A stretch of 63,371 bases of DNA, the filler included, from Octopus bimaculoides (taxonomy: Eukaryota): the NCBI RefSeq assembly GCF_001194135.2. It is 3 parts of 3 records of this genome, joined end to end, with 100 filler letters (N's around TTAATTAATTAA, not from the genome) between each part and the next. Parts side by side here need not be neighbours in the genome. Positions count along the whole stretch, not along the records: positions 1 to 27,056 come from NC_069008.1; 2 more parts are not named here. One strand, given 5' to 3'. Shown piece by piece: positions 1 to 63,371 of this stretch (the first letter of the stretch is position 1; each line of letters starts with the position of its first letter). The position numbers and the translations under genes are program-made. The notes under the pieces are model-generated. The model saw nothing but the letters and a program-made list of their open reading frames with translations. It made no database searches and had not been told where the DNA came from.

Positions 1-541
1 AAGATCCACTTTGCCTTTCAGTTTTTTGCGTCGAGGAAATTAAAAAAAAAAACAATGCAAATGCCAGAACGGAGGTAAGTGACTATTCTCTCCTAGCAGA
101 ATTTTCGGCTTGTGTCTTTTTTAGAAGTAGTATCACTAGCGAATTGCGAAACTGCGAGACAAGGGAAATAACTTTTATTATAGTACGTAAATGATTGTTT
201 CCCCTGATATGGTCCAGATGTCAAGTTTATGGTGAAGCATCTAGCATGTGACAGTAGAGACCTCCAACATTCTAGACCCCGGGATCATATCCCTGCTTCA
301 TGCTATTGGGGCGGTGATGTCTGAACTCAAGTGCGATCCACAGCATCTTCCTCGCCTTCCTCCGGCGCAACGTCTTTTCCAGCTTGCCTACTGAGGCATG
401 AGAAACATTTCGTAGTATAGAATAGTTATAGAAGTTGTATATCAGGACAGTTATTAATTTTATTTAATTTCTTTTGTCAAATACTCGTTTATTGCTGTTC
501 ACTCGTTTATTACTGTTCTTATTTTTTTAACTCGTATCCAT

Positions 542-586
542 TGTCCGGAAATCTTTCGTCACCCCTATGTGACCTCTTCAGCGACA
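542..586 (-). ncRNA. Candidate minimal type I hammerhead ribozyme
   Basis: Minus strand reads UGUCG-CUGAAGA-G-GUCAC-AUAGGG-GUGAC-GAAA-GAU-UUC-CGGACA: CUGANGA and GAAA core, 5-bp stem II, UUC cleavage triplet, stem I with one bulge. One extra G precedes stem II. Confidence 0.45.
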
Positions 587-953
587 CTTTCCGTGCTTGT
601 GTGTGCTCTTGCTCTGCTTAATTTATTCTAAGATCTAGTTCGCTTGGCTGACGACAAAATATGCAGTCACGCACAAAATTACAGCTTCCAAATCCTGTTT
701 CCTGACTGGATGAAAATGATCAAACTTTAATCGTTTATAACTTTTTAAAAACATTTTTCTGGAAAAAGTTAAATAACTCCAGCAATTCAGTTTGGAAAAG
801 TATATTATTCTGCCAAATTTTTTAATTTCCGATAAATTTTAATTTTTGAAATGCTGGCAGCTAAACCAACTGTTCTGTTCTTCTATGGTACGACATTTTC
901 CGTCCTCGTGTGTACTTCTGCTCCGCTTAGTCTATTCTGTTATGGAAGGAATT

Positions 954-1421
954 GTTGTTGTTGGCACTCCGTCGCTTACGACGTCGAGGGTTCCAGTTGA
1001 TCCGATCAACGGAACAGCCTGCTCGTGAAATTAACGTGCAAGTGGCTGAGCACTCCACAGACACATGTACCCTTAACGTAGTTCTCGGGGATATTCAGTG
1101 TGACAAGGNNNNNNNNNNATTAACGTGCAAGTGGCTGAGCACTCCACAGACACATGTACCCTTAACGTAGTTCTCGGGGATATTCAGTGTGACAAGGCTG
1201 GACCCCTTTGAATTACAGGTACAACAGAAACAGGAAGTAAGAGTGAGAGAAGGTTGTGGTGAAAGTGTACAGCAGAGTTCGCCATCATCCCCTGCCTGAG
1301 CCTCGTGGAGCTTTTGGTGTTTTCGCTCAATAAACACTCACAACGCCTTGTCTGGGAATCGAAACCGCGACCCTATGACTGCGAGTCCGCTGCCCTAACC
1401 ACTGGGCCATTGCGCCTCCAC
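954..1421 (-). mobile_element. Full-length tRNA-derived SINE (family C) with 11-bp target-site duplication
   Basis: Minus-strand head with A-box TGGCCCAGTGG and B-box GGTTTCGATTCC; (CAA)n tail; TGGAAGGAATT direct repeats at 943-953 and 1422-1432. Contains a 10-N gap with duplicated edges. Confidence 0.85.
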
Positions 1422-2049
1422 TGGAAGGAATTATACAAATGAGAAATCTGCTTTATTCAATTTCATCTTAAGAAAATTTTTAAAAATACAAAAAAACATT
1501 TGTTGTGATTACCTCCCCTGACACAATTAACTTTATCTTTTTATCTTTCTCTTTTGGCTGTTAATTTTGCACGTGAACAATCGTTAAGCAAAGCCAAACG
1601 CATTAACATCAGTAACTCCACCAAAAAATGCTGTTCACCAACCAAATAACTGCTGATTATCCGGTTTTGACATTTTTGACTCAGTGTTTATATATATACA
1701 CATACAATTAAAGTGGGAAAATTATCAGAAAAATCATTTCTACTCATTTATATATATATATTTCTATATATATATATATATATAAACACCACCAAATTGT
1801 ATTCATAAATTTAGATTACTGTTTTTTTTACTGTACTGTATTAAAAAATAAAAATTACTTGTTTGTAAGCTTAAAATAGATTTTTTATTATCCATATGTT
1901 ATTGAAAATGCATTCATAAAGTACAAACTGGGAATGGTTATTATTGGTTTAGCCTAGAGACAAGTAAATTCAGCCTAGTCTAGCCTAGAGACAAATTTTC
2001 GGTCGTGTCTCCTGGAACCAATTAACGACGTAGGGTGAGGTATGCTAGT

Positions 2050-2241
2050 GACCGGCCCTCGTGCCGGAGCACGTAAAAGGCACCCACTACACTCTCGGAG
2101 TGGTTGGCGTTAGGAAGGGCATCCAGTTGTAGAAACTCTGCCAGATCAGATTGGAGTCTGGTGTAGCCATCTGGTTTACCAGTCACCAGTCAAATCGTCC
2201 AACCCATGCTAGCATGGAAAGCGGACGTTAAATGATGATGA

Positions 2242-2244
<3 letters not shown>
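2050..2244 (+). mobile_element. SINE / RTE-type 3' tail fragment
   Basis: GAGTGGTTGGCGTTAGGAAGGGCATCCAG...CGTTAAATGATGATG; related copies at about 10630-10988, 19740-19860, 20080-20230, 57770-58070 and 61140-61460. Confidence 0.6.
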
Positions 2245-2282
<38 letters not shown>

Positions 2283-2555
2283 AAAGGATTCGAGGAAACC
2301 AGGTAATTAAATCGTGAAAACACCAAGTGAGAGTGCGTGGTGGCGCAACTGTATACATACAATAGACAACGGCATATACGTAAGACACAAAAGTAAACAC
2401 AAATTTGTTCCTCCAGTTATGCATACATTCACAAGAAAATGGCGTGGTAAATGATTCACAAGTACTCGAGCAAATTGCGTCCTGAACTTGTTCCATTTGA
2501 CAAAAGGTTTGCTAGGCACCAACATGAAACACGTGCGTGTCCGTAGAACATGTTA

Positions 2556-2582
2556 TGTTGGGGACTTTAATATACGTCACCG
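2556..2582 (+). promoter_or_regulatory. Conserved upstream (putative core promoter) block of ZNF-A
   Basis: TGTTGGGGA-N-TTT-N-ATATA-N-GTCACCG is found at the same position upstream of all four ZNF genes (also 7521-7548, 16022-16049 minus, 25294-25321). Confidence 0.55.
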
Positions 2583-2810
2583 GTGTTGTTAAAAAAAATT
2601 GTCACCGACTCTGTGCGTGATTCTAATGCATTCATCTAAATCTAATTATATTATTTGTAGTAATTATCTCGTGTCAAGGTGAACGTAGATTTTTGTGGAT
2701 AAGACAGGGCTACAAACAAGTTTGAGGGTCAGTGTTCCTTCACCTTTATCATTAAATATTTCATTTGATCACAGCTTTACATCGTTAATTGGTTGTTCCC
2801 TATTTTACAG

Positions 2811-2908
2811 GACAGGGGAAATGGCTTTTAATCAACAACGAATCAATCAATGAACTTTCCTCGCCCTTCTTCATTTTTCATTTGGACTTTATATCAAACA
2901 TTCTACTG
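2811..2908 (+). promoter_or_regulatory. 5' UTR exon of ZNF-A containing uORF MAFNQQRINQ* (2821-2853)
   Basis: Acceptor TTTTACAG at 2810, donor GTGAGT at 2909, next acceptor TTTTCAAG at 3028 (18 nt before the ATG); same structure in all four paralogues. Confidence 0.7.
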
Positions 2909-3046
2909 GTGAGTAGAAAATATATCTGCATTGCATCTCTTCCACACATGTAAGCGGTGTTTAGTAATATCTAAGACAAGAAACTGAACCATAATAGATT
3001 ATGTTACAGACGTTTGACAGTTTTCAAGAATTGCTCGAGAATTAAT

Positions 3047-4386
3047 ATGGAGAACGTTGATCACTTGGACACTTGTAACACAATTGTTTTTCACAATATA
3101 GATACTGTCAGAGATGAGAAAGCCGGAAAGAAGAACGTTCTTGAATATCGTTGCGAGATTTGTAGGAAGACATTCCCTTCAGAGCATGAAGTCTTTAAAC
3201 ACAAAGAAATACACAAGAAGCAAAAACGGTTTCATTGTGAAATATGTGGGAAATCGTTTCATAGAAATTGTCATCTTGTGGTACACAAACGTAATCATAC
3301 TGGAGAGAAACCATTCCATTGTGAAATATGCGAAAAAGTTTTTGTTTCTAAGGACACCCTAACAACACACAAAGGAGTACACAGTGAAGAGAAAAGGTTT
3401 CACTGTGAAATATGTGGGAAATCGTTTCACAGAAATTCTCTTCTTGTGAGTCACAAACTAAGTCATACTGGAGAAAAACCTTTCACCTGCGAAATATGTG
3501 GGAAATGTTTTAGTAAGAATTCTCGTGTTGTAGTTCACAAAAGAATCCACACGGGAGAAAAACCATACCAATGCGAAATATGTGGGAAATCTTTTGCTGA
3601 CACTGCTTATCTTGCAGTTCACAGACGTAGTCACACTGGGGAGAAACCATTCCTGTGTGAAACATGTGGCAAGTCTTTTGTTNNNNNNNNNNACACAAAA
3701 GAATACACGCTGGAGAAAAAACATTCCAGTGTAAAATATGTGGGAAGCTGTTTGCTCATAAACAGGGTTTGAAGTCACACAACAGACTACACACTGGGCA
3801 GAAAACTTTCCACTGTGAAATATGTGGGAAATCTTTTTATGATAATGCTCATCTTGTGGTTCACAGACGTTATCATACAGGTGAAAGACCATTCAACTGT
3901 GAAATATGTAAGAAATCTTTTGTCACAAAAAGAGATTTAACATCACACATTAAAATACACAGGGGAGAAAAACCATTCCAATGTGAAATTTGTGAGAAAT
4001 ATTTTGTTACTAGTTATGTCCTAAAAAGACATAAAAGAATACATACCGGAGAGAAACCTTACCATTGTGAAATATGTGAGAAACCATTTTGCAGCAGAGG
4101 TTCATTAGCACAACACAGAACAGTACACACTGGGGAAAAACCTTTCCATTGTGAAATATGTGGGAAATGTTTTGCTTCTAAAGGCGTTTTAAAGAGACAT
4201 ATCAGAACACACACAGGAGAGAAACCGTTCCACTGTGAAATATGCGGATCATCTTTCTCTCAGAATTCTTGCCTAATTGAGCACAAGCGTCGCCACACAG
4301 GAGGAAAACCATTCCAATGTGAAATTTGTGAGAAATCTTTTGTGTCTTCTCATAAATTGAAGAATCACCAAAACATTCACTGTTGA
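3047..4386 (+). CDS. C2H2 zinc-finger protein ZNF-A, at least 15 fingers, single coding exon
   Basis: Tandem CxxC-x12-HxxxH units with TGEKPF linkers in ORFs 3014-3772 and 3664-4386. The frame change falls at the 10-N gap (3683-3692); finger geometry needs about 20 nt there, so the shift is probably artefactual. Start MENVDH matches the paralogues. Confidence 0.9.
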
Positions 4387-5003
4387 AGGAAAGTTTTGGA
4401 CTGTGAAATCGTTTTCAAAGTTCTGATCTAGTAATCTGTAAATATTATTAGGAGAAAGATCTGTTTACTGTTTAGTTTTAGTCAGAGACACAATTTTATG
4501 AATCATGGAAAGAAAAATACTGGTATCACACCTACATCAGCATTTATTTGTCCATCTTTGCATGCTAGAATGGGTGAGACAGGTTGTGGATGGCCAGATG
4601 CCACTTTTTGCAATGATTGATCATATTTTCATGGAAGGGTAGAAACGAAGGACACATTTTGTATACTGGTGACAACTACAATGCTATGTCAAGTCAAACA
4701 GACACGTATTCGCGATGAGCTTCCTTCAGTTTCTATCTGTCACATCTACTCACAAAGACTCACTGTTGTGGGCTTATGAAATTACTAGCATACCTGAGCC
4801 GTCAATGACAGGTATCATTGAAATATGTACATGATTAAAGATGCTAATGTGTGTATGAGGATTTAAATGAAAATGCCAAAATAACAAAACAAAAAGTAAA
4901 TATTTTTATTACTCCCCAAATATAAAATATTGTTTACTTTTAATATTTTCAATATTTTGTTGTCAATGATTCACTCATTATTCTACATTTTGTTATTTTC
5001 TAC

Positions 5004-5009
5004 AATAAA
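5004..5009 (+). terminator. Putative polyadenylation signal of ZNF-A
   Basis: AATAAA in a CTACAATAAAT context shared with ZNF-C (14001-14006 minus) and the pseudogene (19353-19358 minus). Confidence 0.55.
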
Positions 5010-5512
5010 TACTTCTTAATATTTCATAAATGTTGTAGATGTTGTTTGTATTGAAATTCACCAAATTAATAGGTATGTTTGCACATGGGTACCCAGCCAG
5101 TATCTGATTGGTATAGGTTCAACTCCCATAGCCTCCTGCTGCCAACCCTTTTCCATCTTATAAGGGTAAATACCCAATTTTCTGCTGTTTTCACAGCTTT
5201 ACTGCTTTTGAAATTTACTTTCTGGTCTGTAAAATACCAATCATATTCGATGCTTCTAAAGTTTGTTTCTAAAAACGTTACATATATTTTCTAAAGCTTC
5301 TCAAGGAACAACAGGTTTAGTTGATGTAAAAGCTGGGCATTTACAACATATTCAACATGTTCCATTCGAAAGCTCCAAATATTTGTGATAAATGTTATTA
5401 TTTATATTAATTGCAGAAGTTCCTGAAGAATAATATTTCTTGTATATATATACATACATTACCTTATTATTTTTCTTACATATATATATATATATACATA
5501 TACATATAGATA

Positions 5513-5547
<35 letters not shown>

Positions 5548-6184
5548 ATGATGATGATATANNNNNNNNNNNNNNNNNNNNNNNNNNNNNNNNNNNNNNN
5601 NNNNNNNNNNNNNNNNNNNNNNNNNNNNNNNNNNNNNNNNNNNNNNNNNNNNNNNNNNNNNNNNNNNNNNNNNNNNNNNNNNNNNNNNNNNNNNNNNNNN
5701 NNNNNNNNNNNNNNNNNNNNNNNNNNNNNNNNNNNNNNNNNNNNNNNNNNNNNNNNNNNNNNNNNNNNNNNNNNNNNNNNNNNNNNNNNNNNNNNNNNNN
5801 NNNNNNNNNNNNNNNNNNNNNNNNNNNNNNNNNNNNNNNNNNNNNNNNNNNNNNNNNNNNNNNNNNNNNNNNNNNNNNNNNNNNNNNNNNNNNNNNNNNN
5901 NNNNNNNNNNNNNNNNNNNNNNNNNNNNNNNNNNNNNNNNNNNNNNNNNNNNNNNNNNNNNNNNNNNNNNNNNNNNNNNNNNNNNNNNNNNNNNNNNNNN
6001 NNNNNNNNNNNNNNNNNNNNNNNNNNNNNNNNNNNNNNNNNNNNNNNNNNNNNNNNNNNNNNNNNNNNNNNNNNNNNNNNNNNNNNNNNNNNNNNNNNNN
6101 NNNNNNNNNNNNNNNNNNNNNNNNNNNNNNNNNNNNNNNNNNNNNNNNNNNNNNNNNNNNNNNNNNNNNNNNNNNNNNNNNNNN

Positions 6185-6223
<39 letters not shown>

Positions 6224-6758
6224 CACACACGTATGTATATATATACATATACGTATATACGCACTCACACACATAAAAGCATATCTACAGATGTGTAACC
6301 CACGCGACTTATTTGCCTCATAACTTCCACAAAAATGGATAGATTGTAACGAAATTTTCAGCAAATACCCGTTACATGCTGTAGATTTAGGGTATATAAG
6401 TATCTGTTGCAAAGAGTTTTCCCGAGTGGTTGGGGAAAAGAGTTTCTAAACTTTCAGGAAAATGAGTATCGTTTAATGAAAGTTTATGCAAATACCTTTG
6501 AAACGGCATAGATTACAATTACAATGAAATTTGTCGGGAAAATCTTTTCCGAGTAAGAGAGATGTTACCAAAATAGATTTTCTTATAAATCCCTATATAC
6601 ACTGAATCTACAGCACCTAAGCTGTATTTGATGAAAATTTCGTTAAGAAGTATTTATTTTTCTGGAAGTTATGAGGCAACAAATTCTGTCTATGTGTGCC
6701 TGGGGGTACACATGTTATGTCCACGAAAATTCGTAACCATGGTACTTACACATGCATA

Positions 6759-7126
6759 CTCTTTTACTTGTTTCAGTCATTTGACTGCGGCTATGCTGGA
6801 GCACCGCCTTTTAGTCGAGCAAATCGACCCCAGGACTTATTCTTTGTAAGCCTAGTACTTATTCTATCGGTCTGTTTGCCGAACCGCTAAGTTACGGGAA
6901 CGTAAACACACCAGCATCGGTTGTCAAGCGATGTTGGGGGGACAAACACAAACACACACATATATACGACAGGCTTCTTTCAGTTTCCGTCTACCAAATC
7001 CAATCACAAGGCTTTGGTCGGCCCGAGGCTATAGTAGAAGACACTTGCCCAAGGTGCCACGCAGTGGGAATGAACCCGGAACCATGTGGTTGGTAAGCAA
7101 GCTACTTACCACACAGCCACTCTTAC
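6759..7126 (-). mobile_element. tRNA-derived SINE (family A), near full length
   Basis: Minus-strand head GAGTGGCTGTGTGGTAAG...GGGTTCA, then CACCTTGGGCAAGTG, a central (CA/TA) tract and an AAAAGAG tail; near-identical copies elsewhere in the window. Confidence 0.85.
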
Positions 7127-7520
7127 ATACACAAAACATAAATATAAGCGATTCATCTGGAAAAAAAAAATGAAAGAAATAAAGACGAACGAAAATTGCC
7201 GAACAAATGTTTTCATTATCTGTCTACCTTCAACGAAAGATATTCAAAAGTATTTCTTTTGAATGGAAAGAGGAGGCTAGGAATTCACAGCGAAAAATAA
7301 ACCAAAACAACGTAATTGGAAAAGCTGTATAATTAGGACTGCACTGCGGAATATCACATTCCGGTTAAAACAGACTGGTGTGATTTGAAGAAGACTTGAC
7401 TGTTATTTCTACAAGACTGAAAGACCACGTAGAGACCCACTCTGGCGGATATGGAGATTGTTTTGTGATATTGGGTACAATCACAAACGTAAATTAATTG
7501 AAGCTGTTTCTGTTGTATTA

Positions 7521-7548
7521 TGTTGGGGACATTTAATATAAGTCACCG
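7521..7548 (+). promoter_or_regulatory. Conserved upstream block of ZNF-B
   Basis: TGTTGGGGACATTTAATATAAGTCACCG, paralogous to 2556-2582. Confidence 0.55.
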
Positions 7549-7757
7549 GTATCATTTAAACGCGGGAAACATTATCATTGGCACCGTCTACTGCGCATGT
7601 TTCTCATTTGGTTGAGTTGAATCTAATTACATTATTTTGTTTTTGTTTGTGGATAAGACAGACTGACACACACGATCGCTGTTCCTTCATCTTCTAGATT
7701 AGATATCTTATTCGATCACAGCTTTATATCGTTAATTGGTTGTTCCCCATTTTACAG

Positions 7758-7834
7758 GGGAAATGGCTTTTAATCAGTCAATGAAAATTCATTGATTCAC
7801 TTTTCAGTTGCTCTTTAAATCAAACGTTCTACTG
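7758..7834 (+). promoter_or_regulatory. 5' UTR exon of ZNF-B containing uORF MAFNQSMKIH* (7763-7795)
   Basis: Acceptor TTTTACAG at 7757, donor GTAAGT at 7835, next acceptor CTTTAAG at 7946 (18 nt before the ATG at 7965). Confidence 0.7.
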
Positions 7835-7964
7835 GTAAGTAGAAAGTATATCTACGTTACATATTTTCCACACAAGTAAATGGAGTCTGTGATATCTGAG
7901 ACAAGAAACAGCTATAATAGAATAACTCCAAGACATATACTTTAAGAATCGCTCGAGAATTAAC

Positions 7965-9341
7965 ATGGCGAACGTTAATCACTTGGACATTTCTAACACG
8001 ATTGTTTTGAGCGATTCAGATACAGTTATAGAGACAGACGGGGATGAGAAAGCTGGAGAGAAAAATGTTCCTGAACATGGCAGTATGGTTTGTTGGGAGT
8101 CATCCTCTTCAGAAGATGAAGTCGTTATAGAAAAAGAAACACCCTGTAAGAAAAGACGGTTTCATTGTGAAATTTGTGGAAAATCAGTGAATGCTAAATC
8201 TTATCTTGTGGTTCACAAACGTTTTCATACAGGAGAAAGACCATTCCATTGCGAAATTTGTGGGAATTCTTTTTTCTCAAAGAGAGATTTAACAAGACAC
8301 AAAACGATACACACTGGTGAAAAACCTTTCCCCTGTGATGTATGTAGAAAGTCATTCTCTCACAGGGACTATCTTGCTGCTCACAAACGTTGTCACACAG
8401 GAGAAAAGCCATTCCAATGTGAAACGTGTGGGAAATCTTTTGTTACGAAAAGAGATTTAACAAGCCACAAAAGAAAACACACGGGGGAAAGACCTTTCAG
8501 TTGTGACATATGTGGGCGATCATTTATTGCTAAAGCGTATGTTGCAGTTCACAAACGTAGTCACACTGGAGAAAGACCTTTCCAGTGTGAAATGTGTGAG
8601 AAATCTTTTGAGTCAGAATGGGATTTAACAAGACACGTAAGAGGTCACACAGGAGAGAAACCATTCCAGTGTGAAGTATGTGAGAAATCCTTTGTTTCTC
8701 GTAGCACTCTAACAACGCACAAAAGAATTCATACAGGGGAGAAACCATTCCATTGTGAAACATGTAAGAAATGTTTTACTTCTAGTGGCACCCTAGCACA
8801 ACACAGGAAAATACACACAGGGGAAAAACTTTTCCATTGTGAAATATGTGGGAAATATTTTGCCCATAAAGCTGATTTGAAGAGACACAAAAGAACACAT
8901 ACAGGAGAAAAACCTTTCAAATGTCAAATCTGCGAGAAGTCTTTCTCTGATAATTCTAGTTTTGCACGTCACAAAAGAATACACACTGGAATAAAACAGA
9001 ATAATTGTGAAACATGTGGGAAATCATTTCTTAATAGATCTCATCTTGTTGCTCACTATCGTATTCACACAGGAGAACGACCATTCCAGTGTGAAACATG
9101 TGGGAAAGCCTTTGGTACTCGTACTGATGTAAAAATACACAAAAGAATACACACTGGAGAGAGACCTTACCATTGTGAAATATGTGGGAAATCTTTCGTT
9201 CAGAATTCTACACTCTATGTCCACAAACGTCGCCATGCAGGAGAAAAACCATTCCATTGTGAAATATGTGAGAAATCTTTTGTGTTTTGCGGTGAATTAG
9301 GGAATCACAAAAGGATTCACCATGGAGAACCTTCCCACTGA
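7965..9341 (+). CDS. C2H2 zinc-finger protein ZNF-B, 14 fingers plus a degenerate N-terminal finger, 458 aa
   Basis: Intact gap-free ORF with 14 canonical C2H2 units and TGEKPF/TGERPF linkers; short acidic N-terminus homologous to the paralogues. Confidence 0.95.
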   Translation: MANVNHLDISNTIVLSDSDTVIETDGDEKAGEKNVPEHGSMVCWESSSSEDEVVIEKETPCKKRRFHCEICGKSVNAKSYLVVHKRFHTGERPFHCEICGNSFFSKRDLTRHKTIHTGEKPFPCDVCRKSFSHRDYLAAHKRCHTGEKPFQCETCGKSFVTKRDLTSHKRKHTGERPFSCDICGRSFIAKAYVAVHKRSHTGERPFQCEMCEKSFESEWDLTRHVRGHTGEKPFQCEVCEKSFVSRSTLTTHKRIHTGEKPFHCETCKKCFTSSGTLAQHRKIHTGEKLFHCEICGKYFAHKADLKRHKRTHTGEKPFKCQICEKSFSDNSSFARHKRIHTGIKQNNCETCGKSFLNRSHLVAHYRIHTGERPFQCETCGKAFGTRTDVKIHKRIHTGERPYHCEICGKSFVQNSTLYVHKRRHAGEKPFHCEICEKSFVFCGELGNHKRIHHGEPSH

Positions 9342-9433
9342 AAGATAATAAATCCCTTTCTTTGGAGAACATTTTATGACGATGAAATTGTTAGAAACCA
9401 TTCTAGTCTTGTAATCCACAAATACCACCTGTT

Positions 9434-9736
9434 TATAGGGCTTTCCTATAAGTAGGTTATCTCCCTTGGCTAGGCGGCGCTCTATGTAGACAAACTTCCG
9501 CAGACTATCCACGCTATTGTTATTGTTTCGATGATTCAGCTATCGAAGTATTTACTGTGCCTAAGTTAAAGAAATATTTAAGATTATATGGACAGTATGT
9601 TACTGGAAGAAAGGCGGACTTGACTGAAAGGTATAAAAATTCTGCGGAAGTTAAAGCAAGTCACTGAGCATGCGTACATGTCATACGGGAGAGTTCCAAT
9701 CAGGGTTGGATAACAACCTTATAGGAACCCCCTATA
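9434..9736. mobile_element. Small TIR element carrying a SAP-domain coding remnant, inserted in the ZNF-B 3' UTR
   Basis: Imperfect TIRs TATAGGGCTTTCCTATAAG...GTTATC / GATAAC...CTTATAGGAACCCCCTATA; the plus frame 9545-9667 encodes EVFTVPKLKKYLRLYGQYVTGRKADLTERYK; absent from the homologous UTR of ZNF-A and the pseudogene. Confidence 0.6.
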
Positions 9737-11204
9737 CAGAGACCCCATTTCATGAAGCACAATGAGAAAAATACAGGTGTCAGACCTTCATCAGCATTTT
9801 TATGTCCACCTACCTTTGAGTGGGTCAAATGGAATATGGTGAAGCAGAGACTATGGCTAGATGCTGCTCTTTCCAAGTAATATTCCCCTTTGACTAGTCA
9901 TGTTTTTATGCTTGTATACCAGTGATACTTGCTTCATGCAATGTCAAGCTATGGAAACAGATACGTTTATATATTTGATGGGCTTCGATCAGTTTTTGTC
10001 TATCAAATCCACTCCTTTGGATGGACTTTACTAATTATCGTAAACATGACAGATTGTTGTCATATTTATTATAAACAAAGGCACAAAATTTTTCTCAGTA
10101 TTCAATATTTAGAGAGATTTTTCTATAGAGGATATCTATTACTGATACAGGATAGAAAAGCATCTAAATTGTGGTGTTACTGTTGAAATATTAAATCTAT
10201 GCTAAGACGGGCATTCATTTAAGTGGGACCTCTTCACCTTACCTGGTCTTTCACTTTTTTTTTAACTATATGAAATTCAAAGTCTTTATTGAAATGAAAA
10301 AAAAAAAAATTAAGTTGCTAAAACTGTTTGGAGAGCATAAAAAGCAAACTTATTAATGAAATCATAAACAAACAAGAACATTCAATCTAAAAAGCAAAGT
10401 TTTCATTTCTTTGTAATACTAATGATCCAGCAAAATAAGAAATTTATGAAAAAGTTGTCTTTCAAATTTGTGATAAAATATTTTTTGTCAATTTAAATAT
10501 TTTGTTAAAAATCTTGTGAATTTTGAAATTAAAATGTTTGAATTAAAATATTTGTTGGTTTATATATTTTTTTCAGATTTGATTGACCACAAAAAAATTT
10601 TATTGGGTGATATGCTGTGATTGAGAAGAGCTGTTGAACCAAGTGGGGCCAATGCCAGTGCCATCTGAGTGGCACATCTGCTGGTGACATGCAAAAAGCA
10701 TTGCACAGGCATTGGGCCTCATGGAGGCAGTGACCAAGACCCTTGGTGATATACTGTGCTTGTGGTGACCAGTCAAGCCAAGTGAGATCGTAGTCGTGGC
10801 TGATACCAGTGTCAGGTTAATGGCATGTTAAAAACACCTACTCCACTCTTGGAGTGGTTGGCGTTAGGAAAGGCATCCAGCTGTAGAAACCTTGTGAAAT
10901 CAGATTGGAACCTGGCACAGCCTCCCAGTTTTCAGTCAAACTGTCCAACCCATGCCAGCATGGAAAGTGGACATTAAATGATGATGATACCACCATTGCA
11001 CTGGTTAATGTCTTCCAATCACTGAAAGAGATGAAATATACTCCCTGCTCTTCCCACTTCCCTTTCAATCCAGATTGGTGGGTGCATACCCTCCAATCTA
11101 TTTTTTCAACTCGAAACATTAAAAACGAATTTGTTGATATTCTAGGACAGTCCTCATCCAAGCACAGTTGCAAATAAAGACATTCTAGTCATGACCATCT
11201 AGAC

Positions 11205-11300
11205 CAGTGGTTCTCAACCTTTTTTAACTTCGGGCCCACTTTTTATGATCAAAAAATCCCAGGCCCACTGGCCTCTAAACCAGTTATCTGACCCTCTTCC
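11205..11300 (+). mobile_element. hAT (Charlie-like) MITE end fragment
   Basis: CAGTGGTTCTCAACC terminus preceded by TCTAGAC, the typical target of Charlie-type hAT elements; other end not found. Confidence 0.4.
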
Positions 11301-11415
11301 AGAACATAAAAGCCCCATAAAAGAAGTAATTGTTTCCATGTGCCAGATTCATGTGCGGGTACAATCACAGTCAGTAAATAAATACCACATCAGTGTTATA
11401 ATATCTTGTTTATGA

Positions 11416-11625
11416 GGCGGTGAGCTGGGAGAGTTGTTAGCATGCCTGGTGAAATGCTTAGCATTCTGATTTTACGTTCAGGGTTCAAATTCCGCCGAGG
11501 TTGACTTTGCCTTTCATCCTTTCAGGGTTGATAAATTAAGTACCAGTTGCGTCCTGGGGTCGATCTGATCAACTGGCCCCCTCCCCCATAATTTTGGGCC
11601 TTGTGCCAAGAGTAGAAAAGAATGT
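11416..11625 (+). mobile_element. tRNA-derived SINE (family B)
   Basis: GGCGGTGAGCTGG...GGGTTCAAATTCCGCCGAGG...CTTTCATCCTTTCAGGGTTGATAAATTAAGTACCAG...GTAGAAAAG; this is the most abundant repeat in the window. Confidence 0.85.
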
Positions 11626-11642
11626 CTTCTTGTTTATGGAAC

Positions 11643-12048
11643 AGGCGTAGGAGTGGCTGTGTGGTAAGTAGCTTGCTTACCAACCACATGGTCCCGGGTT
11701 CAGTCCCACTGCGCGGCATCTTGGGCAAGTGTCTTCTACTATAGCCTCGGGCCGACCAAAGCCTTGTGAGTGGATTTGGTAGACGGAAACTGAAAGAAGC
11801 CCGTCATATATATGTATATATATATATATGTGTGTGTGTATGTATGTGTGCGTTTGTCCCCCCACCATCTCTTGACAACCGATGCTGGTGTGTTTATGTC
11901 CCCGTAACTTAGCGGTTCGGCAAAAGAGACCAATAGAATAAGTACTAGGCTTCTAAAGAATAAGTCCTGGGGTCGATTTGCTCGACTAAAAGGCGGTGCT
12001 CCAGCATGGCCACAGTCAAAAGATTGAAACAATTAAAAGAGTAAGAGT
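11643..12048 (+). mobile_element. tRNA-derived SINE (family A), full length
   Basis: Inverse-oriented copy of 6759-7126, with A/B-box head and AAAAGAGTAAGAGT tail. Confidence 0.85.
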
Positions 12049-12704
12049 ATGGAACAAAAGTTTATTTACATCTTTATTTACAAGAAGTGGTTTAATGGCT
12101 ACATTGCAGTTGATGTTTTTCAATTAGGTTGCTAAGACTAATAATTACTGTTAATTACATAACAGATGTTAAATGATGATGATGAATAACAAATATACTT
12201 TAATTAAAAATAACAGATGATACATCAGGTGAAATAAAGTGCTTCTACTTAGATGAACATCTGTCTAAGTTTGATATTTCAACGGCAGCACCATCATAGA
12301 CTTTAGATGATCTTCTAAACCATGCATCAGTGGCGGATATCCTCCACAGAAACATCTCTGTGAACAATGAGACTTATGGCTCTGCATTCATTTCTAAGTA
12401 AGCTGTCATGTTCACAATCAATATGTCCAAAACGATACTATTCATGTACATGCGATAGGGTGCCAAAATGTTCTTGGCTTTAAGGGACTCACAAAAGACC
12501 TTGCTGGCAGCCCAACCTTCCAACTTCATTAACAGGGCTTAAAGATACTGAAGTCATGCTGCAATAAGTATATGAATCTGAAAAGGGAACATGTTGAATA
12601 AAATCATAATTAACTGATCCTCCTGTATTTTCTTTTACTCAAAGCCAGGAACTTTCCTCATATATTTTTATATTTAAGTATATAGGAGGTGCAGCAATAT
12701 CAAA

Positions 12705-13173
12705 GGAAGGCCAACTGGGAAGATAGTTTTTGTATGTGGCAGATGCTCAACAGTAATAAACACTGTGAATGTGCAGAAAACAACCTTTGCCACATTCCAG
12801 GGAGAAAAACTAGTAGTTGATAGCTTCCGTTACCTAGGTGACCAAGTTAGTATTGGGGGAGGGTGCGCTGAAAGTGTAGCTGCTAGAATAAGAATAGCCT
12901 GGGCAAAGTTCAGAGAGCTCTTACCTTTGCTGGTGACAAAGGGCCTCTCGCTCAGAGTAAAAGGCAGACTGTATGACGCATGTGTACGAACAGCCATGCT
13001 TCATGGCAGTGAAACATGGGCCTTGACTGCTGAGGACATGCGTAAGCTCGCAAGGAATGAAGCCAGTATGCTCCGATGGATGTGTATACTCGACAGAGTG
13101 TAGGTACCTTGAGAGAAAAGTTTGACCTAAGAAGCATCAGTTGTGGTGTGCAAGAGAGACATGTGGTGAGAAT
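12705..13173 (+). mobile_element. RTE-clade LINE reverse-transcriptase C-terminal fragment
   Basis: DSFRYLGDQVSIGGGCAESVAARIRIAWAKFRELLPLL...KGRLYDACVRTAMLHGSETW is a typical RTE RT/thumb sequence; runs into an N gap. Confidence 0.85.
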
Positions 13174-14000
13174 NNNNNNNNNNNNNNNNNNNNNNNNNNN
13201 NNNNNNNNNNNNNNNNNNNNNNNNNNNNNNNNNNNNNNNNNNNNNNNNNNNNNNNNNNNNNNNNNNNNNNNNNNNNNNNNNNNNNNNNNNNNNNNNNNNN
13301 NNNNNNNNNNNNNNNNNNNNNNNNNNNNNNNNNNNNNNNNNNNNNNNNNNNNNNNNNNNNNNNNNNNNNNNNNNNNNNNNNNNNNNNNNNNNNNNNNNNN
13401 NNNNNNNNNNNNNNNNNNNNNNNNNNNNNNNNNNNNNNNNNNNNNNNNNNNNNNNNNNNNNNNNNNNNNNNNNNNNNNNNNNNNNNNNNNNNNNNNNNNN
13501 NNNNNNNNNNNNNNNNNNNNNNNNNNNNNNNNNNNNNNNNNNNNNNNNNNNNNNNNNNNNNNNNNNNNNNNNNNNNNNNNNNNNNNNNNNNNNNNNNNNN
13601 NNNNNNNNNNNNNNNNNNNNNNNNNNNNNNNNNNNNNNNNNNNNNNNNNNNNNTGTTGTAAATGCCCAGCTTTTACATCAACTAAACCTGCTGTTCTTTG
13701 AGAAGCTTTAGAAAATATATGTAACCTTTTTAGTAACAAACTTTGGAAGCATCGAATATGATTGGTATTTTACAGACCAGAAAGTAAATTTCAAAAGCAG
13801 TAAAGCTGTGAAAACAGGAGAAAATTGGGTATTTACCCTTATAAGATGGAAAAAAATTTGGCAGCAGGAGGCTATGGGAGTTGAACCTATACCAATCAGA
13901 TGCTGGCTGGGTATTCTAAGATCATGTACCCACGTGCAAACATATTTTGGTGAATTTCAATACAAACACATGTACAATATTTATGAAATTTTGAAGAGCA

Positions 14001-14006
14001 TTTATT
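14001..14006 (-). terminator. Putative polyadenylation signal of ZNF-C
   Basis: AATAAA in the same context as 5004-5009. Confidence 0.5.
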
Positions 14007-14215
14007 GTAGAAAATAACAAAATGTAGAAGAATGAGTGAATCATTGACTACAAAATATTGATCATATTAAAAATAATCAATTCTGTGTTTGGGGAATTAT
14101 AAATTGTTCTCCAAAGAAAGGGGTTTATCATATCTTACATTTGAAAGGTTTCCCTCCAGAATAAATCCTTTCCTCATTCATTAATTCACAAGACTCAAAA
14201 AATTTCTCATATATT

Positions 14216-15583
14216 TCACAATGGAATAGTATGTCCTCCTGTGTGACGACGTTTGTGGTCAAGTAGACAAAATCTCTGAGTAAAAGATTTTCCACATATT
14301 TCACAGGGGAAAGGTCTTTCTAGAGTGTGTACTGTTTTGTGTGTTTTCAGGTCGCTACTTGGAGCAACAGAATTTCCATATATATCACATTGGAATGGTT
14401 TCTCCCCAGTGTGACTTCGTTGATGAACTACAACCTCAAATTTATACAGAAATGCTTTCCCACACATTTCACAGTGGAAGGGTTTTTCTCCTGTATGTAT
14501 TCTTTTATGTGTCCGTAAAGCATTACTAGCTGTAAAACATTTCCCACATATTTCACAGTGGAAGGGTTTTTCTCCTGTATGTGTTCTTTTATGTGTCTGT
14601 AAATAACTATTAGAGGTAAAACATTTACCACATATTTCACAGCTGAAGGGTTTTTCTCCTGTATGTGTTCTTTTGTGTCTCTTTACATCACTATCAGAGG
14701 TAAAACATTTCCAACATATTTCACAGTGGAAGAGTTTTTCTCCTTTATGTGTTCTTTCATGTCTCTTTGCATCAATATCAGCAGTAAAACATTTCCCACA
14801 TATTTCACAGTGGAAGGGTTTTTCTCCTGTATGTGTTCTTTTATGTGTCTGTAAATTACTATTAGAGGTAAAACATTTCCCACATATTTCACAGCTGAAG
14901 GGTTTTTCTCCTGTATGTGTTCTTTTGTGTCTCTTTACCTCACTACCAGAGGTAAAACATTTCCCACATATTTCACAGCTGAAGGGTTTTTCTCCTGTAT
15001 GTCTTCTTTTGTGTCTCTTTACATCTCTATCAGAGGTAAAACATTTCCAACATATTTCACAGTGGAAGGGTCTTTCTCCTGTATGTGTTCTTTTATGTGT
15101 CTGTAAATAACTATTAACGGTAAAACATTTCCCACATATTTCACAGCTGAATAGTTTTTCTCCTGTATGTGTTCTTTTATGCTTCTGTAAATTACTATTA
15201 GAGGTAAAACATTTCAGACATATTTCACAGTGGAAGGGTCTTTCTCCTGTATGTGTTCTTTTATGTGTCTGTAAATTACTATTAAAGGTAAAACATTCCC
15301 CACATATTTCACAGCGGAAAGGTTTTTCTCCTGTATGTATTCTTATATGTGTCTTTAAAGTAGCATTAGTGCTAAAACATTTGCAACATATTTCACAACG
15401 GAACCGTTTTTCTTCTTTGTGTATTTCTTTCTGCGAGAAGTCTTCATCTTCTGAAGAGAATGTCTTCCTATAAATCTCACAGCGATATTCAGGAATACTT
15501 TTGTCTTCAGCTTTCTCATCTCTGTCTGTCATTCTAACTGCATCTTCATTCTTAAAAGTGTCCGAATCATTAATGTTCTCCAT
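14216..15583 (-). CDS. C2H2 zinc-finger protein ZNF-C, 13 canonical plus 2 degenerate fingers
   Basis: Intact ORF; true start MENIND at 15583 lies 18 nt after the conserved acceptor (AG at 15603-15602); the central fingers are near-identical 84-bp repeats. Confidence 0.93.
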   Translation of the reverse strand: MENINDSDTFKNEDAVRMTDRDEKAEDKSIPEYRCEIYRKTFSSEDEDFSQKEIHKEEKRFRCEICCKCFSTNATLKTHIRIHTGEKPFRCEICGECFTFNSNLQTHKRTHTGERPFHCEICLKCFTSNSNLQKHKRTHTGEKLFSCEICGKCFTVNSYLQTHKRTHTGERPFHCEICWKCFTSDRDVKRHKRRHTGEKPFSCEICGKCFTSGSEVKRHKRTHTGEKPFSCEICGKCFTSNSNLQTHKRTHTGEKPFHCEICGKCFTADIDAKRHERTHKGEKLFHCEICWKCFTSDSDVKRHKRTHTGEKPFSCEICGKCFTSNSYLQTHKRTHTGEKPFHCEICGKCFTASNALRTHKRIHTGEKPFHCEMCGKAFLYKFEVVVHQRSHTGEKPFQCDIYGNSVAPSSDLKTHKTVHTLERPFPCEICGKSFTQRFCLLDHKRRHTGGHTIPL

Positions 15584-15698
15584 ATAAATTCTTGAGGAAT
15601 TCTTAAAAAGTGGGTAAATTGTCAGTTCCTTGTCTTTGATATCAAAGACCTGTTTATATGTATGGAGCAAATGTAATGAAGTTATATTTTCTACTCAC

Positions 15699-15797
15699 CA
15701 GTAGAATGTTTGATATAAAGTCCAAATGAAAAGTGAAGAAGTATGAGAAAAGTTCATTGATCGATTTGTTTATCCGTTAAAAGCCATTTCCCGCGTC
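15699..15797 (-). promoter_or_regulatory. 5' UTR exon of ZNF-C containing uORF MAFNG* (15787-15770)
   Basis: Acceptor TTTTACAG (15799-15798), donor GTGAGT (15698); paralogous to the ZNF-A, ZNF-B and ZNF-D exons. Confidence 0.7.
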
Positions 15798-16021
15798 CTG
15801 TAAAATAGGGAACACCAATGATCAAACGAAATATTTAATCACGAAAGTGTTGTAACACAGACCCTGAAACACGTAGCTTGCCCCGTCTTATAGACAAACA
15901 TTAACATTCACCTTGACACGAGATAATTACTACAAATAATATAATTAGATGCGCTCAACTAATTCGAAACAAGTACAATAGGCGGTGTCATGGATATTCT
16001 TTCCCTTCGTCTAAACGTTGT

Positions 16022-16049
16022 CGGTGACATATATTCAAAATCCCCAACA
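16022..16049 (-). promoter_or_regulatory. Conserved upstream block of ZNF-C
   Basis: TGTTGGGGATTTTGAATATATGTCACCG on the minus strand. Confidence 0.55.
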
Positions 16050-16109
16050 CATAATATGACAAACGTCCAATTATATAAATTTATGTTTTTAATTGTATGC
16101 AGCATAAGG

Positions 16110-16320
16110 CTGCGAGCTGGCAGGGACGTTACGACGCCGGGCGAAATGCTTTGCAGTATTTCGTCTGTCTTAACGATGTAAAGTTTACGTTCTGAGTTCA
16201 AATTCCGCTGATGTTGACTTTGCCTCTCATCCTTTCCGGGGTCGATAAATTAAGTAAAAGATCTAATCGATTGGCCCCCTCCCCCAAAATTTCGGGCCTT
16301 GTGCCTAGAGTAGAAAAGAA
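16110..16320 (+). mobile_element. tRNA-derived SINE (family B)
   Basis: GAGCTGGCAG...TTCTGAGTTCAAATTCCGC...GGGGTCGATAAATTAAGTA...CTAGAGTAGAAAAG. Confidence 0.8.
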
Positions 16321-16884
16321 TTGTATCCAGCATCACAGCATAATAATAATTACGTACACAGGAGCGAGCCTGTGCTTGGTCTTTCGATTTGGTAGAAATA
16401 ACAGCCAAATCTTCAAAAGATTCTGTTTTAAAGCAAGAGACATTCTACAGTGCTGTCTTACATGGAGTTTTGCATTAGGACGCCCGCATAAGATGAATTA
16501 ACTCCCTTTTTATGGCAATCTTTCCAATTTTTTCCTCACCGCGGCCTTCCAAATGATACGGAAAGCTTTATATAAAAAACATATTTGACAATTTATGATC
16601 TTTCTCAAATACCCCTATCGGATCTATTTTTTTCATTAGTAAAAATATGCAATTTTTTAAAGGATGTAAAAAAGCTGAAAATCAGCTATAATAATGCAGC
16701 CTTCCAATCTCGTTGCTTTGAAGGTGTGATATGGGGAGAAAAAAATTGGATAAGAGAATTACAGATGTTTAAGAATCGCAAAAAACTGGGTATTTTTAGT
16801 CAATAGAGAGACAGAAATTTTCTGCACTTAGCGGAGTGGTGTCAACTTTAAGATTGTACCCAGTAAAATTTATAGTTTAGCGTC

Positions 16885-18895
16885 TGTTACACGTTTATAT
16901 CTATGTGTATGCGTAGGTATACGTATATATGAATACATCCCCACTAGTAGTACTATTTTGTTAAGCACATCTACTAAGTAGTATGAACTGTGTCTGAGGC
17001 AGATACGCACAGTGTGTATCACTCCGCTATACATATACTGTTTGTGTAACATGCCAAGTAAATAAACATGTAGAATCATAGTAATGTCTTCAGTGAGTTG
17101 TTTATTATCCTAACACAAAGCAAAAGAATACATAACATGGTAGCAGCGATAAATACATAATCGATAACCGTGCCTTTACAATAAACCAGAAATTTAACAA
17201 ACTGAATATCGCTTCGTCTTCGGACACACACACACGAGGATCCGAAATGGTGGCCCCCGTCGCTGTACAGATGAAATGTCCTGCATTCGATACACACTGC
17301 AAAGCATGTGGAAAGTCCAACCACTGGGAAAAAATGTGTAGACTAACAAAATCTTACAAATACAAGCCCCAATTTTCAAAGAGGAACTTTAAGAGAAGTC
17401 AAAGAGATATAAATGTACATGAGATGGGAAATGACAACCAGAAAACAAAAAAATGAGGCGTATACAACAATACAAATTCAAAAGAAGTCAGGCAAGAAAC
17501 GAACATACATTGACTTGAAGCTAAAGATTGACACTGGAGCCCAAAGTGATATCTTACCTGTCAACCTCTACAAAAAGATGATACAAGAGGATAAGGTCAA
17601 AGAAGGAATCCTCACACTAAGTGATGTAATCCTCACTGCATTCGGAGGTCCCAGGATTCCACAACTGGGCAAAGCAACCATCACAGGGACACACAGACGA
17701 AAAATAATCAAGTGTTCTTTTTATGTCACAAAAACAGAAGGACCTGCAGTTCTTGGACTCGATACCCGTCAAAAACTTAATACTGTGTCAATCAACAGTG
17801 AAGTGAAAGCAGCTCCAAGCAGGATTGACAGAGATATGCCTATCAAAGACCTCACAAAATCACCAGCCAGACTACAAAGGCCGCAGTTGAGGCTCCAAAA
17901 ATACGACAACAATATCAGGTACAAACCAGCAAAGAACCTGATATTGGCAGATGCTCTTTCCAGACTGTCCTCACATGATAAACAGGAGATGGAAGGACTA
18001 AGTGTAAAGGTCCACCACATTGTAAATGTGACAAACACAAAGCTGGAACAAATAAAAGAAGAGACCAGCAAAGATGAAGAACTCCAGCTCCTTACTCAGA
18101 TGGTGATTCAGGAGTGGCCAGAGAAGAGACATCAGGTGCAACCCCTCATTCGTGAATATTGGGCCATCCATGATGGCATAGCAGTGGAGAAAGGAATCCT
18201 GATGGCTGGATCCCGAATAATTATGCCCAAATCAATGCAAAAAGAAATTCTTGAAAAGATCCACCAAGGGGCATCTGGGAATGGAAAAATGCAAACTCTG
18301 AGCCAAGTCAGCTGTGTATTGGGTAGGCATGTATAAAGAGATAGAGAAGATGGTTTCTGCATGTCACATCTGTCAAAAGTACAGGAACACACAGCAAAAA
18401 GAGGAAATGATATCCAGTGACATTCCAAGAAGGCCATGGCAAACTATTGGAGTAGATCTGTTCACAGAGAACCAAGAATGATACTTGATAATGGTCTGCT
18501 ACTACTCCAAATTTGTGAGAAAAGTGAAAGACCTGAGAGCCAAAACAATAACTACAGTGGCTCGAGGATTTGTAGCAGAGCAAGGAATACCAGAGCAGAT
18601 CATGTGAAAGTGGAACCCAGTTCACATCTCAGGAATTCAAAAAAAGCTAGCTGATGAGTATGGGTTCAACATTGTAACCTCATCTCCACACTACCCCAAA
18701 GGTCATGGATTCATAGAAAGACAGGTGCAAACAGACAAGAGAACATTAATCAAATGCCGAGAAACCAAGGAAGAGCCACACCTGGCATTTCTGTCCCTTC
18801 AAGCTGACATGAAGTCCCCAGCAGAAATGCTGAATGACAGGAAATTTAAAACCACCCTGCCAACTAAGATCCAACCTCCTATTGACCAGGAAGAG
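16885..18895 (+). mobile_element. Degenerate Ty3/gypsy LTR retrotransposon, RT/RNase H deleted, 3' truncated
   Basis: 5' LTR TGTTA...TAACA (16885-17137, contains AATAAA); PBS-like TGGTAGCAGCG (17138-17148, near-complementary to tRNAi-Met); gag CKACGKSNHWEKMC (17298-17339); protease IDTGA (about 17530); integrase HHCC and core (W..IGVDLF, YYSKF, SSPHYPKGHGFIER) with stops and frameshifts. Confidence 0.85.
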
Positions 18896-19233
18896 ACTGT
18901 AAAATGGTATGAAAGTTGTCGTAGTAGTCATAGAGACGTTTGTCTTTCTCTATCAGCTTTCAACAGCATGATGATTGAAGAGACATCAGAACAATTAACA
19001 ACATATTAAAAAGGTTTTATTTATGACTATGATGCTTGGTTTCACAATTCCTGTCATTTTGCTTAGCTGCTGCTGATTAATTTGTAGTTTGGTAATGGAA
19101 GGTTAAGGGCTTCCTTGATGCCTGCCAGAGAACAGTGTAAGAGTGCTTCGTGGAAGAGCTAGGTGTTGTCACGTAGGTCTGAGCTCAACTCACCGAGAAA
19201 TTGAAACTAATTGCTTAAGTACGAGTTTTACTA

Positions 19234-19310
19234 TGCATGCGCAACTCGAGGGGCTTCCGGTGGTGAAGTCCTCTGCGCATGCGCAGAATAGTACTACCTC
19301 AATGGCGGCT
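19234..19310 (+). promoter_or_regulatory. CpG-rich promoter-like motif cluster
   Basis: Perfect palindrome TCTGCGCATGCGCAGA (19272-19287, NRF1-type), second TGCATGCGCA (19234-19243), CTTCCGG (ETS-type) and ATGGCGGC (YY1-type, 19302-19309). Confidence 0.4.
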
Positions 19311-19352
19311 ATAATTTCACGCCACTGCAAGACAATGAAATATTAAGAAGTA

Positions 19353-19358
19353 TTTATT
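19353..19358 (-). terminator. Polyadenylation signal remnant of the ZNF pseudogene
   Basis: AATAAA within a 3' UTR (about 19340-19560) that is the reverse-complement homologue of the ZNF-A 3' UTR (about 4800-5020). Confidence 0.45.
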
Positions 19359-20283
19359 GTAGAAAACAAAATGCAGAAAAATGTGTGAATCATTGACAAC
19401 AAAATATTGAAAATATTAAAAGTAATCAATCTTTTATAATATTTGGGAAGTAATAAAAATAATTTACATTTTGTTTTGTTATTTTGGAATTTTCATTTAA
19501 ATCTTCATACACACATTAGCATCTTTAATCATGTACAATAATGCCTCAGTCGTTATTGACAGCTTAGTTATGCTAGTAATTACATAAGCCCAGAACAGGG
19601 AGTCTTTCCGAAGACTTGTGAGTAGATGGGACAGATAGAAACTGAAGGAAGCCCAGCGAACATTTGTGTGTTTCACTTTTAATAATAGCATGGTAATTGT
19701 GTCACTGGTATGCAAGAAGTGTCCTTCGTGAAAATATTACCAATCATGGGTTGGATGGTTTGACCAGGGTTGGTAAGCAGGAAGGCAGCATCAGACTCCA
19801 ATCAGATTTGGAAGGGTTTCTCTGACTGGATGCCCTTCCTAACACCAACCACTCTGGGAGTGTAATTATTTGGGAAGAGTGGCACCTTACCACAGAGATT
19901 GATGCAACAAATTCTATCTGACCCAGTCTACTGATGAATGTCTCGCATTTGTATTTTCCTCATCACGATTCATGAAATTGTGTCTCAGTCTGAAAATTAA
20001 CAGTGAACATATCTATCTCCGGATGGTATTTGTGGATTACAAGAAGAGAAGAGAGAATGGTTTCTAACATGTGTCACCATTTTATGTTGGGATTAGGAAA
20101 GGCATCCAGCCATAGAAACCAGGCCAAAACAAACAACTGGAGCCTGGTGCAGTTCTCCGGCTTGCCAGCTCCAGTCAAACCGTCCAACCCATGCCAGCTT
20201 GGAAAATGTAACATTAAATATTGGTGATGATTCACTGTCATAAAATGTTCTCCAAAGAAAAGGGTTTATCATATCTTATACCT

Positions 20284-20731
20284 AAAAGGTTTCTCTCCAG
20301 AATGAATCCTTTTCTCATTCATTAATTCACAAGACTCAAAAGATTCCTCACATGTTTCACAATGGGATGGTATTTCCTCCTATGTGACGACATTTGTGGT
20401 CAAGTAGACTACCACTCTGAGTAAAAGATTTTCCACATATTTTGCAGTGGAAAGGTCTTTCTCCAGTGTGTACTCTTTCCTGTGTTCTCAGGGTAATACT
20501 ACAAAAGAACTGCCACATATTTCACATTGGAATGGTTTTTCCCCAGTGTGACTTCGTGTATGAACTACAACCTCAAATTTATGAAGAAATGCTTTCCCAC
20601 ATATTACACAATTATTGTTTTTTTCCGGAGTGTAATTTTTGAGGCGTGCACGAGAAGATTGATCAGAGAATGATTTCCCATATATTTCACAGTGGAAGGG
20701 TTTTTCTCCTGAATGTATTCTTTTGTCTCTT
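20284..20731 (-). pseudogene. C2H2 zinc-finger pseudogene (3' portion), paralogue of ZNF-C and ZNF-B
   Basis: Finger remnants ([57 protein letters not shown]) with Cys loss, frameshifts and a premature stop; the 5' part is lost in an N gap. Confidence 0.8.
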
Positions 20732-20831
20732 NNNNNNNNNNNNNNNNNNNNNNNNNNNNNNNNNNNNNNNNNNNNNNNNNNNNNNNNNNNNNNNNNNNNN
20801 NNNNNNNNNNNNNNNNNNNNNNNNNNNNNNN

Positions 20832-21193
20832 GTATGTGTGGTGGTAATGATGTTGACTGGTGTGTGTTGTTTGAAAAGGTACGCTTTCTCAGACGGTCGA
20901 CAGACACAATTTCTGTACGAACATTAGCGTCGACCTTGAAGAAATTCAACCCAAGACTGCGGGTTGCGAGGCGTGTAAGGAACCCTTAAATTGCCTATGA
21001 AAACGCTCAACCATTCCATTAGAAGCGGGATAGTAGCTGTTGGTGCGTATCAGAAGAGAGAAATTGGATAGGGCGTCTATTTGAGAGGTACCGTTGGTGG
21101 CATTGCTGAAAAATGCTGTCGTGAATTCGGAGCTGCGAGCGAAAATGACCAAAAAAAATCCTGTGCAAATGAAGATAAGCCAGTAACTCTTCC
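20832..21193 (-). mobile_element. Ty3/gypsy integrase core fragment
   Basis: RTNSYYPASNGMVERFHRQFKGSL matches the integrase YHPxSNGxVERFHRxLK motif; bounded by N gaps on both sides. Confidence 0.75.
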
Positions 21194-21856
21194 NNNNNNN
21201 NNNNNNNNNNNNNNNNNNNNNNNNNNNNNNNNNNNNNNNNNNNNNNNNNNNNNNNNNNNNNNNNNNNNNNNNNNNNNNNNNNNNNNNNNNNNNNNNNNNN
21301 NNNNNNNNNNNNNNNNNNNNNNNNNNNNNNNNNNNNNNNNNNNNNNNNNNNNNNNNNNNNNNNNNNNNNNNNNNNNNNNNNNNNNNNNNNNNNNNNNNNN
21401 NNNNNNNNNNNNNNNNNNNNNNNNNNNNNNNNNNNNNNNNNNNNNNNNNNNNNNNNNNNNNNNNNNNNNNNNNNNNNNNNNNNNNNNNNNNNNNNNNNNN
21501 NNNNNNNNNNNNNNNNNNNNNNNNNNNNNNNNNNNNNNNNNNNNNNNNNNNNNNNNNNNNNNNNNNNNNNNNNNNNNNNNNNNNNNNNNNNNNNNNNNNN
21601 NNNNNNNNNNNNNNNNNNNNNGATACTTTTACTATGTTCTGGGGTTTTTCTCTCTCACACACACACTTGTGCACTCATATATTTTCTTTCCTTTCAGAAA
21701 CATTGCATGCATGTATCTCACAAGTGTACATTCATTTCTTTGATTTTTCTTTGTGTGTGTTTGTGCCATATCTTGTGGTTGGTTTCAGTGGCCATCTTGC
21801 CTCAGGCGTTCCTCCAATTTTCTATTTTCGTGCGTTCCGCACTAGCAGGGGAGCCC

Positions 21857-22121
21857 TGTAGTAACGCCTTGTCTCGTGCGCATGCGTAGTCATCAATATC
21901 CAAGTTTGGCGCCCTTATTCATTCTCTTTTCCCAGCCGGCCGGCCATGAGCATGGCCGTGTTAAGCTGTCTCTCCAGCATTCCAGCTCTGGGGACAGCTC
22001 ATTCCGACGTCTCAGCAACCATACCCTATTTACCTCCATAAATAAATATTGTTGTGTTGATAGTTCAGAGTTCTGCGTTTCGTTGTTTATTCCGAATTTA
22101 ATATAGGAAAGCAGGTGTACA
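21857..22121 (+). mobile_element. Possible LTR (3' LTR-like)
   Basis: Starts TGTAG just after a purine tract (AGCAGGGGAG), contains AATAAA and ends GTACA; no second copy to confirm. Confidence 0.35.
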
Positions 22122-22289
22122 CTTAATGGTGTATAACCACTTTCCTATAAAAGTGGTGACCCTCCGATGTTGATTCAAACACGCAGCCCAACGTGAAAAG
22201 TTCATATAACCAATTTCCTACAAGACTACACCACCGACTCGTCCATCCTCATTACTTTCTCGACTGACTAAACAAATTGTGTCTGATCC

Positions 22290-23190
22290 AGTCAAATCTA
22301 AATCTAATTGACTCAATTCGAAGGGCTCTTTTGAGGGCATTCCACCACCGGTTGTTGATAACAGCGCCAGTAAGTGCCCTCTTCACTAACTCCTTAATCT
22401 GGCTACGGTAGGCCTCGCAATCCAATAAAGTCTTGTTCAGCTTCCAGTAGCCAAATCCCTGTCTATGTACCTTATCTATATACACCCTACACGTCACTAA
22501 CTTGTGATCTGTGTAGGGTACGTAGGTAAACTGTGGACAACTAAAGCTATGCTTGTCTCTAGTACTTACGACTATCCTGTCTATATAAGACCTTCCCATT
22601 CCGTCGTTTCTTGCCCAGGTCCACACTGGAATGTTCGGGATGTCAAGTTTATATCGATCTGCCAGCCTGAAACGCTTCAGCAGATCGATGAGGCATGAGT
22701 TTCCCTTTCTATCTTTAGAGCCCACGCTATCCTGGTGCGCATCCAGTATAGCGTTAAAGTCACCTAGTACAGCTACTGTTTTCGATGTCACCAGGAAATT
22801 CTCCAGGCGATGAAAGAAACCGACCCGTTTGCCTGCAATACCAGGCGCGTAGATGCCCACCAGCCTGAAAGCCTTGCCACTGTATGTCAGATCCAGAACG
22901 ACGAACTCACCTTCTGGGTCCACGAAGATTGTACGAGTCTGCATGACTAAGCTTTTACGGATCAAGACAGCCACCCCTCTGCTCCCTCCCTCCCGGCTAG
23001 GAGAAATTATTTTCTCGTAGTCATTCAGGAGGGCAGAGAAGGCTTGCAGCTTGTCCAGTCTAGTCTCTGTAACAACCATCACATCTATGCTATGTGACCT
23101 GAGGTCGTCGAGGAGGCACGCCTGCTTCCACTTCGAGCTCAGGCCACGCACATTTAAGCACGCTATGTTCAACACGGCCATTTGCAACAT
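22290..23190 (-). mobile_element. Tx1/L1-clade LINE ORF2, APE endonuclease domain (3' truncated before RT)
   Basis: LNVRGL, VTET, GVAVL, IYAP, GDFNA, YIDRI, TDHKLV and GYWKLN motifs in an open 312-aa frame. Confidence 0.9.
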
Positions 23191-23344
23191 AGAGGAAAAA
23201 CGGGAACCTACTTACCCTCTCATTGTCTTTCCAGGGGAATGGCTCTCAAGACATTTGAAACCACTTCCCTATTTCCTTCTGTTCCTCCTATGAAGGGTAC
23301 CTCCAAGGAGGGGGATCTCGTTCAAAACGGGGGCACCAGTTTTC

Positions 23345-23822
23345 ATTAATGTTTTATGTAGTGTTTTTGGTACCGAAAGACTTTCAAACTTCGTATACTT
23401 ATCTATTTTGTGTTATAGAACAGAAAAAAATTTTTGTATTTGAATTTATTTCATGTAAAAAATTGTCTTATTTCGATAATTTCAACCAATCACTGACAAG
23501 TATTCAGCTGTTTATACTTGCTCCTTTGGAAGTTTAAGCGGTGTAAAGCGTATTTAATCTCCATTTATNNNNNNNNNNATTTCGTTAACATCTGCCTGAA
23601 CTGTATGTGTACAACATTTGCTTTTTTCATTTTCTTTTACGCGTGTTTATTTCGTTAACATTTGCCTGAACTGTATGAAAGGTTTATTAGCTACTGCCTA
23701 ACCCTAACCCTAACCCTACTGCCAATATGCTTCAGCTATCGTTTGTTTACATAGTCAGCACTTAATAATATCCGGCTGAATGGACGTCAGTCATTGGTTG
23801 AAATTACAGAAATACGACAACT
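23345..23822. mobile_element. Non-autonomous element with 33-bp inverted repeats and a (CCCTAA)3 core
   Basis: Inverted repeats 23465-23497 and 23786-23818 (29/33 match); CCTAACCCTAACCCTAACCCT at 23697-23717; lies between LINE ORF1 and ORF2. Outer limits uncertain. Confidence 0.45.
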
Positions 23823-25270
23823 TTAACATGAAATAACTTGCGATGTACGTTTTTTTGTTAAGAAGACTAAGAGAAAAAGATGTTTTATATGACACATTCT
23901 ACCAGTGTCCCAAGTTTCAAAGTGTTTCGTTAAGAAAATACTGATGCCCCCGTTCTGAACAAGATCTAAGGAGGGTTCAACCGACGGGTCGAATACTTTT
24001 TCGAAATTATCTAGTAAGCTTATGCCCTTGGGATGTAATTTGCTCAGATCAAAAGACAGAGTTCTTGCTACCTTTGCTATGACAGTAGGACTCTGATAAC
24101 CATCATTTTTATAAACCAATGAGTCATTATGTGGTCTAATGACCCCATCTAGATAAATGTCTTTTCTACGGTACGAGACCGTCACTCGATCAACTGGTTT
24201 CGGTATTGTTATAGGGATGTCTAAAAGGGCCATTTTTTCCCTTTGTTCTTCCCTGGTTTGGCTACTTTGGTCTTTGGGGTTTCCTGTTTGTTCGGGGACT
24301 CCATCTTCCTCGTCCTCTTCCTCAAACAAACCTGGTACCTGTCTGTTGGTAGTTGCTTTTCTTCTTCACTGTCAGTGATGATCTCATATGATGCGGTCAC
24401 TCTTGGTTGGATGAACTCCTGGTAACGACCTCCGTGTCCGGGAGTTCACCCTCTTTGGTTGATGTCTTTTTGGTTGTAGCTAAGGGTGCATCTTTAGTTG
24501 GTCTTATAAGTGTTGTAACTTTTTGGGGGTTCACTTTGGTTTTTCGATGATCCCCCCTGGGGCATCCTTCCTTCGACATGAATGGAGATACTTATATCGT
24601 CCATTATTATCGTTTCTGGCAGCTCGTTGTGACTTGCGCCAGGATCTCGAGGGTCTGGCCCCGCCAGTTCTGTGGGCCATCTTTTGTTGTCTCTATAATT
24701 TTTAATTTTTCCTCCCTCTTGTATAGCAGGGTGGCCACGATCCAGCCCACCTCCACCTCCGGAGGGGATGTTTTTAATTTTTATTCGGGACGTCCTACGT
24801 CCCAAATATAGTGGCAGTAATAAAATTTTGCCACATTGCAAGGTTCTTGTCGACAGCTCTCTTGCACGCTCTGTCGAATCGAAGCTTGCTTCAATGGCTG
24901 CTAATCTTATTCCTCTGTTTAGATATTTTATGTGGTTCATTATTGCGCCAAGACATTTCTCTATGCAATTCTCCTCCAAGTGTTCAAATCTCTTGGTCTC
25001 CGTGTTGTAAGTTTTATAGATGATAGTTTTCTCTTTGATTTTATTTTGGAATTCACTTGGAGGTGTTATTCTCGATTCACCGTCCTTTTCTAATATCATT
25101 CCGAAGAATGCCTGGATTTCCTCCACTTTCAATTTTATTTGTTCTCGGCCACCGACGGCCGCAGCAAAATTCATATTTGTGTTTTCTTCCGTGGAAGACA
25201 TTTTTTGAACAAAACAATTTCGTATAACTGAAAAAAATATTTTCAAAAACGGAAACACAGTCCAACAAAG
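23823..25270 (-). mobile_element. Tx1-type LINE ORF1 and 5' end (frameshifted)
   Basis: MSSTEENTNMNFAAAV... and LLLPLYLGRRTSRIKIKNIP resemble Tx1 ORF1; same orientation as, and upstream of, the APE ORF2. Confidence 0.6.
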
Positions 25271-25293
25271 GTTATATAACGAACGTTACATTA

Positions 25294-25321
25294 CGTTGGG
25301 GATTTTTAATATATGTCACCG
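25294..25321 (+). promoter_or_regulatory. Conserved upstream block of ZNF-D
   Basis: CGTTGGGGATTTTTAATATATGTCACCG. Confidence 0.55.
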
Positions 25322-25546
25322 ATATCGTTTACAAAGGGGAAAGAATATCACCGACACCGCCTATTGCAAATGTTGAGCTGAACTAATTATAATGATTCGT
25401 AGTAATTATCTCGTGTCGAGGTGAATGTTAATGGATAAGACAGGGCAACATACATGTTTATGGGTCAGTGTTCCATGACCTTCAGGATTAAATATATCGT
25501 TTGATCACAACCTCACATCGCTAAATGTTTGTTCCCGATTCTACAG

Positions 25547-25642
25547 CGCGGGAAATGGCTTTTAATCGACCACAAATCAATCAATGATCTTTTCTCACTC
25601 ATCTTCATTTTTCATTTAGACTTTATATCAAACATTCTACTG
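25547..25642 (+). promoter_or_regulatory. 5' UTR exon of ZNF-D containing uORF MAFNRPQINQ* (25555-25587)
   Basis: Acceptor TTCTACAG at 25546, donor GTGAGT at 25643, next acceptor TTTTTAAG at 25726 (18 nt before the ATG at 25745). Confidence 0.7.
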
Positions 25643-25744
25643 GTGAGTAGAAAATATAACTTCATTACATTTGCTCCACACATATAAACAGAGGTCTTTG
25701 ATATCAAAGATAAGAAACTTTTTAAGAATTCCTCAAGGATTTCT

Positions 25745-27053
25745 ATGGAGAACGTTAATCACTCGGACACTTGTAAGNNNNNNNNNNNNNNNNNNNNNNN
25801 NNNNNNNNNNNNNNNNNNNNNNNNNNNNNNNNNNNNNNNNNNNNNNNNNNNNNNNNNNNNNNNNNNNNNNNNNNNNNNNNNNNNNNNNNNNNNNNNNNNN
25901 NNNNNNNNNNNNNNNNNNNNNNNNNNNNNNNNNNNNNNNNNNNNNNNNNNNNNNNNNNNNNNNNNNNNNNNNNNNNNNNNNNNNNNNNNNNNNNNNNNNN
26001 NNNNNNNNNNNNNNNNNNNNNNNNNNNNNNNNNNNNNNNNNNNNNNNNNNNNNNNNNNNNNNNNNNNNNNNNNNNNNNNNNNNNNNNNNNNNNNNNNNNN
26101 NNNNNNNNNNNNNNNNNNNNNNNNNNNNNNNNNNNNNNNNNNNNNNNNNNNNNNNNNNNNNNNNNNNNNNNNNNNNNNNNNNNNNNNNNNNNNNNNNNNN
26201 NNNNNNNNNNNTCAGCTGTGAAATATGTGGGAAATGTTTTACCTCTAATGGTATTTTAAAGGGACATAAAAGAATGCATACAGGAGAAAAACCCTTCCAC
26301 TGTGAAATATGTGGGAAATGTTTTACCATTAATAGTACTTTAAAGGTACATAAAAGTATACATACAGGTGAAAAACCCTTCCATTGTGAAATATGTGGGA
26401 AATGTTTTACTGCTAATTATCTTTTACAGATGCATAAACGAATACATACAGGAGAAAAACCCTTCAGCTGTGAAATATGTGGGAAATGTTTTACCTCTAA
26501 TGGTATTTTAAAGGGACATAAAAGAATGCATACAGGAGAAAAACCCTTCCACTGTGAAATATGTGGGGAATGTCTTACCCGTAATAGTGATTTACAGACA
26601 CATAAAAGAATACATACAGGAGAAAAACCCTTCAGCTGTGAAATATGTGGGAAATCATTTGTTTGTAGTAGTGGATTAACAAGACACATATCTGTACATA
26701 CTGGGGAAAGACGTTTCAATTGTGAAATATGTGGGAAATGTTTTACCACTAATAGTAATTTGAAGCGGCATAAAATAATACATACAGGAGAAAAACCCTT
26801 CCACTGTGAAATATGTGGTAAATCATTTGGTTGTAATAGTACATTAACAAGCCACAGACATGTACACACCAGGGAAAAACGTTTCCCTTGTGAAATATGT
26901 GGGAAATGTTTTACCTCTAATAGTCATTTAAAGGAACATAAAAGAATACATACAGGAGAAAAACCCTTCCACTGTGAATTATGTGGGAAAGGTTTTTCCC
27001 GGAGTAGTCATTTAAAGAGACATGAAAGAACACATACAGGAGAAAGAGAGTGA
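25745..27053 (+). CDS. C2H2 zinc-finger protein ZNF-D, at least 10 fingers, interrupted by an assembly gap
   Basis: Start MENVNHSDTCK, N gap 25778-26211, then 10 canonical fingers to TGERE*. The stop is 3 nt from the segment end, so the C-terminus is uncertain. Confidence 0.8.
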
Positions 27054-27056
27054 GAC

Positions 27057-27156
27057 NNNNNNNNNNNNNNNNNNNNNNNNNNNNNNNNNNNNNNNNNNNN
27101 TTAATTAATTAANNNNNNNNNNNNNNNNNNNNNNNNNNNNNNNNNNNNNNNNNNNN
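27057..27156. other. Synthetic scaffold linker (44 N + TTAATTAATTAA + 44 N)
   Basis: Exactly 100 bp with stops in all six frames; identical structure at 52415-52514. Confidence 0.9.
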
Positions 27157-27644
27157 TATATATATGAGTGCCTTTATGCACCACGCGTCCATATTGACAA
27201 CACTTCTCAATGTAAATAACAGTATTCTCTGTTTTAACTGAACCTCCATGCGACGTTGGGGTGTAAATATTGCCATTTGGTGTCAATCCTGCTGCTGTTA
27301 CTATGATATATATATATATATATAGCATTCTTCCGTCCAAGACGACGCATGAGCGTTCATCTCTTGCTGAAAGACCTTACGCAAATGATTCGTTTATAGT
27401 GATCAAATGTTTGGTGCTCACTCTCTCCATCAAATCGACGCTGTCAGAACAATGGTATTGTATACCACTTAAAGTGTGGAAGTAATCGCAGCAGCAGCAG
27501 CAGCGTGAGGTTAAATATTTTACTCAAAATTACAACGCCCCACCCGTTGTAGGGATTGACATCACAAGTACAACATCGTAATTACAAGACGCTGAGCACC
27601 AGACCGTGCATCTTCATAGATATACGTGTAAATAAATATATGCA

Positions 27645-28010
27645 GGCTCACGTGTGGCTGTCAGGTACGTATGCTTCCCAACCACATGATTCCGGGTTCA
27701 GGCCCACTTCGACGCAACATGGGTAGGTGGCTTCTACTGTATCGTTGGGTCAACCAAAGTCTTGTTAGTGGATATGGAAGACGAAAACTGAAATACTCAT
27801 CATATATATGTGTACATATGTTCGTGTCTGTGTTAGTCCCTCCACCATTGCTTGACAACCGACGTTGGTGTGTTTATGTCTTCGTAAACTAGCGGTTTGG
27901 CAAAGGAGACTGATAGAATAAGTACTAAATTTACAAAGAATAAGTCTTGGTGTCGATTTGCTCAACTAAATGCGCCCTCTAGCACTCTAGCATGGCCGCA
28001 GTCAAATGAC
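27645..28010 (+). mobile_element. Older, diverged family A SINE
   Basis: Colinear similarity to 11643-12048 with many substitutions. Confidence 0.75.
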
Positions 28011-29379
28011 TGCTTCTGTAATCCATGGATTATTTTACCAAACGCAAACTTTTGTCTATATAAAACACTGACCTATTTCGAAAAGCATTTTGCTCGTCTA
28101 TTTACCCATTATCATGTTATTATTATATCACATTAACATTTGGGCTGGAGAATCGTCGGACGAAATAGAGAATTGGAAATATCAGAAGGGGAGTGGAAAG
28201 ATAGCCGAATGGATGAAATGATAACAAAATATATATTGAGAGATTAGCATAATTAGTGGAAATTGATTGGCAAGTATCAATATTAGGATAGAAAGACTGA
28301 TCAATATAGGCCCTATAGAATCGCTGATCATCAACATTATTGTTCCCTCGACATTGAAGTCACGTGTCCAAGTGCTCATAGAGTCGGTTACCTGGTTTAA
28401 CTGGCCTGTAAGCGACTGAAATGGCACTGCCACCCGTGAATGGGACGCAGTTTTACTTACAACTGAGTGGACATGGAGCGACATGAAATGTGGTATTTCA
28501 TTCCAAAAAGCAACACAGCCATTGGTCTTGAAACCGAAACCACGTTATTACTATTGTGATAGCAATATGCTAAACATTTAATGCTGTGGCTTCTGAGAAA
28601 ATCGGTGCAGGGGCAGCTAGAATGCTGACAAAATGGCAGAAGTATTAAACTAGCAGAGAAAATACCTGATTAATTATATTAGAATTATTTGGTTCAACAT
28701 TGTCTCTCAACAAAATATGTGAGGTTGTAAAAACATTACAGGACTTTAATGTACATCTCTTACAATTTCGTTGTTTCGTTTGTTGGACAGTGGCCAAACT
28801 GGGGAACCACTTTGGAGGCTTTAATCAAACATTTTGACCTTACTGACATTATACTGGTCTTGTAAATTCCATACTTATTCTATCGGTCTCTTGGGCCGTT
28901 CTGCTATGTTACGGGACGTACATAAATTACCTTATCAGCAAATGGAAAGATCCGTAAAATGGTCTCCAGTTGGTTCACTTATCCAATAATTAGCATTGAT
29001 GGTTCTGCATTGATCTCTAGAGGTAGGCCAGCATTGAGCAAGCACTAACACGATGCAATGCGCCCCACCGTGACCATCTGGCTAATGTACTCTTTTTTTT
29101 AGACCATAGATTTTCAATTGAATATTTGCTTCCTATTTCCAATAGATCGATCGATAAAAATTACCCTCGTTGGTTCAAGTTTTAAAGCTGGTCAGCAACA
29201 ACAAAATAATTCTATGAACAAAGGCAATCCTTCCATGACCATCCTCATTTTTCAGTTATGCGTAGAACTACCTAAAATTGCCTTGTCCTAAGGGTAGAAT
29301 GAAATTTTAAGGATATTTGACTGCTGTTTTTCGCAAATATTTGACTCGTTTGGCTGTGTTGATACTAATGTCTAAAGTG

Positions 29380-30076
29380 GTGGCGGTGATGGAGATTTTG
29401 TGGGTGTGGGTGTTATTCTTGTGTTGCCGATGTTCGTAGTGATGCTCGAGTCTCAGCTGAGAGAGGGGATAGCTGTGACGGTGATGGTGGTGGTTTCTGG
29501 CGCTGGTAGTGGTAATGGTGGCGGTGTTATAGGTGACGGCTTTAAAGTTTTTGGTGCTGTTTGGGGTGGAGATGATATAGGGATCGAGGTTAGTGGGGTA
29601 GCTGCAGTTGTTGTTGGTGTTGTTGTTGTTAGTGGTTGCGGTGGTGGTGATGGTGATGGTGGAGGTGGTGGTAAGAGTTGAGGGTGTTGTGATGATGTTG
29701 TTGAGTGCAGTAAGTGTTGATGGCGTGAGGTGGTGGTAGACAGCAATGGTATTGTAAGTGATGGTAGAGATGTGCAGGGTGGTATCGGTGGAGGCGTTTC
29801 GATCGGAGATGGTTCGTGTGGGTGGTGGTGGTGTCGGTGTTGATTGGATCAATATTCTTCGAGCTACAGAACTGCAAGGTTTGTTGTTCAATCAACTGCA
29901 TTTGCTGCAACTGCAGCTAGTGCTGCTGTTACGACCAGTACTGCAGCTACTTGCTGTCACTGGTGATGTTGGCTTTGATGTTTACGACCTTGCCGCTGCT
30001 GCTGCTGCTACTGGTGCAGCTGTTCTATTGTTGTTCTGGTGCCGTCTTTAAGTGCTACTGCTACTGTTGCTGCTGC

Positions 30077-30121
<45 letters not shown>

Positions 30122-32107
30122 CGATGACGACGACGATGATGATGATGATGATGATGGTGGTGATGATGATGATGATGATGATGGTGATGATGGTGATGAT
30201 GACGATGATGATAATGATGATGATGGTGATGATGATGATGATGATGTTGATGATGATGATGATGATGACGATGATGACGATGATGCTGATGATGATAATG
30301 GTACCGCATCCTGGTACTTCTACTACTCCTGAGAATTTTTTTTTATTTTTCATAGTTGTCTTTTTTTTATGTTGTTTTCATTCGTGATAGTTGTGCTTTT
30401 GATGGAAGTGCACTTACTGCTCATATTGTTGTTGCTGCTGTTGTAGTTGTTGCTGTTGTTGGTTAAAGCCTACCTAGGTGTGCTGTTGATGTACAGTGAA
30501 ATAGACGTGGTGACGACGATGTTGAGGGCGGTGCTGATTGCTGTCGCTGTTGTTGTTGTTGTTGTTGTTTAAATCGTACCTGGCTGATATGGATATCGAT
30601 GGCGGAGGGATGCAGAGATGGTAACGTTTAGTCGCGGAGTGATTGTGCACTTATTGCAGTTGTTGTTAATTTTGTTGTTGCTGGTGGTCGTAGTGGCGTT
30701 GTTCCTGTAGGTGGTGTTGGTGGTGTAGTTGTTGGTGGTGGCGGTAGTGTTGATGGTAGTGTTGTTGTTGTTGGTGGTGGTGCTCGTGTTTGTTGTTGTT
30801 GTTGTGGTGGTGGTAGTGGTTTTGTTGGTGTTGGTGGTGGTGGTGGTGTTGGTGTTGTAGGTGGTGGTGGTAGTGGTGGTTTTGTTGGTGTCGGTGGTGG
30901 CGTTGATGGTAGTGTTGTTGTTGTTGTTGGTGGTGGTGGTGCTGGTGTTTGTTGTTGTGGTGGTGGTGGTGTTATTGTTGGTGGGTTTGATAGTGTCGGT
31001 GGTGGCGTTGCTGGTGGTGTTGGTGGTGGTGCTGGTGGTGCCATTGGTTGTGGTGGTGGTGGTGGTGGCGGTGGAAGTGGTGGTGGAAGTAGTAGTGTTC
31101 GTTCTGTTGTTACCGTTGTTCTTTTTATTGTTCCGTCTGTTGCTTGGGATTTTCAGACCTGAATTATTTTTTAACTTTTACTTTTACATGTTTCAGTCAT
31201 CAGAGAGTGGCCATGCTGGAGCACCGCACACACTTACAACCGATGTTCTTGCTTCTGTTGTTGTTGCTAACAGTTTTCATTTGAGAAAGATCATTTAATT
31301 CTTCTTGCTGTTGTTGACGTCATCACCATCATCACCATCATCATCATCAGCTTCATCATTAGTGTTATTGTTGTTGTCGTTGTTTCTACGCTAAACTTTT
31401 CTGCCACGCCACCTCTCGCTCCCCGTTCAAATTCCTCCAACGTCCACTTTGCCTTTCATCCTTTCGTGGTCGATAAATTAGGTACCAATGAGACACTGGT
31501 GTCGATGTAATCGACTGGCCACCTCCCCCGAATTTCAGACCTAGTGTCTATAGTAGAAGGGATTATTATTATTTTCATCATCGTCATCATCATCAAGGTA
31601 GCAGTTTTGCAGAATCATGAACACACCGGACAAAATGCTTGACGGCATCTCGTCCGGCTTTACATTCAGGGCTCAAACTCCACCGAGCTTGTCATTGCCT
31701 TTTACCTTTTCGTAGTTGTTAAAATAAGCACCAGCGAAGAACTGCGATTCATGTAATCGACTTGCCCCTCCCTTCAAAAACTGTTGGCCCTTTACCAAAA
31801 TGGGAAACCATTCTTATTGTTGTTTTAGTTAATATTCTTGCTTTTGTTATTCTTGCTATTGCTGCTGCTGCTGTTGTGGTTGTTGTTGTTGTTGCTGCTG
31901 CTGCTGTTGGCGCAGGTGGTGGGTGATATTTCACCGATCGTAGTCACAGCAGTGTTGTTGGTCTTAGATTGGTGCTGTCGACGGCTGCGTCGCTAGTCAC
32001 GTCGGACATGCGCTGGTATGGTTGTTTCTTTGCCAGTGTTGCTAATGCTGGTGTTGATGCTAGAGGTTGCATCAGTAGTAGTAGTAATAGTAATAGTAGT
32101 AGTAGCG

Positions 32108-32168
<61 letters not shown>

Positions 32169-32210
32169 GATGTTGTGGTTGTGGTTGTGGTGGTGGTAAC
32201 ACAGCTTTTG
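29380..32210. repeat. Trinucleotide microsatellite mosaic ((GGT)n, (GTT)n, (GCT)n, (GAT)n, (AGT)n) with two family B SINE remnants at about 31440-31810
   Basis: Long (GAT)n at about 30077-30300, (GGT/GTT) at 30400-31100 and (AGT)n at 32070-32166. Confidence 0.9.
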
Positions 32211-33419
32211 TTTCTGCTTGTTGTGGTTTAAACAGGATTACAGTATTGATATAGCTGAAATATTGAAGACTGACAGCTTTCAAATATTATAATGATTTTT
32301 GCTTTTAATGTAACAAAATGTAGGAGAAAAGGTTGAAGCTGCGCTGTTTTGCAGAGTGTAATAATGTAGTTTAATGGTGTATTGTATAATGTTCTGACTG
32401 TATTATAATAAAATAGACCGCTGTGTATGTAATATGCAGTGTATTTTTACTCCAGTCTAAACAGTAATAGAGACTAGACTGTTATACAGCTAAGTGTATT
32501 GCAGAGGAGGTCTTGTGGTGTAGTATTATGCAAAAGTATGGTGTAGTGGTAAAATGTAATGGAATACAATGCATTGTCGTCAAATAAACTATTGTGGTGT
32601 CGTGCGGGATTGTATCAGATGTTGTGTAATACTGTACAGTGTATATTGTAGTAGAGACGTGAATTTGGTGTAGTTAAGTGTGTTTTACAGCAGTGTATTG
32701 TAATGTAATAATTGCAGTACGGTGGACCGGTGGATGGAAGGCAGAATGTCTTAGTCGAATTGAATGATATGGTGGTGGTGGTGGGTGCATTGTGAAATAT
32801 ATTATAGTGGTGTCGACCCCCAGTCTATTGCAATAGAATCGAGGGATATCCTGCTACAATATATTATATTCGCAGTAAACCCAATATCGATCAAACAATC
32901 AGACGCCCTTATACATCGCTGATCACAATGCGTTTCCGTTTCTATATTGATTGTGATATTCGTTTCTATCTTCACCCAAATTACTTAACTAGAACGCCTT
33001 CGTCGTGCAGGCCTTTTCAGTGACCTTTTTCTGATCCTTTGAATACCACTCAGTAACTGCTTGGGTCGAACTGATGTCTGTGAACCTCGTGAAAGATCCG
33101 GCTCAGTGGATAATTCACGTCGTTCATGTCGTTCACTCAACACCGTACTTCAAATTATTTCATTTTAATTATGTCCTTGTACTGATATGATTTGTATGGC
33201 CATTTCCATGGTCCTTTGCGTTGTAGATAATCGTACTTTTATTCTTTTCGAATATGTCCCTCTCTCACCTATGCATAAAACCTTAGGAGGGTAGTGCAAT
33301 AAAAGAGTCAGACACGTGTGGTATTGTCTCTCTTTGATTTGAACATATCGTTGATTGAGATAAATGACTTCCCATTTTGCCCTTATTAGGGAGGTGAAAT
33401 GTAGCAGAGTCTATTCGTT

Positions 33420-33950
33420 TCTACTCTAGGCACAAGACCCGAAGTTTATGAAGAAGGTGCTAGTCGATTAGATCGAACCTAGTACGTAACTGGTACTTAG
33501 TTTATCGACCCCGAAAGGATGAAAGTCAAAGTCGACTTCGGCGGAATTTGAACTCAGAACGTAACGGCAGACGAAATGCTGCTAAGCATTTCGCCTGGCT
33601 TGCTAAAGTTTCTGCCACCTTTTTAGGAGAATCTTGTTAACAGAAACGTTAACACGTTTTTGTTAGCAATACACATACACATTCATAACAAACACATAGG
33701 AGGTAGTAGAAACGTGTTAGCGTTTCTTATTTCTTTACTGCCCACAAGGGGCTAAACATAAAGGAGACAAACAAGGACAGACAAAGAGATTAAGTCGATT
33801 AAATCGACCCCAGTGCGTAACTGGTACATAATTTATCGACCCCAAAATGATGAAGTCAAAGTGGACCTCGGCGGAATTTGAACTCAGAACGTAAAGACAA
33901 ACGAAATATCGCTAAGCATTTCGTCCGGCGTGTTAACGTTTCTGCCAGCT
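33420..33950 (-). mobile_element. Two tandem family B SINEs (about 33420-33620 and 33720-33950)
   Basis: Both contain GGCGGAATTTGAACTCAGAACGTAA and CTAAGCATTTCG; their 3' tails differ. Confidence 0.8.
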
Positions 33951-34252
33951 CATGAAAGAGTGACGTGTTGTTATATAGAGTAATATTGGAACGTATCGTA
34001 GTCAAATGTTCTGTAGCAAATGTAGGTGTTGTACAATGAAGTTTACCACAGATGTTTCCTACGGCGTATTTCATTAGAGTTCAGTTGTGGAACGTCGTGC
34101 TGTGTTGTGTAAGTTTAGATTAATAAAATGCAAAGTCTAGCTATATTCTTATACAGCGTTGACTTGCTGCTTAACACGGCATAATGCTGTTGTGCAACAT
34201 ATTGCAGTGTATTGTTGCAGAGAAAAGTCTAATATTGCATTGTAATTTATGT

Positions 34253-34553
34253 CAGTGCTTCTCAAAAACTATCTGATATGGTGTACCGGAAGTTTTTGTT
34301 TCCAATGTACCAGGTACCGCTAATATTTCTTAGTAATATTAATTTATACAAGAAACAATATATATAATGAATATAATAAAAGTTGACAATTTCTTTCATC
34401 TTTCATCTTATATTTATTTTGTAAACAAATAAATAAAATTATTACATAAGAATGTTATATACATTTCATAAATGTATAATAATGATTCTTTCTTTTCTGG
34501 AATCTCGCCGCGTACCGGTGCCGGTCCGCGGACCGCCACTTTGAGTAGTATTG
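34253..34553. mobile_element. hAT-type MITE
   Basis: Termini CAGTGCTTCTCAAA and TTTGAGTAGTATTG (11/14 inverted match) with subterminal CCGGTCCGCGGACC; no clear TSD. Confidence 0.5.
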
Positions 34554-35666
34554 GTGTATTTCAAGTCGCATAGTGTTGATAATAGAGTGTAGGCTGATAG
34601 AACGCTTCCTAATACTGCATTGTCTTGGAGTGTAGAGTGAACCATGTGGCATATTCGTGTAGAGTTATGCACCTGCAACGTATTGTAGTAAAGTGATAAT
34701 GTGTAGTACAGGGTAGTGACACTGTTGGAATGAGACGCTTTGGCGTTGCCATTTAGGCGCAAATGATTTTGCAACAGATCACTTGATATTTAGCCTGATT
34801 TGGCAATAGTACATTTTGGTTCTGGGGCCAGACATACACACACGCGCACGCACGCACGCACACATCCGCAAACACACACACACACACACATACAGATTCA
34901 TACAAACACATAGGCGTGTAGAGCAATGTAGGTGATACAGTGTGATACTATGTTGCTGTTAAGTGTATGGTTGTAGAATGATGTTGAATGTGCTGTATTA
35001 CGGTACATAATAGGTGCACATTCAGTTGTATAACAGTACATAATATGTGTAGTGCGGTGTTGTATACGAATCGAGTGTAATACACAACTCTACACTCTTG
35101 TGCATTGTTGCAGAGTGGTGAATTTGAAATAGTATGACGTAATAACCTAGTGTAAATCATATGTGCATTGCTGGATAGATATTGTACTTATGTTATACGT
35201 AGTTTATACTAAAGTACTGTGCCGTATATTGTATTCTGATGGAGTAATGTATATTGTCGACTGCTATGAAATAAGGCATGATGTAGTACCTCTTGGAAAA
35301 CGGTTTACCGTGGTTCAAGTGCGGTACTCTGTTGAGGTGCCATTTATGACGGGAGCTAATATATGTTATTTAATTATATTCTCAGTCTCGATATTAGAAT
35401 CCCATAAAATCATTGATTTACTAGATACATTCCAAGCAATATACTCGAAGACAATATCTCTCCGCTCATGTGTTGTTTGGAATATTTTAAAGAGTGACAA
35501 ATATACCGTCATTTGTGTGTTTCTCGCTAACATAGCAGCGTTTTATAAGTTTGCCTTCCATTCTTTCCTGGGGATACAATAAAGTAATCATCATGAACAG
35601 AAATCGACGAACTCCATAGCCATCTTCCCCCTCAATATTGTTGACCTTATGACAAAATTAAAAGTA

Positions 35667-35734
<68 letters not shown>

Positions 35735-35769
35735 ATACACGCAACAGAGGAGACTGTTGGAAAAGAACA

Positions 35770-36440
35770 AATCCTAACATCGGGCTACAATAAGTAGCCT
35801 TACATTCCAATAACAGATTATCTGCACTTGCCTTCCTTAATACTAAACTGAGGGGAGGTGACAACGAAACCCCTGGAAAATTCCTCATATAATATTAACT
35901 TTCCCTATTATAATATTCATAAGCATTTATTATTATTATTATATGGTTCCAAGCAGTGCTCTTTCCTGCAAATGCTCCACGTTTATTGCAGCCCCTATTT
36001 GTTCCACGTGCTTCTTGAGATTTTTGCTCACTGTTCCAAGGGCTCCGACAATTGTTGGTACCACTACCACCTTTTTAATCGACCATAACCGCTTAACTTC
36101 CCAAGCTAACCTATCATATCTATCGACTTTTCTTTCTTCGTCATCGCATACCTTGTTGTCAGCTGAGCATGCTATATCTAAGATCCAGCATCGTTTGTTT
36201 TCTTTCTCAATTAAGACTATGTCTGACTTCCTATTCTCTATCTCATGGTCGCACTGAATCATAAAATCCCATAGGACCTTTGCATTTCTATTTTCGACGA
36301 TGCCTTCAGGTTTGTGGTCGTACCAAGGTTTTGCTCTGTCAAGTCCATACTTGTTGCAGAGTGTCCGATGGACAAGCCTGGCTATATTGTCGTGGCGTCT
36401 CTTATATTCCTTCTGGGCTAGTGGCGTACATTTGCTGGTA
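35770..36440 (-). mobile_element. R4/Dong-type (RLE) non-LTR retrotransposon fragments flanked by (TAA)n
   Basis: KVLWDFMIQCDHEIENRKSDIVLI...VVVVPTIVGALGTV...LQERALLGT RLE domain (35943-36440) plus a short RT piece (GIFQG, 35770-35890); (TTA)n tracts at both ends. Confidence 0.8.
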
Positions 36441-36464
36441 ATGTTGTTGTTGTTGTTGTTGTTG

Positions 36465-36507
<43 letters not shown>

Positions 36508-37485
36508 CATCATCATCTTAATCATTATCGTGTTTATGCATTTTTCTGGGTATGATGGAAAGTGTCAGCTCCCCATAGCGAACAGTCTAAGGTGACACTT
36601 GTTTTACTCGTCATGCTTCAGCCATGTTGATAGTTGAGTGCTGATACTTCCAAGTGCACCAATTATTATAGGTATCATGTCTATTCTCTTCATTGATATA
36701 AATCATGGAGACGAAGAAAAAAATGTTTCATAGCCCTATGCATCCGAATATAGAACGTAAATGCAACAATGTTACGGAGGCTTGTTGAATGCTTTCAGCA
36801 GAAATTACCCTATAATTTGAAGCCAAATGTCGTCAACAGATCTGAGCTGATGGTACGTACGCATGCGTCTCTGGCCAAGGAGTGTTCAAGAAGGCAAATA
36901 AGTAAATGTCTAAACTGGCTGCGTATATACTTCGAAAATAATCATCGGGAAATGAAAGAGTGACGATGTTGGCCTTTCGAACCTTATCGATTTTTTGAAA
37001 GAGAATATTTTGTCATTGCTGATTTAACATTTATCAACATGGGTCCGGGCGGAATATCTTTCCAGAAAATACAACCTCGCTCTGCATCTAAAGTGAGAAA
37101 ACTAATTAAGCTTCGTTTATTTAATGACTTCATAAAAGTGATTATGATTATGACTTCATCCTGAACATTATCGTCATCACTAGAGTCATCCTCATCGCTA
37201 CTCTTGACATGCCGTCATCGTCATCTTCATTATTCTCACCATCACTTTTGTCATCATCATCCTCGTTGTCGTCATCGTCATCGTCGTCATCATTGATGTC
37301 TACAACTACCAACGTTACTGCTGGACAAGTAGAATCAAATGGGTGTATTAATAGGGGACACAACACAATTGTTTGGTGAAGAGATGATGAGGAAAGAAAA
37401 GTAGAACGAAAGAAAGACAGAAAGAATGGAGATAATAGAGAAAGGAGGAGAATGAAAGAAGAGCGAAAGTAGGAAATAAAGAAGG

Positions 37486-37535
<50 letters not shown>

Positions 37536-37684
37536 TGAGAGAGAGAGAGAAGAAAGCAAGGCCAGACTTTTGCAGTGGATTAAATTGTCCNNNNNNNNNN
37601 TTGTCCATTAAAGACTTATCTTTGAATGAGTGACAAGCGAAGCTATTTCTGCCCAGCAACTTGTCAACATTGTTCAGCAGGTTT

Positions 37685-37777
37685 CCGGAAGTTTCTGCCG
37701 CCATGACGTCACCAGCGTTCGGTAAGAGTGATGACGTCATAGCTGGTTAGAATTCTGTTTTTGACTTTCTTGATTGG
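37685..37777 (-). promoter_or_regulatory. Promoter-like motif cluster with a candidate minus-strand start codon (MAAETSG..., ATG at 37704)
   Basis: CCGGAAGT (ETS) 37685-37692, GCCGCCAT (YY1) 37697-37704, two TGACGTCA (CRE) at 37704-37711 and 37732-37739, and a CCAAT box (minus) at 37772-37777. Confidence 0.45.
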
Positions 37778-37869
37778 ACACAGCTAGAAAGCTATTTAGA
37801 TCTGCAAACATCAACAAACGGATTACAACAACAATAAAATCTACAGCATTCAATAAGTAATATGGTTTA

Positions 37870-38050
37870 AAATTTTGGCACAACGCCAACAATTTCGAGG
37901 TGGGGATTGATCAACTGGGACTTATTTTAATCAACCTCGAAAGGATGAAAGGTAAAGACCACCTCGGCGGAATTTGAATTCCGTACGTAAAGTCGGACGA
38001 ATGACGCTAAGCATTTTGTCCGGCACACAAATGGTTCTACCAGCTTGCCG
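37870..38050 (-). mobile_element. Family B SINE
   Basis: GAAAGGATGAAAGG...CTCGGCGGAATTTGAA...CTAAGCATTT. Confidence 0.7.
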
Positions 38051-40363
38051 CCCTATGTCATAAATAATATCAGGAACATATAGGAAGTAAACTTACAATG
38101 GCATACTCCAAATATGACCATCAACAACAACAAAAATAACAAAAATGTAGAACTGAAGTAACAACGATACGATTATTGGGAAACAATGTGACGTACAATC
38201 CGGCGCTGGAGCGGGTCAGTGGTGAAGTAGCCTACTAAAAATAGCAGTTAAACCTTAGTCAGACCACATACCACTGACTTCGCAAAAGAACTAAAAAGGC
38301 TAATGTAATAGAAAATTATTATTTGTAAATCTCTCAACGAGAGATATTCAGCAACAGTACTTTGGAGTAAAGATTGTTTGCCAACATAACAAGGCAGTCC
38401 TGGTTTAGGACAAATGTTGCTTTAGTTTAACCCAGGAGTCTTCGTCTCCAGCTAGGTATACGACACGATCTGTGTCCTTATAATATCGAACAAGGGTATC
38501 TAACCCCACCACCACCACCACTACCACTGCACTCAAATCGTAACAATATCTGTGTATCGCGAACCAATATCTGTGTATCGTGCTAACCAGGACTGCCATG
38601 TTATGCTAGCAAATAATCTTTACTCTAGACTAATGCAAGTTGGATATTAAGAACTATGGTGATATCAGGAACAGAATGTCTTTGATCTACTAGGTCTGTT
38701 ATAAGACTAAACAATTATTTTCCTGGTTCTCAGTTGCTCGGGACTCACCATGTTGCTGCTCATGCATGCGCAAATTAGTGTAAAGATCTTTGTGAAAGAT
38801 TTGTAATTCGTCAGAAATGCAAATTTCATCTCTTCTGTTGTACAATGAAGATAATATTCAGATTAGAACAGCAGACGCAGCAGACGCAGCAGAACTTGCC
38901 ATAGCAACAGTGTTTTGGCATTTAATCCAAAGCTCAAACATTCCCAAAGGTTGGCCAATGTTCTGAGGGAAAATGTGGCTGCTGATTCTTGCAAGATAAG
39001 CCATGACGTATAGGTTTCTCTGTTTTCCTGTAGAGAAAGAATGTGGCACGAAAACTGATGATAACGATGATGATGATGATGAGAAGGAGGAGGAGGAGGA
39101 GGATGACGACGAGGAGGGAGGAGGAGAGGAGGACGACGACGACTAGGAAAACAACCACAACAACAGCAAATAGTACTACTACTACTAATGCTGCTGCTAC
39201 TGCTACTACCACTCCAACGATAACGATAGCGGCTGTTTTGGTTGTGGCGATTATAAAGTCAATCTCGGTGTGGTTTGAAATTGCCAGAAGCAGTACTCTC
39301 TTCATTTTCTCACTGCCGTGTTCATGTAGTACTAAATATCCCTGAAAGTCAACCTTATTATTTCCAGAGCAAAGAAGAAACAAGGTTATACATTGCTCTA
39401 GCTCTATTTATTTATATGTGATGGTCACAACCGGCATCACAATGACTGTATACTTATCCGTTAAGCTACTGCTTCGGCTAATTAACAAGTATACTGTCAC
39501 AGCTACAATTCACTGTACATTTATAGTTTCCTGTTGCTCCTGCCGTTTACCATGAAGAAACAGATAATACAGGTCTATCAAATTCAATATAACATACATG
39601 GTGGAATTATTAATATTATATTCGACGCTAGAGGAGATGTTACAATTACCAAATTGCTATTCAGGCCAGCTCCAGATGAGAAGGGGAGATAATATCAGAC
39701 TTCAACGATTCTCCAGATTTGACGGGACGTTAAGATGTTCAGATTCGTAGTCAGGAGATACAAGGACAGACATGCCTTTCTGCGTCAATAGACATCATCA
39801 GGACGATATATGTCCAACCTTATCTCCAAGGCGCTTCGTGTAAGCACATACATGTGTTCTACACTTTCTTATTTTCTCTTTAAGATAAGCCTAAGTCTGT
39901 CACTACTGGAGATGAGACCGGGTAGTTGACGTGTTGATGAAGAAAATTGAGGCAGAACAACGTGCCCACAACTTCATAATGAAGTAACTCATCTTATTTT
40001 TCGGAGGATCTGGTTACTGTTTTAATCTCTGACCGAGCGTCTTCTAACGTAATTTCTAAGTGAAATGTGATGGACAAACATTTACTGAAAGACCATCGAT
40101 GTGGTTCGCTCATCTTTTGTTTTCTGAGCAGACTTCATCTAACGTCGATCTCCAAACGTTCATTCAGCCATTTCTGGTGGACGAACATGTTACAAGTCTT
40201 CGGGCAAGAAATCTAGCGAAAGAACTGCATCTTGCCGTTCCTCTACTTGCCTCGGAAGCGCCTAAAACCTTTATAGGTGATGTTTTCTTACATCACTGGC
40301 TTTTATCACGTAAAATCATTTACATACATTTACATAAACATTCACAACAGAAATACAAACGCA

Positions 40364-40414
<51 letters not shown>

Positions 40415-40713
40415 GGAGNNNNNNNNNNACACACACAGACAGACGGAGAGAGACGCACACACATATATGTGGGTGGGGTACGGGTATATATATATGCGTT
40501 TTGGACAGCACTATAAATTTATAAGGAAATGTTGAAGAGTTTCACTTGATGACATCAAACGAAGCTCTAAGATATTAACCACTGTTTCATGGGATTTCTC
40601 AGCCTAAAATAACAAAGGAAAGGTCAGCCCCGAGGCACTTAATAACCAAAAAGAACAAAAGCACGCACATATATACACACATATACATACATACGTACAT
40701 ATACACACACACA

Positions 40714-40768
<55 letters not shown>

Positions 40769-41369
40769 TTTTCTATCTATCTATCTATCTATCTATCTAT
40801 ATATATANNNNNNNNNNNNNNNNNNNNNNNNNNNNNNNNNNNNNNNNNNNNNNNNNNNNNNNNNNNNNNNNNNNNNNNNNNNNNNNNNNNNNNNNNNNNN
40901 NNNNNNNNNNNNNNNNNNNNNNNNNNNNNNNNNNNNNNNNNNNNNNNNNNNNNNNNNNNNNNNNNNNNNNNNNNNNNNNNNNNNNNNNNNNNNNNNNNNN
41001 NNNNNNNNNNNNNNNNNNNNNNNNNNNNNNNNNNNNNNNNNNNNNNNNNNNNNNNNNNNNNNNNNNNNNNNNNNNTATATATATATATATATATATGTAT
41101 CATTATTGGCATTCAACATGTACTTGAAGCACCATAAATATATTGCGAAAAGTCTTGCATGCACTGAAGTGCAACCTTATAGCTGCTGCACTAATATATT
41201 GTACTTTTTCTACACTACATCGCACTGACATTCTGCATCGGTATATGCATCAAAGACAACAGGAAAGAATATGAAGAACAACAAAGGAACAGACCGATAT
41301 TACAATATCATCAGTCTGTCACATCAAAATGGTTTCATCTCGTGAACATAAATCTATTTACAGTAACAA

Positions 41370-41814
41370 CGACAACAACAACAAAAGCAACAACAGCAAC
41401 AATAATAATAATAATAATAACAACAACAACAATCGAAGCGTTATCAGCAAGAACCTTAATGTCAGAAAAAAGAAAAAAAACAATAAAAACAAAAGAACAA
41501 CAGCAAAAATAACAATAACTGCTATTACATCTACTATTCCTTATACTAATACTACTAATATTGCTACCGCAGCCATAATTATTACTGCCACTACTATAAA
41601 CTTCGACATCAACACAACTGCAACTACATGTTGTAGTCGCTGTAGTCGTTGCAGCAGCAGCAGCAGCAGCGGTAGTAGTTGTAGTAGTAGTAGTAGTAGT
41701 AGAAACAGCAACAGTAGTAGTTGCAGCAGCAACAGTAGTAGCAGCAACAGCATTATTATTATTATTATCATTATTAGTATTAGTAGTAGTAGTAGTGGTA
41801 GTAGTAGTAGTAGC

Positions 41815-41869
<55 letters not shown>

Positions 41870-42010
41870 TAGGATGCGTAATTATCATCAACAGCAGAGA
41901 TAGTTTCTGGTTTAACAACAGCAACAACAATAACGAACTAAAAANNNNNNNNNNNNNNNNNNNNNNNNNNNNNNNNNNNNNNNNNNNNNNNNNNNNNNNN
42001 NNNNNNNNNN

Positions 42011-42053
<43 letters not shown>

Positions 42054-42260
42054 TACGATGCGTAATTATCATCAACAGCAGAGATAGTTTCTGGTTTAAC
42101 AACAGCAACAACAATAACGAACTAAAAAAGAAACAGCATGGACGATTGCTACCAAATCATTAACAACAACAACAACAACTATATTAGCAACGACAACATC
42201 AATAACAACAAGATGCAGAGATATATTGACAACAATATAAAGCAACAACAAGAACAACAA
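41370..42260. repeat. (AAC/AAT), (AGC) and (AGT)n microsatellite mosaic
   Basis: Direct reading; spans an N gap at 41945-42010. Confidence 0.9.
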
Positions 42261-42804
42261 CAAATGCAAGAAATATAGCATCATTAGAATTGTATGAAAA
42301 TATATTTGCCATTCTACGGCAGCAGCGAAACGACAACAACAACCACGATGGAGATTCTGTGTTTCTCTCTTTTATTTATTTATTTTTTGTTGTTTTTTTC
42401 GAAATAGCAACCTCATCATCCGGTAATAATGTCCTATCGTTTTGAAAAGAGAGCGGTACATTGAACATTGGAACCTAGGTACACTTAAACGGCAGGAGGT
42501 TCCAAGGAGGACGCAGTGCTAGTCCTAAGTTTGTTTGTGTTGTCTATGATAACCTAGGGCTCAACACCAATATAGCACCGGGATAAACACACAACTAGTG
42601 ACACCAGCAACATGAACAGTACTAGAAGAACATGATATATATAACAGAGGAACAGTGTCATCGAAGATGAGGACAAAGACAGCAACAACACTAGAAGCAA
42701 CAACGACTGCGGCACCAGCGGCACCACCATTAGCTACACTGTCGAACAGATGACAATTCAACATCATTCACGCCCGAATGAGATCAGAAAAACGTTAAGA
42801 TGGT

Positions 42805-42843
<39 letters not shown>

Positions 42844-42984
42844 AGAGAGATAACGAGGCAGACAGACATAGACAAACAAACAGAGAGAGAGAGAGAGAGA
42901 GTGACAGTGAGAAAGGCAGAGGGACAGAACTACAAATAGAGAGACACAGACTGAGACACTGAGAGAGGAACTTATAAGAGCGTG

Positions 42985-43034
42985 AAGATGGCGGCGGCGG
43001 TTGATTTTAATGTAATGGCTAGAGCGCATGCGCA
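42985..43034 (+). promoter_or_regulatory. YY1 plus NRF1-type motif pair
   Basis: AAGATGGCGGC (42985-42995) and GCGCATGCGCA (43024-43034). Confidence 0.35.
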
Positions 43035-43519
43035 GATGCAAGCTTCTCGAAAACAACAGATTGTGAACGCCATTAGAAGTTGATGGATATTAAGAACTAA
43101 GTATGATGAAGGAAACGGAGTATAGCGTTCTGAAGAAACAAGATTTGTTAGCAGTGGAGTGGAAAACGACGAGGTCGGTGTTGGTGGGGCGGAGATAGAG
43201 AACTGTGGTGTTGTGAGGGTTGGGGCTACGGTGGGTGTGTCGGTCTGGTGTCGGGTGGTGTACGAGGCAAATATAATAAAGGTATTGACAATATCGATAA
43301 AAGTATGGCTTCGAAATTCTATAAAATATTGCTCACGCTTTTAATAGAAAGGAGAGAAAGGCAGAGATATTTCTGTGAATAGGAGAGAATATTAAAGCAA
43401 AATGGTGGATGTATGTTGAGATACAGACCGAAATATTTCGGTGAAGAAAAGAAGAAAAAGCGAGAAATAGCAAAACAAAGATAAAAAGAAAATAATAATA
43501 AATAAATAAATAAAGCTAT

Positions 43520-43555
43520 TATATATGTGTGCGTATGTGACTGGGTGAATATATA

Positions 43556-43597
<42 letters not shown>

Positions 43598-43632
43598 CAT
43601 ATACATACACACACACATACACACACACACAC

Positions 43633-43674
<42 letters not shown>

Positions 43675-43823
43675 TTGTATATGTATATACATGTATGTGG
43701 ATATGTATATATGTATGTACATGTGTGTGTATGAATATATAGGTATGTGTATATGTATGCATATGCATATGTATGTATATGTGTGTGTGTTTGTATGCAC
43801 ACACACACACACTCACTCACACA

Positions 43824-43900
<77 letters not shown>

Positions 43901-44088
43901 ATATATATATATATATATAGTAAAGTCTATTCGTCAAAGTATATATATTATACAACTATTTCGTAATATTGTACATGAAAAATTTTTGTATTCGCTTTTT
44001 ATTATATACAAGGCCAAGGTCATTACTACTACTGCTACTACTACTACTACTGCTACCACTACCACCACAACTGCGGCTTCTGCTGCTG

Positions 44089-44138
<50 letters not shown>

Positions 44139-44178
44139 GCTACCCCTACCACCACAACTGCGGCTTCTGCTGCTGCTG

Positions 44179-44223
<45 letters not shown>

Positions 44224-44330
44224 ATAATAATAATAATAATAATAATAAGTAGAAGAAGAAGAAGAAGAAGAAGAAGAAGAAGAAGAAGAAGAAGAAGAAG
44301 AAGACAACGACGATGACGACGACGACGACC
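43520..44330. repeat. (TA)n/(CA)n, (CTA)n, (AAT)n and (GAA)n microsatellite block
   Basis: Direct reading; includes an approximately 87-bp internal duplication (44052 and 44139). Confidence 0.95.
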
Positions 44331-44495
44331 GGAACAACAATAACATTTCTTCGTTATTTTCATGTTCCGTCTTTTTTCCTGTTTCAAATTCCTCCTCCCC
44401 CTCCACCTTCCCCTACTGATTATAATCATCTCCCGCTTTTACCTTTCATTTCTCCTCCTCCATTTCAAAGGCATTGCCGTCATCATCTTCACCGG

Positions 44496-44537
<42 letters not shown>

Positions 44538-44559
44538 GGTCAACGGTAGAAGGGGAGCA

Positions 44560-45170
44560 GCTAAAATGCCTAGCGGTGTTTATTACCTCTCATCTTTTAC
44601 TGAGTTCAAATTCCAACGAAGCGAAATTTAACTTTCATCCTTTCCAAGTCGATAAAATATATTAAGAATTAAATACTAGAATCGATGCTATCGATTAATT
44701 ATTTCCCTTCAAAATAAGAAATCAATAAGGGGGGGGCGGAATTCTTATCACCCCGGACAAAACTGCTACAATGAATTTCGTCCGTCTATACGTCCTGAGT
44801 TCAAATTCTGATGAGGTACAACTTAGCAATTTTTCATTACAGGGTCGACAAAACAAGTAACAGTTCAGCCACTAGGGTGAATGTAACCGACCTCACCCCT
44901 ACCCCGGCCTTGCTGGCCTCGTGCCAACCTTTAAAACCATGAAAATGGCAGGGTTGCTAGAGCGTGACACGAAATGCTTTGCGGCAGTTTTTTTTCCGTT
45001 TTCTTCGATCTGAACTCATACCTCGCTATGGTCAACTTCATTTTTTATCCTTTCACCTGCGATCAAATAAAGTACAAGTCAAAGATTTTGGACGAGGAAA
45101 TCCTCTTGCGCGTTCCCTTTCACTGGCTTCGTTACAAAATTTGAATCAATTCTTCCTATTATAATTTGAC
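44560..45170 (+). mobile_element. Three head-to-tail diverged family B SINEs
   Basis: Repeated TGAGTTCAAATTC / TTTCATCC / GTCGA..AAA motifs at about 44560, 44750 and 44950. Confidence 0.65.
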
Positions 45171-45239
45171 ATACACACAATAGATCAGACTTGTGGAAGC
45201 CAAAAATTCCTTAAATCGGGCTACAAGAAACCTTAGATG

Positions 45240-47900
45240 CCGACAACCATTCTAATTATTATAGCTAACTCTTATAACACTGTTCTCTGGAGCAGCACTT
45301 AACTAGGCTTTACATTTAATCTTCCCTATCCATTTTTACGAATCTTTAGGGATAAGACCTATAACTATAGGGAAACCTTTTTCCAGCACTTTCCATAGCC
45401 TCTATAACTCAATGGCGAGGTCCTGGTAACTTGCAATTTTCCCTATATCTATCTTATTGCCTTTCTCATCATTTGAGACTACAAAATCAATAACTCACAC
45501 TTTTTATTGTCTTTATCTCCTAATATTACAACTAAATCAGGCTTTCTAGCTTTTATTTCTCTGTCAGTATGAATGTTAAAGTGCCCCAACATGTCTGACT
45601 TTATAGCACATTCCTAGATTCAGATACATAACATTTATCAGTGTGGTCCAGTTCTAACTGTATATGTAAGTCCCTAGGTTTTTGTGTCGTTTCTTGTTTT
45701 CTTTCTGTACCAGCATTATACATTCACTTACGGTATGAGGAACATTTTCCTCTTTCGATTTACATCGCCTTCATTGGGAATCTAGCTTGATTTTTGTCTA
45801 TCTTCGCTTTTATCTAATTACTCCTCTACTTAGCTCCACACAGTCTTCTACTGATATTAACCTACAACCACCTTCCTTTCTAGCTGAGTACAATCTTGCT
45901 ACTCCTGCTCTTGGGTGAAGTCTTCCATTCATATTAAATTCCTTCCTAGTACTTCTGTCTATATTTGCTGATTCAGATTTTGTCCAATGTACAAACGCAA
46001 TCGAATTAGCTAAGTAACAATACTACCCAAGTATTTACAGCATTCACTGGACTCGGACTTTTTCGCTTTGACTTCTTCAGCCTCCTAACATTTTAATGTC
46101 GTCTTTCTCAATTTTCGCTTTCATTTCTATAATTAGTACTGAGTCGGATTCTTATACTGCTCCATACATATAAGTCTCTGTTTCTTTCACATATTTTAAC
46201 GTCTAGTCATCTGGTAATCGGATGCATTCACAGTTGACTATCTGTCCCTTTTTTTCATGACTAATATTGCTCACTTATCTGTGCCAAATTCCATATCTGT
46301 ATCTTTGCTAAAGAGTTTATATATTTTTTAAAGTAATCTATCACATTTTTATTGTTACTATAAAGCTTCAGACCATCCGTGTAGAGCAAATGGTTCATTT
46401 TTCCTTTACTATTTCTGAACTGATATCCTGCCTTTGCTTTCCTTAATACTAAACTGAGGGAGATTAAGCATAAGACAACTATGAAAGAGAATAACGATTC
46501 TCCATGGAAACTTCCTCTCTTGATATCAACTTACCCTAAGGTTGTGTCACCTGAGAAGAGATTTAATTTCCATTTCTTCATGCTAAAGTTAATTAATTAT
46601 CTTATGCTGACTGCAATACTGAATATACTCAAACATTCACTTATCCATGAATGTGGGATCATATCATAGGCTTTCTTATAATCTATCTATGCTATTGTTG
46701 AACTTTTCTTTCTCGATTTCACTTCTTTTAGAACTACTTTGTCTATGTGTAATAGATCATGCTTCCCTCTAGCCTTCATTTTGAAATCTTTCTGCTTTTC
46801 TGGCAGCAAATTCTAGCTGTCAGGCTGCTCGTAAATGCTATCTGAAAGCATTCCTGTTAACAGCTTCCACACTAATTCTAAGCAAGTGATTGGTCTATAT
46901 CTTTATTACCTTTGATTATGTCTTTCCTACGGAGTACTGTTCTCCTAGTCATCTGATCAGGTATTACTCCTTTATTAAGCCAATCCTCAGTCTCCTTTGT
47001 ATCTTTCTTTAACCATTATTCTTGAACTAAACCTTTCACTTAGACCCTTTCAATTCGGCATTCTTCCTAACACTTTTCTCATTAATGCGCTGAGTTAGTG
47101 TTAGATCCGATTGTTTCTCATGAACTTCTCATCTTACTGTCTTTAACTATGCTGCATCTCCATCATCATTGATTGGCGTATTGAAAATGTTACTCCTGAA
47201 CATTCTAGCTTGTTCTGCATTAGTTTTCTCATCTTCAGTATTTTCTTCCCCGCTGTTCCAACTCTTCCATGGCAATACCAAATCTTTGACTAAAATTCTT
47301 TTTGCAGTGGAGATATAAATCGTGTGCTTCAAAACTTGTTATGTTTCCAAATTTGTTTTCTACTTAAATCTTCTCTTAAAGTCTTCACATTATTTTCTAA
47401 TCTCCATCTCCGCTTCTGCTCCTTCCTAATTTTTCTTTCAGGAATACATGCCCTTCTATTAACTACAACCCTTCCTGTATAAATTACTAAGTGTTATATA
47501 CATTTTTAGTATCTGTCCTACTGATAACAGAATCTACTTTCTTAGGCATGTCTAGCAAATTCCTTCTATTGGAACCTTTTAATGTTGGTAATCTTTTTCT
47601 TCTTTATTCCTTACTTCCTGCAACTCATCTAAAATCTGATCTTCCTCACTTACGTCGCTGATGACAGTTGTCCCTATCTGGTTGGTAATGCTATTATTAT
47701 TATTTTTTTCTTTGGGTTCGTCTTTTGTTTGATCTGCTAGAATACCGTTGAATCTGTTGTTTACAGTGTTTATTTCTTGGTGGTACAAATAAGGATTTTG
47801 ACAGATGGTGAGCACAGCAGTTTACAATAAGACCTTATTCATTCTCTGAGCTCAATAGAATGACCAGGAAGAAAAGTTGAAACGTACCAAAGAAGAGATA
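45240..47900 (-). mobile_element. Heavily decayed near-full-length R4/Dong-type non-LTR retrotransposon (RT plus RLE)
   Basis: Minus-strand remnants EKTNAEQARMF, LFSGDTTLG.VDIKRG (RT) and FNIHTDREIKARKPDLVVI (RLE PD motif) in the correct order, with many stops. Confidence 0.75.
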
Positions 47901-48099
47901 ATATGTTAATTGTGGCTTGCAGATTGGTATTTTATAAAACTAAGAGAGCTGTGAGAGAATAACTGGGGAACGAATAGAATTACGTCGAGAAAAATCATCG
48001 GAAATAGCGTCGACGACAATGACAAAACTTTTGGAAACAACTTCCGTTAGCGAGGACAGAGATGCAAACATTTGTTGATGTTGTTGTTGTTTCCATAAG

Positions 48100-49408
48100 T
48101 TTCTTTAGGTAGGATATTGAACGTAAGGCTTCGATGACAATAGAGACAACCTACATGTTTGATTCTCGTAGCTGCCACAGCTTAGCGATTCCAATTGTCA
48201 GGTCACCATATTTAACAGTCTTTGTTTTTCTGTCTTTCATGATAATATGTTGCTTTCCTGACACTGGCACATGTCGATTATTAGGCATTCTTCCTTATCT
48301 CTCCTAAAGGTTACTGTTGTATCGCACGTTCGACGTACGATATATCGAGATAATGATAATAATAATATCTTCACAAATCGCTCTACTCAAGATGCTGGTA
48401 ATAACCATTGACAATACACAACTCTCGGCTTTGCTCTACAGCGCTGAAGGCTCTCTGTGTATGTCCATTTATATTGTGGCATAGTCCATTAGGAACCAAC
48501 CAATGGGGGAGTTATACTTCCACACAGCAGTTACTACATTTGACCTTCGGTGCTCTAACTCCTTGTCTGTCTGGAAGTCAAAGTCCCAGAAGATCTTTAC
48601 TTTCTCCTGTTGGTCCATTAAATTTTTCCGGTGTATGTTACTCTTTCTGCGCAAGACTTTCACAAGCTCTAACAATGTGAGTCACACTTTCCACCCTCTT
48701 CCCACACATTCTGCAGAGGTTCGTTGCAGTTGTGTGGTGTATATATATATATCTTCGGCGAGTTGGGATTCAATGCCTGGCCCTGGGCCGCGAAGATTAG
48801 GATTCCAGTCTTCTCTTTCAGGTCACCCTTGCTCAGCCACTTCTATGATGCTTACTTTTAAGTTTTACTTTCATGGTAGAACTGATCGTGTAATTCCATG
48901 GGGAGTAGAATTTCCTCTCTCTCAAAGGCTATTCGTGATCGGAATTCATTAGCTCTCTCAAGTTCATTACTAGTAAAATATTCTGCATTAATAGAATACT
49001 GCAGAAGGTCTTGTTTGCTGTTTACCGAATACTCTACCACGTTTCTTCTTTCATTCTTGATGTCCTCCTGTTCGCTAATCCGGCCAAGTCCACATTTACA
49101 CCTCTTCGCGTAGAGCATATGTACGGTCGCTTTAGGGTTGGGTACACCATGCATTGCCAACGTCCTTCGAGTAGTGCTATCGAGTTGGTAAATCTCCACT
49201 CGTGTCCATTTCAGAACCGGGTGCACTATAGAGCAGCAACCCATACGGTGATGGCAGTCACATTGTTCCTTGCTTGAGTTTTGGCTTCAAGAAACGTTTG
49301 AGGAGCTTCAAATATGCAGTGGTGATCTTGCTTTCATTTCTCTGCAGATATTGTCAAGCTCCAGGATCCCCAGGTACCTATCATCATCCAGATCTTCCAT
49401 TCGCTCCC

Positions 49409-49410
<2 letters not shown>
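48100..49410 (-). mobile_element. Second R4/Dong-type fragment (RT thumb plus RLE), 5' end abutting (TAA)n
   Basis: RYLGILELDNI, LKWTRVEIYQLD, KIFWDFDFQTDKELEHRRS and KYGDLTIGIAKLWQ; (TTA)n at 49411-49495. Confidence 0.8.
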
Positions 49411-49495
<85 letters not shown>

Positions 49496-49504
49496 CATCA
49501 TTAT

Positions 49505-49745
49505 TATATTGAGTGAGAGAGCAGTGCATGCCATCAAAGTGACGCTGGGGTAAAATATACGAAGCCTAGTATACCCATCATGACTACCCGTCTGATAAGG
49601 GTACACCAGGCACATGCATCACAACCATATGTGCGCGACATGGTGATCTCATATCAAGATAAACAGTGCATGGACGCAGAATTTGTCTGAGGTCCAGTAA
49701 CTCATCTCACTCATAAGGTCCCTGAATAAGGGTTGTTTAAGGATG
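49505..49745 (-). mobile_element. Interspersed repeat, likely a non-LTR 3' UTR with a (TAA)n tail
   Basis: Near-identical copy at about 53650-53885 (AGTGAC.CTGGGGTAAAATATA...GGGTACACCAGGCACATGCATCACAACC). Confidence 0.6.
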
Positions 49746-51828
49746 TTGAACTAAACACTCATGTTTCCAAATGTGAATTATCCAGACCCCAAATAATTCT
49801 TTTCGAAACAGCTATGATGCTCCCTGTTGTTGTTGTCGTTATTGTTGTTTTTTTTTGTTTTTTTTTTAGTGCTGTTGCTGTTGCTGTTAAGCCACAAGTT
49901 AATCTTGATGTAGAAGAGACAAGATCAAATGCATTCGATTCAGACAATCATGTTTTAAGCAGACCTAATGCATCATAAATTGAAATATCAATCTATGTGT
50001 TCAGGTGAGGTGAAATGGATTTTGGTTGTTATTTCTAGTTAGTCAAGAGGACGGCTTGTGTCCCTCTCATCGGTTCCCACTAATTGGTCTAAATCGTGAC
50101 CAAATTATTTGGATATACATTGGCCTCTTATGCAATGATTCATTTATGTCTAAGTAAATATACTGGAACTAATGAGTATCCCTTTAGAAAGCGCTCGGGT
50201 AGGTAGGAGACGCATCTACTCGTATATAATTAATTAACCAGTTTGGCCGAATACAATGAAGCTTCAATATAAATCCGCATTCAATTCACCGTTCAATAGT
50301 AAAGGTATTGTTATTGAGACATATCCGGGTATGGTTGGTTTGTTCAAGTATTGTTCATGGTAAATTTCTCTAGATATGGTTTCACGGTATTGTTTCTTGC
50401 TATTATTCCTTGCCAATGATAGTGACAGTTAATAGGTGACGTAATTAACGCGTTACGTAATTAACGAGCGTTTCTTAATATTGTTATGCTGATGTGAATT
50501 CTCCATGAATACCTACTCTGCAGTTTTGCTCTATAAAACCAATTCTCTGATTATCGCACCGTAGTCAGATCAATGTGGATTATTGAACGAATGAATATAT
50601 AAAAGAATGAAGGAATGAATGAATGAATGTATGAATGAATGAATGAATCAGGAAATAAATAAATATTTGGTTCGGAAGAGGTTTTCATTGATTAGCTAAC
50701 GATATTAAATGGCGCCCGTATTTTATCATAAAATAATTTAGTGAAGTTTTATTTAAAATATACTAAATGTTTATAGCTTTTCATTTCGTATTCTGTAAGA
50801 TTAGCAGTACTGTAGCAAACACATAAAACAATAAAGCAGCATTTTCAATGATAATTGCGTTTATATGATCGAAGATGTGACATTGAGTGCAACTTGTTAT
50901 AACTCACTATGTAATGGGAAATCACAATATCAGAAAAATATTTTCCTCCAAACTTGTTAAGTGCAATTGTGTCAACATAACAGTCCTTGAGATATTGTAC
51001 TGAAAAGATTAGTGCAGTATTACAGCGTTTCATTGACGATATATCTTGTGATATCTAACAGGACTAATGATATTTGAGAAGAGGAAATGGAAAAATGATA
51101 AATGAAATTGATGCTGGTGAGGATAATATTACTAAAAGTCTAATATAAAAGCAATATCTGAGACAATATCCTTTTATCGCAATAGTTGTGTAATATTGAA
51201 GACATCAGAGGAAAACAAAGAGAGAGAGAAAGAGGGAGAGAGAGAGAGGGAGAGAGAGAGAGGGAGAGAGGGAGGGAGTGAGAGAGGGAGAGAGAGAGAA
51301 GATAAAATGGGGGATAGTGAAAAAGTGTGAAACCAAGAGATAAACAGGCAGAACCATAGTAAGAGAATGAGAGAGAAAAAGATTTTGGTTTTGAGAGAAA
51401 GGGAAAGAGAGTGAGAGAAAGAGAGTGAGAGAAAGAGCGAGATAGGTAGGAGAGATTTATTGTAAGGTGTATAACATCAATAAATCTCGAATAGATATGA
51501 GTTTCGAATAATATTTTAATTTATAACAATTTCCGGGTCTAAACAGATACGTTTTCACTCTTAGGGTAGCTTACAAAACGCACACACACGTATATACACG
51601 TATAAACGTGTCTATATGTTTATATATGTATGTATGTGTGTGTGTGCGTGTTTTTGTGTGTATGTATGTATGCATGTATGTATGTATGTATGTATGTATG
51701 TGTGTGCGTGTTTGTGTGTGTGTGTGTGTACGCCTTTTTGTATGTGTGTGTGTCTGTGTGTGTGTGTGTGTTTGTGTGTGTGTGCGTGTATTGGTGTGTG
51801 TTTGTGTTTGAGCCCAGCTGCACATCTT

Positions 51829-51905
51829 TCCATCTATCTTGTCCCCATCTATCTTGTCCCCATCTATCTTGTCCCCTTCTATCATGTCTCCATCTATCTT
51901 GTCTT
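51829..51905. repeat. 15-bp minisatellite (CCATCTATCTTGTCC) x5
   Basis: Direct reading; explains the DKIDG repeats in ORF 51571-51912. Confidence 0.85.
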
Positions 51906-52414
51906 CACTCATCCATCAATCCAGACATATATACATAAATATATACATACATACATGCATACATACATACATGCGAGCTTCTGCACACAATTTGTTCCTC
52001 CGGTCATTGATCACTTTTGATTTTCTCACAACACACCTTAAACATTAAGATGTTCCTAATGTTTGCCTTATAACTCAACATTCAATAAACATCAGTTAAC
52101 AGATGCACCATCGATCAGACCAACAAAGACAGAAACCGAATGTATCTCAATGTCAACACTATAATCGTATGAAATAACTGCATATCGCACGGGGGCGTCG
52201 AGGTAGGCACTTATTTAGTTACCCTTATCAGATAGAATCAAATGTAGCTATCCATGATGTCTGAACTCATGTTGATGTATACATATACATACTTACATAC
52301 ATGTATATGTATGTGTGTATATATATGTGTGATATATATTTATATATGTGTGCATGTATGTATGTATGTCTATGCATGTATGTATGTGTATGCATGTATG
52401 TATATGTGAATATG

Positions 52415-52514
52415 NNNNNNNNNNNNNNNNNNNNNNNNNNNNNNNNNNNNNNNNNNNNTTAATTAATTAANNNNNNNNNNNNNNNNNNNNNNNNNNNNNN
52501 NNNNNNNNNNNNNN
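52415..52514. other. Synthetic scaffold linker (44 N + TTAATTAATTAA + 44 N)
   Basis: Identical to 27057-27156. Confidence 0.9.
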
Positions 52515-52515
52515 G

Positions 52516-53150
52516 TTACCTTTAATGGTAAACTCAGTTGCCCACAGTGGGTTAATAGATGTTAACCCAGTGCCTGACAGTGGGCTAATGGATGTTAACC
52601 CAGTGCCTGACAGTGGGCTAATGGATGTTAACCCAGTGCCTGACAGTGGGCTAATGGATGTTAACCCAGTGCCTGACAGTGGGTTACTGTATATTACTTT
52701 TAATGGTAAACTCAGTTGCCCACAGTGGGTTAATGGATATTAACTTGAGAGGTAAGCCCCAGGGCCTACAATGGGTTACTGGATGTTAATCAGTGAGATA
52801 AACTCAGTGCTATATTGTGGGTTACTCAACGTTAATTTAAATGGTAACCCCTCTGGGTCCACTGGTGAGTTACTGGCCGTAAGTCCTGTTGTAAACCCTA
52901 TGTGAATCATTTGGTGTTAAATTCTGTTGTAAATCCTTTGTCCTGAAAATGGTTTAGAACCGCTGGGCTAAAACCACTGCTATGTAGTGGGTCCCTGAAT
53001 GTGAACTTCAGTGCTAAACCCTAAGGTCCAGAAGTGGGTTACTAGAAGTTCAGTTCTTTTGTAAACATTGTCCCTGTCAGCTTCAGTTTGCTAAACCTTA
53101 TGGCTCCGCTGTGAGCTACCGGATGTTCTGTGGTAACCCTTAGGGACCAT
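52516..53150. repeat. 33-bp minisatellite (GATGTTAACCCAGTGCCTGACAGTGGGCTAATG) x4 followed by degenerate copies
   Basis: Four near-perfect units at about 52558-52690, bracketed by 45-bp direct repeats at 52516-52560 and 52694-52738. Confidence 0.85.
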
Positions 53151-53224
53151 AGTATTCGAGGATACAGGGAATTCTGTAATGCCCTAAATAATTTGGTTCA
53201 AATGATGTCATGTTATTGTCCTGG

Positions 53225-54308
53225 TTAAAATGCTTAGCGGCATTTGTTTTTTGGTGTCTGCATTCTGAGTTCAAATTCTGCGGCGATTCTCTTTCACCCT
53301 CATGGGATCGATGAAATAAAATACCAGTGAAATACTGGGGTCGGTGGTATTAACTAGCCCACTCCCCCAAATTTTGGGCCCTGTTCTGAAAATTAGGAAG
53401 TTATTATTTCAGGTGGGACACTGGCAGAATCGTTAGCATATCGGACACAATGATTAGCAGCAATTTGTCCATTTTTAAGATCTGAGTTCAAATTCCACTG
53501 AGGTTGACTTTGCCTTTCATCTTTTCGGGGGTCAATAAAATAAGTACCAGTTGTACACTGGGGTTGATGTAATCAACTTACCCCTTCCCCGATATTGCTT
53601 GTTTTGTGCCAAAATTTGAAGTCATTACTGTTATAATTATTTTTTTGCCATCAGAGTGACACTGGGGTAAAATATATGAAGCCCTGTATTCCCACCATGA
53701 CCACCTGTCTGATAAGGGTACACCAGGCACATGCATCACAACCACATGTGCGCGACATGGTGATCTCATATCAAGATTAACAGCGCATGACCTCACAGGT
53801 GGGGCCCAGTTAGAATATTCTTCAGGTCGAGCAGCCCATCCCCGTCAAAAGGTCCCTGAATAAGGGTTGTTTAAGGATGTTGAACGACTCCCCCCCCNNN
53901 NNNNNNNATTTCTCTCAACACATGGCTCTCAACAACTACTTCTACTTGTAATCAGAGATGCACATATCATCAGCCACCAAGGGACATGCTCAACTGGTTA
54001 CGGTCAAGCAAATGACAAGCAAATCTGTGGTATTGAGCAGAATATTTGCTGTAGCTCATCTTTTTATACCAAGACAAAACAATGTACATGATAACACTTC
54101 CAATCAGTTAAGACCAGAAGCCATGAGAGCCACTGCCTGATACTGCATCAGGGCATTTATTATTATTATTAAGGCAGCAAGTTCAAATTCCGCTTGCCTT
54201 TCATCCTTTTGGGGGTCGATGAAATAAGTACCAGTTACGCACTGGGGTCGATGTAATCGACTATGCCCCTCTCCCAAATTTTCAGGCCTTGTGCCTATAG
54301 TAGAAAGG

Positions 54309-54349
<41 letters not shown>

Positions 54350-54732
54350 GAAGACATTGAGCTAGCAGAACCATCAGCACACTGGATCACACGCTCAGTA
54401 GCATTGCGCCCATCGCTGCATTCTGAGTTCAAACTCCACCAAAGTCAACGTTGCCTTTCGTCCTTTCGGAGGTCGATAAATTAAGTATCAGTTATGCACT
54501 GGGGTCGATGTAATTGACTATCCCCCTTCCCCGAATTTTCAGGCCTTGTGCCTTTAGTAGAAAGGATTATTATTATTAGAAAGTGGTGAGCTGGCAGAAT
54601 TGTTGGCTTGTCGAGCAAAATGCTTAGCAGCAATTCATATATCTTTCAGTACCAGTTACAAACTGGGGGGGTCGATGTAATCCACTTAATCTCTCCCCCC
54701 AAATTTCAGGCCTTGTGCATACAGTAGAAAAA

Positions 54733-54781
<49 letters not shown>

Positions 54782-55577
54782 GTAAGGTGGTGAACTGACA
54801 GAATCGTTAGTATGCCAGGTGAAATGCTTATTGGTATTTCGTCCATCTTTTTCATCTGAGTTCAAATTCCACCAAGGTCGACTCTGCCTTTCATCCTCTC
54901 GGGGTTGATAAAATAAGTACCAGTTGAGCACTGGGGGTCTATGAAATCGACTTACCCTCTCACCATAAATTTTAGGTTTTGTGCTTATAGTAGAAAGGAT
55001 TATTATTATTATTATTATCATTATTATTATTATTATTCAGTAGTTTTATTTTTATAGCGTGCTTTCACTTCACTACCGAGTGCAGCTCTGTGCGCCTTGG
55101 GTATGTGCTGTGGTTTGCTGTGGTGCTCTTATGGTTACTGTATTGAAAGTGTTTTGCGTAGGATGTGTGCAGTGCCCAGTAGTGCAATTTTCTGTATGTT
55201 ATATATATTTGTAAGTCCTGGTGTTTTTGTTATGTATTTGTCTGAATATTTTTTTATTATACCTAAGGCACCTACTATGATAGGAATTGTTTCTGTTTTT
55301 AGATTCCACATTCGAGTTACCTCTATTTCCAGGTCTTTGTATTTTGAAAGTTTTTCCATTTCTTTTAGAGAAACGTTGTCATCTGCTGGTATTGATACAT
55401 CACTTAGAAAGCAGTTTTTTGCTTCATAATCTCTGGCAACTATATCTGGTCTATTTGCCTTAATTTCTCTGTGTGTATTGGCATGTCTTAGAGTATGGTT
55501 GCTTTCTCGTTTTCTGTGACCTTTTTCTGGCGTGTGCCTATGCCATCTTTTTTCTGTTGCTATTCCATAGTGTTGGC

Positions 55578-55612
<35 letters not shown>

Positions 55613-56930
55613 TTTATTTTTATTAAAGCTGAGCCGTTAAATTGTTTAGTAGGACTGAGAGAGCAAGTTGGAAAAAAAAATGACTTGTGGTATTTATTTT
55701 TGTTTCGTAGTCCCTTTCTGAGTTCCCTAATCTTTCCTCAGGCTACAGTTTCTGTCTACCGAATCTACTCAGTAGGCTTTAGTCAGGCCAGGGCTGTAAT
55801 TGGAAGCCGCTTGCCCCATGGTGCCATGCTGTGGTACTGAACCCTGGACTGTGTGATTGGGAAGCATACTTCTTGACCACACAGCCTAGTCTGCAACTGT
55901 ATGTGCATGTGTGTGTAATTTTGATAGAAGGGAATTCCAATGACCCCAGTTCGTGACTAGTGCCTTTATTTTATTGACCCCCAGGAGGATGAAAGGCAGT
56001 GTCGACCGTGTCAGAATTTGAACTCAGAAAGTAAAACCGGAAGGAGATGCTGCTGCTAAGCTAACAATTCTGCCAGCTCAATGCTACAATAATAATAATA
56101 ATAATCCTTCCTGTTATAGGCACAAAGGCCTGAAATTTGGGCATTGTGTGTGTGTGTGGGGGGGGGGGGTTGGAAAGTAGTTGATCATGTCAAATGTATG
56201 TCTGACTGGTATTTCATTTTATCCATCCACCCCCACCCGAAAAGGATGAACGGCAAAGTTGACCTCGGTTAGATTTGAATTCCGTGTGTAAAAAATAATA
56301 ATAATTANNNNNNNNNNTGCATACTGGGGTCGATGTAATCAACAAGTCCCCTTCCCCAAAATTTCAGGCTGTGTGCCTATAATAGAAAGGATTTCCGCCG
56401 GGGTCGATAAATCAAGTACCAGTTACATACTGGGGTCGATGTAATCAACTTAATCCCTTTGTCTGTCCTTGTTTAGCCCCTTGTGGGCAATAAAGAAATA
56501 ATAATAATTATTATTATCATTATTAATGCAGGACAAAATGCAGCTCTTTTTTCCAGCTCTTAGCTTAAAGGTCGACTTTGCCTTTCGTGCTTTTGGTGGT
56601 GGTGGGGGGGGGCCGATAAAATAAGTACCAGTTGTGTACTGGGGTCAATGTGGTGAACAACTTATGTCCCTCCGCAAAGAATTCCAGGCCTTGTGCCTAT
56701 AATAGAAAGGATTGTAATTACGAATATGACAGCGAGCTGGCAGAATGCTTAGCAGTGTTTCATGTCAAGTTCTGAGTTCAAATCCTTGCCGAGTCTGACT
56801 TTGGCCTTTTATCCTTTTGGGGTTGATAAAATTAGTACCAGTCAAATTCCTGGAGGCGCCGGGTGTCAACATGATTGACTACCTCTTCTCCACAAATGTC
56901 AGGCTTTATGTCTATTGTAGAAAGGGTTGT
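53225..56930. mobile_element. Cluster of about 12 family B SINE copies separated by (ATT)n tracts
   Basis: Plus-strand copies at about 53225, 53410, 54172, 54350, 54580, 54783, 56318, 56395, 56555 and 56720; minus-strand copies at about 55915 and 56100. Confidence 0.8.
55040..55570 (-). mobile_element. Young 5'-truncated R4/Dong-type element (RLE C-terminus plus 3' UTR) within (TAA)n
   Basis: REIKANRPDIVARD...EKLSKYKDLEIEVTRMWNLKTETIPIIVGALG...IALLGTAHILRKTL*; (TTA)n on both sides. Confidence 0.85.
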
Positions 56931-56932
56931 TG

Positions 56933-56986
<54 letters not shown>

Positions 56987-58423
56987 TGAATGCCAGATCC
57001 TAAGGATTGTTAGCACCCGGGTGCCTTCTGGTGTTTTGGTTTTGGCCTCCCTGTTAGATCCTATTCCAAGCTTCNNNNNNNNNNNNNNNNNNNNNNNNNN
57101 NNNNNNNNNNNNNNNNNNNNNNNNNNNNNNNNNNNNNNNNNNNNNNNNNNNNNNNNNNNNNNNNNNNNNNNNNNNNNNNNNNNNNNNNNNNNNNNNNNNN
57201 NNNNNNNNNNNNNNNNNNNNNNNNNNNNNNNNNNNNNNNNNNNNNNNNNNNNNNNNNNNNNNNNNNNNNNNNNNNNNNNNNNNNNNNNNNNNNNNNNNNN
57301 NNNNNNNNNNNNNNNNNNNNNNNNNNNNNNNNNNNNNNNNNNNNNNNNNNNNNNNNNNNNNNNNNNNNNNNNNNNNNNNNNNNNNNNNNNNNNNNNNNNN
57401 NNNNNNNNNNNNNNNNAAAAAAAAAAATGTGTATGCATTTGTAAAAATGTATGAATTTTTATTATCTTCCCTCTTTTCTTCTCCCTACTGTTTTATCTTG
57501 TTTTTTATCTCTTTCATATATTTTTTTTTTTTTTAATCTTAAATTATTATTTTTTTCTTTTTCGAAACAGCAGTTTGTTACTCCAGAGATGAAATAAAAA
57601 TGATTTATTGTTGGCTGGGAGCTGTAACCAGTTTTCGGCATCTTGAGTTATTTTTGTCTTTTTTTTTTGTTTTGTATTTGGAATGTTGATCAGTGGGTTG
57701 GAATGGCCCTAAATTAAGTACTGAACTGGTCATTTAACCCTTCACCTAACCTGGTCATATTTCCCCGGTGTCCACTCTATGGAGTGGTTGGCGTTAGGAA
57801 GGGCATCCGGCTGTAGAAACTCTGATTTGGCAGAGTTTCTACAGCTGGATGCCCTCCCTAACACCAACCACTCTGAGAGCGTAGCGGGTGCTTTTTCCAT
57901 GCCACTGGTGCAGGAGCCAGTCATGTGGGCCTGGCATCGATTGCATTCGGATTGTGCTAAAAACCCTGCCAAAATAAACGCAGTAGCCTGGGGTCGTCTT
58001 CCTGACTGGCTCCTACCAACTGTCGTATCAACGTATGCATTGAAGATGGATGTTAAATGATAATAATGTCCCCACATATTCCCCAGTTTTTTTTTTTCAA
58101 ACCACCCAAGTAATTTGGGTTAATGTCACAAGCTTGCTATAAAGGCACATTTTGTATAATCCTTTAACGTCACTCTATAACTGTCTCTTCTAACAGACCT
58201 GCTTAACCCTTTGCCTGTCCTGTGTATCACATGTGAAACACAGGAAACATTTCCCTGGCAACCCCTGCATCATATATGATAGACATACCCAGTTTTTTCA
58301 AACACCAGAATAATTTAGGACTTCAGAAAGGTAAGTTTTATATTAACTTAGAATGTATGATAGATCAACAAAAAGTCTGGAAACGGAAGTACATTTAGGA
58401 CTAACTTATGAAAATGGTTTGGA

Positions 58424-58594
58424 CAGGCGCAGGAGTGGCTGTGTGGTAAGTAGCTCGCTCGCTTACCAATCACATGGTTCTGGGTTCAGTCCCACTGTGT
58501 GGCACCTTGAGCAAGTGTTTTCTACTATAGCCTCGGGCCGACCAAAGCCTTGTGAGTGGATTTGGTAGACGGAAACTGAAAGGAGCCCGTCGTA

Positions 58595-58627
<33 letters not shown>

Positions 58628-59547
58628 NNNNNNNNNNNNNNNNNNNNNNNNNNNNNNNNNNNNNNNNNNNNNNNNNNNNNNNNNNNNNNNNNNNNNNNNN
58701 NNNNNNNNNNNNNNNNNNNNNNNNNNNNNNNNNNNNNNNNNNNNNNNNNNNNNNNNNNNNNNNNNNNNNNNNNNNNNNNNNNNNNNNNNNNNNNNNNNNN
58801 NNNNNNNNNNNNNNNNNNNNNNNNNNNNNNNNNNNNNNNNNNNNNNNNNNNNNNNNNNNNNNNNNNNNNNNNNNNNNNNNNNNNNNNNNNNNNNNNNNNN
58901 NNNNNNNNNNNNNNNNNNNNNNNNNNNNNNNNNNNNNNNNNNNNNNNNNNNNNNNNNNNNNNNNNNNNNNNNNNNNNNNNNNNNNNNNNNNNNNNNNNNN
59001 NNNNNNNNNNNNNNNNNNNNNNNNNNNNNNNNNNNNNNNNNNNNNNNNNNNNNNNNNNNNNNNNNNNNNNNNNNNNNNNNNNNNNNNNNNNNNNNNNNNN
59101 NNNNNNNNNNNNNNNNNNNNNNNNNNNNNNNNNNNNNNNNNNNNNNNNNNNNNNNNNNNNNNNNNNNNNNNNNNNNNNNNNNNNGATTCGACTAAAAAAG
59201 GCGGTGCTCCAGCCTAGTAGTCGACCCCAGGACATATTCTTTGGAAGCCTAGTACTTATTCTATCGGTCTCTTTTTGCTGAACCGCTAAGTTACGGGGGA
59301 CCTAAACACACCAGCATCGGTTGTCAAGCGATGTTGGTGGGGTACAAATACAGACACACACACACATACACATATATATATATGTACACGACGGGCTTCT
59401 TTCAGTTTCCGTCTACCAAAAATACTCACAAGGCTTTGGATCGGCCCGAGGCTATAGTAGAAGACACTTGCCCAAGGTGCCACGCAGTGGGAATGAACCC
59501 GGGACCATGTGGTCGGTAAGCAAGCTACTTACCACACAGCCACTCCT
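58424..59547. mobile_element. Inverted pair of family A SINEs (+ head 58424-58627; - copy 59184-59547) separated by an N gap
   Basis: Heads are reverse complements of each other. Confidence 0.8.
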
Positions 59548-60039
59548 AAATACTCTCATGTCACACTATAACTGTCTCTTCTAACGAAACTGCTTAACCA
59601 TTTGCCTGTCCCTTGTATCACATATTAATACACAGGACATAGTTTCTTGGAATACAGCCATGGATTTACAATATAGAACAGAGAGGAACCACAACCTTGG
59701 CCCCTACCACAAGAATACACAGAGCTCTTCACTAATCTCAGTAATATTGTTAGCCTGGTGTACAAACAGAGAGCTTATGCAATAATCTGCCCAGATTGAT
59801 AATCCCTTAATAATTCTGGAGTGTATTTATTCTTGATTCCGTCATTTGACTGCGGTCATGCTGGAGTCCCACCTTTAGTCGAACATTCTTTGTAAGCCTA
59901 CTACTTTATTTCATTAATTAGCCATATAGGCTTTACACAGAATGGCCGTAGCTAGGGCTGGACAATGACAAAATGTAGAATGAAAGGATGATACATATGA
60001 AAAATGAGAGGGGCGCCGACGCCCACAGATCAGCAACCC

Positions 60040-60298
60040 CTCCTACTACTTATTCTATCAGTTTCTTTTGCTGAACCGCTAATGTTACGGGGACGTAAAC
60101 ACACCAACATTGGTTGTCAAGTGATGGTGGTGGGTACAAATACAAACACACATGCATACAACTGGCTTCTTTCAGATTCCGTCTACCAATTCCATTCACA
60201 AGGCTTTGGTCAGCCCGAGTCTATAGTAGAAGACACTTGCCCAAGGTGTCGCACAGTGGGACTGAACCCGCAACCATGTGGTTAGTAAGCAAGCTACT
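60040..60298 (-). mobile_element. Family A SINE whose head is cut at the TIR element boundary
   Basis: Ends at ...AAGCAAGCTACT, where the consensus would continue TACCACACAGCC. Confidence 0.75.
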
Positions 60299-60766
60299 GG
60301 CGATCTTTCGATACTAGTCCACCACAACTTCCGGTTGTTGCGCGCACGCATACTGATTACATGATCGTATAGTGTGTTTATGTGTTTAAATGACTTGAAA
60401 ATATGAAAAGACAACATTAAATAGAAACTCAAACCTTCTCCCCCCTCAGATGCATACAGTTCTCAAACTTTAAACACATAAACACACTATACAATCATGT
60501 AATCAGTATAGGGAGGAGATACGCCACTGTGGAGGTGCGCTTCACAACGGAGGAGGAAGCAAATAAAGCACTCCACAGGGGCAATAAGGACAGAGGAATG
60601 GGTGCTCTTGCCTTCGTACTGCGGCAAACGTGTGGCCAAGGTGCGAGTGAGTAAGGTGCCATCCGAACTGAAACTTTAAACACATAAACACACTATACGA
60701 TCATGTAATTAGTATGCGTGCGCGTAACGACCGGAAGTTGTGGTGGACTAGTATCGAAAGATCGCC
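60299..60766. mobile_element. Long-TIR non-autonomous element (92-bp TIRs) containing a captured Tx1-type ORF1 fragment
   Basis: 60299-60390 versus 60675-60766 is 89/92 inverted identity; 60511-60673 encodes GRRYATVEVRFTTEEEA/IKHSTGAIRTEEWVLLPSYCGKRVAKVRVSKVPSELK. Confidence 0.85.
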
Positions 60767-60919
60767 TTATATATATATAATTCTCTTGAGTTTTTGTCCA
60801 TCACAAGAGATGACTGATGAGGGAAGGGGGGATGAGGAACTGAATAGTGTCTGTGTGTGTAAACGTATAGTGAATTGGCTATACACATTGGTTGTTATGA
60901 TCATGTGAACGTTTAAGGT

Positions 60920-61120
60920 GGTAAGCTGCTACAAATGTAAGCGTGCCGGGTGAAATGCATAGCAGTGTTTCATCTGTGTTTATGTTCCAAGTTCAAATTC
61001 ATCCAAGGTCGACTTTGCCTTTCATCCTTTTGGAGGTCAATAAATTAAGTACCAGTTGCGTACTGGGGGATGGATCTAATCGACTGCAAATTTCAGGCCT
61101 TGTGCCTTGAGTAGAAAAGG
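60920..61120 (+). mobile_element. Family B SINE
   Basis: AGTTCAAATTC...GTCGACTTTGCCTTTCATCC...GAGTAGAAAAGG. Confidence 0.8.
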
Positions 61121-62399
61121 ATCGTGTGTGTGTGTAAAATCGTCATCGTTTAACACCCAACTTCCATTCTAGCATGGGTGGGACAGTACCATGAAAGCCG
61201 GCCAGACCGAAGCCTGCACCAAACTTCTGTGACTGTTTTGGCAGAATTTTTACAGCTGGATGCCCTTCCTAAAACCAATCACTCAGCAGAGTGGACTTGG
61301 TGCTTTTTTACTTGACCCAAGTACAAGCGAGGTCAGTTTTGGCAAGGTTTCAATGGCCAGAAGCCCTTCTGAAGACCAACCACTTTACAGTGTGGACTGG
61401 GTGCTTCTAAGTGGTACCTGCACTGGCAGGGTCACCAAGTACTTGCAAGCTATTAAAAAAGAATAGATATTTATATATCCACCAATAGAAGTGAGATGGT
61501 GAAAATTCAACGGTGAAAAAAAAAATTGTCAAACAGCACTTCAGTTTTGTGTGAGTATATGTGTGTGTGTGTGTGTAAAAGGGAAGTATGTGAATGTTTG
61601 TGTATTTGCGTAAAATATATTTATATATAATATTTGAGTGACTGTATATGTGTTTGTATGTTTATTTAGAAAGATACATAGAAAATAGAATTACAAACAC
61701 ATATATAAACAGACACACTTAAAAAAAGGGAAAGAAAGAGGCCGTGACAAAGTATAGAAAGCCACATTTGCTACAAACTGCTACTTGTACATAAATGTAT
61801 TCATTTGCATAACACACACACATATTCATACAGAGTTGAAACGCTGTTTGATTTTTTTTTTCTCACCCTTTTTACATATAAAACACTACAATTAGTTGTC
61901 AGGGTGTCCGGTAGTATATATATTTGAGCAAAGGTGACTCCAATGTTAGGACCAGCTATGCACAAGCATGAAGGCACGCTGGCAAAATGCCATTGTGATT
62001 TTGTGGCACGGAGCAAAGCAAGCCTTCCTGTCCACTCAAACATGTAGTAAATGATCCATAGGTACTTGAGCTAACTGAATCCGCAACTTGTTCCATTTAA
62101 AGGGTTTTCAAGACACCAGCAGGCCTCAAGAAGCACATTTGTGTCCATATAACATTATTTCTGCTCTAATTTACTGAACCTCCATATATATTTACATAGA
62201 TTTAAATAGCTTATTTTTGATAGGACTATTGCTAGTGCCTTTGTGAACCTGGGAGTAAATACGTTGTTGCTCGTCCTTGACAAGGTTCAATCCTTCAGAG
62301 GAACTCCATTAAGAGGCTTTAATAAATTTCCTTAGTTTTGTTTTTTGGANNNNNNNNNNCCCCCTGTAATTCCTGGCAGAGATACAGATTGAAACCCTC

Positions 62400-62635
62400 T
62401 CTCTCTTTTACTCTTTTACTTGTTTCAGTCATTTGACTGCGGCCATGCTGGAGCACCGCCTTTAGTCAAGAAAATCGACCCCCAGGACTTACTCTTTGTA
62501 AGCCTAGTACTTATTCTATCGGTCTCTTTCTGCCGATAGATAGATCGACAGATGGATAGAACGAAAGATATTTGTAAGTTACGGTGACGTAAACACACCA
62601 GCATCGGTTGTCAAGTGATGCTGGGGGGGACAAAC
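62400..62635 (-). mobile_element. Family A SINE, 3' half
   Basis: CTCTTTTACTTGTTTCAGTCATTTGACTGCGGCCATGCTGGAGCACC...; runs into an N gap. Confidence 0.8.
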
Positions 62636-62866
62636 NNNNNNNNNNNNNNNNNNNNNNNNNNNNNNNNNNNNNNNNNNNNNNNNNNNNNNNNNNNNNNNNN
62701 NNNNNNNNNNNNNNNNNNNNNNNNNNNNNNNNNNNATATATATATATATATATACATGCATACACAAAAACATATACACATACACACGTACACACACATA
62801 TACTTATATACACCAATACTCCCATATACAGATACATATATACGTACACGTTACATACATACATAC

Positions 62867-62902
<36 letters not shown>

Positions 62903-63371
62903 CTCTTCCTGTCCCCAAATCTCTCCTCTTCCAATCCTTACAATCGCACCACCTCATCCCCTTCATACACACACACAGACACTCTCCCACCGCACTCTAG
63001 CTGACCCCCTCCTGACCACCCCAGCCCCCCAACCCGCCATGACTACCCTACCCGACCCCACCACTACCACCATCACCGTCACCATCGAAACCTAGTCACA
63101 TGAGCAAAAAAACAAAAACAACAAAAAAAAAACGATACCTATTTTAGGGTACTGTCCCAGATTTCGTAACCGTCATAGCTATGTGACCTTCACTGAGTAA
63201 TTTCCTGCTTGTAGAAAAGAACAATAACAACAACAACAACAACAACAATAATAATAATAATGATAATAATAATAATAATAATAATAATCGCTGGCGGAAT
63301 GCAGAGCAGTATGTCAGGTCGGTTCTCCTGTGAAGTAAGCCCAATAAATTACCCAGAATGTGCATGTGGCC

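Follow-up and report, generated by a model that had tools for sequence, protein, structure and literature searches.

The upstream ORF shared by four octopus zinc-finger genes: selected device or inherited leader feature?

Does a short upstream ORF (uORF) that opens with the same four residues, MAFN, in four C2H2 zinc-finger (ZNF) genes of Octopus bimaculoides serve as a selected regulator of their translation, or was it inherited together with the genes? The window analysed here spans 63,371 nt, filler included; its part with these genes corresponds to chromosome CM046628.1 at ~15.94–15.97 Mb and lies within a C2H2 ZNF cluster. A first-pass annotation had placed the uORF on a conserved 77–99-nt exon of the 5′ UTR and had proposed a cluster-wide module of translational control. 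Our evidence says that the uORF is a commonplace part of the 5′ leader that one small subfamily has inherited, and we found no evidence for it as a selected, family-wide regulatory device.

Four zinc-finger genes with a common 5′ module

In the genes, designated g1 to g4 (Table 1), all C2H2 fingers lie in one exon, as seen in the single ORFs of g2 (458 aa) and g3 (455 aa), which encode 13–14 fingers. Their ~65-aa N-terminus was octopod-specific in the searches made, and contained no effector domain of the KRAB or SCAN type, Pfam giving zinc-finger families only. Protein-homology searches with an N-terminal profile, with full-length g2 and with linker-masked g3, made against a collection without the window's own proteins, returned either nothing above the cut-off or generic vertebrate and insect ZNFs only. 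Look-ups with g2 and g3 led to chromosome CM046628.1 only. Scans of metagenome DNA gave no match with the donor block and unrelated single matches only with a finger-coding 19-mer; across the whole window Rfam produced no match and ARAGORN found no tRNA.

None of the four 5′ modules contained an N, and no assembly gap reached the 5′ parts of the genes. The gap at 3683–3692 falls within the g1 finger array, and the reading frames differ on either side of it, as expected because this 10-N gap is arbitrary in length; one finger could be restored by ~20 nt (+84k), and the NCBI model crosses the gap by an artificial 86-nt intron. The g4 coding sequence enters its gap 34 nt past the ATG, and its tie to the array at 26212–27053 is putative. 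The remaining gaps in the window are intergenic.

Table 1. Features of the four genes and their 5′ modules (positions along the window; a slash within a sequence marks a splice junction).
Gene	Feature	Position	Strand	Description	Basis
g1	5′ module	2555..3073	+	promoter-like block, candidate exon 1 end, intron 1, E2, intron 2, E3 start	nhmmer profile match, alignment
g1	promoter-like block	2557..2582	+	GTTGGGGAC-TTTAATATA-GTCACCG; TATA-like motif and GTCACCGG core	
g1	candidate exon-1 3′ end and donor	2660..2680	+	..GTGTCAAG/GT at 2678/2679	alignment; predicted
g1	putative 5′ non-coding exon E2	2811..2908	+	98 nt	sequence reading; P0235 alignment
g1	uORF1	2821..2853	+	MAFNQQRINQ-stop	
g1	uORF2	2850..2908	+	19 codons; begins at an ATG of weak context that overlaps the stop of uORF1 (AATGA)	
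g1	perfect 7-bp inverted repeat	2901..2918	+	TTCTACT-GGTG-AGTAGAA, donor GT in loop	
g1	putative intron 2	2909..3028	+	120 nt	
g1	main ATG	3047..3049	+	MENVDHLDT...; NCBI called gene begins here; N-terminus conserved	
g2	5′ module	7520..7991	+	exon-1 donor block gone via 27-nt deletion	profile match, alignment
g2	putative E2	7758..7834	+	77 nt	
g2	uORF1	7763..7795	+	MAFNQSMKIH-stop; in frame with main ORF, includes second ATG	
g2	single-exon coding sequence	7965..9341	+	458 aa, C2H2 array	
g3	single-exon coding sequence	14216..15583	-	455 aa	
g3	5′ module	15557..16050	-		profile match
g3	putative E2	15699..15797	-	99 nt	
g3	uORF1	15770..15787	-	MAFNG-stop	
g4	5′ module	25293..25771	+		profile match
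g4	putative E2	25547..25642	+	96 nt	
g4	uORF1	25555..25587	+	MAFNRPQINQ-stop	
g4	main ATG and first 11 codons	25745..25777	+	followed by assembly gap 25778-26211	

A 5′ module of ~520 bp, introns included, was common to all four genes at 71–95% identity. In the four-copy alignment, pairwise identity amounted to 0.71–0.78 over the upstream 256 nt, 0.77–0.89 in E2 and 0.73–0.95 in intron 2, which was 95% identical between g3 and g4. The module as a dispersed repeat was rejected, because the window and its flank hold only four gene-linked copies. Its promoter-like block showed the invariant runs GTTGGGGA, AATATA and GTCACCG; the GTCACCGG core was found again in most family copies, those devoid of E2 among them, and variants in other copies were ACACCGG, TTCACCGG and ATCACCG/ATCACCT. 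The candidate exon-1 donor was kept in g3 and g4 and deleted in g2, and the same candidate donor, AAG/GTGAR, was also present in the distant relatives L031, L033a, L034 and L035.

Each gene carries a segment of 77–99 nt with GGGAAATGGCTTTTAA, a uORF of 5–10 codons and the consensus donor CTG/GTRAGT, in agreement with the motif copies and the four exon coordinates reported in the first-pass annotation. The string ATGGCTTTTAA occurs exactly four times, at 2821(+), 7763(+), 15787(-) and 25555(+), which reflects paralogy, not chance. All four E2 segments are preceded by a pyrimidine tract and ACAG and bounded downstream by CTG/GTRAGTAGAAA. An AG at −20/−19 of the main ATG was likewise found in every copy, as claimed for the acceptor, and E3 would begin 18 nt before the main ATG; an alternative ACAG acceptor in g1 would move its start to 26 nt before the ATG. 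Of the longest invariant runs that the four copies have in common, several coincide with predicted splice signals. In P0235, an older NCBI gene model, a paralogous E2 segment is spliced exactly at the predicted donor, and the alignment of P0235 to 2809–2907 ends at the g1 E2 donor. These two observations, together with the AAG/GTGAR donor in relatives, make the exon/intron reading of the module plausible, and E2 is probably a real, transcribed 5′ exon. SL trans-splicing at the TTTTACAG acceptor was rejected: it is not known in molluscs, and a conserved candidate exon-1 donor exists.

The uAUG of uORF1 stands in the strong context that had been described: all four copies have G at both −3 and +4. 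At −3 of the main AUG, g1 and g2 have A, and g3 and g4 have T. uORF1 stops within the exon after 5–10 codons, the four claimed peptides being reproduced, and 57–89 nt before the main AUG. uORF2 starts in a weak context, spans 4 to 19 codons, ends 17–57 nt before the main AUG and is not conserved in position in relatives; in g1 it begins on the stop of the good-context uORF1 and its own stop, TG/A, would arise across the putative E2/E3 junction. The start is indeed fixed while the length diverges: MAFN alone is shared by the four peptides, whose sequences and lengths differ afterwards, and those of relatives read MF-stop, MSFN... or MTNK.... Decay of an N-terminal coding extension was rejected as the origin of uORF1, which is in frame with the main ORF in g2 only.

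The leaders contain 2 ATGs versus 1.3–1.75 expected; both the number of uATGs and the uORF length of 5–10 codons match chance for AT-rich DNA. With 13 codons as the median length of ATG-initiated ORFs in the window, a stop upstream of the main ORF is also what chance predicts.

Conservation of the upstream ATG

The longest invariant run among the four copies, 16 nt flanked by highly variable positions, lies around the uATG. Eight percent of column shuffles reach this length (P = 0.08), and against chance the run was only marginally unusual. Since the whole module, introns included, is similar among young duplicates, fixation of the ATG is expected by descent. The uORF previously called conserved is thus common to the four copies, but these copies are young duplicates whose introns and upstream DNA are equally similar.

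The comparison with relatives drew on a small sample of ~10 additional homologous 5′ regions, recovered from two species, O. bimaculoides and O. sinensis, and from one sequencing run. The ATG was kept in three of them (peptides MSFN..., MF-stop, and MF-stop shifted by 2 nt), namely L035 with ATGTCTTTTAAT, L033b with ATGTTTTAA and L031, where it had moved 2 nt. It was mutated in three others (AAG in L032; ATT in L033a, with the donor destroyed; an Ile codon in the P0235 paralogue). E2 was absent or truncated in four, where the exon or its 5′ half was missing (both L030 genes, the L031 plus-strand gene and L033c), and one region was too degenerate to score. Counted by column over six lineages, the G of the ATG was kept in 3/6 and the +4 G and the next C in 2–3/6, versus 5–6/6 for AAA and TTTTAAT.

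The test for uATG conservation beyond neutral expectation came out against it (P = 0.08 within the cluster; ATG intact at the aligned site in three of six lineages, a small sample). Across these few paralogues the uATG was no more conserved than its flanks, an outcome that the first-pass annotation had named in advance as counting against its proposal. The proposed cluster-wide translational control module found no support: the wider family loses the ATG as often as it keeps it, the exon is often missing, and the uATG number and uORF length are those of chance. Several relatives lacking the ATG or the exon resemble decaying genes, with frameshifted or truncated models, and what they have lost is a poor guide to intact genes. 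Distant copies on two chromosomes and in O. sinensis still have an ATG at the site or no more than 2 nt away, which might exceed what pure decay predicts, and some local constraint on the 16-nt block, as the longest invariant run, is possible.

Weighing the explanations

We favour, with moderate confidence, the leader of a young duplicate family in which uORF1 is shared by descent and dampens translation by default. The four genes are young tandem and inverted duplicates of one O. bimaculoides C2H2 zinc-finger gene, and the ancestor would already have possessed the ~520-bp module: a promoter-like block (TATA-like motif and GTCACCGG), a non-coding exon 1 ending in AAG/GTGAA, an intron of ~130 nt, the non-coding E2 of 77–99 nt and an 84–120-nt intron just before the start codon. 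E2 and two short uORFs would have been copied along with the gene, so that the MAFN start is shared by descent. By what is established for uORFs, one of 5–10 codons in good context that ends 57–89 nt before the main AUG would be translated and would reduce output of the main ORF. Provided that the mature mRNA contains E2, uAUG1 with its two favourable G residues would capture most scanning 40S subunits, which would translate the 5–10 codons, terminate at that distance from the main AUG and reinitiate in part only, and ZNF protein output would by default be moderately and constitutively lowered. The sequences show the anatomy of the module, the paralogy of the genes and the variability of the ATG in relatives; we infer splicing, uORF translation and the repressive effect, and default dampening is likely.

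That uORF1 is a selected translational control element across the cluster, keeping output low or reinitiation-dependent, for example under eIF2-alpha phosphorylation, seems unlikely to us. The favourable context and brevity of uORF1 in all four copies, its end 57–89 nt before the main AUG, the placement of the module's longest invariant run, a start that is fixed while the peptide diverges, an ATG retained at this position or close to it in L035, L033b and L031, and one synonymous change in the fourth codon of g3 (AAT to AAC) would all fit such selection. However, the four copies are not independent, as the 95% identity of intron 2 between g3 and g4 illustrates; the shuffle test gave P = 0.08; the ATG was lost in 3/6 scorable E2-bearing relatives, with the exon absent or truncated in 4 others; flanking bases were conserved better than the ATG; ATG count and ORF length equal chance; and, unlike in ATF4, the main ORF is not overlapped by a second uORF. 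The better-kept flanks (AAA and TTTTAAT in 5–6/6 of six lineages, against 2–3/6 for the ATG G, the +4 G and the next C) and the location of the block 5–10 nt from the acceptor would suit constraint on a nucleic-acid element, either an exonic splicing enhancer near the E2 acceptor or a protein-binding site, with the ATG incidental. We regard this as improbable: no known motif and no Rfam match were found in the block, 3/6 versus 6/6 is a weak difference with so few sequences, and AT-rich runs mutate less visibly in AT-rich DNA.

Another reading to which we give little credence makes E2 a cassette or unused exon, the mRNAs mostly joining exon 1 to E3 or starting downstream and the uORF rarely being present; inclusion could be limited by the hairpin whose loop contains the donor. 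All four copies have the same 7-bp stem at this donor (−7.2 to −8.4 kcal/mol, z −2.8 to −3.8), the N-terminal coding sequence is intact even in genes that lack E2 or have lost its donor, and the RefSeq model P0236 skips the E2 homologue. On the other hand, both splice sites of E2 are invariant and close to the consensus, P0235 includes E2, no covariation supports the hairpin, and E3 has a weak acceptor (AAG) whichever exon is joined to it. Slimmer still is the chance that E2 is a regulated cassette whose invariant donor hairpin sets the frequency of inclusion, and with it the entry of the uORF1/uORF2 pair into the leader, splicing and translation jointly tuning the output of this young ZNF block.

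Relation to known systems

The C2H2 ZNF expansion of coleoid cephalopods has been described (PMC9068888, PMC12513265), and the window represents one C2H2 cluster of O. bimaculoides; the UTRs, uORFs, exons and promoters of its C2H2 genes are not mentioned in these two papers, and nothing on the UTRs or uORFs of cephalopod ZNF genes came up in our literature searches. The present account of the 5′ architecture of g1 to g4, a new but minor contribution, gives a first description of their promoter-like GTCACCGG block, two short putative introns and putative non-coding exons. Its practical value is modest, and it cautions against reading constraint from identity among tandem paralogues. Selection of the uORF across the octopus C2H2 expansion, if true, would point to translational control acting in concert on a lineage-specific transcription-factor family that ranks among the largest known.

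In the human 8q24.3 KRAB-ZNF cluster, tandem poly-zinc-finger genes share 5′ untranslated exons and have a single finger exon (PMC2865497). The octopus genes resemble them in one finger exon, a 5′ architecture common to paralogues and, putatively, 5′ non-coding exon(s), and differ in the lack of KRAB or SCAN, in an AT-rich, TATA-like promoter block in place of a CpG island and in very short putative introns. Plant CPuORF groups, which are conserved-peptide uORFs (PMC2075485), likewise precede transcription-factor genes, but the octopus peptides have four residues (MAFN) in common and relatives encode MF-stop or MSFN..., which sets them outside this class. GCN4/ATF4 leaders, with delayed reinitiation under eIF2-alpha phosphorylation, are similar in having two uORFs per leader, the first of them short and reinitiation-permissive. 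Their last uORF is inhibitory and overlaps or abuts the main ORF, whereas the octopus uORF2 has a weak context, 4 to 19 codons and an end 17–57 nt upstream, and the octopus leaders fall outside this type as well. With ordinary repressive animal uORFs, which act by leaky scanning and reinitiation, the octopus uORF1 shares its short length, good context, stop well upstream and unconserved peptide. It differs in that its conservation is explained by recent duplication; if translated, moderate constitutive repression would be expected of it also.

Duplication history of the four ZNF genes

The protein of g2 (the C2H2 zinc-finger gene at window 7965-9341) is encoded on GCA_001194135.2:CM046628.1, an 18.6-Mb Octopus bimaculoides chromosome on which window position 1 lies at about 15,942,557. 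The main ATGs named in the first-pass annotation for g1, g2 and g3 were the start codons of the NCBI gene calls. C2H2 finger families were the only Pfam matches of g2 and g3, placing the window within one of the octopus C2H2 expansions already known (PMC9068888). All four 5' modules (~520-bp blocks from a promoter-like block to the start of E3, the exon with the main ATG) were N-free. A gap at 3683-3692 lies inside the g1 finger array, and another (25778-26211) begins 34 nt past the g4 ATG, so the g4 finger array is not tied with certainty to the g4 5' end. The 417-aa NCBI model of g1 needs an artificial 86-nt "intron" within 3630-3765 to bridge its 10-N gap, where genuine sequence of about 20 nt (+84k) would bring one finger back in frame.

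Alignment of g1-g4 showed homology across the entire upstream region, beyond the putative 5' non-coding exon E2 alone. Homology begins at GTTGGGGA..TTTAATATA.GTCACCG, some 256 nt before E2, and extends across both putative introns into coding sequence, with pairwise identities of 0.71-0.78 in the upstream 256 nt, 0.77-0.89 in E2 and 0.73-0.95 in intron 2 (0.95 for g3 versus g4). Further upstream the sequences failed to align, the 3' flanks were likewise paralogous, and a profile of the 5' module, run against the window with a further 2 kb of flank, returned these four copies only. By these alignments, g1-g4 are young segmental duplicates.

Intergenic DNA carried transposable-element debris, including one ORF matching the AP-endonuclease family (Pfam Exo_endo_phos) and, by eye, LTR-retrotransposon pol or integrase-like ORFs and reverse-transcriptase-tail ORFs. 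A ZNF pseudogene fragment is broken by a gap (20732-20831) and lacks the 5' module. A 79-nt stretch repeated at 100% identity (1030-1108 and 1119-1197) around a 10-N gap (1109-1118) is probably an assembly artefact.

E2, its upstream ORFs and the promoter-like block

The sequence ATGGCTTTTAA occurred exactly four times in the window, and reading all four regions bore out the E2 coordinates of the first-pass annotation and its observation of a shared E2 with a "MAFN" uORF in all four genes. Every E2 is preceded by a pyrimidine tract and ACAG and followed by CTG/GTRAGTAGAAA, and each main ATG has an AG 18 nt upstream. The short upstream ORF (uORF1) encodes MAFNQQRINQ, MAFNQSMKIH, MAFNG and MAFNRPQINQ, has G at −3 and +4 in all four copies, and, in the leader predicted after splicing, stops 57-89 nt upstream of the main ATG. 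A second upstream ATG, which overlaps the uORF1 stop (AATGA) in g1, g3 and g4, opens uORF2; in g1 and g3 uORF2 spans 19 codons, and the predicted joining of E2 to E3 creates its stop TG/A, which lies 17 nt upstream of the main ATG.

The longest run invariant among g1-g4 was the 16-nt GGGAAATGGCTTTTAA, followed by TTCTACTGGT and by AGTAGAAA at the donor; the twelve longest also included TGTTCCC in the acceptor tract and AAGAAT at the E3 acceptor. The location of such runs on donor and acceptor signals supports the exon/intron reading. Column shuffles gave a run of at least 16 in 8% of cases, making the uATG block (around the uORF1 start) only marginally special; the contrast of this invariant block with its very variable flanks allows for some constraint, not necessarily on the ATG. 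Leaders held two ATGs each, where base composition predicts 1.3-1.75, and the median ATG-initiated ORF was 13 codons in this AT-rich window, so a short uORF is the chance expectation.

An inverted repeat at the E2 donor was invariant in all four copies except for the loop purine; as RNA it is predicted to form a hairpin (−7.2 to −8.4 kcal/mol, z −2.8 to −3.8). Of this repeat, relatives retain only TTCTA...TAGAA. The hairpin, for which there was no supporting covariation, could modulate E2 donor use.

The promoter-like block, common to family copies from O. bimaculoides, O. sinensis and sequencing run SRR11869391 and also kept in copies without E2, consists of a GTTrGGGAC motif, a TATA-like run and a GTCACCGG-like core, in that order. 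The core is exact in most copies and varies to ACACCGG, TTCACCGG or ATCACCG/ATCACCT in others. Among the non-coding elements of the family, this block appears to be the best conserved, and it may serve as a transcription-factor site. A candidate exon-1 donor varies hardly at all among g1, g3 and g4 and is also conserved in distant relatives; a 27-nt deletion has removed it from g2, which may be poorly expressed or rely on another first exon.

Features of the ZNF loci and related 5' regions (L030-L035, contigs of relatives; slash, splice boundary)
Feature	Location	Description
E2	g1 2811-2908; g2 7758-7834; g3 15797-15699 (-); g4 25547-25642	Putative exon
Second upstream ATG	2850-2852; 7781-7783; 15757-15755 (-); 25584-25586	Weak context tcaATGa; 4/4 leaders
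Perfect 7-bp inverted repeat TTCTACT-GGTR-AGTAGAA	2901-2918; 7827-7844; 15706-15689 (-); 25635-25652	E2 donor GT inside 4-nt loop
Promoter-like block	Window 2557-2582 and homologous sites; L030 8235-8250, 20660-20670; L031 1050-1076, 1440-1465; L032 11318-11350; L033 7976-7945; L034 164-190	
Candidate exon-1 3' end and donor	g1 2660-2680; g3 15930-15910 (-); g4 about 25400-25425	GTAGTAATTATCTCGTGTCRAG/GTGAA; absent from g2 (about 7630)
Split E2 blocks	L032 11660-12010; L033 7640-7090 (-), 9440-9850, 15160-15505; L035 9540-9860	
Truncated ZNF pseudogene fragment	20240-20949 (-)	3' end 83% identical to g3 3' end and flank (14099-14590)
Transposable-element debris	22252-23190 (-); 17413-18336 (+); 20946-21190 (-); 12765-13103 (+)	Intergenic
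~150-nt dispersed repeat	2069-2242; 10823-10988; 19745-19864; 20086-20231	Four copies
L035	O. sinensis	Exon-1 donor AAG/GTGAGC retained; E2 starts AAAATGTCTTTTAATG (MSFN...)
L033b	O. bimaculoides, another chromosome	AAAATGTTTTAATC; two-codon uORF (MF*)
L031, minus-strand copy	SRR11869391	AAATATGTTCTAATC; MF*, ATG displaced 2 nt
L032	Same chromosome as window, 12.0 Mb	AAAAAGATTTTAATG; no ATG, new ATG 8 nt downstream
L033a	O. bimaculoides	AAATTGGTTTTTATC; no ATG, large insertion, E2 donor destroyed; 493-aa coding sequence intact
L030, two genes	O. sinensis	No E2; 3' half of intron 2 nearly adjoins promoter block
L031, plus-strand gene	SRR11869391	No E2
L033c	O. bimaculoides	5' half of 5' module missing
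L034	SRR11869391	Degenerate, not scorable

E2 and uATG among the relatives

Protein homology searches with capped hit lists, and metagenome scans, yielded no useful relatives. An exhaustive HMMER search with a 70-column N-terminal profile found ten proteins bearing the whole N-terminus, among them proteins from O. bimaculoides, O. sinensis and SRR11869391; iterated profile searches located every homologous 5' module in their contigs, giving about ten regions beyond the window. We aligned g1, as reference, with five relatives and counted the lineages matching g1 at each position. AAA and TTTTAAT matched in 5-6 of the six lineages, in contrast to only 2-3 for the G of the ATG, the +4 G and the C after it; in this small sample the uATG is no better conserved than its flanks. 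Several relatives without the ATG or E2 look like decaying genes, which qualifies the loss counts. The second ATG was found in every E2-bearing copy, at non-homologous positions. In more distantly related paralogues the ATTCTA..GTAAGTAG block stands 350-550 nt away from the 5' half of E2, with shared intervening sequence, and the compact E2 of g1-g4 may have originated by a deletion that brought the old exon start up against a new donor.

P0235, an older database protein fusing two tandem genes, hinted independently at E2 being an exon: g1 E2, translated in the uORF1 frame, aligns at 73% with residues 146-178 of P0235 (RQGKIAFDQQQINQRTFFSFLHFSFGLYIKHST), and the alignment ends exactly at the predicted donor, beyond which the protein runs into the region just before the main ATG. 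In its model the E3 acceptor lies 26 nt upstream of the ATG, versus 18 nt in the earlier reading, perhaps just because the gene predictor required an open frame. In this paralogue the uATG reads Ile and the uORF stop Arg; such a model could be built only from a copy without the uORF stop, making P0235 a biased sample. The RefSeq model XP_052833736.1 (L032 10001-12187) splices an unrelated coding exon from further upstream onto an acceptor that lies 55 nt ahead of the ZNF start codon, bypassing the promoter block and the E2 homologue; it represents a chimeric transcript or else an artefact of annotation.

Implications for translation

Taken together, the sequence comparisons point to E2 as a genuine 5' non-coding exon, probably transcribed, that carries short uORFs and was inherited through recent duplication. 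Under scanning, a good-context uORF of 5-10 codons, at 57-89 nt from the main AUG, intercepts the majority of ribosomes and permits partial reinitiation. uORF1 would thus exert moderate constitutive repression of the main ORF, automatically if E2 is in the mRNA. Of the cluster-wide translational control module proposed initially, the putative 5' exon with good-context short uORFs stands, but the marginal status of the uATG block and the chance-level occurrence of short uORFs speak against the module, and the sequence comparisons gave no sign of regulation, stress dependence or selection. An ATF4-type layout is a poor match for this leader, since uORF2, weak and variable, terminates upstream of the main AUG, and uORF1 does not belong to the conserved-peptide uORF class; E2 with uORF1 represents a new instance of a very common type of feature.
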